Assembly (NCBI RefSeq): GCF_028641065.1
Contig: NW_026576170.1
Coordinates: 62,001 to 126,000, forward strand
DNA: 64,000 bases
Reading direction: 5' to 3'
Source: Leucoraja erinacea
Lineage: Eukaryota
The notes under the pieces are model-generated. The model did no database searches. It was not told the DNA's origin and was given only the letters and a program-made list of their open reading frames with translations. Position 1 is the stretch's first letter, and each line of letters starts with the position of its first letter. The position numbers were made by a program, and so were the translations under genes. Below are positions 1 to 64,000 of this stretch, piece after piece.

Positions 1-222
1 GTGTAGTAATCATAACGAAACATACTTTTACGCTAGAATCGCAAGCATTCTTATCGAGCATGGCATTTTGTCTGTACGTGGTTTTTTTTATTCCGAACGG
101 GCAGGCAGACATTTCATTCCCATGAGACTAATTGCTCGGATGAAAGGTTGTTCCAAGGAAGAATGTTCCTTAGATTTGTTTTATAAGCCGCTCAGCAGGG
201 ACGCGTACCTTAGTCAGGCAGG

Positions 223-2470
223 CATAGAAACATAGAAACATGGAAAATAGGTGCAGGAGGAGGCCATTCGGCCCTTTGAGCCAGCACCGCCATTCATTGT
301 GATCATGGCTGATCGTCCACTATCAATAACCCGTGCCTGCCTTCTCCCCGTATCCCTTGGCTGCACTAGCCCCTAGACCTCAGATCAGATTCAGATTCAA
401 TTTAATTGTCATTGTCAGTGTACAGTACAGAGACAACGAAATGCATTGACCTCTATCTAACTCTCTGTTAAATCCATCCTGTGACCTGGCCTCCACTGCC
501 CTCTGTTGCAGGGAATTTCACAAATTCACAACTCTCTGGTTGAAAAAGTTTATTTCTCACCGCAGTCTTAAATGACCTCCTCTTTATTCTCAGACTGTGT
601 CACCTGGTTCTGGACTCGCCCAACATTGGGAACATTTTTCCTGCATCTAGCTTGTCATGTCTTTTTATAATTGTATATGTTTCTATATGACCCCCCCCCC
701 CCCTCATCGTTCTAAACTCTATACAAGCCTAGACTTTTCAATCTTTCCTCATATGACAGTCCCGCCATCCCATGGATCAATCTCGCGAACCTCCGCTGCA
801 CTGCCTCAATCACAAGGATGCCTTCCTCAAATTAGGAGACCAAAACTGTACACAATACTCCAGATGTGGTCTCACTAGCACCCTATACAACTGCAGAAGA
901 ACCTCTTTACACCTATACTGAAATCCTCTTGTTATGAAGGCCAACATTCCATATACTTTCTTCACTGCCTGCTGCAGCTGCACGCCATCTTTCAGTGATC
1001 GGTGTACAAGGACGCCCAGGTCTCGCTGCACCTCCCCCTAACCCCATTGAGATAATAATCTGCCCTCTTGTTTTTGCCGCCAAAGTGGATAACCACACTT
1101 TTATCTATATTATTCTGAACCTGTCCAGGTCACCCTGCAACCTCCTAACATCCTCTTCACAGTTCACACTTCTACCCAGCTTTGTGTCATCCGCAAACTT
1201 GCTAGTGTTGCTCCTAATTCCCTCTTCCAAATCATTAATGTATATGGTAAACAGTTGCGGCCCCAAACCGAGCATTGTGGCACTCCACTCGCCACTGCCT
1301 GCCATTCCGAAAAGGACCCGTTCACTGCTACTCTTTGCTTCTGGTCTGCCAACCAATTTTCTATCCATGTCAACACCCTACCCCCAATACCATGTGCTCT
1401 AAGTCGCCAGTCTCCCGTGCGGGACCTTATCAAAGGCGTTCTGAAAGTCTAGATACACTACATCCACTGGCACCCCTTCATCCATTTTACTTGTCGCATC
1501 CTCAAAAAAATTCCAGAAGATTTGTCAAACATGATTTCCCTTTCATAAATCCATGTTGACTTGGACTAATCCTTTTACTGCTATCCAAATGCCCCATTAT
1601 TACCTCTTTAATAATTGACTCCAACATCTTTCCCACCACCGAAGTCAGGCTAACTGGTCTGTAATTCTCCGTTTTCTCTCTCGCTCCTTTCTTGAAAAGT
1701 GGGATAACATCAGCTATCCTCCAATCCACAGGAACAGACCCTGAATCTATTGAACATCGGAAAATGATCACCAATGCACCACTATTTCTAGAGCCACCTC
1801 GCTGAGGACCCTGGGATGCAGACCATCAGGCCCAGGGGATGTATCATCCTTCAGTCCCATTAGCCTACCCAATACTATTCTCGCCTAATGCAAATTTATT
1901 TCAGTTCCTCTACCCCCTTAGATCCTCTGTCCTCCAGTACACATGAGAGATTGTTTGTGTCTTCCTTAGCGAAGACAGATCCGAAGTACTTCTTCAACTC
2001 TTCTGCCATTTCCTTGTTGCCCATGATAATTTTACCAGTGTCTGCCGTCAAGGGACCCACATTTGACTTTGCTACTCTTTTTCCCTTACTATATCTAAAT
2101 AAGCTTTTACTGTCCTTATTTATATTCCTGGCCAGCTTCCCTTCGTGCTTCATCTTTTCAGCCCGTATTGCCCGCTTTGTTTCCTTCTGTGGTCCTATGA
2201 GTTTCCCAATCCTCTGGCTTCCGGCTACTCTTTGCTGTGTTATACATCTTTTCTTTTAGTTTTGTTCTACCCCTAACTTCTCTTGTCAGCCACGGTTGCC
2301 TCCTACTCCCCTTAGAATCTTTCTTCCTTTTTGGAGTGAAATGATCCTGTGCCTTCCGGATTATGCCCAGAAATTCCTGCCATTGCTGTTCCACTGTCAT
2401 TCCTGCTAGGATCCCTTTGCAGTCTACCTTGGCCAGCTCTCCTCTCATGCCTTCATGGTCACCTTTGTTC
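223..2470 (-). mobile_element. CR1 LINE, 5'-truncated, frameshifted RT
   Basis: ORF fragments [23 protein letters not shown] and VRPHLEYCVQFWSP; (CATAGAAA)n tail at about 223-241. Confidence 0.9.
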
Positions 2471-3858
2471 CAATGACAAAACGTGAAATACTTTAAACGG
2501 TGGAATCGGGCAGTGCGTACCTCTATAAGGAAACACTTAAAAAGGTGGGTGTTTTGCAGATGTAATACAAAATGTCAAAAGTTGGGATATGACGTGACTC
2601 AGTAATTCCATGCGCGGGAAACGGCAAGCCAATTGTTGCAAATTCTTCTCAATGGAGTTTTCAGAGCGAGGCGGACTCCTCGAATATTCGGAACATTTTT
2701 CACGTATGTCCAATCTCGGAGGAATTTTATATGTTTCTATAAGATCCCTTCTCATCCTTCTAAATTCCAGTGAATACAAGCTCGGTCGACCCATCCTTTC
2801 CTCATATGCCAGGCCGTGCAGCTTCGGTCTGTCTCTCCATCGCTTGATTCTAATCGGGTTGTCGCGGATATTTCACTAAGGTTTGAAACGTTCATCCTGT
2901 GCACATGTGGCTCGCGGAATGAAAATAGGACACATTATGTCTTCAACGTCAATGAATCAGTGTTTGTTAAAGATGAATCCGGAAACTAAAGACCAGGAAG
3001 AAAAATAAGAACGCCAGTAAGTCAGACCAGACATGTTGTGCATGCAAATAAACAGTTCAGACGTTGCTAAGCTAAAACAGAATATAAAATGTTGGGAATA
3101 CTTGAAAGTGCAGTTAATATTGCTTGAGAGAGAAGAACAACACTGTGTTGCGGATCCGAGGCCTCTAGACAGGAGGGAACATTAATTGCAAAATCTATAA
3201 CAGAGTATCTTATGTTTTTTTTAAAAGATTTTTACGCAGAGAGTGATGAATCTGTGGAATTCTCCGCCACAAAACGTAGTTGAGGCCAGTTCATTTGCTA
3301 TATTTAAAAGGGAGTTAGATGTGGCCCTCGTGGCTAAAGGGATCAGGGGGTATGGAGAGAAGGCAGGTACAGGATACTGAGTTGGATGAACAGCCATGAT
3401 CATATTGAATGGCGGTGCAGGCTCGAAGAGCTGAATGGCCTACTCCTGGAACTATTTTCTATGTTTCTATGGTAGCTAATAAGGTCTGGGCAACAGCAAG
3501 GGTTGTATGTCTTTTCCGCTTAGCTTAATTGAGGATTGCTCGGGATTGAAGCGGAAGTGACCTCACCCATCATGAAATGACACCAGATTAAACCAGAGAT
3601 TAAACCAGATCATTGTCCAATTAATTCCATTGGGGAATTATTCAGGGTCATGATTTACTGAGGTACATCTTCAGAGTCGCCTTATTTTTTTTGCGTTGAC
3701 CTTCTCCTCTGCCACATTGCTGCTCGCACAGACGTTCAAGTTCAAGTTCAAGTGAGTTTATTGTCATGTGTCCCTGATACGACAATGAAATTATTGCTTT
3801 GCTTCAGCATAACAGAATATAGTAGGCATTTATTACAAAACAGATCAACGTGTCCATA

Positions 3859-4290
3859 TCTATATTACTAAAACTCTGTTCTTGACAGGTTTTGGCCATC
3901 TGTGCTGCGATTTCCGAGAGTACGCCGCCACCTACGGCCATCATTTCTGGCCACCTTGCTCAGAGCCCCCCTCCGCCGTATGTGTGCTGAGGATTTTTCC
4001 CGTCGATGAAAATTAACAGAAACATTAATGTTTTTGCAAAATTCACCATTCTCTCTGCTGCCCCCGCTGGAGGCAAGGGAAGGGACTATAAAACCAGGAC
4101 TTGGTGTGCCTCAATTAGTCTCTGCAAGCTGGAGATCTGTCAATAAGTCTCTGTCACTCTGAGCTCTGAATGACTGAACAAATGTCTACAGCACTGTGAG
4201 TACCCTTAATTTGGTTTGAAAATGAAAATATAGTTAGTTTGAAGTAAAAAAAGCGCTGCCTGCAAATGGTTATTTGGGTTGAATTAAAAA
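3859..4290 (+). mobile_element. Possible non-autonomous Helitron 5' portion
   Basis: Begins A|TCTATATTACTAAAA, resembling Helitron 5' TC termini; no 3' CTRR end identified. Confidence 0.3.
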
Positions 4291-4296
4291 GGCACT

Positions 4297-5350
4297 ATCT
4301 CTCTCTCTCTCTCCACCTACTCTCTCTCCCCACCTCTCTCTCTCTCCCTATTCCTCTCTCTTTCTCTCTCTCCCCGCTCTCCTCTCCCCCCCCCTCTCCT
4401 CTCTCCCCCTCTACACTCCCCCTCTCCTCTCTCTCCCTCTCCTCTCCCCCTCTCCCCCTCCTCCCCCCCCCCCCTCCCCTCCCTCTCCCCCTCTCCTTTC
4501 CCCTCACCCCCTCTCCTCTCTACCCCCTCTCCTCTCTCCCTACTCTCCTCTCTCCTCTCCCCCCTCTCTCCTCTACCCTGTCTCCTCTCCCCCCTGTCTC
4601 TTCCCGCCCCTCTTTTCTCCTCTCCCCCCTCCCCCCCCTCTCTCTCTCGTCCCCCTCCCTCCCTCTCTCCCCTCCCCTCCTCCCCCCTCTCTTCTCTCCC
4701 CCCTCTCTGCTCTCCCCCTCTCCTCTCTCCCTCTCTCCCCGCTCTTCCCCCCTCTCCCCACCCCCCTCCTCCTCTTCCCCTCGTCTCTCCCCCCTCCCTC
4801 TCTCCCCCTCCTCTCCTCCTCTCTCCTCTCTTCCTCTCTTCCCCTCCTCCTCTCCTCTCCCTCCCCCCCGTCTCCTCCCCTCCCTTCTCCTCCTCCCCCA
4901 CCCTCCTCTCTCCCCCCTCTCCGCTCCCCCTCTCTTCTCTCCCCCCCCCTCTCCTCTCCCCCTCTCCTCTATCCCCCCCCCCCTCTTCCCTCTCCCCCCC
5001 CCTCTCCTCTACCCCCTCCCCCCCTCTCCTCCTCCTCTCTTTTTCCTCTCCCCTCCTCCCCCCTCCCCCACCGTCCCTCCCCTTTCCCCCCCCCTTTCCA
5101 CATACCCCTACCCCCTTCCCTCCACCCCCCCCCCCCTCCCCCTCCCTGCTCCCCACCTCTCCCCCTCCCCTCATCTCACCCCCCTCTCTCACCCACTCCT
5201 CTCCCCTCTCATCCCCCTCTCCCCCCCTCCCCAACCTCCCTCACCTCTCTCCATCCCTCCACCCTCACTCCTCCCCCTCCCTCCCCCCCCCATCCCCCCC
5301 CTTCTCCCTCCTCCCCCCCCTCTCTCTTCTCCTCCCTCTCCTCACCTCCA
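4297..5350. repeat. C/T-rich low-complexity polypyrimidine tract
   Basis: Almost pure C/T for about 1 kb; the overlapping ORFs are compositional artefacts. Confidence 0.95.
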
Positions 5351-7399
5351 TATATATATGTACAGATGATCTGCATAATTTGAGTGCTTGGGCTTTTCCA
5401 CGCATGCGGTTGCCGGCCACAAATGCAATAGGTTGTTTGGGGGGAAAGTATTCAGTCGCAGTCGCGTACTACGCGGTGAAGAACCATGGTGATAATAATA
5501 CAGTTGCTGTTACTGTCGATGCACTGTGAGTATTGCTATCTATATTCCAATACTCGCGCCTCATAGCAAACATTCCGACGCGGTGAACGAAGAATTGCAC
5601 AATTACGTTTCGAAATAGTGTTTGTGGAGCTTTGGCTCTGTTTGGGGGGCAACCCCAGCCAGATGCACGGTCAGTCTCGATACTTTCGCTGTCCCCTACC
5701 ACTTGTCAAGCATTGTCCTGTGAGCTCTGGTGCTGGATTTTTAAGATGCTGTTTGAGCAGTCAAACAGAATTGCCGAGGAATAGAAATAGAACTAGGGCC
5801 GCCGTTTGCCTCAGCCCTCATTGCCATACATTTCAACCTCACTTCCATTCACGTATCTGTACCACTTTCTGCCTAACTTCCCCCGACCCTCTCCTGTGCG
5901 ACTCGTAGAGGCCCTCACACGTCTACCCCGTGTCGAGCCTAACGCCAGCCCACGCCACTCAGTTCGGCCAGCCCGCGGATGCTATCCTCCCTCTCACCCC
6001 GGGATCTCTACAATCCCGCTACTCTATCTGTCACCCTCCCCTACTGCCAGTACTCTCTTAGATACCCAAGGCTAACCCTCTTTGAACCCTGCCCTCCCCC
6101 TCCCTCTGTGTGTCTACACCATCATATAAACTATCTCTGACCAACTCTATACCTCCCCTCTTCAGCAATCAGGGAGCGCCTCTCTCACCTTCTCTCCCCT
6201 GCCCCTCTCATCTCCCCCTAATACCTCTCGTCCGCTTTCTCGTTCCTGTCTCTTCTCTCTATCCCTCTAGTACCCGTCTCTACCTCCCTATCCCTCTGCT
6301 CTCCTCTCTCCTTCACCCCCCCTCCCTCCTCTTTCCTCCGCAAACATACACACCCTACCTCGACAATACCCTCACTCCTCGATCTCCTCACCTCTCTGCC
6401 CCGACGCTCTCTGCCGCTCAACGCTCTGCAACCCCTCCCTAAGCTGCGATCCGTCTTGACCCCCAAAGTCGCTGCCCCCCTCGCCACTAAGACCTCACCT
6501 TCTCTCTCCCCCATACCTTCTCTACACCTCACTCTCTAATTGTATAGAGTAAGTGGTATTCACATCGAGGGCACCCAAAACACAATACACCTCTTCCCAA
6601 TTCCAAGATTGCTCCGTCAGCTGGGGGTCCCTCTAGAATTAGGGGAGGGGGTGAGGGGTGTGGGCCATTCTGTGGAGCTAGTATGAGTCCCGTGGTGCTG
6701 CGCAAAGGTTGTCCAGAGGGTAGTAGGAGTTGTTGGGCAGAAGGATTTTTGGGCTACGGCAGCTCAGCTCACTGAAGCTGGCAGTACAGTCACCGGACCT
6801 GACGGGCGGCTAGGAAAAAGTGAAAACTGACAGAAAGTGTGCCCAAAACTATGCGTGACAGCAGTAGAGAGGAGAAGGGGGAGAGGTTGTTGATAATGGT
6901 CTATTGGACATATGGCGGTCACTAACTCACGGCTGGGGGGCTGGCGTGCAGTCACTCACGCCTGGTAAGTGCAGTTCACTCAGTCTACCCCACCTACATC
7001 AACCCCCCCCACTCTGACTCCTTGCCATTCCGCCCACCCACAACTTCAGTGCCATCTCCCACAAACAATCCCCCCCCCCCCATGCAATTAGGGGCTCTCC
7101 CATGAGATGACCCTTCCATGCCTATGTTGTTTATTGTGATGAAATAACACATCAGGCATTAAAGTGCAAAAAGGTTCATTAAAGTTAAAAATGTGAAATG
7201 ACTCTAAAAATAATAAGAAAACAATTTTAAATGTGAAAGATGAGAATTATTAATGTCTTTCTTGTTCGGTGGTCTGCTGTTCACTGCCTCTTTTAAGAAG
7301 GTGAATTTGATTAATGGAGGTGCCTCAAATTCATCATTCACGAAGCACCGGAGTAATGACTGATGGATCTTGGTCGATTTGCATACTTCAGGAAAACGT

Positions 7400-8830
7400 T
7401 CAAGACATTTCTCATAATCTTCCTCGGCCTAAGGAGCCACATATAGTTGTCAATGCTGAGCGCACCGAGTTTGTCGAGGTACGACATGCCAACGAGGGGG
7501 CTGAATTGTTTTGTCCTAGTGCTTTATGGATACGCTGTTTGTGCAAAAAACGTGATTGAAGGGGGAATTGGGTACGCTGCACTTTCAATCATTCTATCAC
7601 CTTCTGGAACAATCTATTATCTGATAATGTGTGGCGATTCTGGAAAGGGGGAGATGCAGCGAGACCTGGGTTGTTGGTCACGCCAGTCATGAAGGTAGGA
7701 ATTCGCAGCGTGCAGCAGGCAGGAAAGAACAAAGCTGGAATTGTTTAATGTTAGCTTTTCATTGCAAAAGGATTTGAGTTATAGGAGCAGGGAGGTTCTA
7801 CAATAAAGTTTTTGTACAGGGTCTTACTGTGGATAAACACCGGAGTATTGGGTACGTTTGGTAATCCAAATATGTTCTTGGAAGGGCTTACCTTGACATA
7901 GCTGTGAGGCAGTGTGAGAAGGGTCACCAGATGATTGGGAATGGATGTCGGACTGTCGTTATGAGAAAACGGGATTCTCGAATTCTGGTTTATAATCTCC
8001 AGAATTTAGGAGCATGAGAGGGGATCTGTATAGAACCTTACAAAATTCTTTAAGGGGTGGACGGGCTAGAGCCAGGAAGATGTTCCCTCAGCATGTGGGG
8101 AAGTCCAGGACAAGGGGTCACAGCTTAAGGATAAGGGGGAAGTCCTTTAAAACCGAGATGAGAAGAACTTTTTTTTCACACAGAGAGTGGTGAATCTCTG
8201 GAACTCTCTGCCCAGAGGGTAGTCGAGGCCACAGGGTCATTGGGCTACTATTTAAGTGGGAGTTCGGGATGTGGGCGGCTCGTGATTGGCTACGTCCTGA
8301 ATCAGGGGGATGACCAGACTAACACATGGCTACGGGATACTGTAGTGGATATCGACCATGATCATATTGAATGGCGGTGCGGTGCGTAGTGCCGAATGCG
8401 CGGCTACTCCTGCACCTCAACTGTATATGTTTCTATGTTTCTATGGAAAAATAAGTGCTATCTAGGAATGACCTACAAGTCACCTTGAAGCTCCCATGTT
8501 TATTCTTGCAACCGATCGATTATTGTGTAGCTCGCCACAATCATCCTGCGTTCCTATGTGCGCTAGCTTTGGTGGCTCCAGGTTTTCTCATTAGATAGAT
8601 TGGAGATCCTTTTTCAACTACATATTGTGCCGGTGGTAATCCAGAGAGCTCGAGTGAATCGAGGAATTCTGTTGGGAAGTGAGTATCATGTGTTCCCTCA
8701 GTGACAACATTGAAAGAAAGGTACTCCTTACCACTTGCAGGGAAGCGTTTGATGCATGTAGAATTGATGCTTCTCTGGTTTCGTGCGAGTGACACCAGAC
8801 GATACACTTCGACTTAGTGAGAATCATTCT
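7400..8830 (-). mobile_element. Helitron Pif1-like helicase remnants interrupted by a CR1 copy
   Basis: 8541-8807 encodes FPTEFLDSLELSGLPP...GSPIYLMR; about 7400-7600 gives fragmentary QRTQFPL, IHKALG and QLYVA motifs on the minus strand. Confidence 0.7.
7615..8445 (+). mobile_element. CR1 3' fragment (indel-riddled)
   Basis: Recognisable CR1 3' sequence and TTTCTATG tail. Confidence 0.8.
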
Positions 8831-10559
8831 GCAGGATTGTCAAATGGGGGCTGATGAAATCAATGACAATCTCCAGTTGTTTCTGTGATCGAAGCAGGCC
8901 TGTGGGATATGCAATCTCATCGTACTTCAGCTCTTTAAAATCTTGCCTTCTAACAAACTTCAAACCAACATCTTAGAATAGTCGCTTCTCAGGCTAGATC
9001 AATCACGCAATTGTGCTCCCGATGTTGGGGAAACTTGGGGAACAAGGTCTCCACAAGTAGAGTTCTTGATAAGCAGGAAAATCTTTCACATCCGACGAAT
9101 GAGGATACCCTGTTTCTGTTCACACAGCAAGTAGTTGTGAAATCTATCTGGAACTCCTGCCGTGCAGAGGCGTAGCTCGCGGCCCAGCACTTCGTTTGGC
9201 TATGCCTTTAATAAAGTGGACGTTATTAGATATAGCGCTGGGGCCTCTTGGGGCTAAGCGGGATCCAGAGGGTAAGGAGAACGCACTGTATCGGGATACT
9301 GCTTCGGATGACTCACACACATGATCGTGTATTGACTGGTGGGTCGCACGGCTCTCGAAGCGGCACGTGAATGGTCTCCGTGACCATCCTGCAGGCGCCA
9401 GTTTTGTTTTGCTAGTTTCCTATGCTCTTCTAAACGATTATCCCTCCTCTCGCCCACTAACCCTTTACTCCTCCTGATAGATATGCGGGCCGTATGGGCG
9501 GAACGTTCTTATGACAAGATAGGGGAGTATATCCTTATAATGTAAGGGAGGCGATATACAAAACTTGGGTGGCCATGTAGACATCTGACCAATACTAAAC
9601 ATGACAAATGCGCAACCAACTTATAATCGTCGAATACGTTTCTTATTTGTCCAGCATGTTGGCACAAGAAGTTCCGTATCACGACGAAATTTCAATATTG
9701 CACTTCCCGTGCAGTGTGACAACACAGCCTACAAGGAGCATCGGCGATAAACAAGAAATTCTAAACAGAACAACACCAGCAAAACCCATCACTTTGACAC
9801 TCTCATATAGCGCGTCCCCAAGGAATTCCTTAAATTGAAAATTTCAATAAAATTAAAGTAACAGAAATAATAGAGAAAATATATCGCACATTCATATACC
9901 TGTGTGCACTCCACGAATTGTTGTTAGTGTTGCCCCCCGCCGACTGTAATTAAACGATCCGTATGAGTGAAGTTTAGTGCCTCGTAAAGTAAAATTATGG
10001 ACACCGATAAGATGGGTCTACCATCACTACATTAATTTATTCTATAATATGCGCGGTTGCCGGGCCTTCTCACCTAAGACCTGTATCCGCCGATACTCCC
10101 GATGAGGCAGACCAGGTGGTGAAGACGGTGATTGGCCGGGTAGATTAGGAGTCCGTGTATGATGAATTTCACGTATCGCGGGTCCCAGCCCGCGGGCGCA
10201 ACGGCGATCGTGGACCCTCGGTAAAAACTTGTCATCCAGCGGAGGTGTGAGTTCGACGTTTATTGCGATCGCTTTCGGACGTTAGTTAGTACAGTCTTCT
10301 TAGTGTTGCCTTCCTTTCCGAGCCAGTTGCAATGGTACAGTACCCCAGGAAGTACAGTCAATGACCCTCTCCACCATGTCTCCTTTGATGTACAGAGGAG
10401 CAGGTTCGAGCCTGCACCGCCATTCAACATGATTATGGATGATCATACAACTCAGTGTCACCATCTTCCTGCATCTAGCCTGTCCAACCCCTTAAGAATG
10501 TTGTAAGTTTCTGTAACCCCCCCCCCCCCTCAGACAGAGAAGGGGACAGACGACTAAAT

Positions 10560-10955
10560 CATAGAAACATAGAAACATAGAAATTAGGTGCAGGAGTAGG
10601 CCATTCGGCCCTTCGAGCCTGCACCGCCATTCAATATGATCATGGCTGATCATCCAACTCAGTATCCCGTACCTGCCTTCTCGCCATACCCTCTGATCCC
10701 CTTAGCCACAAGGGCCACATCTAACTCCCTCTTAAATATAGCCAATGAACTGGCCTCAACTACCCTCTGTGGCAGAGAGTTCCAGAGATTCGCCACTCGC
10801 TGTGAGAAAAAAGTTCTTCTCATCTCGGTTTTAAAGGATTCCCCCTTATCCTTAAGCTGTGACCCCTTGTCCTGGACTTTCCCAACATCGGGAACAATCT
10901 TCCTGCATCTAGCCTGTCCAACCCCTTAAGAATTTTCAACCCCTTAAGAATTTTC
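10560..10955 (-). mobile_element. CR1 3' end
   Basis: (CATAGAAA)n tail and the 3' UTR hairpin shared by the other copies. Confidence 0.9.
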
Positions 10956-11209
10956 GGTTATAATCCTCGGTTATAAATTGTACAAATCTGATTGTTTGTG
11001 TTCAGGGTTTCCAGCAAATGTTTGAAACGTCATATTCTGTGATTTCGCGGCGACTGTTGATCGCTCCAAGGTAAACCCACTGACACAACATGTGCCTTCA
11101 GCTTAACAACTGAACATTGCTGGTGGGAAATATGCGGTTTTTGGGAGAATTCTGCACTGAAACTCGGTACACGTGACAATAATCAACAAATACCAATACT
11201 AATAGCACC

Positions 11210-11430
11210 AGGTAGACACGAAATGCTGGAGTAACCCAGTGGGACAGGCAGCATCTCTGGAGAGCAGAAATCGGTGACGTTTCGGGTCGAGACCCTTCTT
11301 GAGACTGAAGAAGGGTCTCGACCCGAAACGTCACACATTCATTCTCTCCTGAGATGCTGCCTGTCCCGCTGTTACACCAGCATTTTGTGTCTACCTTCGA
11401 TTCAGACCAGCATCTGCAGTCATCTTCCAC
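11210..11430. mobile_element. Penelope-derived palindromic element with hammerhead-like cores
   Basis: Inverted repeat centred near 11302 containing CTGAAGAAGGGTCTCGACCCGAAACGTC. Confidence 0.65.
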
Positions 11431-11589
11431 GCTAATAGCACCAAATCACCCCAAGTTCCATCTCTTCTCTGCGTCCCACCTGAATCGCTGTGTCCTTTTT
11501 ATCTCCCATCTGTCTGTTTCTCTCTCTCGCACTTTTCTGCACACTCTCTTGTTTTGTCTCATACGAGGAACGATTGAAAAGACTAGGGT

Positions 11590-11998
11590 TGTTTTCACTA
11601 GAGTTTAGAAGGATGAGAGGTGTTTTGAGAAACATATAACATTATAAAAGGACTGGACAAGCTAGATGCAGGAAAAATGTTCCCAATGTTGGGCGAGTCC
11701 AGGACCAGGGGCCACAGTCTTAGAATTAAAGGGGAGGTCATTTAAGACTGAGGTGAGAAAAAACGTTTTCACTCAGAGAGTTGTGGATTTATGGAATTCC
11801 CTGCCACGGAGGGCAGTGGAGGCCAAGTCACTGGATGGATTTAAGAGAGAGTTAGATAGAGCTCTAGGCGCTCTAGTGAAGTCAATGGATATGGGGAGAA
11901 GGCAGGCACGGGACGATCAGCCATGATCACAATGAATGGCGGTGCTGGCTCGAAGGGCCGATCGGTCTCCTCCTGCACCTAGTTTCTATGTTTCTATG
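11590..11998 (+). mobile_element. CR1 3' end
   Basis: FTQRVVDLWNSLP motif and TTTCTATG tail. Confidence 0.88.
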
Positions 11999-12439
11999 TG
12001 TTCCATTCGCAAACGAAAGCATTCATACAATTACGTCATCGCGGTTTTTGTGGCCGGATGTGAATTTCTTACTTACTTATTGATTCGTAGACACCATAGA
12101 CCTAAAGTCTTAGCTTGAGAACCTTGAGAAACAACAATAACTTTGTAGAAGCAACGACACGCGAAAAGAGATGTCAAAACAGGTGCAAGAGCCATTCCGA
12201 GAAGCCTTCTTGAATGTTTACCACGCGTTTATTTTTTGTAGGTCAATGACTTTCAGGTCAGATGCCGCAATTTCCTTCTGTCGTAAAAGTCCTTGGGAAA
12301 CCAGGGTAAATACATTTCTTATGACACGACCGGATTTCACCTCATTTACGACGTAGGAGACAATATCAGGATCTGAAACGGGTAAGAAGATAGTCAAAGG
12401 CTGGGGATTTCAAACGAAGGGCGTTAGATATTTTCCCGT

Positions 12440-12729
12440 CGAATTTAGAATTTAGAAGATTGAGGGGGGATCTTATAGAAACTGACAAAATTCTTAAGGG
12501 GTTGTGCTGGCTAGATGCAGGAAGATTGTTCCCGATGTTGAGGCCAGTTCATTGGCTATATTTAAGAGGAAGTTAGATGTGGTCCTTGTGGCTAAAGGGA
12601 TCAGGGGGTATGGAGAGAAGGCAGGTACAGGATACTGAGTTGAATGGTCAGCCATGATCATATTGAATGGCGGTGCAGGCTCGAAGGGCCGAATGGCCTA
12701 CTCCTGCACCTATTTTCTATGTTTCTATG
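12440..12729 (+). mobile_element. CR1 3' end just downstream of the V1 RSS
   Basis: Same 3' UTR and tail as the other copies. Confidence 0.88.
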
Positions 12730-12843
12730 AATTAGCGAGTGAGATGCTTGGTAGTGTGGAGCCAACGAAATATAACTGCGAGTCGGAACCGCCCACTCAA
12801 CTTCATCCTGTCCACAGCTGCACCCGCCTGTGAAATCATGTGG

Positions 12844-12882
12844 TGTTTTTGTACAGGCTCAGCACCGCGCCGAGACGCCGTG
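12844..12882 (-). promoter_or_regulatory. 23-RSS of V1
   Basis: Heptamer CACGGCG (12882-12876), 23-nt spacer, nonamer ACAAAAACA (12852-12844). Confidence 0.9.
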
Positions 12883-13448
12883 GGGCTCAGGGCGCAGTAA
12901 TACGCTGCAGAGTCTTCCAGTTGTGCTTCAGACACAGTCAATATGACGATCCGCCCCGAATCATCAAGAGAGGTTGAAAAGTGTTGATCCGGTGAATTGT
13001 CCTGGCTTGAGCTGTACTTGCTTATCCAGAGCATAAGTTCCATGGGTCCACCGGGATATTGACGGTACCAGTACAGATACGGAACCTGTGTGCTCGTGGC
13101 TGTGTAGTTACAGCGTAACTCAACGGCGCCACCTTCGCTTACTGCGGTTGCAGCCGATGTCTGTGAAACGGAATCCCCCCGACAATACCCTGCAGGAGGC
13201 CGGAACGGCATTAAATCAGACAATATCGCTGTGCCGCCCGTATACTGAATAATATCCTGATTCTTAAATTCCTATGTATCTAAGGAGTATCACAGTCGAG
13301 TATGAGCCCACATCAATGGACAACAAGGCCCCATATCCGCTGAATTCTAGTTTGGATCCAGCCAACAGACACAATACCTCCTGATTCTCTCGTAATGTGA
13401 ATGAAATAGTCCATGGGGACTTTAGTATCACCCCTCATCTGACTGAGG

Positions 13449-13484
<36 letters not shown>

Positions 13485-13616
13485 TGTGTTCTGGAATAAA
13501 GACCGATTTAATAAAATATCAACTGCGGATGCGAAGCGCAGACGCGTGTAACACGCGAACTTACCGATTAAGAAAGCGGCTGATAGGAAAATAGAACACG
13601 AATGAAATGTCAACAT
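12883..13616 (-). CDS. TCR alpha/delta variable gene segment V1: leader exon 13565-13616, intron 13190-13564, V exon 12883-13189
   Basis: Spliced product MLTFHSCSIFLSAAFLIG|YCRGDSVSQ...VELRCNY...YLYWYRQYPG...LEDSAAYYCALS has the conserved Cys, WYRQ and DSAxYYC motifs. The intron is phase 1 with GTAAGT/CCTGCAG sites, and a 23-RSS follows directly. Alpha versus delta usage cannot be decided from sequence. Confidence 0.93.
13450..13488. repeat. (GT)n microsatellite in the V1 intron
   Basis: Read directly. Confidence 0.95.
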
Positions 13617-14289
13617 GCTTGCTGAGAGTTGTTTGCGCCAGGGATTTGAACCGCCAGCGATGTCCATCGTATTTGTTTTATCACGGATGTGCGGGGAAAG
13701 AGTCACCTTCCGCCTCTGATTTGGGTAAATGCGGATATAGGTGGTACGTGACACCCAATCGTCTCTGCGGAAAATTGTTCTCGATTCCACCAACCAGCTA
13801 GCAGCTGTGCGTGTTTCACACGTTGACTCGAGGCATGTTTCCGAGCTGGGAAAGGGAACGGGGAAAGATTCAGTCCCGATGCAAGTCGCGCCGGTTTCAC
13901 GAACAATTGTTTGGAACCAAGAGGGAGAAATATGAGGAGACCGCGTGGCACACGATACAAAGACTGCCACCAGTTGTGTTCAAACACGGTTACCGAGGGA
14001 GATTAAAATCCACGTGCTCTTTGCAACATGGGTTTAGTTCAAGTCCTCTCAGTGTCCCTAATTTAAGTAATCGGTGCATCTTTCCTTCGTGGGTCTGGAC
14101 TATTACCCAGTCTTAAACAATAATTGTCGATAAAGAGGCATTGAATTGAATGTACACAAAAATGCTGGAGACACTCAGCGGGTGCAGCAGCATCTATGGA
14201 GCGAAGGCGATAGGCAACGTTTCGGGCCGAAACCCTTCTTCAGACATTGAATTGAATGTAACTGCCCTGGGCAGAACATCCGTAAGTCA

Positions 14290-14304
14290 CCACTAGAGGG
14301 CAGC
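14290..14304 (+). promoter_or_regulatory. Putative CTCF-binding element upstream of V1
   Basis: CCACTAGAGGGCAGC matches the CTCF core consensus CCASYAGRKGGCRS almost perfectly. Confidence 0.7.
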
Positions 14305-14710
14305 AACTGCCCGCGGCCAAGCGAAACTTTGCCACGTTAGAATGGCCGCGCTGGTGGTCCAAAACTTACTTGCCAGATGAGTAGACTTGACTCGCCACCT
14401 GCGTATCTGATTGTCCAATTTTCAGAAGCTGGTCTTTTTCTGTGACGTGCTTTCGGCTCGATTCCCGGTGTGTGAATAGCCTTAGGTTTACGCCGTTTAT
14501 GGAGTTAGTTAGTTTTGGACTAACCGCCTATCAGTCAGGGTACCTAACTTCACTTTCAACATCGCCGTTACCTGGTCGGTCAGCACAGCTTTATTCAGTC
14601 AACGTTCATCATTGCACAGATCGTAACATTTACAGGCAAGCTCAGTTACAGAACTCTTTCTGCAAGTCTAGCCATGCCTATGTGTCTCGCGGTAATGCTA
14701 TTCGAACAGA

Positions 14711-14782
14711 GGCGCGGTGGCCAAGTGGCAAGGCGTCGGTCTCGTAAACCGAAGATCGCGGGTTCAAATCCCGTCCGCGCCT
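14711..14782 (+). tRNA. TRT-CGT: tRNA-Thr, anticodon CGT
   Basis: 72-nt cloverleaf: acceptor stem GGCGCGG/CCGCGCC, anticodon arm TCGGT-CTCGTAA-ACCGA, A box TGGCCAAGTGG, B box GGTTCAAATCC. Confidence 0.95.
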
Positions 14783-15352
14783 GCAGACGTATAGCTTCCT
14801 TTAGCACTCTGTATAGTGGCGCCCTATTCCAATTTCAAACTGCACAAAGCGGTCGCTCGGGTGCACTTGCGCTCTTTTTATCCTGCTATGAACACCACCC
14901 TTTAAAGCACGTTACTCATTTGGTGGATTCTCCAAAGTGAATCACGAAAATCGAAGGGCCGACTGGTCTACTCCTGCACCTATTATCTATTGTCCATTGT
15001 ATATTGTCCAACGTCGTGCTTTCGGTGTCGGGAACGATTTCCAATGTTTTTGACAGCAACTGTATATGATGTTGCATCGAATGGAGGGAACACTCTCATA
15101 GAAACATAGACAATAGGTGCAGGAGTAGGCCATTCGGCCCTTCGAGCCTGCACCGCCATTCAATATGATCATGGTTAATCAGCCAATTCAGTATCCCGTA
15201 CCTGCCTTCTCTCCATACCCCCCGATCCCTTTAGCCACAAGGGCCACATCTAACTCCCTCTTAAATATAGCCAATGAACTGTGGCCTCAACTAACTTCTG
15301 TGGCAGAGAATTCTCTGTGTGAAAAAATGTTTTTTCTCATCTCGGTCCTAAA

Positions 15353-15656
15353 NNNNNNNNNNNNNNNNNNNNNNNNNNNNNNNNNNNNNNNNNNNNNNNN
15401 NNNNNNNNNNNNNNNNNNNNNNNNNNNNNNNNNNNNNNNNNNNNNNNNNNNNNNNNNNNNNNNNNNNNNNNNNNNNNNNNNNNNNNNNNNNNNNNNNNNN
15501 NNNNNNNNNNNNNNNNNNNNNNNNNNNNNNNNNNNNNNNNNNNNNNNNNNNNNNNNNNNNNNNNNNNNNNNNNNNNNNNNNNNNNNNNNNNNNNNNNNNN
15601 NNNNNNNNNNNNNNNNNNNNNNNNNCCTCACATCTTCTTACCCCCAGCCATCTCTT

Positions 15657-15704
<48 letters not shown>

Positions 15705-15971
15705 CCTCCCACTCTGTCTCTCCCCNNNNNNNNNNNNNNNNNNNNNNNNNNNNNNNNNNNNNNNNNNNNNNNNNNNNNNNNNNNNNNNNNNNNNNNNNNN
15801 NNNNNNNNNNNNNNNNNNNNNNNNNNNNNNNNNNNNNNNNNNNNNNNNNNNNNNNNNNNNNNNNNNNNNNNNNNNNNNNNNNNNNNNNNNNNNNNNNNNN
15901 NNNNNNNNNNNNNNNNNNNNNNNNNNNNNNNNNNNNNNNNNNNNNNNNNNNNNNNNNNNNNNNNNNNNNNN
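15353..15971. other. Two assembly gaps (15353-15625, 15726-15971) flanking (CT)n repeats
   Basis: Runs of N. Confidence 0.99.
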
Positions 15972-16825
15972 CTTTCTCTATCTCGCTCTCTCTCTCTCTC
16001 TCTCTCACACACAAAAGCACACACAGGCACAGTAACAAATATGTCACAGAAAGAGTTCAATCTAGCAGAATAATACACCATAGCACTTGAGATATTTTAA
16101 ATCAGGACTGGGTATCGCACATCATGAACAGATATTGAGTGAAATTAGGATGATGGCATTTGAAAGTTGACTAAATCTGCTGTTTCGCAATTCACAGCGA
16201 TAAAGGCGACGAGGAGTAACTTATATCATACTGTACGTATACAAATAATCAACGTTAGTTTAAGCAGTGTTATGAGAAGTGACTTAAGCCACCTATATAC
16301 GGCCGTGAGTAATGTGAAGGCTGACCGTTCCAGGTGTTCGTGTGGTTTATCTGATTTTTTTTAACAAGACCACTTGGTGTCATGCACAGGGTGAAAAATG
16401 AATAGAAACATTGCCCCAATTACAGAGCACACCCGAGTATGAGCAGCGGTTGAGTCCACTGTGTTATAGCGCTTGGTGTGTAGCGAACTGAGGCTGGGGA
16501 GAGTTTAAAGGAAACATGAATTGTAACTGGATCTAGTGACCTTGTGCTACTTAGATTAAAGAGTGGCTTCGTGTAATACAATGGCCGTCAGTGAAATGTA
16601 GGCAGATGGCAATGGATGTTAAATATGCCAATGTCGTGCAAATGGTGACAGGGAATAAGGGCAATGGACATTAGACAATATACAATAAACAATAGGTGCA
16701 GGAGTAGGCCATTCGGCCGTTCGAGCCAACAGCGGCATTCACTGTGATCATGGCTGACCATCTACATCAATACTAGCTTTCTCCCAATATGCCTTGACTC
16801 CGCTATCTTTAAGAGCTCTATCGAA

Positions 16826-17043
16826 TGCCCCTGTCCCACTTAGGAAACCTGAACGGAAACCTCTGGAGACTTTGCGCCCCACCCACGTTTTCCGTGCGGT
16901 TCCCGGAGGTTGCAGGTGGTTGACGGAGGTTGCAGGTAGTGGAAGCAGGTAGGGAGACTGACAAAGACCTCCGGTAAACTCCGGGAACCGCGCGGAAACA
17001 TTGGGTGGGGCGCAAAGTCTCCAGGTTTTCTAAGTTGAGACCC
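16826..17043. mobile_element. Harbinger/PIF-type MITE with long inverted arms; partial copies at about 25214-25390 and 40599-40745
   Basis: Terminus GCCCCTGTCCCACTTAGGAAA; arm GGAGACTTTGCGCCCCACCCA is mirrored by TGGGTGGGGCGCAAAGTCTCC. Confidence 0.7.
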
Positions 17044-17236
17044 TCTTGAAAGCATCCAGAAAATTGGGCTCCACTGCCTTCTGAGGCAGACAATTCCACA
17101 TATTCACAACTCCGTGCGCGAGAAAAGAGTCCTCGTCACCGTTCTAAATGACTTGCCCCTTATTCTCAAATTGTGCCACTGGTTCTGGACTTCCCCAACA
17201 TCGGGAACGCGTTTCCTGCCTCGAGCGTGTCCAAAC

Positions 17237-19460
17237 CTTTGAGGGTATGAGACGTGAATTGGCCAAGATTGACTGGCAATTAATTCTAAAAGGGTTGACG
17301 GTGGATATGCAACGGAAGACATTTAAAGACTGCATGGATGAACTACAAATATTGTTCATCCCAGTTTGGCAAAATAATAAATCAGGGAAGGTAGTACATC
17401 CGTGGATAACAAGGGAAATCAGGGATAGTATCAAAGCGAAGGATGATGCGTACAAATTAGCCAGAAAAAGCAGCATACCGGAGGACTGGGAGAAATTCAG
17501 AGACCAGCAGAGGAGGACAAAGGGCTTAATTAGGAAAGGAAAAATAGATTATGAAATAAAACTGGCAGGGAACATAAAAACTGACTGCAAACGTTTTTAT
17601 AGATATGTGAAAAGAAAGAGATTAGTTAAAACAAATGTAGGTCCCTTGCAGTCAGAAACAGGTGAGTTGATCATGGGGAACAAGGATATGGCGGACCAAT
17701 TGAATAACTACTTTGGTTCCGTCTTCACTAAGGAAGACATAAATAATTTGCCGGAAATAACAGGGGACCGCGGTTCCAGGCTAATCCAGGTTAGCCGGGA
17801 AGTGGTGTTGGGTAAATTGAATGGATTAAAGGCCGATAAATCCCCAGGGCCAGATAGGCTGCATCCCAGAGTACTTAAGGAAGTAGCTCCAGAAATAGTG
17901 GATGCATTAGTAATAATCATTCAAAACTCTTTAGATTCTGGAGTAGTTCCTGAGGATTGGCGGGTAGCAAACGTAACCCAACTTTTTAAGAAGGGAGGGA
18001 GAGAGAAAACGGGGAATTACAGACCAGTTAGTTTAACATCGGTAGTGGGGAAACTGCTAGAGTCAGTTATTAAAGATGGGATAGCAGCACATTTGGAAAG
18101 TGGTGAAATCATTGGACGAAGTCAGCATGGATTTACGAAAGGTAAATCATGTCTGACGAATCTTATAGAATTTTTCGAGGATGTAACTAGTAGCGTGGAT
18201 AGGGGAGAACCAGTGGATGTGGTGTATCTGGACTTCCAGAAGGCTTTTGACAAGGTCCCACATAAGAGATTAGTATACAAATTTAAAGCAAACGGCATTG
18301 GGGTTTCAGTATTGATGTGGATAGAGAACTGGCTGGCAAGCAGGAAGCAAAGCGTAGGGGTAAACGGGTCTTTTTCACAATGGCAGGCAGTGACTAGTGG
18401 GGTACCGCAAGGCTCAGTGCTGGGACCCCAGCTATTTACAATATATATTAATGATCTGGATGAGGGAATTGAAGGCAATATCTCCAAGTTTGCGGATGAC
18501 ACTAAGCTGGGGGGGGGGGGGGGGGGGCAGTGTTAGCTGTGAGGAGGATGCTAGGAGACTGCAAGGTGACTTGGATAGGCTGAGTGAGTGGGCAAATGTT
18601 TGGCAGATGCAGTATAATGTGGATAAATGTGAGGTTATCCTTTTTGTTGGCAAAAACGGGAAAGCAGACTATTATCTAAATGGTGCCCGATTGGGAAAGG
18701 GGGAGATGCAGCGAGACCTGGGTGTCATGGTACACCAGTCATTGAAGGTAGGCATGCAGTAAAGAAAGCGAATGGTATGTTAGCTTTCATTGCAAAAGGA
18801 TTTGAGTATAGGAGCAGAGAGGTTCTACTGCAGTTGTACAGGGTCTTGGTGAGACCACACCTGGAGTATTGCGTACGGTTTTGGTCTCAAAATCTGAGGA
18901 AGGACATTATTGCCATAGAGGGAGTGCAGAGAAGGTTCACCAGACTGATTCCTGGGATGTCAGGACTGTCTTATGAAGAAAGACTGGATAGACTTGGTTT
19001 ATACTCTCTAGAATTTAGGAGATTGAGAGCGGATCTTATAGGAACTTACAAAATTCTTAAGGGGTTGTACAGGCTAGATGCAGGAAGATTGTTCCCGATG
19101 TTGGGGAAGTCCAGGACAAGGGGTCACAATAGTCAATAGTCAATAGTCAATTTAATTGTCAACAGCTTAAGGATCAGGGGGAAATCCTTTAAAACCGAGA
19201 TGAGAAGAACTTTTTTCACACAGAGAGTGGTGAATCTCTGGAACTCTCTGCCACAGAGGGTAGTTGAGGCCAGTTCATTGGCTATATTTAAGAGGGAGTT
19301 AGATGTGGCCCTTGTGGCTAAAGGGGATCAGAGGGTATGGAGAGAAGGCAGGTACGGGATACTTAGTTGGATGATCAGCCATGATCATATTGAATGGCGG
19401 TGCAGGCTCGAAAGGCCGAATGGCCTACTCCTACACCTAATTTCTATGTTTCTATTTTTC
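17237..19460 (+). mobile_element. CR1 LINE with a long open RT fragment
   Basis: ORF to 18536 with [27 protein letters not shown] and FADD motifs; frame broken at a G19 run (18509-18527); 3' tail near 19450. Confidence 0.95.
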
Positions 19461-20288
19461 TATCCCTTAATAATCGTATATCTTTCTGTAAGAATCCCCT
19501 CTCATCCTCGTCTCGGAAAGGGTGTCACTTTGTAATAAGGAGTAGCGTTTGGCCCACGAGGGAAGGGTTCATTTAATACAGTGACTGTTTCCCGTGCAGC
19601 AAATGTGATGAAAATGTGAACGGAGGCGAGGCCTGGATCAACCGGGAGACGTTTTATTGAAACAGTGACCAGGTAGAAAAGCTTTACAGATACTGCAGCA
19701 CCGGTATCAGGCAGATTACGCTGGGTATATAGAACAGGACAGATGGCCTCGGGTAAATATAAAAACAGGGCTAAAGCTTCAGGTCAAATATCCTTCATCA
19801 GAACAATGACAACACCGCGTTAAAAGAACCAGGCCGAGTGATTGGACTGAAGGGACTGGTGTATATGCAAAGGGGACTGTGGTAAAACGTGGATTCAAGT
19901 GGATTCTAAGAAGGGAGTTTTTTAAATTAAACTTGCAATAAGATGTTTGGTAATAGCAGTATCATAGATGAAAGGGTAAAGGCGGCGAGTACCTCTGGAA
20001 TACGTAATCAGAATGGATATTATTTTATGGGAAATACTTTAATTTAACTTTAAGCTTCACATCATTAACGTCGTGTTAAAACGGAATTGCCTAACAGCTG
20101 CCGAACAGACGAAACATCGCGTTCTACCCAAAAATAAATGGTGATTTTCAAATATACATAATTATCCATAGGTCTCCCTGATCATCCATCCATCTATTAT
20201 TATATCTCTATTTCCTGGCAGTCCAGCTGATCACAACAGCAATCACAGCCATCTAAAGGCAGAGAATACGCAACAGCACTCGTCAATT

Positions 20289-20990
20289 AACCATATAACA
20301 AAACATATAACAATTACAGCACGGAAACAGGCCATCTCGGCCCTACAAGTCCGTGCCGAACAACTTTTTTCCCTTAGTCCCACCTGCCTGCGCTCATACC
20401 ATAACCCTCCATTCCCTTCTCATTCATATGCCTATCCAATTAATTTTTAAATAATACCAACGAACCTGCCTCCACCACTTCCACTGGAAGCTCATTCCAC
20501 ACCGCTACCACTCTCTGAGTAAAGAGTTCCCCCTCATGTTACCCCTAAACTTCTGTCCCTTAATTCTGAAGTCATGTCCTCTTGTTTGAATCTTCCCTAT
20601 CCTCAAAGGGAAAAACTGATCCACATCAACTCTGTTTATCCCTCTCCTTGTACAATTTTAACATTACATCCCAGCTTCTATACTCAATGCTCTTATTTAT
20701 AAAGGCTAGCATACCAAAAGCTTTCTTTACCACCCTATCTATATGAGATTCCGCCTTCAAGGAACTATGCACGGTTATTCCCAGATCCTTCTGTTCAACT
20801 GTATTCTTCAATTCCCTACCATTTACCATGTACAACCTCTTTAGATTTGTTCTGCGAAGGTGTAGCACCTCACATTTATCAGCATGAAACTCCATCTGCC
20901 ATCTTTCAGCCCATTCTTCCAAATGGCCTAAATCACTCTGTAGACTTTGGAAATCCTCTTCAAAGTCTACAGAGTGATTTAGGCCATTTG
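20289..20990 (-). mobile_element. CR1 3' portion, second family with (CCATATAA)n tail; further copies at about 32405-32870(+), 47411-47860(-), 52729-53065(-)
   Basis: WAERWQMEFHADKCEVLH motif and shared 3' UTR. Confidence 0.85.
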
Positions 20991-21049
20991 GAATTCTACA
21001 AGGCACAGAAAGAACATGCAAACCAAACAAGACGTTTAATATGTTTGAG

Positions 21050-21510
21050 AAGGGACTGCAGATGCTGGAAAATAGAAGGTAGACAAAAGTGCTGGAGAAA
21101 CTCAGCGGGTGCGGCAGCATCTGTGGGGCGAAGGAAATAGGCGGAAACCCTTCTACAGACTGATGTTGGCGGGGGCGGGAAAAAATAAAGAAAGAGGAGG
21201 AGCCAGAGGGCTGAGGAAGAGCTAAGAATGGGAGGAGACAGTGAGGGCTACCGGAAATTGGAGAAGTCAATGTTCATGCCGCTGGGGTGAAAGCGAAATA
21301 TGAGATGCTGCTCCTCCAATTTCCGGTCGTGCTCACTCTGGCCATGGAGGAGGCCCAGGACAGAAAGGTCAGATTCGGAATGGGAGGGGGGATTGAAGTG
21401 CTGAGCCACCGGGAGATCAGGTTGGTTATTGCGGACCGAGCGGAGGTGTTCGTAAGGAACTTCAGATGCTGGAGAATCGAAGGTAGACAAATCAAGTGCT
21501 GGAGGAGGAA
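21050..21510 (-). mobile_element. Penelope-like element 3' end (GIY-YIG C-terminus plus pseudo-LTR)
   Basis: EHLRSVR...LPVAQHFN...HSESDLSVLGLL...RKLEEQHLIF...PSGMNIDFSNFR. Confidence 0.85.
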
Positions 21511-21839
21511 CATTTAAAAGTAAGATGAACTGGAATTCGCACATGGACATTCGTGCAAGGGTTGGACCGTGGTGATCCGTTCTGAGCGACGCGTTATGAA
21601 TAAGACGAGAGAGACGCAATCATTTTATTTAGGAGCTATCTCCGTAAATATATTATTTATCCCGTTTCTGTACCGCTGGTCTCTCGTCCTCAAACACTCT
21701 GAGACGGCGCACAGAGCGATATTGAAGATAAGAGATTGTGAATCGCACCCCTCCCTCCACCCGCGCTCCGACACACATTTCCATTTGAACATATATTTAT
21801 TCTTTGTACTTATTATCAAGGGAATCAAATGTTGTATTC

Positions 21840-22300
21840 CCGATCCTGGCCCCTCTCCACTGGTTCCCTGTGCGGTTCCGTATACATTTCAAGACCCTCC
21901 TCTATGTCTACAAAGCCCTCGATGGGCTTACCCCCTCCTACATTAAAAGTCTTCTCACCCACAACTCAGATCGAACGGCTTGGGGCTTCTGAATATCCCG
22001 CGGTCTAGGCATAAACTTAGGGGCGACCGCGCCTTTGCGGTTGCAGCTCCTAGACTGTGAAACAGCATCCCCCTTCCCATCAGAACTGCCCCCTCCATCG
22101 ACACCTTTAAGTCTAGACTAAAACATTATCTATACTCACAAGCCTTTCCTGACGTCCACTGAGCGAGGGATATATGTATATATGTATGTAGTTTGTTTGT
22201 TTATACTATTCTTATAACAAATGTAAAGCACTTTGGCCAACGAGAGTTGTTTTTCAAATGTGCTGTATAAATAAATGTGACTTGACTTGACTAAATGTGA
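21840..22300 (+). mobile_element. L2 LINE 3' end abutting the G1 stop codon
   Basis: PILAPLHWFPVRFRIHFKTLLYVYKAL motif; AATAAA followed by a (GACTT)n tail. Confidence 0.8.
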
Positions 22301-22319
22301 CTTTTCTCACTTGTACTCA

Positions 22320-24961
22320 CTATTTGAGCCATTTCCTAATTTCTTTCAAGGGGGATTGAATCGCATTTTTCAACTGCTCTCTGAATTTGGTCTGCGTCCC
22401 TGCATAAATGCAGGAGTTGGTGCAGGAACTGAGAAGCTCCAACATGTATCCGCTCTCCTGTAGAATAAACCTTGGGTCATTGGAATTGGAGCCGCTGGCA
22501 TAGTTATTGCTGGTAAATTGCACATATAGAAAATTGACAACATATGTCAACCGCAACAGGAGAAAACTGCCCGAGATTGCCATGAGTAAAATGATGGACT
22601 TTCGCCTGCTCTCCATCTCTGGGTCCCTCTGTTTGGGACCAGTGCTCTGGGCCCTGAGCCTCCTGCGAACTCCACTGGCTGATAGAATGTGCCTGACTGT
22701 CAGAATATTGAGCAGGAAAATCGAAACGAAGGGGAAAAAGGGATTTATAATGCGGTCAAACCAGTCAGAAACCCTCCATGCAATCGAAGTATAATATACA
22801 TCTTTTATGGTGCAGTACCAGGGCACATCGTCAATGATGTAGGCAGGCTCGTATACAAAGTAGGTTGGGACGTTTTTCAAACAACCCACCACACAGATTG
22901 CGCACACGACGATATTCGCGATTCTCTCGCGGCAATACCTAAGTTTCAGTCCCTGGCAACAAATGGCGATGAAGCGATCGAATGTGAATGCGACCGTCAG
23001 CCAAGAGGACGTGTCCTTGGACGCCCAGCTCAGGACAATAACGAGACTGCAACCCGGAGTGACGGAGAGCAAGCTGACTGGAAAATATATCGCTCGAAGT
23101 CGGCTTAATATCACAGCGTTAATAATAACCAGGAAATCCGTCACTGCCATGAACACCAGGTAGCGTGTGATGCATTTGGAGAGACCACATCCTCCGAGGG
23201 ACAGGATGACTATCGTTACTAAGTTCGCTGTAAGAGAAAGGGAGATACTGGATCAGTCGGAATCAGGCTGCCCTCTACATCATCAGTCTACATCATCAGC
23301 GTATTGAGGAAACGGGAAAATTTATTTTCCCAATTAATCTTTACAATGCAATACAATACAATATTCATTGTTATTTGAACCGCAGTAGGCTTAAACGAAA
23401 TTCTGTTTCTACAGCCATACAAACAAAACAACGATTCCTACTCGACGCACAACCAATTCACACAAACATCCATCACAGTGAACCTCTTCCCCACTGTGGT
23501 GGAAGGTAAAGTCTTTTCTTTCCCCAGCTCTCCATTTTTCTCCCGATGTTGAAGCCCGCTGTAATCTTAATGCTATTGGAATGCCTAAATGGATATCAAT
23601 GTGCGGTTTGAGCTGATTATGCCAGTTGAACTCGCGAATGTTAAACAAAGATCTTGATTGCCCGCTTCAAGGGTCCAAACTGGTAAAAGTTCCCTAGAAT
23701 GACCCACCGAGTCCACGGGGAACATCGCTCTCCCGTTCACTCGAGTTCTGTTATCACACTGCCAAGGGGCAATTTATCGTCTGAAAGAATGAAAAAGAAC
23801 GAATGAGTTTATTAGCCAAGTATTCACATACAAGGAATTTGCCTTGGTGCTCCGACCGCAAGTGACAACATACAGTGACCTAGGAATGACACATAAAACA
23901 TTAAACATTAATATTAAAATGTATCGATTAAACATGTGAATTAAATAAAATACCAGAACAAAAGGAGGCTACAGATTTTTGGTTATTGAGTCGTGGAAAA
24001 AAAATCTGTTTTTTATTTCTGGGTGTGGCAGCGTTGACAGTCCGGAGTCGCCTTCCAGAGGTAAGTGATTCAAAGCGTCTGTGTATATCTATACACTGTA
24101 ATTTGCTCGATTGCAATAATATATTGTCTTACTGCTGACTGGGTGGCATAAAAAAACACAAGCTTTTCACTATACCTCGGCACACGTGACAGTAAACAAA
24201 ATTGTAAATTGCAAACTGTAAACTGTATAAGGAAGCAAAAGCATTCTGGTTTAAAAACTGCATCATATCAATCTGAACATTCCGTGTTGATGTTATATTC
24301 CCACATGCCTAATTATTCATCGTGGTAAATAATTTGTTACATACCCGTGCAAAAGTTACACCAGAAAATAAACATTAAGGTAGATTAGTATGTGGGACAC
24401 CGCAGCAAACGTTTGTGGATGGATAACCAGAAGTTGCATCGGTCGGACAGGATGAGCATGTGTAATTAGCTTAATATCCTCAGTCGATAAATCAATTTTA
24501 AGTGATAGCACCGAAGCACGTTTTAAATTGTAAGCAGATTACTATCAGTGATGTTCTCACTTGCCCAGAGAACGTCGATATTCCAGTCAAAAGTGTAATC
24601 AAACGTAATTTCAAACAAAAGATGAGACAAGAAATATACGCGATTTCATTGCACAGGCCAATATTATAGAACACGTTATTTTTGAATCAATATTAACAAC
24701 CTCCCCTTGCAAGTAATTTGGTCAAATTAATATTTACTTTCAATCTCACAAAACAGCGGAGATCTGGGGCCGTATTTTCTTTGCACCGTAAGAAAACTGA
24801 AATAAAATGACCACCAATTAGTAATAAGCAATTGCTGCGCGGCGTAACCGGCAGAGTCACTGTCCGTTGTTAACAGGTACTGGTGCCTTACCTGGAACAC
24901 CGAACGATGCAAGGAGAGAATAGTAAATTGCAAAGACCGGCCCATTTCCAGGAGCGTGCAT
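22320..24961 (-). CDS. GPR139/GPR142-like class A GPCR G1, join(24892-24961, 22320-23227), 325 aa
   Basis: Exon 1 MHAPGNGPVFAIYYSLLASFGVP ends at a GTAAGG donor; exon 2 starts ANLVTI after TTACAG. Seven hydrophobic segments with WLTVAFTFDRFIAIC, DPEMESRRKS and SSCTNSCIY motifs; no internal stops. Confidence 0.92.
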
Positions 24962-25389
24962 TTTTCTTCTGAACGGTAGACTAGTGAGATGCAATGTCTG
25001 ATATCGGCGCTTCCGCACATCTTTATTCACACGATTGTATTCCCTGAAGTGGCAATTAACCTGGATTACGACAAAGTGTTGATTGCAGTATTCTGAACGA
25101 AGAGATCAAACAGCCATGATCATGCGTTTTGAAATTAAGCAGATGTAATGCATTTAAAGTGAAAGCACAAATCAGATAAAATAGAAGTTTGTTACTGGTA
25201 TTGGTTTCGTTAAGCCCCTGTCCCACTTAGGAAACCTGAACGGAAACCTCTGGAGACTTTTCGCCCCACCCAAAGTTTCCGTGCGGTTTCCGGAGGATCC
25301 CGGAGGTTTTTGTCAGTCTCCCTACCTGCTTCCACTACCTGCAACCTCCTGCAACCTCCGGAAACCGCACGGAAACCTTGGGTGGGGCA

Positions 25390-25880
25390 CCAGGGTTATG
25401 ATTCTGCTCGTTAAACCTGCAGTAGAACTCATTCAGTTCGTTGATCAGCTGGCGATTGTCCAAGGAGCGTGGGGCTTTCCTCTTGTAGCTGGTGATTTCT
25501 CGCAAGCCCTTCCGAACTGAAGAAGAATCACTAGCTGAGAACTTGCTCCTCAACTTCTCAGAGTGCCTTTCCTTGGCAGCTCTGATTACTCTTCTCAGCT
25601 TGTTCTTGGCCTGCCTGTAGAGGTCTGCATCTCCGCTCCTGTAGGCTTCCCCTTTAGACCGTCGGAGCTGTCTGAGTTCTGCAGTAAACCAGGACTCGTT
25701 GTTGATGGACGAGATCCGAGTCCTAGTTGGAATGCAACTGTCCTCACAAAAGCTGACGTATGTTGATATAGTGTCTGTATACTCGTCGAGGCTTGTGGTT
25801 GCTTCCCTGAACACATTCCAATCCGTGCAATCAAAGCAGGATAGTATGTTCTCGCTTGTCCACCTTTCCATTGTTCTGCC
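25390..25880 (-). mobile_element. Rex1/Babar-type LINE internal fragment
   Basis: CFDCTDWNVF...LDEYTDTISTYVSFCEDSCIPTRT...WFTAELRQLR. Confidence 0.8.
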
Positions 25881-25914
25881 CACAGGCTCAGTAGATTTTA
25901 ATGGTTTCAGTTGG

Positions 25915-27390
25915 ATCTTAAAGCTCTATCCAACTCTCTCTTGAAAACATTCGTTGAAATGGCCTCCATCGCCTTCCGTGGCAGATAATTTCACAGATTC
26001 ACAACTTTCTGTGTGAAAATGTGTCTCCTCGTCTCAGTACTGAATGTCCCACCTCTTTTTCTTATATTGCGAGTTCTGGACTCCCCCGACATCGGGAACA
26101 TTTTTCCTGCATCTGCACCAAACCCTTAAGAATGTTATATGTTTCTATAAGATACCCTCTCATCCTTCTAAATACCAGTGAATATGCGCTCAGAGGATCC
26201 ATTCTTTCATCATATTCCAGTCCCGCCACCTCGGGAATTAACTTGGCGAACCTGCACTGCATTCCCTCAATAGCAAAAATTGAGCTCAATAGCTCAAATT
26301 AGGAGTACAAAACTGCACACAATACTCCAGGCGTGGTCACACCAGGGCCATGTAGAACTGCAGCAGGTCCTCCTTGCTCCTATATTCAAATTATCGCGCT
26401 ATGAAGGCCAATATGCCATTTGCTTTCTTCACTGCCTGTTGTACCTGCATGCTTACATTGAGTGTCTGATTACACGGACACCCAGGTCTCGTTGCACCCC
26501 CCTCTTTCATAATCTGATACCATTCAGGTAACAATCTGTCTTCTTGTTCTTGCCATCAAAGAGGATAACTTCACATTTTCCACGTGCAATGCATCTGCCC
26601 ACTTACTCAACCTATCCAAGTCACCCTGCAGCCTCATACGATCCTCCTCGCAGCCCACACTGCCACCAAGCTTTGTATCATCCGCAAACTTGGAGATGTT
26701 ACATCTAATTCATTCGTGTAAATCGTTAATAGATACTGTGAATGATTGGGGTTTCAGCACTGAGTCTTGCGGCACCCCAGTAATAGCAGCCTGTCCTTCT
26801 GAAAATAACCGGTTAATTCCTACTCTTTGGTTCCTGTCTGCCAACCAGTTCTGTTCATGTCAATACTTCATCCCTAAAACCATGTGCTCTAATTTTGAAG
26901 ATTAATCTCTTGTGTGGGATCTTGTCAAAGGCTTGTTGAACGCACAGATACACCACATCCACTGGCTCTCCCTTGTCCATTCCACTTGTTACATCCTCAA
27001 AAAAATCCAGAAGATTAGTCCAGCATGATTTCCTTTTCATAAAACCATGCTGACTTTGACCCATCATGTCACTGTTATTCAAATAAACTGCTATTATATC
27101 GTTACGATCGACACAATCAATTTCCCCACTACCAATGTCAGGCTAACTGGTCTATAATTCGGTGCTTTCACTCTCCCTCCTTTGTGGGGTTACATTAAAT
27201 ATCCTCTAGTCCACGGGAACTGATCCAGAGTCTATAGAACATTGAGAAATGATCACCAATGCATCCACTAATGCTAGGACAACCTCCTTGAATAATCTGG
27301 GATGCAGAACATCAGATCCTTGGGATTTATCTGCATTCAGTCCCAACATTTTACCTAACACCATTCCCGACGAATGTGGATTTTCTTCAG
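25915..27390 (-). mobile_element. Older degenerate CR1 copy
   Basis: QHGFMKRKSCWTNLLDFFEDVT and [10 protein letters not shown] fragments. Confidence 0.85.
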
Positions 27391-27549
27391 TTCCCCTCTC
27401 CCGCTCGCGGCTGGTGTAAAGTGAACTGAGATTGGGCTGAGTTTAATTGCAACATGATTTGCAACAGGATCTGGTGTCCTTGTGTTACTTAATAAAGAGT
27501 GGCTTCGTGTAATACAATGGCCGTCGGTGAAATGTAGGCAGGATTGGTG

Positions 27550-29413
27550 GCCGATTGGTGGCCGATTAGTGGCCGATTAGGAAAAGGGGAGATGCAGCGA
27601 GACCTGGGTGTCATGGTACACCAGTCATTGAAAGTAGGCATGCAGGTGCAGCAGGCAGTGAAGAAAGCGAATGGTATGTTAGCATTCATAGCAAACGAAT
27701 TTGAGTATAGGAGCAGGGAGGTTCTACTGCAGATGTACAGGGTCTTGGTGAGACCACACCTGGAGTATTGCGTACAGTTTTGGTCTCCGCCTGCACCTAA
27801 TTTCTAAGTTTCTATGTTTCTATGTAGGATGGCACGGAATGCTAAAGGAGCCAATGTCGTGCCATTAGTGACAGGTAATACGGACGAGTGTTGTGAAGGA
27901 TGTCACGGCCCCATTTGTAGTAAGGAATCACGTTAGGTTCATGAGGACAGGGTTCATTTAAAACAGTGACTGTCGCCCGTGCAGCATAGGTAAGGAAAAT
28001 GCAAATAGATGTGGGGCGTGGATCACGTTTTATTTAAACAGTGTTACAGGTTCTGCGGGAGCGATATTAGGCAGAGTGTCTGGAAAGATACAGCAGATCA
28101 TGTGTCCTCGGGTAAAAATAGCAACATGATTAATGATGCAGGAAAAAAGATCCTTCATCAGAACAACGCCAACCTAGCGCTATTGGAAACAGGACGAAGG
28201 GAAGGTAACTGGAATAGATGTAAAGTGGAATGAGGTAAAACTTGCACCAGTGGCCTGTGTAATACCGTTAGGGCTGTGGCGAAGGGGGGTCGCGCAATAA
28301 ACCCAGTGGCTGTGTTTGGTGTTCTGGTGTTTGATTCAAATAAAGGATGTTTTCTTAAAAACTGATAATAAGATGTTTGCTAATCGCAATATCGCCAATG
28401 ATATGAAGAAGGGCTGGATAGACTCAGCTTGTACTCGCTAGAATTTAGAAGATTGAGGGGGGATCTTATAGAAACTTACAAAATTCTTAAGGGTTTGGAC
28501 AGGCTAGATGCAGTAAGATTGTTCCCGATGTTGGGGAAGTCCAGACCAAGGGGTCACAGTTTAAGGATTAGGGGGAAACCTTTTAGGACCGAGATGAGAA
28601 AAACATTTTTCACACAGAGAGTGATGAATCTCTGGAACTCTCTGCACAGAAGGTAGTTGAGGCCAGTTCATTGGCTATATTGAAGAGGGAGTTAGATGTG
28701 GCCCTTGTGGCTAAAGGGATCAGGAGGGTATGGAGAGAAGGCAGGTATAGGATACTGAGTCGGATGATCAGCCATGATCATATTGAATGGCGGTGCAGAC
28801 TCGAAGGGCCGAATGGCCTACTCCTGCATCTATTTGATATGTTTATGTTTCTATGATAGGGGGAGGTGACGGGTAGCACTGGAATACGTAATCAGCCGCG
28901 ATCTTTTGTAATGGGAAATTATTTAACTTCAAGCTTCATATCATGCGAAATGAACGGCGGGATAATGCAGATGTGCCTATTAACCACTGAACAGGGGAAA
29001 CATTGTCTTCCACCCAAAAATAATTAGTGATCTCGAAATATACATAAATATACACAGGTCTCCCTGATTATCTTTCTATTTCCTGGCTGAGCACCTGATC
29101 GCAACAGCCATCACAGATACAAGAAAAGTTATTTTCCCCTATTGATCTTTATACGATTGAAATTGCTTGATGGACCAGTGTGTGGTTTGAAATGATGATT
29201 TCACAGCAGGTAGTTGAGGCCAGTTCATTGTCTATATTTAAGAGGGAGTTAGATGTGGCCCTTGTGGCTAAAGGGGTCAGGGGGTATGGAGAGAAGGCAG
29301 GGATGGGATACTGAGTCGGATGATTAGCCACGATCATATCGAATGGCGGTGCAGGCTCGAAGGGCCGAATAGCCTATTCCTGCACCTATTTTCTATGTGT
29401 CTATGTTTCTATG
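27550..29413 (+). mobile_element. Three short CR1 3' insertions (about 27550-27824, 28401-28855, 29207-29413)
   Basis: CR1 3' motifs and TTTCTATG tails; ATGATA is duplicated around the 28401 copy. Confidence 0.8.
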
Positions 29414-29649
29414 AGATTGTCCAGCATTTTTGTCTGCCTTCGATTTTCCAGCATCTGCAGTTCTTTCTTAAACAATTCATTGAAGCATGTAAGTTTGTGA
29501 GCTAATTTGTTTTTCTCCGAGAAAATGCAACTAACAATGTTAATGGTTTGAGCTATTTTTAGATTCAATGGCGTCATCTAATATAAGGAGATGTACTGCA
29601 GTATTAATTTCACAACCGGCATTTTAGCAGGACGTCGTTCTAACGGATT

Positions 29650-32600
29650 ATGCACGCGCCTGGGAATGGACCTGTCTTCGCTATTTATTATTCTGCCCTT
29701 GCTGCTTTCGGCGTTCCAGGTGAAGAGTGAAAATAGACTAAACGCGGACAAAACACGTATAACCGTTCGTTGCTGAGTATTTTGATTGTTCAATATATTT
29801 TTTTCATGATTTCTTTTCAGCTACCTACAGAGTGTTTCGACGACGAAGTGTATTCCTTCGATTTTTAGGGCCTGTTCCACACTACAAGGTAATTCAAGAG
29901 TTCTCCCGAGATTCACCTGATTCGAACTCGGAGAATTATGGTAACAGCCGCTCGTAGGTATTCGGGGCTCTCGTGGACATTTTTCAACATGTTGAAAAAT
30001 CTTCACATGTCTTCACGAGTTACCGCGTTCCCCGAGTACCTGCCGTTAGCGTTACGAGCTGCTAAGAGACGTCCCGACCTCAGACGTACCCGCTACGTAC
30101 ATTCTACGTACTTACAACGAGTTTGATTGTTTTAAGAGCTCTTGAATTACCTCGTTGAGTGGGACAGGCCCTTTACTATTTTAGGTCCCAATGTTAACTT
30201 CATTATATATTACTTGACCAGTTTCTGAAGGCTGATTTAAAAATATTCTCTGATGCACGCAGTTTGGTGCAAGGCACGCACTTTTCGTTCAACGTCGCGT
30301 CACATTCAAACGTTTTTACGTCTAATGTTTATTTTTGAAATTACTTTTATCCTGTATATTTTCTTTGGCGACACAAGGGGCTGTAAATACTGGAATCTTG
30401 CAGCAAAACATAAAGTACCGGAGTGATTTAGCTAGGCGGCAGCATCTGTGGAGGTAATGAATGGGCAACGTATCTGAACCCTTTTATCGACCATGAGACC
30501 TGGGATGTCAGCACTTTCATATGAAGAAAGACTGGATAGACTCGGCTTGTAGTCGCTAGAACTTAGAAGGTTGAGGGAGGATCTTATAGAAACTTACAAA
30601 ATTCTAACGGGGTTAGACAAGCTAGATGCAGGAAGATTGTTCCCGATGTTGGGAAGTCCAGAACAAGGGGTCACAGTTGAAGGATAAGGGGGAATCTTTT
30701 AGGACCGAGATGAGAACAACATTTTTTACACAGAGAGTGGTGAATCTGTGGAATTCTCTGTTGAAGCGAGTTAATTGGCTATATTTAAGAGGGAGTTAGA
30801 TGTTGCCCTTGTGGCTAAAGTTTTCAGGGGGTATGGAGAGAAGGCAGGTACAAGATACTGAGTTGGATGATCAGCCATGATCATATTGAATGGCGGTGCA
30901 GGCTCGAAGGGCCGAGTGGCCTACTCCTGCACATATTTTATGTTTCTACGTTAAGAGACTTCTCCCAGTAAGCTTCGTGGGGTGGGGTTAGGGATGCGAT
31001 AAGCAGAACAAGGGCACAGAGGACACATGGGTGAGTGATCCACCCGCGACAGCATGGGGAGCTACGTTTACTGAATAAAGGACATTCTGGATAATCTGAA
31101 GTGAAATGCTTCGGCGTGGAAGCAGATGCGGCGGTATTCGAGAGCAAGGGATGACATTCTTACAAGTGGCAGGACAGGAGGAAGGTCTGAAGATGGGCCC
31201 CGACCCAAAATGTCGCCGATACGTTCTCCCTTACTCACCAAAGATTATTGCCCGACCCGCTGTGTTACTCCAGCTCTTTTTGTTTTCTAGTGTATTTCTT
31301 TCATTTTGTACTTTGATTAAAATATGATAACTATCACAGATATTGTGACTGTCTAATGTAAACCATAAATGCGGCATCGTATTGATACATTTCTTATCCA
31401 GAGCAGATTGGATCTCTATTTCACCAAGCTCTCCGACTTGTTGATTATCACAACTTTTTTTGAATTGTAGTTCTTATTGTAATCAATACATTTTCAGGCG
31501 CTTTATTGTCACGAGCCCAGTACCTATCTCATGCATTGCGACGTAATTACACGAACTGAACTCTGAAATCGGTGCATTAATGCAGAGAGTCATGATCTTT
31601 ATTTCGGCTATGAATCCTATCCGTATACCAAATGGTTTTGTAGTAATGTTTGTTAACTCGCTTTAGTAACGATATTAACCCACCCCCTCCACGTGGAAAC
31701 TTCTACTGCAAAGGATGTCGTGTTTGAAATTGGAAGTTGAGAGGCTGCAATTTTCCACTCAGAAACTGGCTGGAATTGTAAAGTATGATAACATTGAACT
31801 ATTGTGAACGGGTGGTTGGCGTGATTGGTGGGATGAACGGGCTTTTTCCAGGTTGTAGCTCTGATATATACTGGACGACGAAACATGAGATAGAAAATAT
31901 CTTGAAACATTTGCCAACGTTCATGTTTGCGAGACCTCTTGGGCCACCGCCACGCCCTTCATCGAAGGAGTCGTTCTGTCAGATTTATCCGCGACACCCC
32001 ATCACTGGTGGTAGTTTTTTACAAGAAAACAATCTATCTTCATTATGTGTTTCCATGTAAACTGGTTACATTCCATGGACTGTCTGCTGATGTATGAAAT
32101 TATTCTTACACGATATGCGATAATGGGTCTCGTATCACACGCATGAAGAGAATTAGTTGATTATACGCGCGAAGTTTGAATTATTTTTATGTCGTTTGTG
32201 TGCAGCTCAAGTCAATGGGCGAATTTAAGACGGAAGTCGACACAATCCGGAATAGTAAGTGTGTCAAGGGTTATGGGGAGAAGGCAGGTGAATGAGTTTG
32301 AGCAGTAAAGATAGATCAGCCACTATTCAATGGTCGAATAGACAGGATCTGACAGCAATATTAGAAGTCGTTGCATTTTCTAGCGGCGAAGCTAATTATT
32401 AATTAGCTTACAGAGAAAGATTGAACAAGTTAGGTCTTTATTCTCTGGAGCGCAGGAGGCTAAGGGGGACTTGATAGAGGTATTTAACATGATGAGAAGG
32501 ATAGACATAGTTGACGTGGATAAGCTTTTCCCATTGAGAGTAGGGGAGATTCAAACAAGAGGACATGACTTGAGAAATAAGGGATAGAAGTTTAGGGGTA

Positions 32601-33810
32601 ACATGAGGGGGAACTTCTTTACTCGGAGCGTGGTAGCTGTGAGGAATTAGCTTCCAGTGGAAGTGGTGGAGGCAGTTTCGATTTTATAATTTACAAATAA
32701 ATTGGATAGGTATATGGACGGGAAAGGAATGGAGGGTTATGGTCTGAGTGCAGGTAGATGGGACTAGGGCAAAATAAGTGTTCGGCACGGACTAGAAGGG
32801 CCGAGATGGCCTGTTTCCGTGCTGTAATTGTTATATGTTATACGTTATATGTTATATGTTATATGTTATATTAATATCCCGGTCTCTCCCTCTGTTCTGC
32901 AGCGAATTTGGTGACGATTGCGATTCTATCCAAAGGAAGATGCGGCCTCTCCAAATGTATCACTCGCTACCTGGTATCCATGGCGGTGATGGATTTCCTG
33001 GTCATCATCACCGCCGTGATCCTAAGCCGGCTTCGGGCTATTTATTTCCCGAACACAGTCCTGTCTACCATTCCGACCTGCAAGGTCCTTATTGTCCTCA
33101 GCTGGATTTCAAAAGACGCTTCCGTCTGGTTGACGGTCGCTTTCACGTTCGATCGGTTCATCGCCATTTGCTGTCAGAAACTGAAACTAATATATTGCAC
33201 TGAGAAAATCGCGGCGGGTGTTATTGCAACGGTCTGCGCGTTAGGCTGTTTGAAGAACGCCCCATTTTATTTTATATATGAGCCAGTCTACATAATTGAT
33301 AATATACCCTGGTTCTGTACCATAAAAGATTCATACTACACTTCAATTGCATGGATAGTGTACGATTGTCTACACCGCGTTTTGAACCCATGCCTCCCGT
33401 TCCTACTAATTCTGTTGCTCAATGTTGTGACGGTCAGACACATTCTAGCTGCCAGCGCAGCCCGCAAGAGGCTCCGGGCCCAGACCAACGGTGGAAAACA
33501 AAGTGACCCGGAAATGGAGAGTCGGCGGAAGTCGATCATTCTACTCATGGCGATCTCGGGCAGTTTTATGCTGTTGCGATTGACCTACGTCGCAAACTTC
33601 CTCTTTGTGCAAATTACAAGCAGCGGTTATGCAACCCGTTCCAATTCCAACGACCCCAGGTTTATTCTCCAAGAAAGTGGATACATGCTGGAGATACTAA
33701 GTTCTTGCACCAACTCGTGCATTTACGGGGGGACACAGACTAAGTTTAGAGAGCAGCTGCAGGAAGTGGTTAAGTATCCTTTCTATCTAATTCGCAAGCG
33801 GTTAAAATAG
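29650..33810 (+). CDS. GPR139/GPR142-like class A GPCR G2, join(29650-29719, 32903-33810), 325 aa
   Basis: Exon 1 MHAPGNGPVFAIYYSALAAFGVP with GTGAAG donor; CTGCAG acceptor; intact 7TM frame paralogous to G1. Confidence 0.92.
29867..30172. mobile_element. Harbinger-type MITE in the G2 intron
   Basis: Terminal inverted repeats AGGGCCTGTTCCAC..GGTAATTCAAGAG / CTCTTGAATTACC..GTGGGACAGGCCCT. Confidence 0.75.
30498..30950 (+). mobile_element. CR1 3' end in the G2 intron
   Basis: Shared CR1 3' sequence. Confidence 0.85.
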
Positions 33811-34096
33811 ACTGAACACATTTATCTCTAAAACAACAATGAGGATTGTCAGTGAAACGGAGCTTGAGAGCTATATTCTATTTTCCGTCCTTATTGTTAA
33901 CGTGAGCTGGTGATGTATGCTATGTACCCCGTCCTCGCGGGCACACCAATGCAAGTTTACATCTCAGGGTCTAAACATCTGAAATAAAAGTATATACAAT
34001 TCGAAGTTTCTTTCCTGTTCATGCTGTTACGAGGGTATTCAGATGCCAAGTTAAAGTCACATCCTCTTTCTCCGTGTGATTCATACCTCTACTTTC

Positions 34097-34620
34097 CTAG
34101 AAACATAGAAACATAGAAAATAGGTGCAGGAGTATGCTATTCGGTAGTTCGAGCCTACACCGCCATTCAATATGATCATGGCTGATCATCCAACTCAGTA
34201 TCCCGTACCTGCCTTCTCCCCACATCCCCTGATCCCTCTAGCCACAAGGGCCACATCTAACTCCTTCTTAAATATAGCCGATTAACTACCTTCTGTGGCA
34301 GAGAGTTCCAGAGATTCACCACTCTCTGTGTGAAAAATGTTTTTCTCATCTCGGTTCTAAAGGATTTCCCCTCTATCCTTAAGCTGTGACCCCTTGTCCT
34401 GGACTTCCCCAACATCGGGAACAATCTTCCTGCATCTAGCCTGTCCAATCCCTTAAGAATTTTGTAACTTTCTATAAGATCCCCCCTCAATCTCCTAAAT
34501 TTTAGCGAGTACAAGCCGAGTCTATCCAATCTTTCTTCATAAGAAAGTCCTGAAATCCCAGGAATCAGTCTGGTGAACCTTCTCTGCACTATGGCAATAA
34601 TGTCCTCCCTCAGATTTGGA
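34097..34620 (-). mobile_element. CR1 3' end
   Basis: QRRFTRLIPGISGLSYEERLDRLGLYSL and the (CATAGAAA)n tail. Confidence 0.9.
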
Positions 34621-35782
34621 AACCATACCCATTTCCTTGCATATCCACGTGTCTATCTACAACCATCTTGTACGTCACTATCTGATTTGCCTCGAACAGC
34701 CCCTTGGCAGCGCGTTCCAGGCACCCGCCGTCCTCTGTATTAACCCCCACCCCCCCATCTCTGATAAATATTGCCCCTCCCATCCTCAAGCTGTGCTGTA
34801 TAGCCGTTAACATTTACACCCAGGGAAAAAGGTTCTGACTGTCAGCCCTTTCTACTCCTATCAGGTCTCTCCCGAGCCACCGACGTTCAAGAGATGCCAA
34901 TCCAAATTGGTCCAATCTACTCTTGTAGCTAAAACCCTCTAGTCCATTCTAGCAAACCTCACCTGCACCCACTCTTAAGCCTCCCTCTCTTTCCTGAAAT
35001 GGGGCGGCCTGCACTGCACGCAATACCCCAACATAGACACAACAAGCGGCACAAGCAGCAACTCTGGAGAGAAGGAATGGGTGACGTTTCAAGACCCTTC
35101 TTCAGACATGACTTGCAATTTTTTATACTCAATGCCCAGACCGTTGAAGGAATTCATGCTCTGCTTGTAACAGTCATAAATTAACCTGCTGGTTATATCT
35201 GATTTTCTGTTTGATTTTGTTATTTTCTGAATCTGTGGTTATTCGCTTTATAACGCGAAAAATGATTGTGTAGAGAGCGTGAGCAATATGTATTGTGTGA
35301 GACATTACCCAGTGTAATATGCACTCTGTCAACGTCTACTACTGCAGAAAGTGAGATCGACCCGTCCGCATTTACCTCAGCATTCAAACCTGATAAATTT
35401 CCTCCAAGTCATAATTTAATGTGCAACTTACACTGGAAGTGTACAACATAACATACGTCGAGACGTAGCCCACAGGGCTGGGCCTGGGACTGGGGACATG
35501 TAACCACACGTTTGACATAACATTGTAAGTGATGAAATCGTTCATTTTAATAATAATCTGACCTGCTCCGCCTGGGTCGACGGAACCCGCGGCTGGGGCC
35601 TGGGCCGGTGGCAACAGTCGAGAGGTCGGTGCGACGTTCGATGAGGGCGCCGGCCTGTGCACGAGGATGGACCACGTGGGAATGTGGACGATGCTGCTTG
35701 GGGGATGACGAAGGAGGACCCGGCGTGGCAGGACCGCCGTGAAGCGGGGGGGGGGGGGGGGCGGAGAAGAATGGAGGACCCG

Positions 35783-35783
<1 letters not shown>

Positions 35784-35821
<38 letters not shown>

Positions 35822-35830
35822 GGGGGGGGG
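35784..35830. repeat. (GT)n plus G-run microsatellite
   Basis: Read directly. Confidence 0.95.
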
Positions 35831-38764
35831 TTGTAAGAGAACAAAGGGGGACCTGGCGTGGATGTAACTTTGGCGGCGTCTCTTTATGTGGCGACTATTG
35901 CATACCTTTTCACAGTGACTTGTCACATGACAACAAAGTATTCATTGATTGATCGATCGTCGATTGATGGATTGATTGATTGGTCCATTGATCGATTGAT
36001 GATTCAATCATTCAAATAAAAGGAACGGAAATGTAAATAGCATGATCTACGATCCCAGGAGAAACGTCAGAGAGCTTTGTTGAATATCTATCCGCGCATC
36101 GTTTGGAAAACATTGCAAACATCCGTAAAATTCAGGCTGCATTTAAAATGATTTGATGTGTAGGAAAGAACTGCAGATGCTGGTTTAAATCGAAGGTAGA
36201 AACAAAATGCCGGAGTACCTCACCAGGACATGCAGCATCTCTGCAGAGAAAAAAATATATTTTTGATTTGAGAATATTACCAGTGTAGTACAGGGGAAAG
36301 AGCAGCTTGAATGTGTCCCAATGGAAAGAGAGTGGAATAGATTTACGAGGATGTTGCAAGGACTCGAGGGCATGAGCTACATGGAGAGATTGGGGAGACT
36401 GCGACTTTACACGATGCAGTGCAGGCGGCTGAGTGTTGATCCAAACGTGATGTACAAAATCACGAGTGGAAGGGACAGGGCGAATCGACAAAGCTTTACG
36501 GGGTAGGGGAATCGAAACAAGGAGGGATAGTTTTAGGGTGAGATTTAATAGGAAGTTGGGCGGCATTTTTGCTCCCAGATTGTGGTGGGCTTATGGACCG
36601 ACCTGCCAGGGGAGGAGGTCGTGGAGGCAACGACTACAACATTTCAAACGGATTTGGACAATGGGGTGCACAGGAAAGGATATGGGGGAAAACAGGCAAA
36701 TGCGACTATCTTATAAGGGGTATCTTTGTCGACTTGGGCTAACTGGGCCGAAGGGATTATACCGGCTGGTGTGGCTCTGATGCATTTGCGCCTACAACAT
36801 GGTTTAACCATGCTACTCGCGGGATATTATTGTGCAAGGGTAAACACATGAGATCGACAATAATGCACATAATGGCAGTTTTACGACATTCTCAAACATC
36901 GATAGCCATTACTCCTCGGCAATGGTTGGGAGGTATACTTTACGCACTCACGACACATTTAAGATAGTAAAAACGAATCTTCCAAACGTTGTTTCTTGAT
37001 TAATTAGACTTTCATTGAAGTAGTGCATAACAAATAAACAATCCGTCACTTCCCGTTCTTAATCGCTGTTCCATTCATGTCACATAAATCATATGAAATG
37101 TCTTCCTATAAAAATATGTAGTCTCATCCACTTGTACGTGTCGTGAGCATGTCATGTGTGTGTGGTAAAACAACTGTATTCTCACCATCCTTCCGAGACC
37201 CAACTGACACCTAATCAATGAGTCTGCTCTAGTGTCTTCTAGAAATAGACACACCCCTACAACGTATCAAATCCCACCTACAAAAGTACAGCCAAATAAA
37301 AACTGAAATATTAAAATTGTTAGACATCGCTATAATATCCTGACTTAGGCGTAATTACACCTACAATGTAGTTATGTGCAGAGGGGAAACAAAGAGAAAC
37401 AAAGAGGAGGATTACGACTATTTTACTGAGTGATGGCGAATGACTATTTGTAGGATGTTACAACATTTTCAGTTCTCAAACACCAAGCCTATAATTTATC
37501 CCATCAGATAAAGCTTAAAAATAACTTTAATTTGATACCCAATCCACTTTCATATCTCCAGTATTAAAAAAGTCGAGGTCACTTTCATACTAGGAAATTA
37601 GCATCTTGTTCCCTATTGCTTTTCCATTGACTTAACACAGAATCTGTGATCGAGGACAGTCAATTGACATAAAAGCCAATGACTTTCTTAAAAATTAAGA
37701 GAACTGATTGAAATTTTCAGTTATTATAGACTGAAGCTTTCGAAAACAAATATGATACATCTTACTTGGATGGCCTGAAATTAAAGTATATAATTAGTTA
37801 TTTACCTAATTTCGCAGCTAAATACAAAATTAACCGTTGTGCCGGGAATTAATTGTCTTATTACCCATTTCGCCTCGAGGTTGTTTAGGTATTTAAAATC
37901 CCGCGGACCAAATCAGTTTCCTGTCCTGTTTGTCATGCCTACGGGGATTGAGGGGCAGGGGATGTTAGGACACCTGCATTGGTACCGCTACCTGCCCAGG
38001 ATTCGAGTCTCGGTCGCGTTTATCATTGAGTTTCAGTCTGAGTTCAGTTTATTTTTGGATATACGATTCTATCAACGTCCTGACAGTGTACCGTATTTAC
38101 AAATATTTTCGGTATTAACACCATACACTTGTCAACAGGGCGACGTGATGAAAATTAGTTACTTTGATGTTCATTATTTCACAACACCGTTGGACATTAT
38201 TTTATAAAGAGGCTGTTAAACATTTTAGTGTCGCCGAGCATAAATCTGCATAACCCAGTCACGCTGGTGAAGAGGATATGGAATGCATCCAGCCCGTTCT
38301 ACAAACCAAATTGTCAATGCCTTATATTTAATGCTGGGTTTCTGCCTGAAGCGAGCCTTTGCGGTGGCGCGGATGTCAATGTTCAGCGCTGGCTCTATGC
38401 TGTTCATCGGATCAACGCCAGCATAGCTTGGACGAATAAAGTTCCCAACGGGGAAATCTACTGGCTTGCTACGTTTATCTTAATACGCAACTCAAGCGCG
38501 AGCAATTCGGCGGAACTTTAGTTTCCCCCTGAGTCAGTGAACCTGTCAATTCAGGGAACTTATCAATGGACAACAGATGGTTTCTTACGAATAATACTCA
38601 AATAACACACAGACAAATCTGAAATCGAGGACGACTCTATTTTGGAATTGTGTACTGTCAGCGTCTAACGCTTATTTCGTACCCGGCATTATTGCCACAA
38701 GGCTATATCATCATTAGGCTTACTGCAGATAGCACACATTAACCTAAAGCGGACAATCATATAT

Positions 38765-39058
38765 GAAGTCCAGAACAAGGGGTCACAGTTTAAGGATAAG
38801 GGGGAAATCTTTTAGGACCGAGATGAGAAAAATATTTTTCACACAGAGAGTGTTGAATCTCTGGAATTCTCTGCCACAGTAGGTAGTTGAGGTTCATTGG
38901 CTATATTTAAGAGGGAGTTGTGGCTAAAGGGATCAGGGGGTATGGGGAGAAGGCAGGTAGAGGATACTGAGTTGGATGATCAGCCATGGTCATATTGAAT
39001 GGTGGTGCAGACTGGAAGGGCTGAATGGCCGACTGCACGTATTTTCTATGTTTCTATG
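38765..39058 (+). mobile_element. CR1 3' end; similar short copies at about 3225-3471, 43438-43665, 46030-46345 and 62655-62995
   Basis: Shared CR1 3' UTR and tail. Confidence 0.85.
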
Positions 39059-39157
39059 AATGAACAGCCTGCATACGGTTACAAGGAAGTAAACTCTTTA
39101 TTTTTTATGTTTACAATTACCATGTAATGTAGGGGCGGGCATTGATTTTCTTGCCAC

Positions 39158-41910
39158 TTACTTGATTTTCTTAATCAAGTTGAAAGGGTATGTGACCGCA
39201 TTTTTCAACTGCTCTCTGAATTTGGTCTGCGTCCCCGCATAAATGCACGAATTGGTGCAGGAACTGAGAAGCTCTAGCATATATCCGCTTTCTTGAAGAA
39301 TAAACCTCGGGTCAGTGGAATTGGAACTGTTGGCATAGTTGTTGCTCGAAAACTGCACAAACAGAAAGTTGACAACGAACGTCAGGCGCAGCAACAGGAA
39401 ACTACCCGAGATGGCGAAGAGTAAAATGATGGACTTCCTCCTGCTCTCCATCTCTGGATCTCTCTGGTTGTCTCCATTGCTCTGGGCCCGGAGCCTCTTG
39501 CGGGCTCCACTGGCCGCCAAGATGTGTCTCACTGTCAGAGCGTTAAGTAACAAAATCAGAAGGAAAGGGAGACATGGGTTTAATATACGATGCAGCCAGT
39601 CATAAACTCGCCAGGAAGTTGAAGTATAATAGATTTCTTTTATGCTGCAATACCAGGGCACCTTATCGATAATATACACGGGCTCATAAACAAAGTAGAG
39701 CGGTATGTTTTTGAAACAGACAAGGGCGCAGATTACTCCAATAACTGCAGCCGCCGTTTTCTCCGTACAATAACCGTGTTTCAGTCGCTGGCAGCAAATG
39801 GCGATGAACCGATCGAAGGTGAACGCGACAGTTAGCCAGACGGACGTGTCTTTGCAAGCCCAGCTGACTGCAATAACGACACTGCAGGCGGGATTTGTTG
39901 CCAAGAAACTAAGCGGGAAATAAATTGGTCGCAGCCGGGTCAATATCACGGCTGCGAGAATGACCAGGAGATCCGTCACCGCCATGAACACCAGGTAGCG
40001 AGTAATGCATTTGGAAAGGCCGCATCTTCCCTGGGAGAGAATCACGATCGTCACCATATTGGCTGTGAAACAAACAAAAATACGATGGAGTTATTCATCA
40101 TAATTCCGGCCGCGTCCCCAGTTTTTATCGGAACGTAGAAACGAAATGCGATCCTGGTGAAATTTGCTGTGGTTGAAAAATAATACTCGCGAGGCTTTTT
40201 GCGCCGCCCCCCCCCCCCCCACATCTCTTTTTCAGCTTCCTCTTCCCCCGACAATCAGATGAAAGAAGAGTCCTGACACGAGACTTTCGCCCCTCCACGT
40301 CCTTCATAGACGCTGCCTGACCCGTTTATCAGTTAAAATGACCACACCGAATGGAAACGTTGCCACATAGCTTAACTTAGTAGTATTTGGTTTTAAATGT
40401 TTATGGTTTAGAACGGAAGAAATGGAGAAAACATGTAATTAATATTAAATTAGGAAAATGCATACATTCCAAAGCAAACAGTGGAACCTGACTCAGGTAA
40501 CCAATGACAAACATGAATAACATTCTCTGGTGATAATAGACCAACCTAATAGTTGCCTACATTTGCCATGACCTATCGAGGCACAAGATAAAAACCTATG
40601 CCCCTGTCCCACTTAGGAAACATCTGGAGACTTTGCGCCCCACCCAATGTTTCCGTGCGGTTCCCGGAGGTTTCCGGAGGTTTTTTGTCAGTCTACCTGC
40701 TTCCACTACTTGCAACCTCCGGCAACCACCTGCAACCTCCGGGATCTTGCAAACAGCCCCGAACATTGAAGCGTTCTCCATTGTCATCCTGACACTTTTC
40801 TATTTGCACTTTCTCTGTCTATGCAACACTATATTCTGCACTCTGCTATTTTGTTTTCCTGAGCACTAACTATTTATTGTACACTTGAACGATATGAGTT
40901 GCCTGCATATCATTGCATCACAAATTATTCCACTGTATCTCCATACACGGCAATAATATACATATACCTATAATATATCAATACCAGTAAATGTTTCCCT
41001 GCATCTCGGTAAACGCGACAATGCACTAAACTCAAATACTGATACCGATTAAGTTACTTTCCTTTCGATGTGGGGAGAGGTTGGCTTTGCCGGAGAGAAT
41101 TATCCCGTTTGGTTTGTAATGACCTCATCGGATTCTGGACGTAAATAAGTGGACCGGCTTCAGTTTAACGTCATACAGGAAAAGGAACATATGGAAGCTG
41201 CTTTGTCAAAAACAAATACAAACTGTTATTTTAAAAATGAGAAGAAGGGTCTCGACCGGAAAAGTCACATATTCCCTTTCTCCAGAGATGTTGCCTGACC
41301 GGCTAACTTACTCCAGCCTTTTGTACCAGTCTTTGGTTTAAACTAGCATCTGCAGTTCCTCCCTTCATGGACATGCGAAGTCTGATACAGAAAATTCGTT
41401 TAAAGCACGAAGACCGCATACGATGGCGGTACACAAAAAGGCTGGAGAAACTCAGCGGGTGCAGCAGCATCTCTGAAGCGAAGGGAATAGGCAATGTTTT
41501 GCCACTCAAATAAGTGCATATTCCAATGCCTGCATTTGTTACCTGCAGAAATATTCGAACGAATGTCAATCTGAAAACGGAATAGTATAAGTGAATGCAT
41601 TCTCCGTGTTGAGGCACTAGATTGTACCCATTAAAATGTTAACGCGAGCAAAGATTGGGGAATCTGGGCGTCGATTACAAAATAAGGCAGGTGAAAGGAA
41701 AATACAATTTCAAATTAACAAAGCTTTTCACTGTACGTGACAATATATAAACGTATCTAACCGTTCTAACGAGGGACCTGCAACTGGATGTAACACTGTT
41801 TAACTTCGGTTTCCGCTATGCGTTTACTGGGAAGATTTACCTGGCAAGCCAAACGCCGCAAGAGTCGTGTAATACACGGCAAAGATTGGTGCATTTCCAG
41901 GCGCGTGCAT
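39158..41910 (-). CDS. GPR139/GPR142-like class A GPCR G3, join(41841-41910, 39158-40062), 324 aa
   Basis: Exon 1 MHAPGNAPIFAVYYTTLAAFGLP with GTAAAT donor; TCACAG acceptor; intact 7TM frame. Confidence 0.92.
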
Positions 41911-42439
41911 TTTCTTTGGAAAGACCTGCTGATAACGTGCCAATAGCTACTGAAAATACTTATGATGTACTATTTATACCCGGCACCAATCTCAACGTCT
42001 GTAGGTAACTTGCATCATCAGAATTGTTAATTGACATTTTCTGAATAAACAAGTTAAGTCGTTTCACGCACGTGTGACTTAATCCAGCAGCATGATTAAA
42101 CACGTGACACGGCTCTCATTTGCGATGGAAATCTCTTTTCGGACAAGGTAGAAATATTGTCCCTTGTGAGATAATAGATTAAGGTTCGTGTCTCTTAACT
42201 GATTACGAAATAGAACATCGTCGAAGGAGATTGACAAATATATATTTCATGAGGAGCAAAACTGAAGAAATTGAGATTCGGAATTGAGATTTGGAAACCG
42301 GGTTGTATGACATTTTGGCAAAGGGACATAATAGTTGTTGTGTTCAAGAAGGAACCGCAGATGCTGGAAGATCGAAGGTACACACAAATTCTGGAGAAAC
42401 TCAGCGGGTGCAGCAGCATCTATGGAGCGAAGGAAATAG

Positions 42440-42471
42440 GTGACGTTTCGGGCCGAAACCCTTCTTCAGAC
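42440..42471 (-). ncRNA. Minimal Penelope-type hammerhead ribozyme motif; another copy at 14213-14245(-)
   Basis: GT-CTGAAGA-A-GGGT(TTCG)GCCC-GAAACGTC-AC: CUGANGA and GAAA cores, UUCG-capped stem II, palindromic ACGT in place of helix III, GUC cleavage triplet. Confidence 0.6.
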
Positions 42472-44990
42472 TGCGGATATACGGACATCCATGCAGAAAT
42501 GACCGGTTTTGTTAGACTTAGGGGACGGAAACACAATTTATAGACTTACAGAAAACGTGGCGGATGTGTGGTTTTGCCAAGGATAGACGTAGGCCTGATA
42601 AAATGATTGACAACATGTTGGAGTGGTTAGGCAGAACGCGGTTGAAAAGGGATTTTCAGGGATTGGTTATTTTGCATTATGTTATGTGGAAAGAAAACAT
42701 TGATAAATAACCCAGAGGGCTGCGCCGCTGAAAGCATCTTATCGAGGTGTATCGCAGCCTGGTTTGCGAGCAGCTCTAACCAAGCAGGCCATCATTTAAA
42801 TCAGCCTCTCTTCCATTGACCCCATCTACACTTCGGGATGCGCCGGCAAGGACCAAGGACACAATCAAGGACCAATCTCACCCCTTTCTCCCCAATTTGA
42901 TCACGCACGAAGTACAGCAGTTTGAAAACGCATACCTCCAGATTCAGGGACAGATTCATCCCAGCTGTTATTAGGCAACTGAACAATTCTATCAGCTCGA
43001 CTACGGTTATGACCTCCCACCTGCTTAGTAGGAGACCATTGCACTTTAATCGGAATTTATCGGGGCGTGTTGACTAGGCTGGAACTATTTCCTTGGGGTG
43101 CAGCAGGACGAGGGTGATCTTTTAGAGGTGCATCAAACCATGAGACGAATAGATCGGGTAGATGCATAGAGTCTCTTTCCCAGATTAGGTGAATCTAGGA
43201 ACAGAGTTATGTTTAAAGACTCGCGCGCTAAGCTGACAGCGCTCTGTTTAAAACGTTGCACGCCAAGTCTGTAGCGCAGTGTGTATTACCTTGGCGCGCC
43301 AAGTCTGCGGCTGATAGCGATTTGTTTCCAAAGGGGGAGCTTGCTCGGATGTAGTCCCCTGTCATTGGTTGTAATTTAAATTTTAGAGCAGCGCTATCGG
43401 CCAGGACCTACCGGCGGTTACGTCAACGTCTGGTTCGCTCTGGAATTCTCTGCCACAGAAGGTAGTTGAAGCCAGTTCATTGTATATATTTAAGAGAGGG
43501 TTAGATGTGGCCCTTGTGGCTAAAGGGATCAGGGGGTATGGAGAGAAGGCAGGTACAGGATACTGAGTTGGATGATCAGCCGTGATCATATTGAATGGCG
43601 GTGCAGGCTCGAAGGGCCGAATGGCCTACTCCTGCACCTATTTTCTATATTTCTATGTGTCTATGATCTCGGCCTGTATAAAGTCAGGCGCCGGTAAGCT
43701 ATAAGGTAGTTCTTGACGAAAAGGGTTCACCGACGGGCTTGGTTGCAACCAGCGCCGCAGACGGAAGCAGATAGAGAGAGAGGTGCGCTGCTGTGCTGTT
43801 AGACGGTTTTTGTTCTCTCTTGCGAATAAAACGGATTTATAACTTAACGGACGAATTTGCCTTTTTTCAGTTCTACTACACAGATCCTTGAAAATTCCAA
43901 TGTCACAGGAGGTAGTTGAGGTTGGGACAATGCGAATGTTTAAGAAACAGTTAGACTGGTATACGGACAGGACAGATTTGGATTGGAATATAAACCAAAT
44001 GCGGGCAGGTGGCACTCGTGTAGCTGGGACATGTTGGGACATGCTGGTCTTTGTGGGCAAGAAGGCCCGAAGGGCCTCTTTCCTCGCTGTTTCATTCTGT
44101 GACTCAATAACTCTACCGCAATACTTGTTTTGCTTCCGCGCTTGTTTTGTGGCCCGCTGAGTTCTTCGCACGCCCTGATTGTGAGCTATTATAGAAAGTT
44201 AGGCATTATCGTGACTTGCAGGATCGTATAACGGACGTATTCTCACCCCGAATGTTTAAAAAAATGCCATTTACGCGTTATAATGGATCCTGTTTGAGTG
44301 ACTGTTGAACAATATCCCTGATCTATTCACCTGATCTTAGCCCTAATCAACGCACATTTTATTGCTGATCATTACCATTTACGACAACACTCCGCGTACC
44401 AGTTAACAATAACTTATATATCATCAATTGATATTGCCACGTTCGCTCTTCGGTATCATTAAGCGTATGTCTATAAATTATCGAATCAGACTGAGGATTC
44501 AGTGCGATTGATTGATTGGAAGATACAGCAAGGAAACGGGCACTTCGGTCCACCGAGTCCATGCCGATCCCCGAACGCACGTTCACACTGGTTCCATGCC
44601 CCTCTACTTTGGTGTCCACTCTAGCGCACATTGAGCAATTTACAGATGCCAATTAACGTACAAACCGGTACGTCTTTGGGATGTGGGAAGAAACCGGAGA
44701 ACCCGAAGGAAACCCACGTGGTTACAGGTATAATGTACAAACTCCACACAGCCAGCGCCTGATATCAGGCTGGAACATGGGTCTCTCGTGTTGCGAGACA
44801 GCAAATCTCATTCCTTCTCTCCAGAGATGCTGCCTGTCCCGCTGAGCTATTCCATTATGTGTCTACCTTCGATTTAAACTAGTATCTGCAGTTTTTTTCC
44901 GACACAACTCAATGGCCATGTCATTATTACGAGTCATAGGCCCACGCAGCTGAGTAGCGTGGCCCTTCTCCAACCCGTTTCATGTTGTGA

Positions 44991-45073
44991 CCGCCCCGCC
45001 CACTTCGCGTTTGGTTCATTCGCATTGGCAGCATTGCTTCCATTCATCTTTGCGAGCTGGCTGCAGCCGGTCG
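44991..45073 (+). promoter_or_regulatory. V2 proximal promoter module (GC box plus conserved block), shared with V3 at 48191-48272
   Basis: CCCCGCCCA..TTTGGTTC and CTGCAGCCGGTCG are conserved upstream of both leaders. Confidence 0.6.
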
Positions 45074-45162
45074 GAGCTGGTTAAGTTAGCTGGTTCTACA
45101 GTTAGCATATTTGGTCCGACCGTGCGTTTCAAAGATTGTTTACTTACAGAATCGTGCCCATA

Positions 45163-45639
45163 ATGTGCGAGCACCGCCTCCCGATCTTTGTTCTCATGTC
45201 TCTTCTCAGTAAGGATTTTCACCCAGTAAAAATCCTGTCTTCCCACGAATGCTGTCGCCTGATTTCTGCCGATGTAAAGATAATGCTGATGCCTTGTCAA
45301 TCATGGTGATTCTGACAATTTCTATTTTCACTCAGACTGGAGCCATCAAAATGCGGTGGAACAGACCGAAGCAGAAACCACGTTTGCAGAGGGAACGGAT
45401 GTAACACTCAAGTGCCTGCTGAAAACCAGCGATTCCCTCCCATTTGTTTACTGGTACAAGCAGTGCCTTGGACATTCTCCGCAGTACCTGATTCAGGTTA
45501 TAGGATATAACGTATACAGGGCGAAGGGCATCACAGATCGATACTCTGCTACATTCAATACAACTACAAAGACGGGCGAGTTCGTGATACGTGACGGCTT
45601 GTTCTCCGATTCCGCCCTGTACATATGTGCTATGCGATA
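45163..45639 (+). CDS. TCR alpha/delta variable gene segment V2: leader exon 45163-45208, V exon 45336-45639
   Basis: MCEHRLPIFVLMSLLN|WSHQNAVEQ...VTLKC...FVYWYKQ...SDSALYICAMR. Phase-1 intron with GTAAGG donor and CTCAG acceptor; 23-RSS follows. Confidence 0.9.
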
Positions 45640-45678
45640 CACACTGGTGCAAATGTGCCGCGGGCTCGAACAAAATCC
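45640..45678 (+). promoter_or_regulatory. 23-RSS of V2
   Basis: CACACTG, 23 nt, ACAAAATCC. Confidence 0.9.
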
Positions 45679-45703
45679 CACCTTCGGTGTTTGTCATAAT
45701 CGA

Positions 45704-45717
45704 TCGCTAGAGGGCGC
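45704..45717 (+). promoter_or_regulatory. Putative CTCF-binding element 25 nt 3' of the V2 RSS
   Basis: TCGCTAGAGGGCGC. A degenerate homologue, TCGCCAGCGAGCGC, lies at the same offset after V3 (48905-48918). Confidence 0.6.
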
Positions 45718-47084
45718 ACTTAGTCATAAAACAGAAAGGGCTGCCTCAATAAAAGATAGCTTTAGACATTAGATTTTAGACCTTAGAGATACTACGCGGA
45801 AATGGATCCTTAAGAACACCGATTACCCGCGGATCATCCCACACAGTAGCACTATTCTACACACCAGGGACAATTACAACTACTGGGACTGAACAATGGC
45901 GCTGCTTGTACGACTGGTTTACACTTGGACTATATCTGAGATGGTTCTCTGATATGTATCTAAGTGCTCATGTATATTGATACGTGTATTGAACGGCATA
46001 TGAACATGAATTTCAGTTTACCTCGGCACAGAACAGGGGGTCATAGTTTAAGGATAAGGGGGAAATCTTTTAGGACCGAGATGAGGAAAACATTTTTTCA
46101 CACAGAGAGTGGTGAATCTCTGGAATTCTCTGCCGCAGAAGGTAGTTGAGGCCAGTTCATTGGCTATATTTAAGAGGGAGTTAGATGTGGCCCTTGTGGC
46201 TAAAGGGATCAGAGGGTATGGAGAGAAGGCAGGAACAGGATACTGAGTTGGATGATCAGCCATGATCATATTGAATGGCGGTGCAGGCTCGAAGGGCCGA
46301 ATGGCCTACTCCTGCACCTATTTTCTATGTTTCTATGTTTCTAAGTAAATACCATACCATACCAATTTACAATGTTTAACGAAGCCAATTAATCTCCAAC
46401 CCGGTGGTACACAAAAATGCCGGAGAAACTCAGCGGATGCAGCAGCATCTATGGAGCGAAGTAAATAGGCAACGTTATGGGCCGAAACGTTGCCTATTTC
46501 CTTCGCTCCATAGATGCTGCTGCACCCGCTAAGTTTCTCCAGCATTTTTGTGTACCTTTGATTTTCCAGCATCTGCAGTTCCTTCTTAAACAATCTACCT
46601 TGAGTGTGGGAGGTAAGCAGAGCACCCGGTGAAAACCCACGCAATCACAGGCATATAGTACAAACCCCGTGCAGACGGTACCCGTGGTCAGGATCGAACC
46701 TGGAGCTCCAAGGCATCAGCTCTACCGCTGCGCTATTGTGCTGCCCCTTTATTCGCCTGGAGGTAAACTGCAACAAACAATCGGGAAAGTCGGGTTGTTT
46801 TCGGATGTGAATAAGTCCGAACAGTTTAGTCTGTTGACCAACACAGAGATATTCAGATTTTTTCAAAAATCTAACCGTCTCATTATTCCCTTCGCATCGA
46901 CCTGGTATCGCTTAGTCATATTTATTAAATTTATTTACTGAAAAGCACGGACTCCTGTATTTAAAAACCCCGTCTGCCTGAAGCACTGAAAGGATATCTA
47001 TAGAGGGATATTGTACTGTGTGCTCCACGAATAAATTTGGAAGATACGATCAATTGTGACCACACAAAAACTGTGATTGACAGT

Positions 47085-47410
47085 CGTTGGGCGCGTGCCT
47101 GCGCAGCGGTTGAGTTGCTGCTATACACCCGGGTTCTATCCTGGCCATGTACAAGCTGTTGCACGACGTTTGTACGTTCTCCGTGACCTGTGTGTGTTTT
47201 CTCTGGGAGCTATAGTTTCCTCCCACACCCTAAAGATGTATAGATTTGTAGTTTAATTGCTTTGGCATGATTGTAAAATTGTCCCTAATATGTGTGGATA
47301 TCTGCCCCCTGCTGGATCGAAGGGCCTGTATCTCCAAGTTAAAGTATCTCTAAACGCTGTATCTCTAAACTAAACTACACTAAACTAAACTAAACTAAAT
47401 TAAACTAAAC
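47085..47410 (+). mobile_element. tRNA-derived V-SINE (HE1-like); related copies at about 44520-44790(-), 46600-46745(-), 61640-61940(-)
   Basis: A/B-box-like head, central TTTGTACGTTCTCC...TTTCCTCCCACA domain and (TAAAC)n tail. Confidence 0.7.
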
Positions 47411-48085
47411 ATATAACCATATAACCATATAACAATTACAGCACGGAAACAGGCCATCTCGGCCCTACAAGTCCGTGCCGAACAACTTTTGTTTCCCTTA
47501 GTCCTACCTGCCTGCACTCATACCATAACCCTCCATTCCCTTCTCATCCATATGCCTATCCAATTTATTTTTAAATGATACAAATGAACCTGCCTCCACC
47601 ACTTCCACTGCAAGCTCATTCCACACCGCTACCACTCTCTGAGTAAAGAAGCCCCCCTCATATTACCCCTAAACTTCTGTCCCTTAATTCTGAAGTCATG
47701 TCCTCTTGTTTGAATCTTCCCTATTCTCAAAGGGAAAAGCTTGTCCACATCAACTCTGTCTATCCCTCTCATCATTTTAAAGACCTCTAGCAAGTCCTCC
47801 TTTAACCCTCTGCGCTCCAGAGAATAAAGACCTAACTTATTCAACCTATCTCTGTAACTCTGTAACATGGTTCTCCCTCGATCATAGGAACTGACGCTGT
47901 TTGCCGGCGCATTCGAGAGTATCAGTATGACCACAAATCAAATTGGTGAAATTACCGATTATAAATTCGGTATGGTAACGAATTTCAGATGTCTTTTCTC
48001 AGAAATCCCCATTGAAACGACTTACATCGGGTCATTTCCTTCAGCTGTGTGCGGATGAAAGGCAAGTGTGGATTATAAGGCATGC

Positions 48086-48099
48086 TCGCCCTCTGTTGG
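48086..48099 (-). promoter_or_regulatory. Putative CTCF-binding element in the V3 promoter region
   Basis: Minus-strand CCAACAGAGGGCGA about 230 nt upstream of the V3 ATG. Confidence 0.55.
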
Positions 48100-48325
48100 C
48101 CCGCCATGGGAATTTCGCTCCACCCATCTCCGCCCTGCAACCGCACGTTCCGCCTCTCACGCAGTATCCAATCGATGTCATCTTATGATGCCCCGCCCAT
48201 TTCTCGCCTTTGGTTCTGTCGCTCTGTGAACATGTCGTGCCTTTGTCTTTGGGAGCCAGCTGCAGCCGGTCGCTGGTTGGTCTTGGTTGGTTTTACAGAG
48301 TGTTAGTTTGGACAGAGTGTGTCAA

Positions 48326-48840
48326 ATGATGAGCAGTTACAGATTTATACCTAGTATTGTCGGACACCTCCTCCCGCTGTTCATTACCATGTCACTTCTC
48401 AGTAAGATATGTCTTGCCCGTAAAAAATGCTATATTGCAATGAATGTCGTAACCTAACTGTTGACAGTGGAAGGTTAATACCTATGCTGCTTCACGCAAA
48501 GACGCTAATTGTGCCATTGTCACTATTTTCTCTTAGATTCGACACATCAAAATACAGTGGAACAATCCGAAGCAGAAATTACGTTCGAAGAGGGAAGGAA
48601 TGTCACACTAAGCTGTGCTCTGAAAACCAGTGATACAACGCCTTATGTTTACTGGTACAAACAGCGCCCAGCTCACTCTCCACACTACCTGCTTCAGGTT
48701 CTGGGAAATATTGTATTAAGGAACCAGGGCGTGACCGATCGCTTCTCTGCTACGTTCAATAAAACTGCGAAGATGACCGAGTTCATGATACGCGACCCCG
48801 TGATGTCTGATTCCGCCCTGTACATCTGCGCCATGAGACG
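48326..48840 (+). CDS. TCR alpha/delta variable gene segment V3 (paralogue of V2): leader exon 48326-48401, V exon 48537-48840
   Basis: MMSSYRFIPSIVGHLLPLFITMSLLN|STHQNTVEQ...VTLSC...YVYWYKQRP...SDSALYICAMR. Phase-1 intron with GTAAGA donor and CTTAG acceptor. About two-thirds identical to V2 by hand alignment. Confidence 0.92.
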
Positions 48841-48879
48841 CACACTGTTGCAGAAATGCTGCAGGCTCGAACAAAAACC
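48841..48879 (+). promoter_or_regulatory. 23-RSS of V3
   Basis: CACACTG, 23 nt, ACAAAAACC (consensus nonamer). Confidence 0.93.
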
Positions 48880-48961
48880 AACCCTCTGTGATCCCCATGA
48901 GCGTTCGCCAGCGAGCGCTCTTAAACAAAACGGAGACATTTTGGAGAAATAGGAAGGAAAA

Positions 48962-50000
48962 TGTAGATTGGTTATTTCCTACTAGCCAGTTACAATTCTT
49001 CTTAGTAGTTACTCCGCGTATTGTGTACTTTCGGTGTCAAAATTGCAACTATTTCCATTCTACGGGTCGTCAGTTCTGTGTTGCTTATGACAACGCCTGC
49101 AAATTCTGCAAGAAGTTAAACCACTTTGCTCGGTGCTGTCGTTCCCGTGTGAATCCAGCAGCTTCAAGGACGAGCCTGCACCTGCTACAACATTGTTGAT
49201 AATGACTTCCAAGAGCACCACATCGCACCACGCCCAGATCGAAAAAGAATTGTTCGCAGTGGTTTTCGCCTGCACGAAATTCGATGACTTTAGGTGATTA
49301 GTGGGGAAAATGAGGGCACATGGTATTGGGGTAGAGTGTTGACATGGATAGAGATTTGGTCGGCAGACAGGTAACACAGAGTAGGGATTAACGGGTCCCT
49401 TTCAAAATGGCAGGCAGTGACTAGTGGGATAGCGCAAGGCTCGGTGCTGGGACCGCAACTATTTACAACATACATCAATGATTTGGATGAATGGATTCAA
49501 AGTAGCATTAGCAAGTTTGCAGATGACAAGATCGCTGGGTGGCAGTGAGAACTGTGAGGAGGATGCTATGAGAATGCAGGGTGACTTGGACAGGTTGGAG
49601 GAGTGGGCAGATGCATGGCAGATGAAGTATAATGCGGATAAAGGTGAGGTTATCCACTTTGGCAACAAAAACAGGAAGGCAGATTACTATCTAAATGGCG
49701 TCAAGTTGGGAAAAGGGGAAGTACAACCGGATGTGTTATTAATAGTCCACCTATATTGCTTAGCCACTGGTGCTTCTTTTGTTTCTAAAGGAAAGATGTA
49801 GATTGGTTATTTCCTACTAGCCATTTATAGTGCTTGTTAGTAGCGACTCCGCCTAGTATGTGCTTGATATTATCAAGTGCTTGCCTAGGCTAGTTGGTAT
49901 GAGTAGTTCCTTGGAAATGTAATGTCCGACAGATCTATGCTGTAAGTAGATTTAATAAACACGTGTGGTATCTTGATATGTGTTCGACTCGGCTCATTAT
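48962..50000 (+). mobile_element. Internally deleted Gypsy LTR retrotransposon remnant with a nested CR1 fragment (about 49292-49730)
   Basis: Direct repeat TGTAGATTGGTTATTTCCTACTAGCCA at 48962 and 49797; gag knuckle CKFCKKLNHFARCCRS; RNase H-like AQIEKELFAVVFACTKF. Confidence 0.8.
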
Positions 50001-50669
50001 AGAAAGGGTACGTATTCGCTTGGAATAAAGTGTGCCAAAAAGCAGGAAGACTGGGATTGTTTTCAATATGTGAATTCGTGCGAACGCTGTTGTTCCCAAT
50101 GTTCAACATCTTGATATTTTGATGGGGAACTATACCTTGTACGACTCGGAAATGTTTTTGCATTGACACGGACTCCGTTGCTGATCTATGTAAATATCTC
50201 TACAGTCTCCCACGGACTCTTGTATATTTCGAAACCCGCCTGCATGGAGAGTGGAAGTAAGTACGACAGTAAGCAGGGAGATCGTGAGATGGATAATGTA
50301 TTTTGATCAACACATTGTGTCAGGAATAAAGTTGAAGGACAAGACCAAACGCGATCTCAGGACGGCAGCAAACGCACTTGACTAGAGTTCTATCTCAATT
50401 ACACGGCTGACGGCTTCTGCTGACGTCAGCAAGACAATCCAGAAAATAACATCATCAACGGGACCACTGGGCACCGCGGGGGGTAGAATGTTGGGGATAT
50501 GGCTATTTAATATTTAGGAATATTTGTTTACTTTGTATTATAGTTGTGGGTTTATTTGTATTTTTGTATGTATTTTTTGTAAATAGATGATTACAATTAT
50601 TTTTGGTTAATAAATAAAGAGACGACGATCGCGGGCAAAGTACGGTTTTGTCGATTTTCACACACAAAC

Positions 50670-51187
50670 NNNNNNNNNNNNNNNNNNNNNNNNNNNNNNN
50701 NNNNNNNNNNNNNNNNNNNNNNNNNNNNNNNNNNNNNNNNNNNNNNNNNNNNNNNNNNNNNNNNNNNNNNNNNNNNNNNNNNNNNNNNNNNNNNNNNNNN
50801 NNNNNNNNNNNNNNNNNNNNNNNNNNNNNNNNNNNNNNNNNNNNNNNNNNNNNNNNNNNNNNNNNNNNNNNNNNNNNNNNNNNNNNNNNNNNNNNNNNNN
50901 NNNNNNNNNNNNNNNNNNNNNNNNCTCACATACACATTCGCACACACACATACACACTCTCAAATACTCACACACACNNNNNNNNNNNNNNNNNNNNNNN
51001 NNNNNNNNNNNNNNNNNNNNNNNNNNNNNNNNNNNNNNNNNNNNNNNNNNNNNNNNNNNNNNNNNNNNNNNNNNNNNNNNNNNNNNNNNNNNNNNNNNNN
51101 NNNNNNNNNNNNNNNNNNNNNNNNNNNNNNNNNNNNNNNNNNNNNNNNNNNNNNNNNNNNNNNNNNNNNNNNNNNNNNNNNNNNNNN
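50670..51187. other. Two assembly gaps (50670-50924, 50978-51187) at (CA)n repeats
   Basis: Runs of N. Confidence 0.99.
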
Positions 51188-51513
51188 CCTTATACTTTGA
51201 AATGTATCAGAAACTCGTTGCGTCAAAGCCAAATAAAGGTGTTGAGTAAATGCTCCTCTGACCAACCACGCTCATATTTGTCAAAACTATAAACATAGAA
51301 AGTCGAGTTGACGGAATTTTATTTTGCAATTTCCTTCCGCTAAGATATACACTTTTATCTGTGTCCACAAAGTTTCAACAATTACTTCCAATAATGTGAC
51401 AATAATATTACAAACCCTGAAGCGCAATTGACCCGACCATTTTTAATTCTAATGTAGACTGAAAATATTATTTCCTTTATGAACCCTTCGTACAATTTTA
51501 TTTGGCTTGACTA

Positions 51514-53594
51514 TTATTTGAACCGTTGTCTAATTATGTTGAAAGGGTATTGGATAGTTGTCTTCAGCTGCTGTCTGAATTTAGTCTGAGTCCCCGCATA
51601 GATAAATGTGTTGGCGCAGGAACTGAGAAACTGCAACATATATCCGCCTTCTTGAAAGATGAACTTCGGGTCATTGGAATTAGAGGCGCTGACATAGTTA
51701 TTCGCTGAGATTTGCACAAATAGAAAATTTGCAACGTCCGTGGCCCAGAGCAGAATAAAACAGCCCGAGATGGCGAATAGCAAAATGATGGACTTTCTCC
51801 TGCTCTGCATCTCTGGGTCCCTCTGTTTCTCTCCGTTGTTCTGGGCCCGAAGTCTACCGCGTGCTCTGTTGGCGGCCAGGATATATCTGACCGTCAGCAC
51901 ATTGAGCATCAAAATCAGTAGGAAAGGAACGCATGGGTTTAACATCCGGTGCGACCATTCATACACTCTCCAAGCGACGGAAATATAAAATATTTCTTTT
52001 ATGCTGCAGAACCAGGGCACTGTATCGATAATGTACATCGGTTCAAATTCAAAATAAAACGGGACGTTTCTCAAACAGGCGAGGAAGCAAACGGTTCCAA
52101 TAACAACGGCCGCGGTTTTCTCGGTGCAATACCTCAGTTTCAGTTGTTGGCAGCAGATCGCCACACACCGATCGAAGGTGAAAGCCACCGTTAACCAAAC
52201 GGAAGCATCTTTAGCAGCGGAGCTGAGCGCAATGATTAGACTGCAACCCGGCGTGGTGGACAAGATACTAACTGGAAAATAAATCGCCCGAAGGCGGCTG
52301 AATATCACAGCCGTGACGATGACCAGGAAATCCGTCACCGCCATGAATACCAGGTACCGAGTGATGCATTTCGAGAGGCCGCACTTTCCCTGGGACAGAA
52401 TGGCAATCGTCAGGACGTTAGCTGCAAGGAAAAGAGTGGGATTATGTAAATAATATCTATCGGTGATCTCTTCATAACTGGCTTTTGGGAGCAGACGTGC
52501 AATCCCATATCGTTGCAATGAATGCAGAGCGTGAAGCGGTTATTGGTTTGATGGTTACTTGTTTCTGATATCAAATGGCCACGCGAAACCGAGCTCTACG
52601 GCCTATCGCGTGCACTACGATGGACATAATCGCGCAGTCTTATGAATTTCACTGCCTGGTATAATTTACGTGGTATGTATATTTGTGCGTGTTGCCTGTC
52701 ATGCTGTTGCAAGCACGATTTTTATGGTAACCATATAAACCATATAACAATTACAGCACGGAAACAGGCCATCTCGGCACTACAAGACCGTGCCGAACAA
52801 CTTTTTTCCCCTTAGTCCCACCTGCCTGCACTCATACCATAACCCTCCATTCCCTTCTCATCCATATGCCTATCCAATTTATTTTTAAATGATACCAAGG
52901 AACCTGCCTCCACCACTTCCACTGGAAGCTCATTCCACACCGCTATCACTCTCTGAGGAAAGAAGTTCCCCCTCATATTACCCCCAAACTTCTGTCCCTT
53001 AATTCTGAAGTCATGTCCTCTCGTTTGAATCTTCCCTATTCTCAAAGGGAAAAGCGTGTCCACATATGCTTGGTACATGTGCCTCGTCACACTTGACTTG
53101 TCTATCTTCAAACAGGACAAGGTTAATTAATAACTGAAATGACTTACAGATTAACACGGACAGGACAATTTTAAGCAAGGCATGGTAGACATATTGGAAC
53201 AGGATATGTGGAGTTTTATGGACGAATCTGAAAGCGCCAGTAAAGTATATTTGCAACAAAACTAAGACATAAGGGGAACTTCGAATCAACTATGAAAATA
53301 GGTTATGCCATAAAATAAATTATTGTAATAATGTAAAGACTGGATATAATAAGTAACGCCCTTACCAAAGCTGCCCCGTGTAAAATTCGCAGTTTTAAGA
53401 GCAACGATAAGGGACAAATTGTGGAAAATTGTGGTGTAGAACCAAAGAGTAAGGCGGCCCGAGCGGAACATATCAGCTCATCATGGACACGGTTACGTAT
53501 TTATCAACTCTGGCGAAGCTTCACCTGGAACACCGACGACTGCAAGGATTGTGTAATAAGTGGCGAAGATTGGTCCGTTTCCAGGCGCGTGCAT
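51514..53594 (-). CDS. GPR139/GPR142-like class A GPCR G4, join(53525-53594, 51514-52421), 325 aa
   Basis: Exon 1 MHAPGNGPIFATYYTILAVVGVP with GTGAAG donor; TTGCAG acceptor; intact 7TM frame that retains the TM6 Trp (FILLWAT). Confidence 0.92.
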
Positions 53595-54119
53595 CTTCCC
53601 TGATTTCGATTGCGGAGCTGCATCAGCTAAAATAAACACGAGCACACGAATATTTATGTCTTATATCATCCTCTGGGGAGCAATTAGATTGCAACATCGT
53701 CATTACTTCTTTTGATATTCCGGTTGAAGACGAAACAATCGTGTTTACAGACTTCTTCGTATCGAGTCCACATCACAAGATTAGAAAGTGTAAGCCAGGG
53801 CTGCACACGCTTCTCGGAATCTGCACACAATGGTGTCTGTCTTGCGTTTCTTGCGCGTCTTGTGCGTGGTGGTGGAAAGGTTGGTGGAAACAGGGGCGCG
53901 ACGTGAACGCCCTTTCATTGACTCCATTTTTACGATAATGAATGCAATTAAATGCACCTAATTCGACGAGCATTCTAGCCCCGGGTTGAATGGACGTCGC
54001 CGCTTCGATGCAATGTAAATAAAATGTAAGGTATATAAGGTATAAATAGTAATTAAGGCGAGTTACACGGAAACGGGACCGCCGGCGCAACGCATCAATT
54101 CCGATCAAGTCACAGTCAG

Positions 54120-56560
54120 ACCGTCATAAAGTGATACAGCGTGGAAACAGGCCCTTCGTCACAGCTTGCCCACACAGAGCAAGAAATCCCCAGCTAAACT
54201 AGTCCCACTTGCCACCGCTTGGTCCGTATCCCTTCAAACCTGTCCTAGGCATGTAACTGTCCGACTATTTCTTAAACGACGGGGTAGTCCAAGCCTCAAC
54301 TGTCTCCTCTGGCAGCTTGTTGCATACATCCAACACCCACTGCTTGAAAAAGTTACCGCTCGGATTCCTACTAAATCTTTTCCCGTTCACCTTGGTCCAA
54401 TGTCCTCTAGTCCTCGATTCCCCCAGTCTGGACAAGGGACTCTGTACATCTACCCGATCTATTCATCTCATGATTTTGTACACCTCAATAAGATCATCCT
54501 CACCCTCCTACTCTCCATGGAATAGGGACCTAGTCTACTCAACCTCTCTCTATAACTCGCACCCTCGCATCTTGGCAACATCCTCGTAAATCTTTTCTGA
54601 ACCGTTTCAAGCTTGAAAATATCTTTGCTATAACATGGTGCCCAGAACTGAACACAATATTCTAAATGCGGTTTCATCAACGTCTTATAGAACTGCAACA
54701 TGACCGCCCAACTTCCATATTCATTACTCTGACTGATGTAGGCTAAAGTGCCACAAATCTTCTTGCCCACCTTATCAACCTGCCACTTGACCTTCAAGGA
54801 ACCATGCACCTGTACTCCTTGATCCCACTGCTGTAACACACTACCCAGAGGCCTACCATTTACTGTATAGGCCCTGTCCCTGTTGGACGTCCCAAAACAC
54901 TTCACACTTATCTGTATTAAATTCCATCAACCTTTCCTCCGCCCACCTTGCCAATCGATCCAGATCCTGCTACAATACTTCACAGTCATCTTCACCATCT
55001 GCAAAACCACTCACTTTTGTATCATCAGCAAACTTGCTAATATTTCCCCGTATGGTCTCATCCAAATCATTGATGTTGATGACAAACAGTAACGGGCCCA
55101 GCACCGAACCCTGAGGCACACACTAGTCACAGGCCTCCAGTCTGAGAAGCAATCTTCCACCTTCACCCTCTGCTTCTGTCCATTGAGCCAATTCATTGTC
55201 CATTCAGCTAGCTCTCCGTGGATCTAACCTTTCAGAGCAGCTGACCATGCGGACCCTGGTTCAATTCTTTACTGAAATCCATGTACACAACCTCGACAGC
55301 ACTACCCTCGTCGACCTTTTTGGTCATGTCTTCAAAACATCACTCAGATTTGTGAGACACGATCTCCCACGTACAAACCATGTTGACTATCCCTACTCAA
55401 CCCTTGCCCATCCAAATGTTTTTATAACATATCCATCAGAATACTCTCTCGTAACATTCCAACTACAGATGTTCAGCTCACTGGTCTAGAGTTCGCAGCA
55501 TTTCCCCTGCAGCCCTTCTTGAAAAGAGCCACAACATTTGCCACCCTCCAGTCCTCCGGCACCTCTCTTGCATTTAAAGATGACTCATCAATTTCAACCA
55601 GGGCTCCCGAAAAGGAGGATGCTCACCGTCGGGGTTCGGCGTCGGCGTTCCACCAGCCCGGCCTGAGGGCCTGAACATCGGGCCAACCGGGGCGGCGACT
55701 GCGGGTGCTCGGAAGGCCCCGACCACGGATGAACACGGAGGGGAGGCTGGCTGGACTATGGTGCCATCCTCACCTTGGTGCCATTTATGTTATGTTGTGT
55801 CGTGGACTTTCCGTGTTTGTGCTTTTTATAAATTCAATTTCAATTTTATTTTTAATATGTTTTATTATTTTTTTTTTATTTTTTTATTTTTTGTTATGAT
55901 ACTGCCTGTAAGGGAAATTCATTTCGTTGTCTCAAATTGAGACAATGACAATAAATTTGAATACAATACAATACAATTTGCTCTCTAGTTTCCTGCAATT
56001 TCCACGGATATATCTGATAAGGCCCTGGATGGTTGGCTACCTTCATACACAACAGTGTATTCAATACTGCTTCCACGGTGACACTGACTGCTCTCTAGAC
56101 CCTCCCATTGACTGCCCCCAAGTACCTCGGCCTATTGTATTTCTCCTCGGTCAATACAGAGGAGAAATATTCATTGAGGACTTTGTCCATCTCATATGGC
56201 TCCACACAGAGGTGACCGCTTTGATTTCTGAGAGGTCCCAGTCTCTCTCTAGTTACCCTTTCCCCCGTATACGTTTATAACATATTTTGGGAATGTCCTT
56301 CATGCTTCCCGCCAGAGCTATCTCCTGGCCCATTTCTGCCCTTCTGATCTCCTTTTTTCAGTTTACTCCTTAGTTCCCGAAAGTCCTCCAAGGTTCCACT
56401 TGATCCCTGCTGTCTATACATGTGCCATGCATCCTCCTTGTTCTTGAACAACGCCTAAATTTCCATCGTCAGCCAAGCTTCCTTACATTTTCCTGATTTT
56501 CCCTTCACTCTAACGGGGACGTACAGATCCTGAGCTTTTAAATCCGCACAGATCCGCACA
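54120..56560 (-). mobile_element. Degenerate CR1 LINE with a nested short repeat (about 55612-55975; related copy about 63120-63450)
   Basis: KPHLEYCVQFWAP and QKRFTRMLP fragments. Confidence 0.8.
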
Positions 56561-56969
56561 CTTTTAAAAACATCCCACTTGGCCGATGTTCCTTTCCCTC
56601 AAATAACATGCTCCAGTCAACTACAAGTATTCTTTGTTCAAGTTTTTTTAAAGGCTGTAGTTGCTCTAGTTCGCCCAGCAACACGTGTGAGCTGGTTCCA
56701 TGAACCAATAGCCCGCTGTTTGCAACGGTTGCCCTCCGATGCATTTTACATATTTCCCTTCCCACCGTTATCTCTCACCTCTTGTCTTCGGCACTCGACT
56801 CTTGTACAAATTATATCATCATCCGCCTTAACTGAGTTTGGAAATGGCCATCTATTCAAGAGGGATCAGCAATCGTGTAGCAAAGATGACAGCCCAAGGA
56901 GGCTGTTCGCAAATATATATAATTTGTTCTCCATAGCTCTGTTTAAATAAAAACATACAAACTTCATTA

Positions 56970-57690
56970 TGAATGAATGAATGTATAAATAGGTTTATTG
57001 GCCAAGTATTCACATACAAGGAATTTGTCTTGGTGCTCCGCCCGCAAGTGACAACGACATACAATGACAGTTAGGAATGACACATAAAACATTAAACATT
57101 AATAAAAACAACACATTATTGATTAAATATGTTAATTAAATAAAACACCAGAGCAAAAGGAGGCTACAGGTTTTTGATTATTGAGTAGAGCTACTACTCG
57201 TGGAAAAAAAAGTTGTTTTTATGTCTGGCTGTGGCAGCTTTGACAGTCCGGAGTCGCCTTCCAGAGAGAAGTGATTCGCAGAGGTTGTGGTAAGGGTGAG
57301 AGGGGTCAGAAATGATCTTACCCGCTCGCTCCCCTGCCCTTGCAGTGTACAGTTCATCAATGGAGGGAAGGTTGCTGCCAATAGCCTTCTCAGCTGATCG
57401 GACGATTCGCTGCGGCCTCCAGATGTCGCGCCAAACCAGACCATGATGGTTAAGGTGGGAACATACACTACGATGGTCGTATAGAATTGGACCATCATTA
57501 CCGGTGGCAGAGTGTGCTTCATCAGTGCCGCAGGAAGTACATACTGTGTTGTGCATTTTTGACCGTGGAGTCGATGGTAGCCCCCCATTTAGAGTCCTTG
57601 GAGATGATGGTTCACAGGAACTTAAAATACTCCACATATGTGACTGTGCTGTTGTTGATGGTGAGTGGGGTGAGGGGAGGGGGACCTCTC
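56970..57690 (-). mobile_element. Rex1/Babar-type LINE 3' end; shorter copy at about 23800-24070
   Basis: QRIVRSAEKAIGSNLPSIDELYTARA...DPSHP...LLSGRRLR and a (TTCA)n tail. Confidence 0.8.
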
Positions 57691-57963
57691 CAAAAGTCTA
57701 AATAGGCGTGAGGTATTTCGAAAGCTGCGCCGCTCTGTTGAATCAACAACTGCGTACAACGTTGCTTTTTGCTATTAAGTCGTGAACTTTCGTGGTACAC
57801 ATGTTAAAGTTTGCTGTTAGTGCAATATTTTGACGGAATGGAGATATCATGTGGAGCGAGTGGCGTTTCCGCTTACAGCAAATGATTTCCGGCGCCACTG
57901 CCTGCGCCACAATAAGCTACATAGCTGAACATCTGCAGCTGATGTGCCTCAGAAACCTGCAGC

Positions 57964-58002
57964 AGTTATTGTACGAGTCTGCACGCCGTTCCCAACACTG
58001 TG
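57964..58002 (-). promoter_or_regulatory. 23-RSS of V4
   Basis: Consensus heptamer CACAGTG, 23 nt, ACAATAACT. Confidence 0.88.
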
Positions 58003-58302
58003 CGACTGCACAGTAATACATCGCCGTGTCAGACAGCCGTAGTACCGAAATAGTCATCTGATATGTTTTCGTTGACTGCTGAATTTCGTCAGAAAACCGC
58101 TCACGAGCGAAATCCGCCTTCTGGTCATACCGTCCGTCAGTGTATCTCCGGAGCAGAAACTCCGGGTGACCGTTGGGGTACTGGCGGTACCAGAACAAGT
58201 TGTAACCATCCTTGGCAAAGGTGCATGTTAAAATGGCGTTTTCCCCCTCTGTATGTGTCAGAGAAGTCTTCTCTTGGGTCACGGAATCAGCATCACCCCG
58301 AC
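58003..58302 (-). CDS. TCR alpha/delta variable gene segment V4, V exon only (no intact leader exon found; possibly ORF or pseudogene)
   Basis: Acceptor TTGCAG, then RGDADSVTQE...AILTCTF...NLFWYRQYP...LSDTAMYYCAV with an open frame, followed by a 23-RSS. Confidence 0.88.
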
Positions 58303-60182
58303 CTGCAACGCGTTAAACGGAGCGATTATTTGACTTAAATCATCAATAACTGACCTCAAAAGACCGTGAACGAATATGTGACAACAACAATTGTATTTAC
58401 GGCAGATAGTCAGTCCTTGCATATCTCACAGACGGGCAAGTTTATCCCGACGCACACTTCCTCTTTCGTCCCAGTGCACCGCCATCGATCACACACCACT
58501 CTCCCCTCGAGTTCTATTCTGGAATCTGTTTGATTTATTTCTAATATTTAGCTCTATAATCCCGTGGTGTGGAGCCGTTACATATTTCCTTGAGAAAGAA
58601 CATTCTGTCCGTTCCTGCATGATTTACCGGCGTCCATAGAATCAAATAGACATAAAAGAGACCATGAAAGAGGTTGCCATTAAAGAGACCTTTCGACCCA
58701 ACTCGTCCTTGACAACTATGGTGCCCCATCTACGTTGGCCCCAGTTACCGCGATAGGCGGACGTCTCTTTATATCTTCCCCCCTCGATGTACCTGTCCAA
58801 GTGTTTTTCAGATGCCCATTATATAACCATATAACCATATAATAATCACAGCACGGAAACAGGCCATCTCGGCGCTACAAGACCGTGCCGAACAATTATT
58901 GTCCTGCCAATTCCTGCAATTATAGAACCTGCCTCAACTACCCGGCAGCTCAAGTTCAATCTAGTGACCACCCTTTGAATAATAAAATGCCCCTCAGATT
59001 ACTCTAAAATGACTCCGCTTAGATCTGTATCTAGATCTAAATCATATTGAACCTCTTTCTCTTGGTGAAGGAAAACGGTGCATTCATCCTATCTATTTTC
59101 CTTATAATTTAATGCACCTCCATAAGTTCAGCTCTGCGCTTCAAGGAATAAAGTCTCACACTGTCCAACCGCTCCATATATCTCAAGCGATCAAATTCGG
59201 GCAATGTCGTTGTAATCCATCTATACACGCTTTCAGGGAATGGGTAAACCATCTATAGACGCAGTCCAGCAGAATGACACTCTTCCCGTAGCATTCTTCC
59301 CAAACAGAACACAATGCACGGAATGCGGCTTAGTCACCCATGATACATTTTGAACACGGAATTTCAATGCCACGGAGCTGCAACTCTCCCAATGTCGATT
59401 GCATTGCTCGTTCAACCATTAAACTCTTAAACATATTTTTCTTACTGGAGACGCAGAATACGTGTTGGATTGTAGGTCTGGTCCAACAAATGAGCCACAG
59501 CAGTTGACCGAAGCCATCTTTCTGCAAAAACGCCGCTGTTTAATACAATGAATATTCTTACTGATAATGAATGTCGCCCACATAACAGTTTGTACCATGA
59601 GGCGCATCTTTGATCCCCGTGGCGGCACCAACATTGCTGTCTCTCCTGAATACCTTCAGTGCGTCCTTCAGGCAGAATTGAGAGCGCTGGTGGGAGCTAG
59701 CCTCACGTCACTTTGTGCAGGCCACCCATAAAACGGTGGTTATATTGTCATCCCCATCTCACGCAAACGAAATGTGTGCGGAAGTGCTCTGATAAAGGAA
59801 AATCTACAAGAAGGCATCAGCAGCAGGAGAGCACCTGACACAATCAAAGCTCTCGTCAAACGTTAGATCTTTTCTCCCCTCCCTCCTCCTCTCCGACAGA
59901 AGAGGCAAATGATTAAAACTACTAGATTCAAGGACAGCTTCTTCCCTGCAATTGTAAGACTCTTGAGTGGACCTCGCGTAAGCCAAGGATTTATTTCCGA
60001 TTTCCCAGTCTACCTTGCTGCGACTCTTGCACTTTTAGTTAACCTGCACTTTCTCTGCAGGCGTCATATTTATTTAAGAGATCGTTTGTGCCCATAATGT
60101 AGGGCCCGTGCGAACCAGGTGTTGGACGTTCCACTGCATTTGAAGGATGTTAGTGGACAGTTATTTATTCTGTGGGCAAATG

Positions 60183-61430
60183 TGCATTCATAGCAAAAGG
60201 ATTTGAGTATAGGAGCAGGAAGGTTCTACTGCAGTTGTACAGGGTCTTGGTGAGACCACACCTGGAGTATTGCGTACAGTTTTGGTCTCCTAATCTGAGG
60301 AAATACATTCTTGCCATAGAGGGCGTACAGAGAAGGTTCACTAGACTGATTCCTGGGATGTCAAGACTTTCATATGAAGAAAGACTGGATACACTCGGTT
60401 TGTACTCGCTAGAATTTAGAAGATTGTGGGCGGATCTTATAGAAACTTACAAAATTCTTAATGGATTGGGCAGGCTAGATGCAGAAAGGTTGTTCCCGAT
60501 GTTGGGGAAGTCCAGAACAAGGGGTCACAGTTTAAGGATAAGATGGAAATATTTTAGGACCGAGACGAGGAAAGCTTTTTTCACACAGGGAGTGGTGAAT
60601 GTCTGGAATTCTCTGCCGCAGAAGGTAGGTGAGTCCAGTTCATTGGCTACATTTAAGAGGGAGTTAGATATGGCCCTTGTGGCTAAAGGGATCAATGGGT
60701 ATGGAGAGAAGGCAGGTACAGGATACTGAGTTGGATGATCAGCCATGATCATATTGAATGGCGGTGCAGGCTCGAAGGGCCGAATGGCCTTCTCCTGCAC
60801 CTATTTTCTCTGTTTCTATGTGTGAGTCGCCATCGTCAGTTGGACTCTATTATGCCATGAAGTCGGAACATGATAGAAACATAGGGAATAGGTGCAGGAG
60901 GAGGCCATTCGGCCCTTCGAGCCAGTACCGCTATTCATTGTGGTCATGGGTGATCGTCCCCTATCAATAACCCGTACCTGCCTTCTCCCCATATCCCTTG
61001 ACCCCACTAGCCCCTAGAGCTATATCTAACTCTCTCTTAAATTCATCCAGTGACTTGGACACCATCTGTGGCAGGGAATTCCATAAATTCACAACTCTCT
61101 GGATGAAAAGTCTATTCCCACCTCAGTCTTAAATGGCCTCCCTTTGATTCTAAAACCGTGGCCCCTGGTTCTAGACTCGCCCCACATTTGGGAATATTTT
61201 TCCTGCATCTAGCTTGATAAGATATCCCCTCATCCTTCTAAACTCCAGTGAATACAAGCCTAGTATTTTCAATCGTTCCTCATATGACCGTCCCGCCATC
61301 CCAGGGATCAATCTCGTGAACCTGGGCTGCATTGCCTGAATCACAAGGATGTCCTTCCTCAAATTAGGAGACCAAAACTGTACACAATACTCCAGATGTG
61401 GTCTCGCTCGATCCCTATACAACTGCAGTT
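60183..61430. mobile_element. Two tail-to-tail CR1 3' ends (60183-60820 +, 60870-61430 -)
   Basis: ORF 60172-60729 is the CR1 ORF2 C-terminus; the two tails face each other. Confidence 0.9.
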
Positions 61431-64000
61431 TCTCTACCAAAACACTGCGTTGCTGGCCGAGCAGTAACACAGACAACGTCTGTCTGCGTTGTATGTAATC
61501 GTGTGGATATACATTTCATGTAGAGAGGAGCGACACCTGGCGCTATTCCTGCTATTGGGCCGAATGGCCTGCTCCTGCATCTATTTTCTATGTTTTCTAT
61601 GTTTATTAGCTGAGGATAGTTTTTAGTTTGCAGATACACCGCGGAAAAGTGATGTTTTGTCCCACCCTGTCCGCGGCGACCTTGAACCCCTGCATACTAA
61701 CATTATCCTACACATACTAGGGACACATTTAAATTTATACCAAGCCTATTATCATACAAACCAATACGTCCTATATATGGAGTGTGGAAGGAAGCCGACG
61801 ATCTTGGAGAAGACCCACGCTGTCACGGGGACGACGTACAAACTCCCCACAGACAACACCCGTCGTCGGAATCGAACCCGGGTCTCTGGAGGATTGAGCG
61901 CTCGCGGGCAGAAACTCGACCGCCGCCCCAATGTGCTGCAGGTTATTTAACTTTCCCCTCCCCCGTCTCCTATTTGTCAGTCGCCCGGTGGCAACAATTG
62001 GGTCACAACCACTCTTGCAAATCAACAACTTCCGTCTCCAACCCCCCGCGCACAATCACCAGCTGCAGCTAACAGTTTCTGACAGTTGGCACCAGCGCCA
62101 ATCCGCCCCGCCCTCACTTCCTTCCTCTGCTTTGGCTGTGAACCGCCTTACCTACTGCAGCAGTTTGCTGCCACGGATACGTGTTGGAACTGTAGGCAAG
62201 GGGTTTTGTGAAATTTGTGTTTCTAACCGGCCAGCAGTTGTTTTGGACTGCAGAGTGACCAATGCAGCAAACGGCAAGGGGACTCTCTGATCCAACCGTT
62301 AAACATATCTTGAATTAAAGATCAGCGGGTTCAAGTTGAGACGAGTCTGATAGCGCCTGAATAACGGACGCCAGGAGACTGTCGATAATCAACTCCACAA
62401 CAGTCGATCGCTTAACATGTCCCCATCAACGTCTGGAATTACTCAATATCTGTGTGCACGTATACACAATCATTTGTCCATGCACGGATGATAGCAGAAA
62501 GCCACTTGGCCTCCGCAAGCCATTGCCATCCGTGGAATGAATCATAATTTAATCTTACTTTAATGAACTTATGTTTTCCCCATCTCTACGGTACCCTATT
62601 CACGAATGGCAATGGCCTGTGGAGGCAAAGTGGCTTTCTGCTATCACCCGTGCATGGACAGGCTAAATGCAGGAAGATGATTCCCGATTGGGGAAGTCCC
62701 AACTAGGGGTCACAGTTTCAGGATACGTGGGAAGTATTTTAGGACCGGGATGAGAAAATCATTGTTTACACAGAGAGTGGTGAATCTGTGGAATTCTCTG
62801 CCACAGAAGGTAGTTGAGGCCAGTTCATTGGCTATATTTAAGAGGGATTTGGATGTGGCCCTGGTGGCTAAAGGGATCAGGGGATATGGAGAGAAGGCAG
62901 GGAAGGGATGCTGAGTTGGATGATCATCCACTATCATATTGAATGGCGGTACAGGCTCGAATGGCCAACTCCTGCACCTAATTTCTATGTTTCATAATAA
63001 AACAGAAAACGATGGAAATACTTAGCAGGTCAGGCCGCATCCGTGTGCTGATAGACACATTTAAACTTTTACGTCAAACCGGAAAGGAGAGAAGGCACGC
63101 GCCTTGAGCTGCGTACTCCGCTGGGAGGTGGCTGATTTGGAGGCCGGGCCGCTGAGGTTGTTCTTCGTCGGGGTTCGACATCGGGGTTCCATCATTCCCG
63201 GCGAGATGGCCTAAGCATCGGGCCGCCCGAGGCGGCGACTACGGGGTGCGCGGGAGGCCCCGACCACGGGTGAACATCTGGGAAGATCAGCCAGGAGGCT
63301 GACTGGAGTTTTGTTCCTCCCTAACGTTGGTGCCGCTGTGGGAATGGTGTGTCGTGGACTTCTGTGTTTATGCTTAAAAAAAAAAATTATGACTGTAAGG
63401 AAAATCCATTTCGTTGTCTCTAATGAGACAATGACAATAAATTGAATCCAATCCAAAGATGGCCAGAAGAGTAAATACACAAGAAACTGCAGATTCTGGA
63501 ATCTTGAGCAAAACTGAATGTGCTGGAGGAACTCAGCAGACTAAACATCATCTGGGGTGCGAAACGATAGGGTCTGAAGAACGGTCCTGGGCAGGAAAGT
63601 AGTCTGTCCATGGCTTCCACAGATGCTGCCTGACCAACGAAGTCCCTCTTTGTGATTTAGTTCAAAGAAAGTTCTACGGGCGGTGATGACGGCAGCCTTC
63701 GCCAATAACCACACCGACACTTGCAGTAGAGTGAAATTACGTGATATGTTTTACTTACATAATTATCAACCGCATGGGGGCACTGTCCCTCGCCATCAAG
63801 GCGCATGTGCGACGACGCTGGGATTAATACGGAGAATTGGTTCAAGTGATTGAAATGATTCAAGTGCTCAACGAATATCAACTAATTGGACCCAGCTGTG
63901 ATCAATCTCAGATCGATCAGTCAGTGACAGGGATCAAGCAGCAGATAAGGCAGGGGGCGCCGTTACAAACGGCGTGTCACTTATTGGGTAATACCCAAGG

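What the first reader, a model, noticed from the sequence alone, without database searches (positions are those of the whole stretch)
12844..58302. Intact orphan GPCR gene family interleaved with TCR alpha/delta V segments
Seen: the order is V1(-), tRNA, G1(-), G2(+), G3(-), V2(+), V3(+), G4(-), V4(-). All four GPCR genes are full length, share the same two-exon layout and have no stops, despite heavy transposon traffic around them, which suggests purifying selection. Known: olfactory receptor genes are interspersed with distal TRAV genes in mammals, and GPR139/GPR142 sense aromatic amino acids and peptides. Inference: this lineage has a different, expanded GPCR family co-duplicating inside its TCRA/D V array. 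It could be a chemosensory-like repertoire or a T-cell metabolite/peptide sensor. I cannot tell whether this arrangement has already been described.
Basis: partly seen in the sequence, partly recalled or inferred. Interest (0 to 1): 0.8.

Follow-up and report, generated by a model that had tools for sequence, protein, structure and literature searches.

The report
Orphan receptor genes among skate TCR V segments
In little-skate-like DNA, four intact genes of a large, apparently undescribed shark-and-ray receptor family (mislabelled GPR139) lie between four T-cell-receptor V segments, much as smell-receptor genes lie among mammalian TCR alpha V genes, but I found no sign that the two gene kinds were copied together or work together.

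Summary
The window has exactly four class-A GPCR genes (G1-G4) and four RSS-bearing TCR alpha/delta-type V segments, in the stated order, plus an intact tRNA-Thr gene. Every GPCR has the same layout: a 70-nt ATG exon, a phase-1 GT..AG intron and a ~905-nt exon, giving 324-325 codons. The N gaps sit in intergenic (CT)n/(CA)n repeats. G3-V2-V3 and G4-V4 each lie on gap-free sequence.

- **Genome and family:** it is Leucoraja erinacea-like (G4 is 100% identical to an annotated protein). The GPCRs belong to a very large elasmobranch family that NCBI auto-names "probable GPR139". GPR139 is the nearest solved relative, but only at about 22-25% identity.
- **Selection:** G1-G4 are old paralogues (dS 1.1-1.4) under strong purifying selection (dN/dS 0.10-0.17). 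Related skates show 15 synonymous against 2 non-synonymous differences in G3.
- **Co-duplication:** not seen here. GPCR similarity stops at the exon edges, and the only V duplication (V2/V3, dS 0.67) carries no GPCR.

This scan has already noted the same arrangement on at least six other pieces of this genome.

The parts
12844..13616 (-). V1: TCR alpha/delta-type V segment. Leader candidate 13616-13565 (52 nt, phase 1). V exon 13189-12883 (...YYCALS). RSS 12882-12844 = CACGGCG-23-ACAAAAACA.
   Evidence: ORF and Pfam V-set E 6.6e-15; sequence read; leader and RSS coordinates. The heptamer keeps CAC but differs from the consensus at positions 4 and 6.
14711..14782 (+). Intact tRNA-Thr(CGU) gene
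   Evidence: ARAGORN; Rfam RF00005, 71.3 bits against a gathering score of 29.
22320..24961 (-). G1: two-exon GPR139-related GPCR gene. Exon 1 24961-24892, intron 1664 nt, exon 2 23227-22320. 325 codons.
   Evidence: (7tm_1 E 2e-11 on the partial ORF). 98% identical to the L. erinacea protein P0009.
29650..33810 (+). G2: two-exon GPCR gene. Exon 1 29650-29719, intron 3183 nt, exon 2 32903-33810. 325 codons. Head-to-head with G1; the two start codons are 4.7 kb apart.
   Evidence: (7tm_1 E 2.8e-15). Near-identical to the Logan-derived protein P0020.
39158..41910 (-). G3: two-exon GPCR gene. Exon 1 41910-41841, intron 1778 nt, exon 2 40062-39158. 324 codons.
   Evidence: (7tm_1 E 1.7e-15). 99% identical to the Amblyraja radiata protein P0001. 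Differences listed in related DNA runs are 15 synonymous and 2 non-synonymous.
45163..45678 (+). V2: V segment. Leader 45163-45208 (46 nt, phase 1). V exon 45336-45639 (...YICAMR). RSS 45640-45678 = CACACTG-23-ACAAAATCC.
   Evidence: The nearest solved chains are TCR alpha and V-delta-1.
48329..48879 (+). V3: tandem paralogue of V2. Leader candidate 48329-48401 (73 nt; ATT stands where V2 has its ATG). V exon 48537-48840. RSS 48841-48879 = CACACTG-23-ACAAAAACC.
   Evidence: V2/V3 similarity covers 44969-45722 against 48167-48923 at 70.5%; dS 0.67, dN/dS 0.32.
51514..53594 (-). G4: two-exon GPCR gene. Exon 1 53594-53525, intron 1103 nt, exon 2 52421-51514. 325 codons. It keeps Trp at the TM6 toggle position, where G1-G3 have Arg.
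   Evidence: (7tm_1 E 2.5e-16). 100% identical over exon 2 to the L. erinacea protein P0011, which is on record on a 169,644-bp scaffold.
57964..59607 (-). V4: V segment. V exon 58302-58003 (...YYCAVA). RSS 58002-57964 = CACAGTG-23-ACAATAACT. Leader candidate 59607-59562 (46 nt, phase 1), about 1.26 kb upstream across TE debris.
   Evidence: No acceptable leader lies within 450 nt.
17148..18536 (+). LINE reverse-transcriptase remnant, one example of the retroelement debris that fills the intergenic space and introns
   Evidence: Pfam RVT_1 E 5.7e-27. All other long self-matches in the window are repeats of this kind.
15353..15971 (.). Two assembly gaps (15353-15625, 15726-15971) in a (CT)n microsatellite, between the tRNA and G1
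50670..51187 (.). Two assembly gaps (50670-50924, 50978-51187) in a (CA)n microsatellite, 327 bp past G4's stop codon, between V3 and G4

Best explanation
The window is a piece of the V-gene array of a skate TCR alpha/delta-type locus (Leucoraja erinacea or a very close relative). Four independent, intact genes of a GPR139-related class-A GPCR family have come to lie between the V segments.

Shown:
- Each receptor gene is a self-contained unit with its own ATG exon, canonical splice sites and stop codon.
- The four are old paralogues kept by purifying selection.
- They belong to one subfamily that multiplied in batoids, inside a family that is hugely expanded in sharks, skates and rays. Its nearest non-elasmobranch relatives found here are a salamander lineage that shares its motifs and a more distant coelacanth/teleost lineage.
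- Sequence variation is concentrated in the extracellular-facing half (top of TM3, the ECL2 hairpin, top of TM6 through ECL3 to TM7). The G-protein side (ICL1/TM2, the DRF region, ICL3 start, TM7/helix 8) is nearly invariant.

Inferred:
- The interleaving is the passive product of birth-and-death duplication and retroelement-driven shuffling in a duplication-prone region. The known parallel is the olfactory-receptor genes between the distal TRAV genes of mammals. It is not a functional coupling.
- V(D)J joining of a distal V would delete or invert the receptor genes lying in between on that chromosome in that T cell, as a side effect.
- The receptors work as ordinary G-protein-coupled sensors whose pocket has diversified for different small ligands (amino acids or short peptides would fit the GPR139 kinship, the 8-residue N terminus and the peptide-receptor-like ECL2 hairpin).
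- My estimate of their use: a chemosensory-type repertoire about 40%; brain or endocrine receptors like GPR139 about 25%; immune-cell receptors about 10%; something else for the rest.
For: - **Gene anatomy:**
- **Class-A identity:** Pfam 7tm_1 at 44-60 bits against a cut-off of 30.5. An AlphaFold model of the natural homologue P0002 has 7 TM helices plus helix 8 and an ECL2 hairpin, pLDDT 80.5, and matches class-A peptide receptors and GPR139 at TM 0.67-0.75.
- **Closest solved relative:** GPR139 at E 1e-16 (64 bits). The next hits (CCR2, PrRP receptor, GPR15, TRH receptor) are at about 1e-9.
- **Family size:** 2192 proteins at E<=1e-3, and all named proteins among the best 120 are from elasmobranchs. 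There are 108 clusters at 50% identity with E<=1e-30.
- **Outgroups:** salamander P0345 and coelacanth P0360 at 34% identity.
- **Selection:** dN/dS 0.10-0.17 at dS 1.1-1.4. In related DNA runs the listed differences in G3 exon 2 are 15 synonymous and 2 non-synonymous.
- **Old, separate lineages:**
- **No shared flanks between GPCR copies:**
- **Outer-half variability:** entropy 1.26 against 0.76 bits, p 1e-8, across 121 sequences; 0.87 against 0.64, p 0.001, in the subfamily.
- **V segments:**
- **Mammalian parallel:** OR10G2 and OR4E2 in human, and Olfr1507-1509 in mouse, lie between TRAV1 and TRAV2 (PMC4574546).
Against: - There is no expression evidence of any kind. The only runs holding the sequence cover intron and intergenic DNA, so they behave as DNA.
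- 'Passive neighbour' is an argument from absence of evidence for coupling.
- The V array's physical link to J and C segments is not visible in the window. G4's annotated protein is on record on an unplaced 169,644-bp scaffold, so 'inside the TCR alpha/delta locus' rests on the V type and on an untested neighbouring note of a NAR-TCR cassette.
- Higher variability on the extracellular side is common to most GPCR families and does not by itself show a repertoire function.
Confidence: 0.72

Rival explanations
1. Functional coupling: the receptors are T-lineage genes that use the chromatin or enhancers of the TCR alpha/delta locus. They would act as metabolite or peptide sensors of T cells, or V(D)J joining would give T-cell clones different receptor sets.
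For: Only position. Four genes lie between RSS-bearing V segments, and the same arrangement is noted on several other pieces of this genome (AI notes).
Against: - Each gene has its own start exon, and the orientations are mixed: G1-, G2+, G3-, G4-.
- The paralogues are far older than the local V duplication.
- Other family members sit beside unrelated genes.
- Mammalian OR genes in the same kind of position are not T-cell genes (established knowledge; arrangement in PMC4574546).
- No RNA data either way.
Confidence: 0.08
2. The V segments are orphons, or a decaying outlying V cluster not used by the functional TCR alpha/delta locus, so the window is simply a GPCR cluster with relic V genes.
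For: - There is no J or C in the window.
- The matching annotated protein is on record on an unplaced 169,644-bp scaffold.
- V1's heptamer is CACGGCG.
- V3 has lost the leader ATG that V2 uses.
- V4's leader is 1.26 kb away across TE debris.
Against: - All four V exons are open, with Cys23, Trp41 and Cys104 and a 23-spaced RSS that keeps CAC and an A-rich nonamer.
- V2/V3 have dN/dS 0.32.
Confidence: 0.1
3. Assembly artefact: scaffolding across microsatellite gaps, or collapsed or duplicated haplotigs, falsely brought the GPCR and V blocks together.
For: - Four N gaps lie in simple repeats.
- G1 is only 98% identical to an L. erinacea protein on another scaffold (208,695 bp), while G4 is 100% identical to one on a 169,644-bp scaffold. 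That hints at haplotigs or very recent segmental copies.
Against: - G3 (39-42 kb), V2 (45 kb) and V3 (48 kb) share one gap-free block, and G4 and V4 share another.
- Short contigs from independent DNA runs bridge the exon 2/intron boundary of G3.
- The arrangement recurs on other pieces (AI notes).
Confidence: 0.03

Closest known systems
GPR139 (human, solved structures 7VUG/9M42), with GPR142 as its paralogue (from my own knowledge)
   Same: - It is the best solved match by a wide margin: profile E 1e-16 against about 1e-9 for the next receptors.
- It has the highest sequence identity among structural neighbours, 21-22%.
- Both have a very short N terminus, and TM1 is alike ('YYS.L...G.PAN..T..ILS').
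- Both share the 'S.W.TV..T.DR' block in TM3.
- Both lack the proline of NPxxY (GPR139 'NFFLY'; here 'NSCIY'/'NTFIY').
   Different: - Identity is only about 22-25%. The single-sequence match is E 1e-6 and covers just TM1-TM5.
- The skate genes are one of hundreds of paralogues, not a conserved single-copy gene.
- At GPR139's TM6 'LWAP', G1-G3 have 'LRLT' and G4 has 'LWAT', so the proline is absent and in G1-G3 the tryptophan is Arg.
Olfactory-receptor genes interspersed among distal TRAV genes of mammals (human OR10G2 and OR4E2; mouse Olfr1507-1509; also sheep)
   Same: Intact class-A GPCR genes of a multigene family lie between functional TCR alpha/delta V segments and would be deleted when distal V segments rearrange (PMC4574546).
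   Different: - The GPCR family is different: Pfam 7tm_1 only, and the nearest relative is GPR139, not an OR.
- Mammals have two or three ORs at the 5' edge of the locus. Here there are four receptors to four V segments within 47 kb, and by the scan's notes the same occurs on many pieces of this genome.
Lineage-expanded vertebrate chemoreceptor families (OR, TAAR)
   Same: Large clustered family, a compact gene with nearly the whole coding region in one exon, lineage-specific expansions, and variability biased to the ligand side.
   Different: There is no evidence of expression in sensory neurons. The window holds no pseudogenes, and selection is strongly purifying rather than showing rapid turnover.
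NCBI 'probable G-protein coupled receptor 139' models of elasmobranchs (Leucoraja, Amblyraja, Pristis, Heterodontus, Heptranchias and others)
   Same: G4, G1 and G3 are 100%, 98% and 99% identical to such models, so the genes themselves are already in public annotation.
   Different: The name comes from automatic best-hit labelling. I found no paper describing the family or its position among V segments, in eight full-text searches and in the 2025 paper on elasmobranch TCR alpha/delta linkage (PMC12227049).

Membership tests
Class A (rhodopsin-like) GPCR | Match to Pfam 7tm_1 above the curated cut-off | tested here: met
   44.3, 56.9, 57.7 and 60.4 bits for G1-G4 exon 2, against a cut-off of 30.5.
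Class A (rhodopsin-like) GPCR | Seven TM helices plus helix 8 | tested here: met
   AlphaFold model of the natural homologue P0002 (75% identical to G3): pLDDT 80.5, pTM 0.80, 7 TM helices, helix 8 and an ECL2 hairpin. Foldseek hits are all class-A receptors. The window's own joined two-exon proteins were not folded.
Class A (rhodopsin-like) GPCR | Hallmark residues: N1.50, D2.50, the C3.25-ECL2 cysteine pair, D/E-R-Y, CWxP, NPxxY | tested here: inconclusive
   Present: N ('ANLV'), D ('AVTD'), both cysteines, and DRF (DRC in G4). Altered: NPxxY is NSCIY or NTFIY, and CWxP is absent (LRLT in G1-G3, LWAT in G4). Some other subfamilies keep NPFIY.
GPR139 proper (orthologue) | Orthologue-level identity to vertebrate GPR139 | tested here: not met
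   21-25% identity. phmmer E 1e-6 over TM1-TM5 only; profile E 1e-16; 22% in the structural alignment.
GPR139 proper (orthologue) | Single conserved gene per genome | tested here: not met
   Four paralogues in 31 kb. 2192 related proteins in the 90% cluster database, with dozens per species.
GPR139 proper (orthologue) | Activation by aromatic amino acids or peptides | not testable with these tools
   Needs receptor expression and ligand assays.
GPR139-related clade (wider kinship) | GPR139 is the nearest characterised receptor, by a clear margin | tested here: met
   64 bits against 41 or fewer for all other solved GPCRs. Shared TM1 motif, short N terminus and loss of P7.50.
Germline TCR alpha/delta V gene segment | V-set domain with Cys23, Trp41 and Cys104 in an open V exon | tested here: met
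   All four segments.
Germline TCR alpha/delta V gene segment | Heptamer-23-nonamer RSS directly after the V exon | tested here: met
   V2 CACACTG-23-ACAAAATCC; V3 CACACTG-23-ACAAAAACC; V4 CACAGTG-23-ACAATAACT; V1 CACGGCG-23-ACAAAAACA, where the heptamer is weaker.
Germline TCR alpha/delta V gene segment | Split leader: short hydrophobic L exon, phase-1 intron | tested here: inconclusive
   There are candidates for all four (46-73 nt, phase 1). V2's is clean. V3 needs an upstream ATG, V1's intron is 375 nt, and V4's is about 1.26 kb with TE debris. No transcript confirms any of them.
Germline TCR alpha/delta V gene segment | Closest to TRAV/TRDV rather than Ig or TRB/TRG V | tested here: met
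   V2's best solved matches are TCR alpha chains and V-delta-1. For the profile of the four V segments, nearly all specifically named hits read 'T-cell receptor alpha/delta variable' or 'alpha chain V region'. For V1 and V4 alone the PDB ranking was swamped by multi-domain scFv chains.
Germline TCR alpha/delta V gene segment | Physical linkage to TRAJ/TRAC or TRDD/TRDJ/TRDC, and use in rearranged transcripts | not testable with these tools
No J or C in the window. Flanks cannot be read.
Chemosensory receptor repertoire (as a kind) | Large lineage-specific clustered expansion with variation biased to the ligand side | tested here: met
Chemosensory receptor repertoire (as a kind) | Expression in chemosensory cells | not testable with these tools
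   No RNA run holds the sequence. X1-X4 cover introns and intergenic DNA.
Olfactory receptor (OR) family | Membership of the OR family (Pfam 7tm_4 type) | tested here: not met
   Only 7tm_1, plus a weak sub-threshold Srx match. The nearest relative is GPR139.

The most novel reading that the evidence does not exclude
The GPR139-related family is the 'missing' odorant/amino-acid receptor repertoire of elasmobranchs, animals known for very few OR and TAAR genes. The subfamily embedded in the TCR alpha/delta V array would then mirror, on a larger scale, the ancient OR-TRAV neighbourhood of mammals. That could hint that chemoreceptor clusters and antigen-receptor V arrays share a chromatin environment suited to stochastic, one-of-many gene choice. 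The Arg/Lys at the TM6 toggle position in the G1-G3 subclade would mark a functionally shifted ligand class.
Probability: 0.25. Interest if true: 0.85.

Novelty: new variant of a known kind. Interest (0 to 1): 0.5.

Why it matters
If these receptors turn out to be sensory, sharks, skates and rays would gain a large, previously overlooked chemoreceptor family. That bears on the long-standing puzzle of how animals famed for smell manage with so few classical odorant receptors.

Independently of function, the arrangement shows that a GPCR multigene family has become interspersed with TCR alpha/delta V segments in a lineage other than mammals. It involves a different GPCR family and, in this window, one receptor gene per V segment. 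This is useful for two questions: how V arrays grow and tolerate foreign genes, and what V(D)J deletion removes along with the V segments.

As it stands it is a well-documented gene arrangement with no demonstrated functional link. The genes themselves are already in public annotation under a misleading name.

Tried and rejected
1. **Cross-species synteny.** Not testable.
2. **Chromosome-level co-location through V proteins.** V2 alone found one Logan protein. The four-V profile found mostly teleost TCR alpha/delta V proteins and no elasmobranch chromosome records.
3. **Mis-fused gene models as a proxy for adjacency.** Ten long family members had no V-set domain. Hemopexin, Na-channel, integrin and uromodulin-like domains appeared instead.
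4. **Expression.** No run is on record as RNA. The four runs that hold G3 also cover intron and intergenic DNA, and no exon 1-exon 2 joint was seen. All the many listed 'joints' fall at repeat edges.
5. **Classifying V1 and V4 by PDB.** The ranking was dominated by multi-domain scFv and diabody chains, so it was uninformative.
6. **tblastx of the upstream regions.** It mostly returned retroelement noise, but it did reveal the shared exon 1.
7. **Co-duplication units.** None in the self-comparison.
8. **J segments, extra V segments or GPCR pseudogenes.** None.
9. **Protein Atlas.** It could not take the window's sequence. With homologue P0007 it only confirmed many 'probable GPR139' clusters.
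11. **Joined proteins.** I did not search or fold the joined two-exon proteins of the window. Exon 2 alone and natural annotated homologues were used instead.


Full report
**What is there**

The window holds four long open frames with a rhodopsin-family 7TM signature (Pfam 7tm_1, 44-60 bits against a cut-off of 30.5). It also holds four V-set frames ending in Y(Y/I)C and one tRNA-Thr(CGU) gene (ARAGORN; Rfam 71.3 bits). A motif scan finds exactly four V-like segments and no J-like FGxG motif. tblastn finds exactly four GPCR copies and no fragments.

**GPCR gene structure**

Each long frame opens just after a polypyrimidine tract and AG. A short conserved frame, MHAPGNGP(V/I)FA.YY....(F/V)G(V/L)P, lies 1.1-3.2 kb upstream of each.

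Exact coordinates:

| Gene | Exon 1 | Exon 2 |
|---|---|---|
| G1 | 24961-24892 | 23227-22320 |
| G2 | 29650-29719 | 32903-33810 |
| G3 | 41910-41841 | 40062-39158 |
| G4 | 53594-53525 | 52421-51514 |

- In all four, exon 1 is 70 nt from the ATG.
- The donor is GTAAGG, GTGAAG, GTAAAT or GTGAAG.
- The intron is phase 1, the split codon reads Ala, and the total is 324-325 codons.
- Exon 1 encodes an 8-residue N terminus and most of TM1. Exon 2 starts at the conserved Asn of TM1.
Exon 2 alone and natural annotated homologues were used.

**V segments**

| Segment | V exon | RSS | Leader candidate |
|---|---|---|---|
| V1 | 13189-12883 | CACGGCG-23-ACAAAAACA, ending at 12844 | 13616-13565 |
| V2 | 45336-45639 | CACACTG-23-ACAAAATCC | 45163-45208 |
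| V3 | 48537-48840 | CACACTG-23-ACAAAAACC | 48329-48401 |
| V4 | 58302-58003 | CACAGTG-23-ACAATAACT | 59607-59562 |

- Sources.
- V3 has ATT where V2 has its ATG, so its candidate leader starts at an upstream in-frame ATG.
- V4's leader candidate lies about 1.26 kb upstream, across retroelement debris.
- V2's nearest solved chains are TCR alpha chains and V-delta-1.
- A profile of the four V segments hits mainly proteins that sources name 'T-cell receptor alpha/delta variable' or 'alpha chain V region'.
- PDB ranking for V1 and V4 alone was swamped by multi-domain scFv chains.
- An array of V segments with 23-RSS and no nearby J or C fits a translocon-type TCR locus, not the cluster-type Ig loci of cartilaginous fish (established knowledge).
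- Linkage to J and C cannot be seen in the window.

**Gaps**

The four N runs are flanked by (CT)n or (CA)n and are intergenic. I did not try to fill them. Continuity across them is unknown. G1, G2, G3, V2 and V3 share one uninterrupted block (15972-50669), and G4 and V4 share another (51188-64000). The interleaving therefore does not depend on the gaps.

**Whose genome, and which family**

- G4's exon 2 is 100% identical to a Leucoraja erinacea protein (P0011, on record on a 169,644-bp scaffold).
- G1 is 98% identical to another L. erinacea protein (P0009, 208,695-bp scaffold).
- G3 is 99% identical to an Amblyraja radiata protein (P0001).
- G2 matches a Logan-derived protein.
- All are auto-named 'probable G-protein coupled receptor 139'.
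- The word search found 2192 related proteins. All named proteins among the best 120 come from sharks, skates and rays, often dozens per species and on several chromosomes.
- The exhaustive search found 108 clusters at 50% identity with E<=1e-30.
- Beyond elasmobranchs, the nearest full-length relatives are at 34% identity: a salamander group (Pleurodeles, Ambystoma, Lissotriton), which keeps the family's WLTVAFTFDR and DPEM motifs, and a Latimeria protein (P0360). A similar teleost protein (P0382) is at 29%.
- The Latimeria protein is itself only E 2e-18 from human GPR139, so it is not its orthologue.
- Rooted on Latimeria plus teleost, the salamander sequence branches first, then the divergent elasmobranch lineages, then the core family. 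The long branches make this order tentative.

**Relation to GPR139**

- A 26-sequence family profile hits GPR139 at E 1e-16 (64 bits) over its full length. The next solved receptors (CCR2, PrRP receptor, GPR15, TRH receptor, CCR5) are near 1e-9.
- The single sequence gives only E 1e-6 over TM1-TM5.
- An AlphaFold model of the natural homologue P0002 (pLDDT 80.5) has 7 TM helices, helix 8 and a beta-hairpin ECL2.
- Its structural neighbours are class-A peptide receptors (NTSR1, opioid, somatostatin, galanin, CCK) and GPR139. GPR139 has the highest sequence identity among them, 21-22%.
- Shared with GPR139: the very short N terminus, the TM1 motif, the TM3 block, and loss of the NPxxY proline.
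- The family is therefore GPR139-related, but G1-G4 are not GPR139.

**Age and selection**

- Pairwise, G1-G4 are 67-75% identical in protein, with dS 1.1-1.4 (saturated) and dN/dS 0.10-0.17.
- In trees of 121 and 58 sequences, they fall in one strongly supported subfamily (support 100).
- That subfamily has shark members at its base (Heterodontus, Stegostoma, Scyliorhinus) and a batoid-only expansion.
- G4 groups with a sawfish protein. G1, G2 and G3 are separate lineages in a skate+sawfish subclade. These duplications therefore predate the skate/sawfish split.
- DNA-type runs of two coded related organisms cover G3. The differences listed in exon 2 are 7 synonymous and 2 non-synonymous in one, and 8 synonymous and 0 non-synonymous in the other. 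The list is partial.
- The genes are thus kept by purifying selection on both long and short time scales.

**Co-duplication**

A self-comparison of the window shows GPCR-GPCR similarity (73-77% nt) confined to exon 2, give or take about 15 bp. There is no shared intron or flank and no repeated V+G unit. The only V-V similarity is V2/V3: about 755 bp covering promoter, leader, intron, V exon and RSS, at 70.5% identity, dS 0.67. It contains no GPCR. Everything else repeated is retroelement debris (RVT_1). Within this window, then, the two families did not duplicate together. Very old co-duplication cannot be excluded.

**How the receptors probably work**

Conservation is highest on the cytoplasmic side: GRCGLSKCITRYLV.MAVTD, SVWLTVAFTFDRFIAICC, DPEMESRRKSI.LL, and TM7/helix 8. 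It is lowest at the top of TM3, in TM4, in ECL2, and from the top of TM6 through ECL3.

| Comparison | Outer half | Inner half | p |
|---|---|---|---|
| Entropy, 121 family sequences | 1.26 bits | 0.76 bits | 1e-8 |
| Entropy, subfamily | 0.87 bits | 0.64 bits | 0.001 |
| Variable sites among G1-G4 | 51% | 37% | - |

They fit a common signalling core with a diversified ligand pocket, though such a bias is common in GPCR families.

One unusual point concerns the column aligned with the Trp of GPR139's TM6 'LWAP', the toggle position. There, G1, G2, G3 and the rest of the skate+sawfish subclade that contains them have Arg or Lys. G4 and the shark and ray members keep Trp. Family-wide the counts are W 83, Y 24, R 13, K 1.

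**What could not be settled**

- **Expression.** No run on record as RNA holds the sequence. The four holders cover introns and intergenic DNA, so they behave as DNA.
- **Synteny in other species.** V-gene proteins of elasmobranchs are not in the protein database with chromosome records. Ten mis-fused family gene models carried no V-set domain but various unrelated neighbours, which shows that the family as a whole sits in many neighbourhoods.
- **Literature.** Eight full-text searches, plus a reading of the 2025 paper on elasmobranch TCR alpha/delta linkage, found no description of the family or of the arrangement. The library is limited to open papers, so this does not prove it is undescribed.

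**Comparison with the known**

The closest known arrangement is the olfactory-receptor genes between TRAV1 and TRAV2 of human, mouse and sheep (PMC4574546). The skate case uses a different GPCR family and, here, one receptor gene per V segment. This scan's earlier notes record the same interleaving on at least six other pieces of this genome and in the window that begins 617 bases after this one. It is therefore a property of a large region, not of this window alone. Those notes are AI readings. I re-derived independently the gene structure, the family placement, the selection figures and the loop-biased divergence.

**Verdict**

It is a real and apparently undescribed variant of a known kind of arrangement. 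Its functional meaning is open.

Noticed in passing
window 22320-23227, 32903-33810, 39158-40062 (TM6, codon 225 of exon 2 in G3 numbering): G1, G2, G3 and the rest of the skate+sawfish subclade that contains them carry Arg or Lys at the column aligned with the toggle-switch Trp of GPR139's TM6 'LWAP'. G4 and the shark and ray members of the subfamily keep Trp. Across 121 family sequences the counts are W 83, Y 24, R 13, K 1. A charged residue conserved deep in the pocket suggests a shifted ligand class or activation mode.
   Followed up: partly
window 14711-14782 (+): An intact tRNA-Thr(CGU) gene (Rfam 71.3 bits) lies between V1 and G1. No T-run terminator follows within about 100 nt.
   Followed up: partly
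window 58303-59561: V4's probable leader intron is about 1.26 kb and holds retroelement fragments, against 127-375 nt for V1-V3. If V4 is used, its splicing has to cross this debris.
   Followed up: partly
window 48329-48401 and 45163-45208: V3 has ATT where its paralogue V2 has the leader ATG. An upstream in-frame ATG would give a 24-residue leader. V2 also has an extra Cys straight after WYKQ in FR2.
   Followed up: no
window 12876-12882: V1's RSS heptamer is CACGGCG (CAC kept, positions 4 and 6 off consensus), with a near-perfect nonamer ACAAAAACA. It may be a weaker recombination substrate.
   Followed up: no
window 22320-24961 (G1) against protein P0009: G1 is 98% identical, not 100%, to an L. 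erinacea protein on a 208,695-bp scaffold, while G4 is 100% identical to one on a 169,644-bp scaffold. The G1 region may exist as a haplotig or a very recent segmental copy, and all L. erinacea members of this subfamily lie on small unplaced scaffolds.
   Followed up: partly
proteins P0345 (Pleurodeles), P0393 (Ambystoma), P0396 (Lissotriton), P0360 (Latimeria), P0382 (Odontesthes): Outside elasmobranchs, the nearest full-length relatives found include a salamander lineage (34% identity) that keeps the family's motifs and a coelacanth/teleost lineage (34%/29%), all auto-named GPR139. The family therefore seems older than cartilaginous fish and was expanded only there.
   Followed up: partly
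proteins P0254, P0307, P0328, P0352 (other genomes): Mis-fused gene models join family GPCRs to hemopexin, voltage-gated Na-channel, integrin-alpha and uromodulin-like domains. This gives a cheap read-out that family members lie in many unrelated neighbourhoods.
   Followed up: no
window 4266-5369: A strongly C/T-biased low-complexity stretch (GC 0.58, GC skew -0.62) gives long spurious Pro/Ser/Leu and Gly/Glu/Arg frames on the two strands. It is a degenerate internal repeat, not a gene.
   Followed up: no
window 24892-29719: G1 and G2 are head-to-head with 4.7 kb between their start codons, so they could share a bidirectional regulatory region. The interval is mostly retroelement debris.
   Followed up: no
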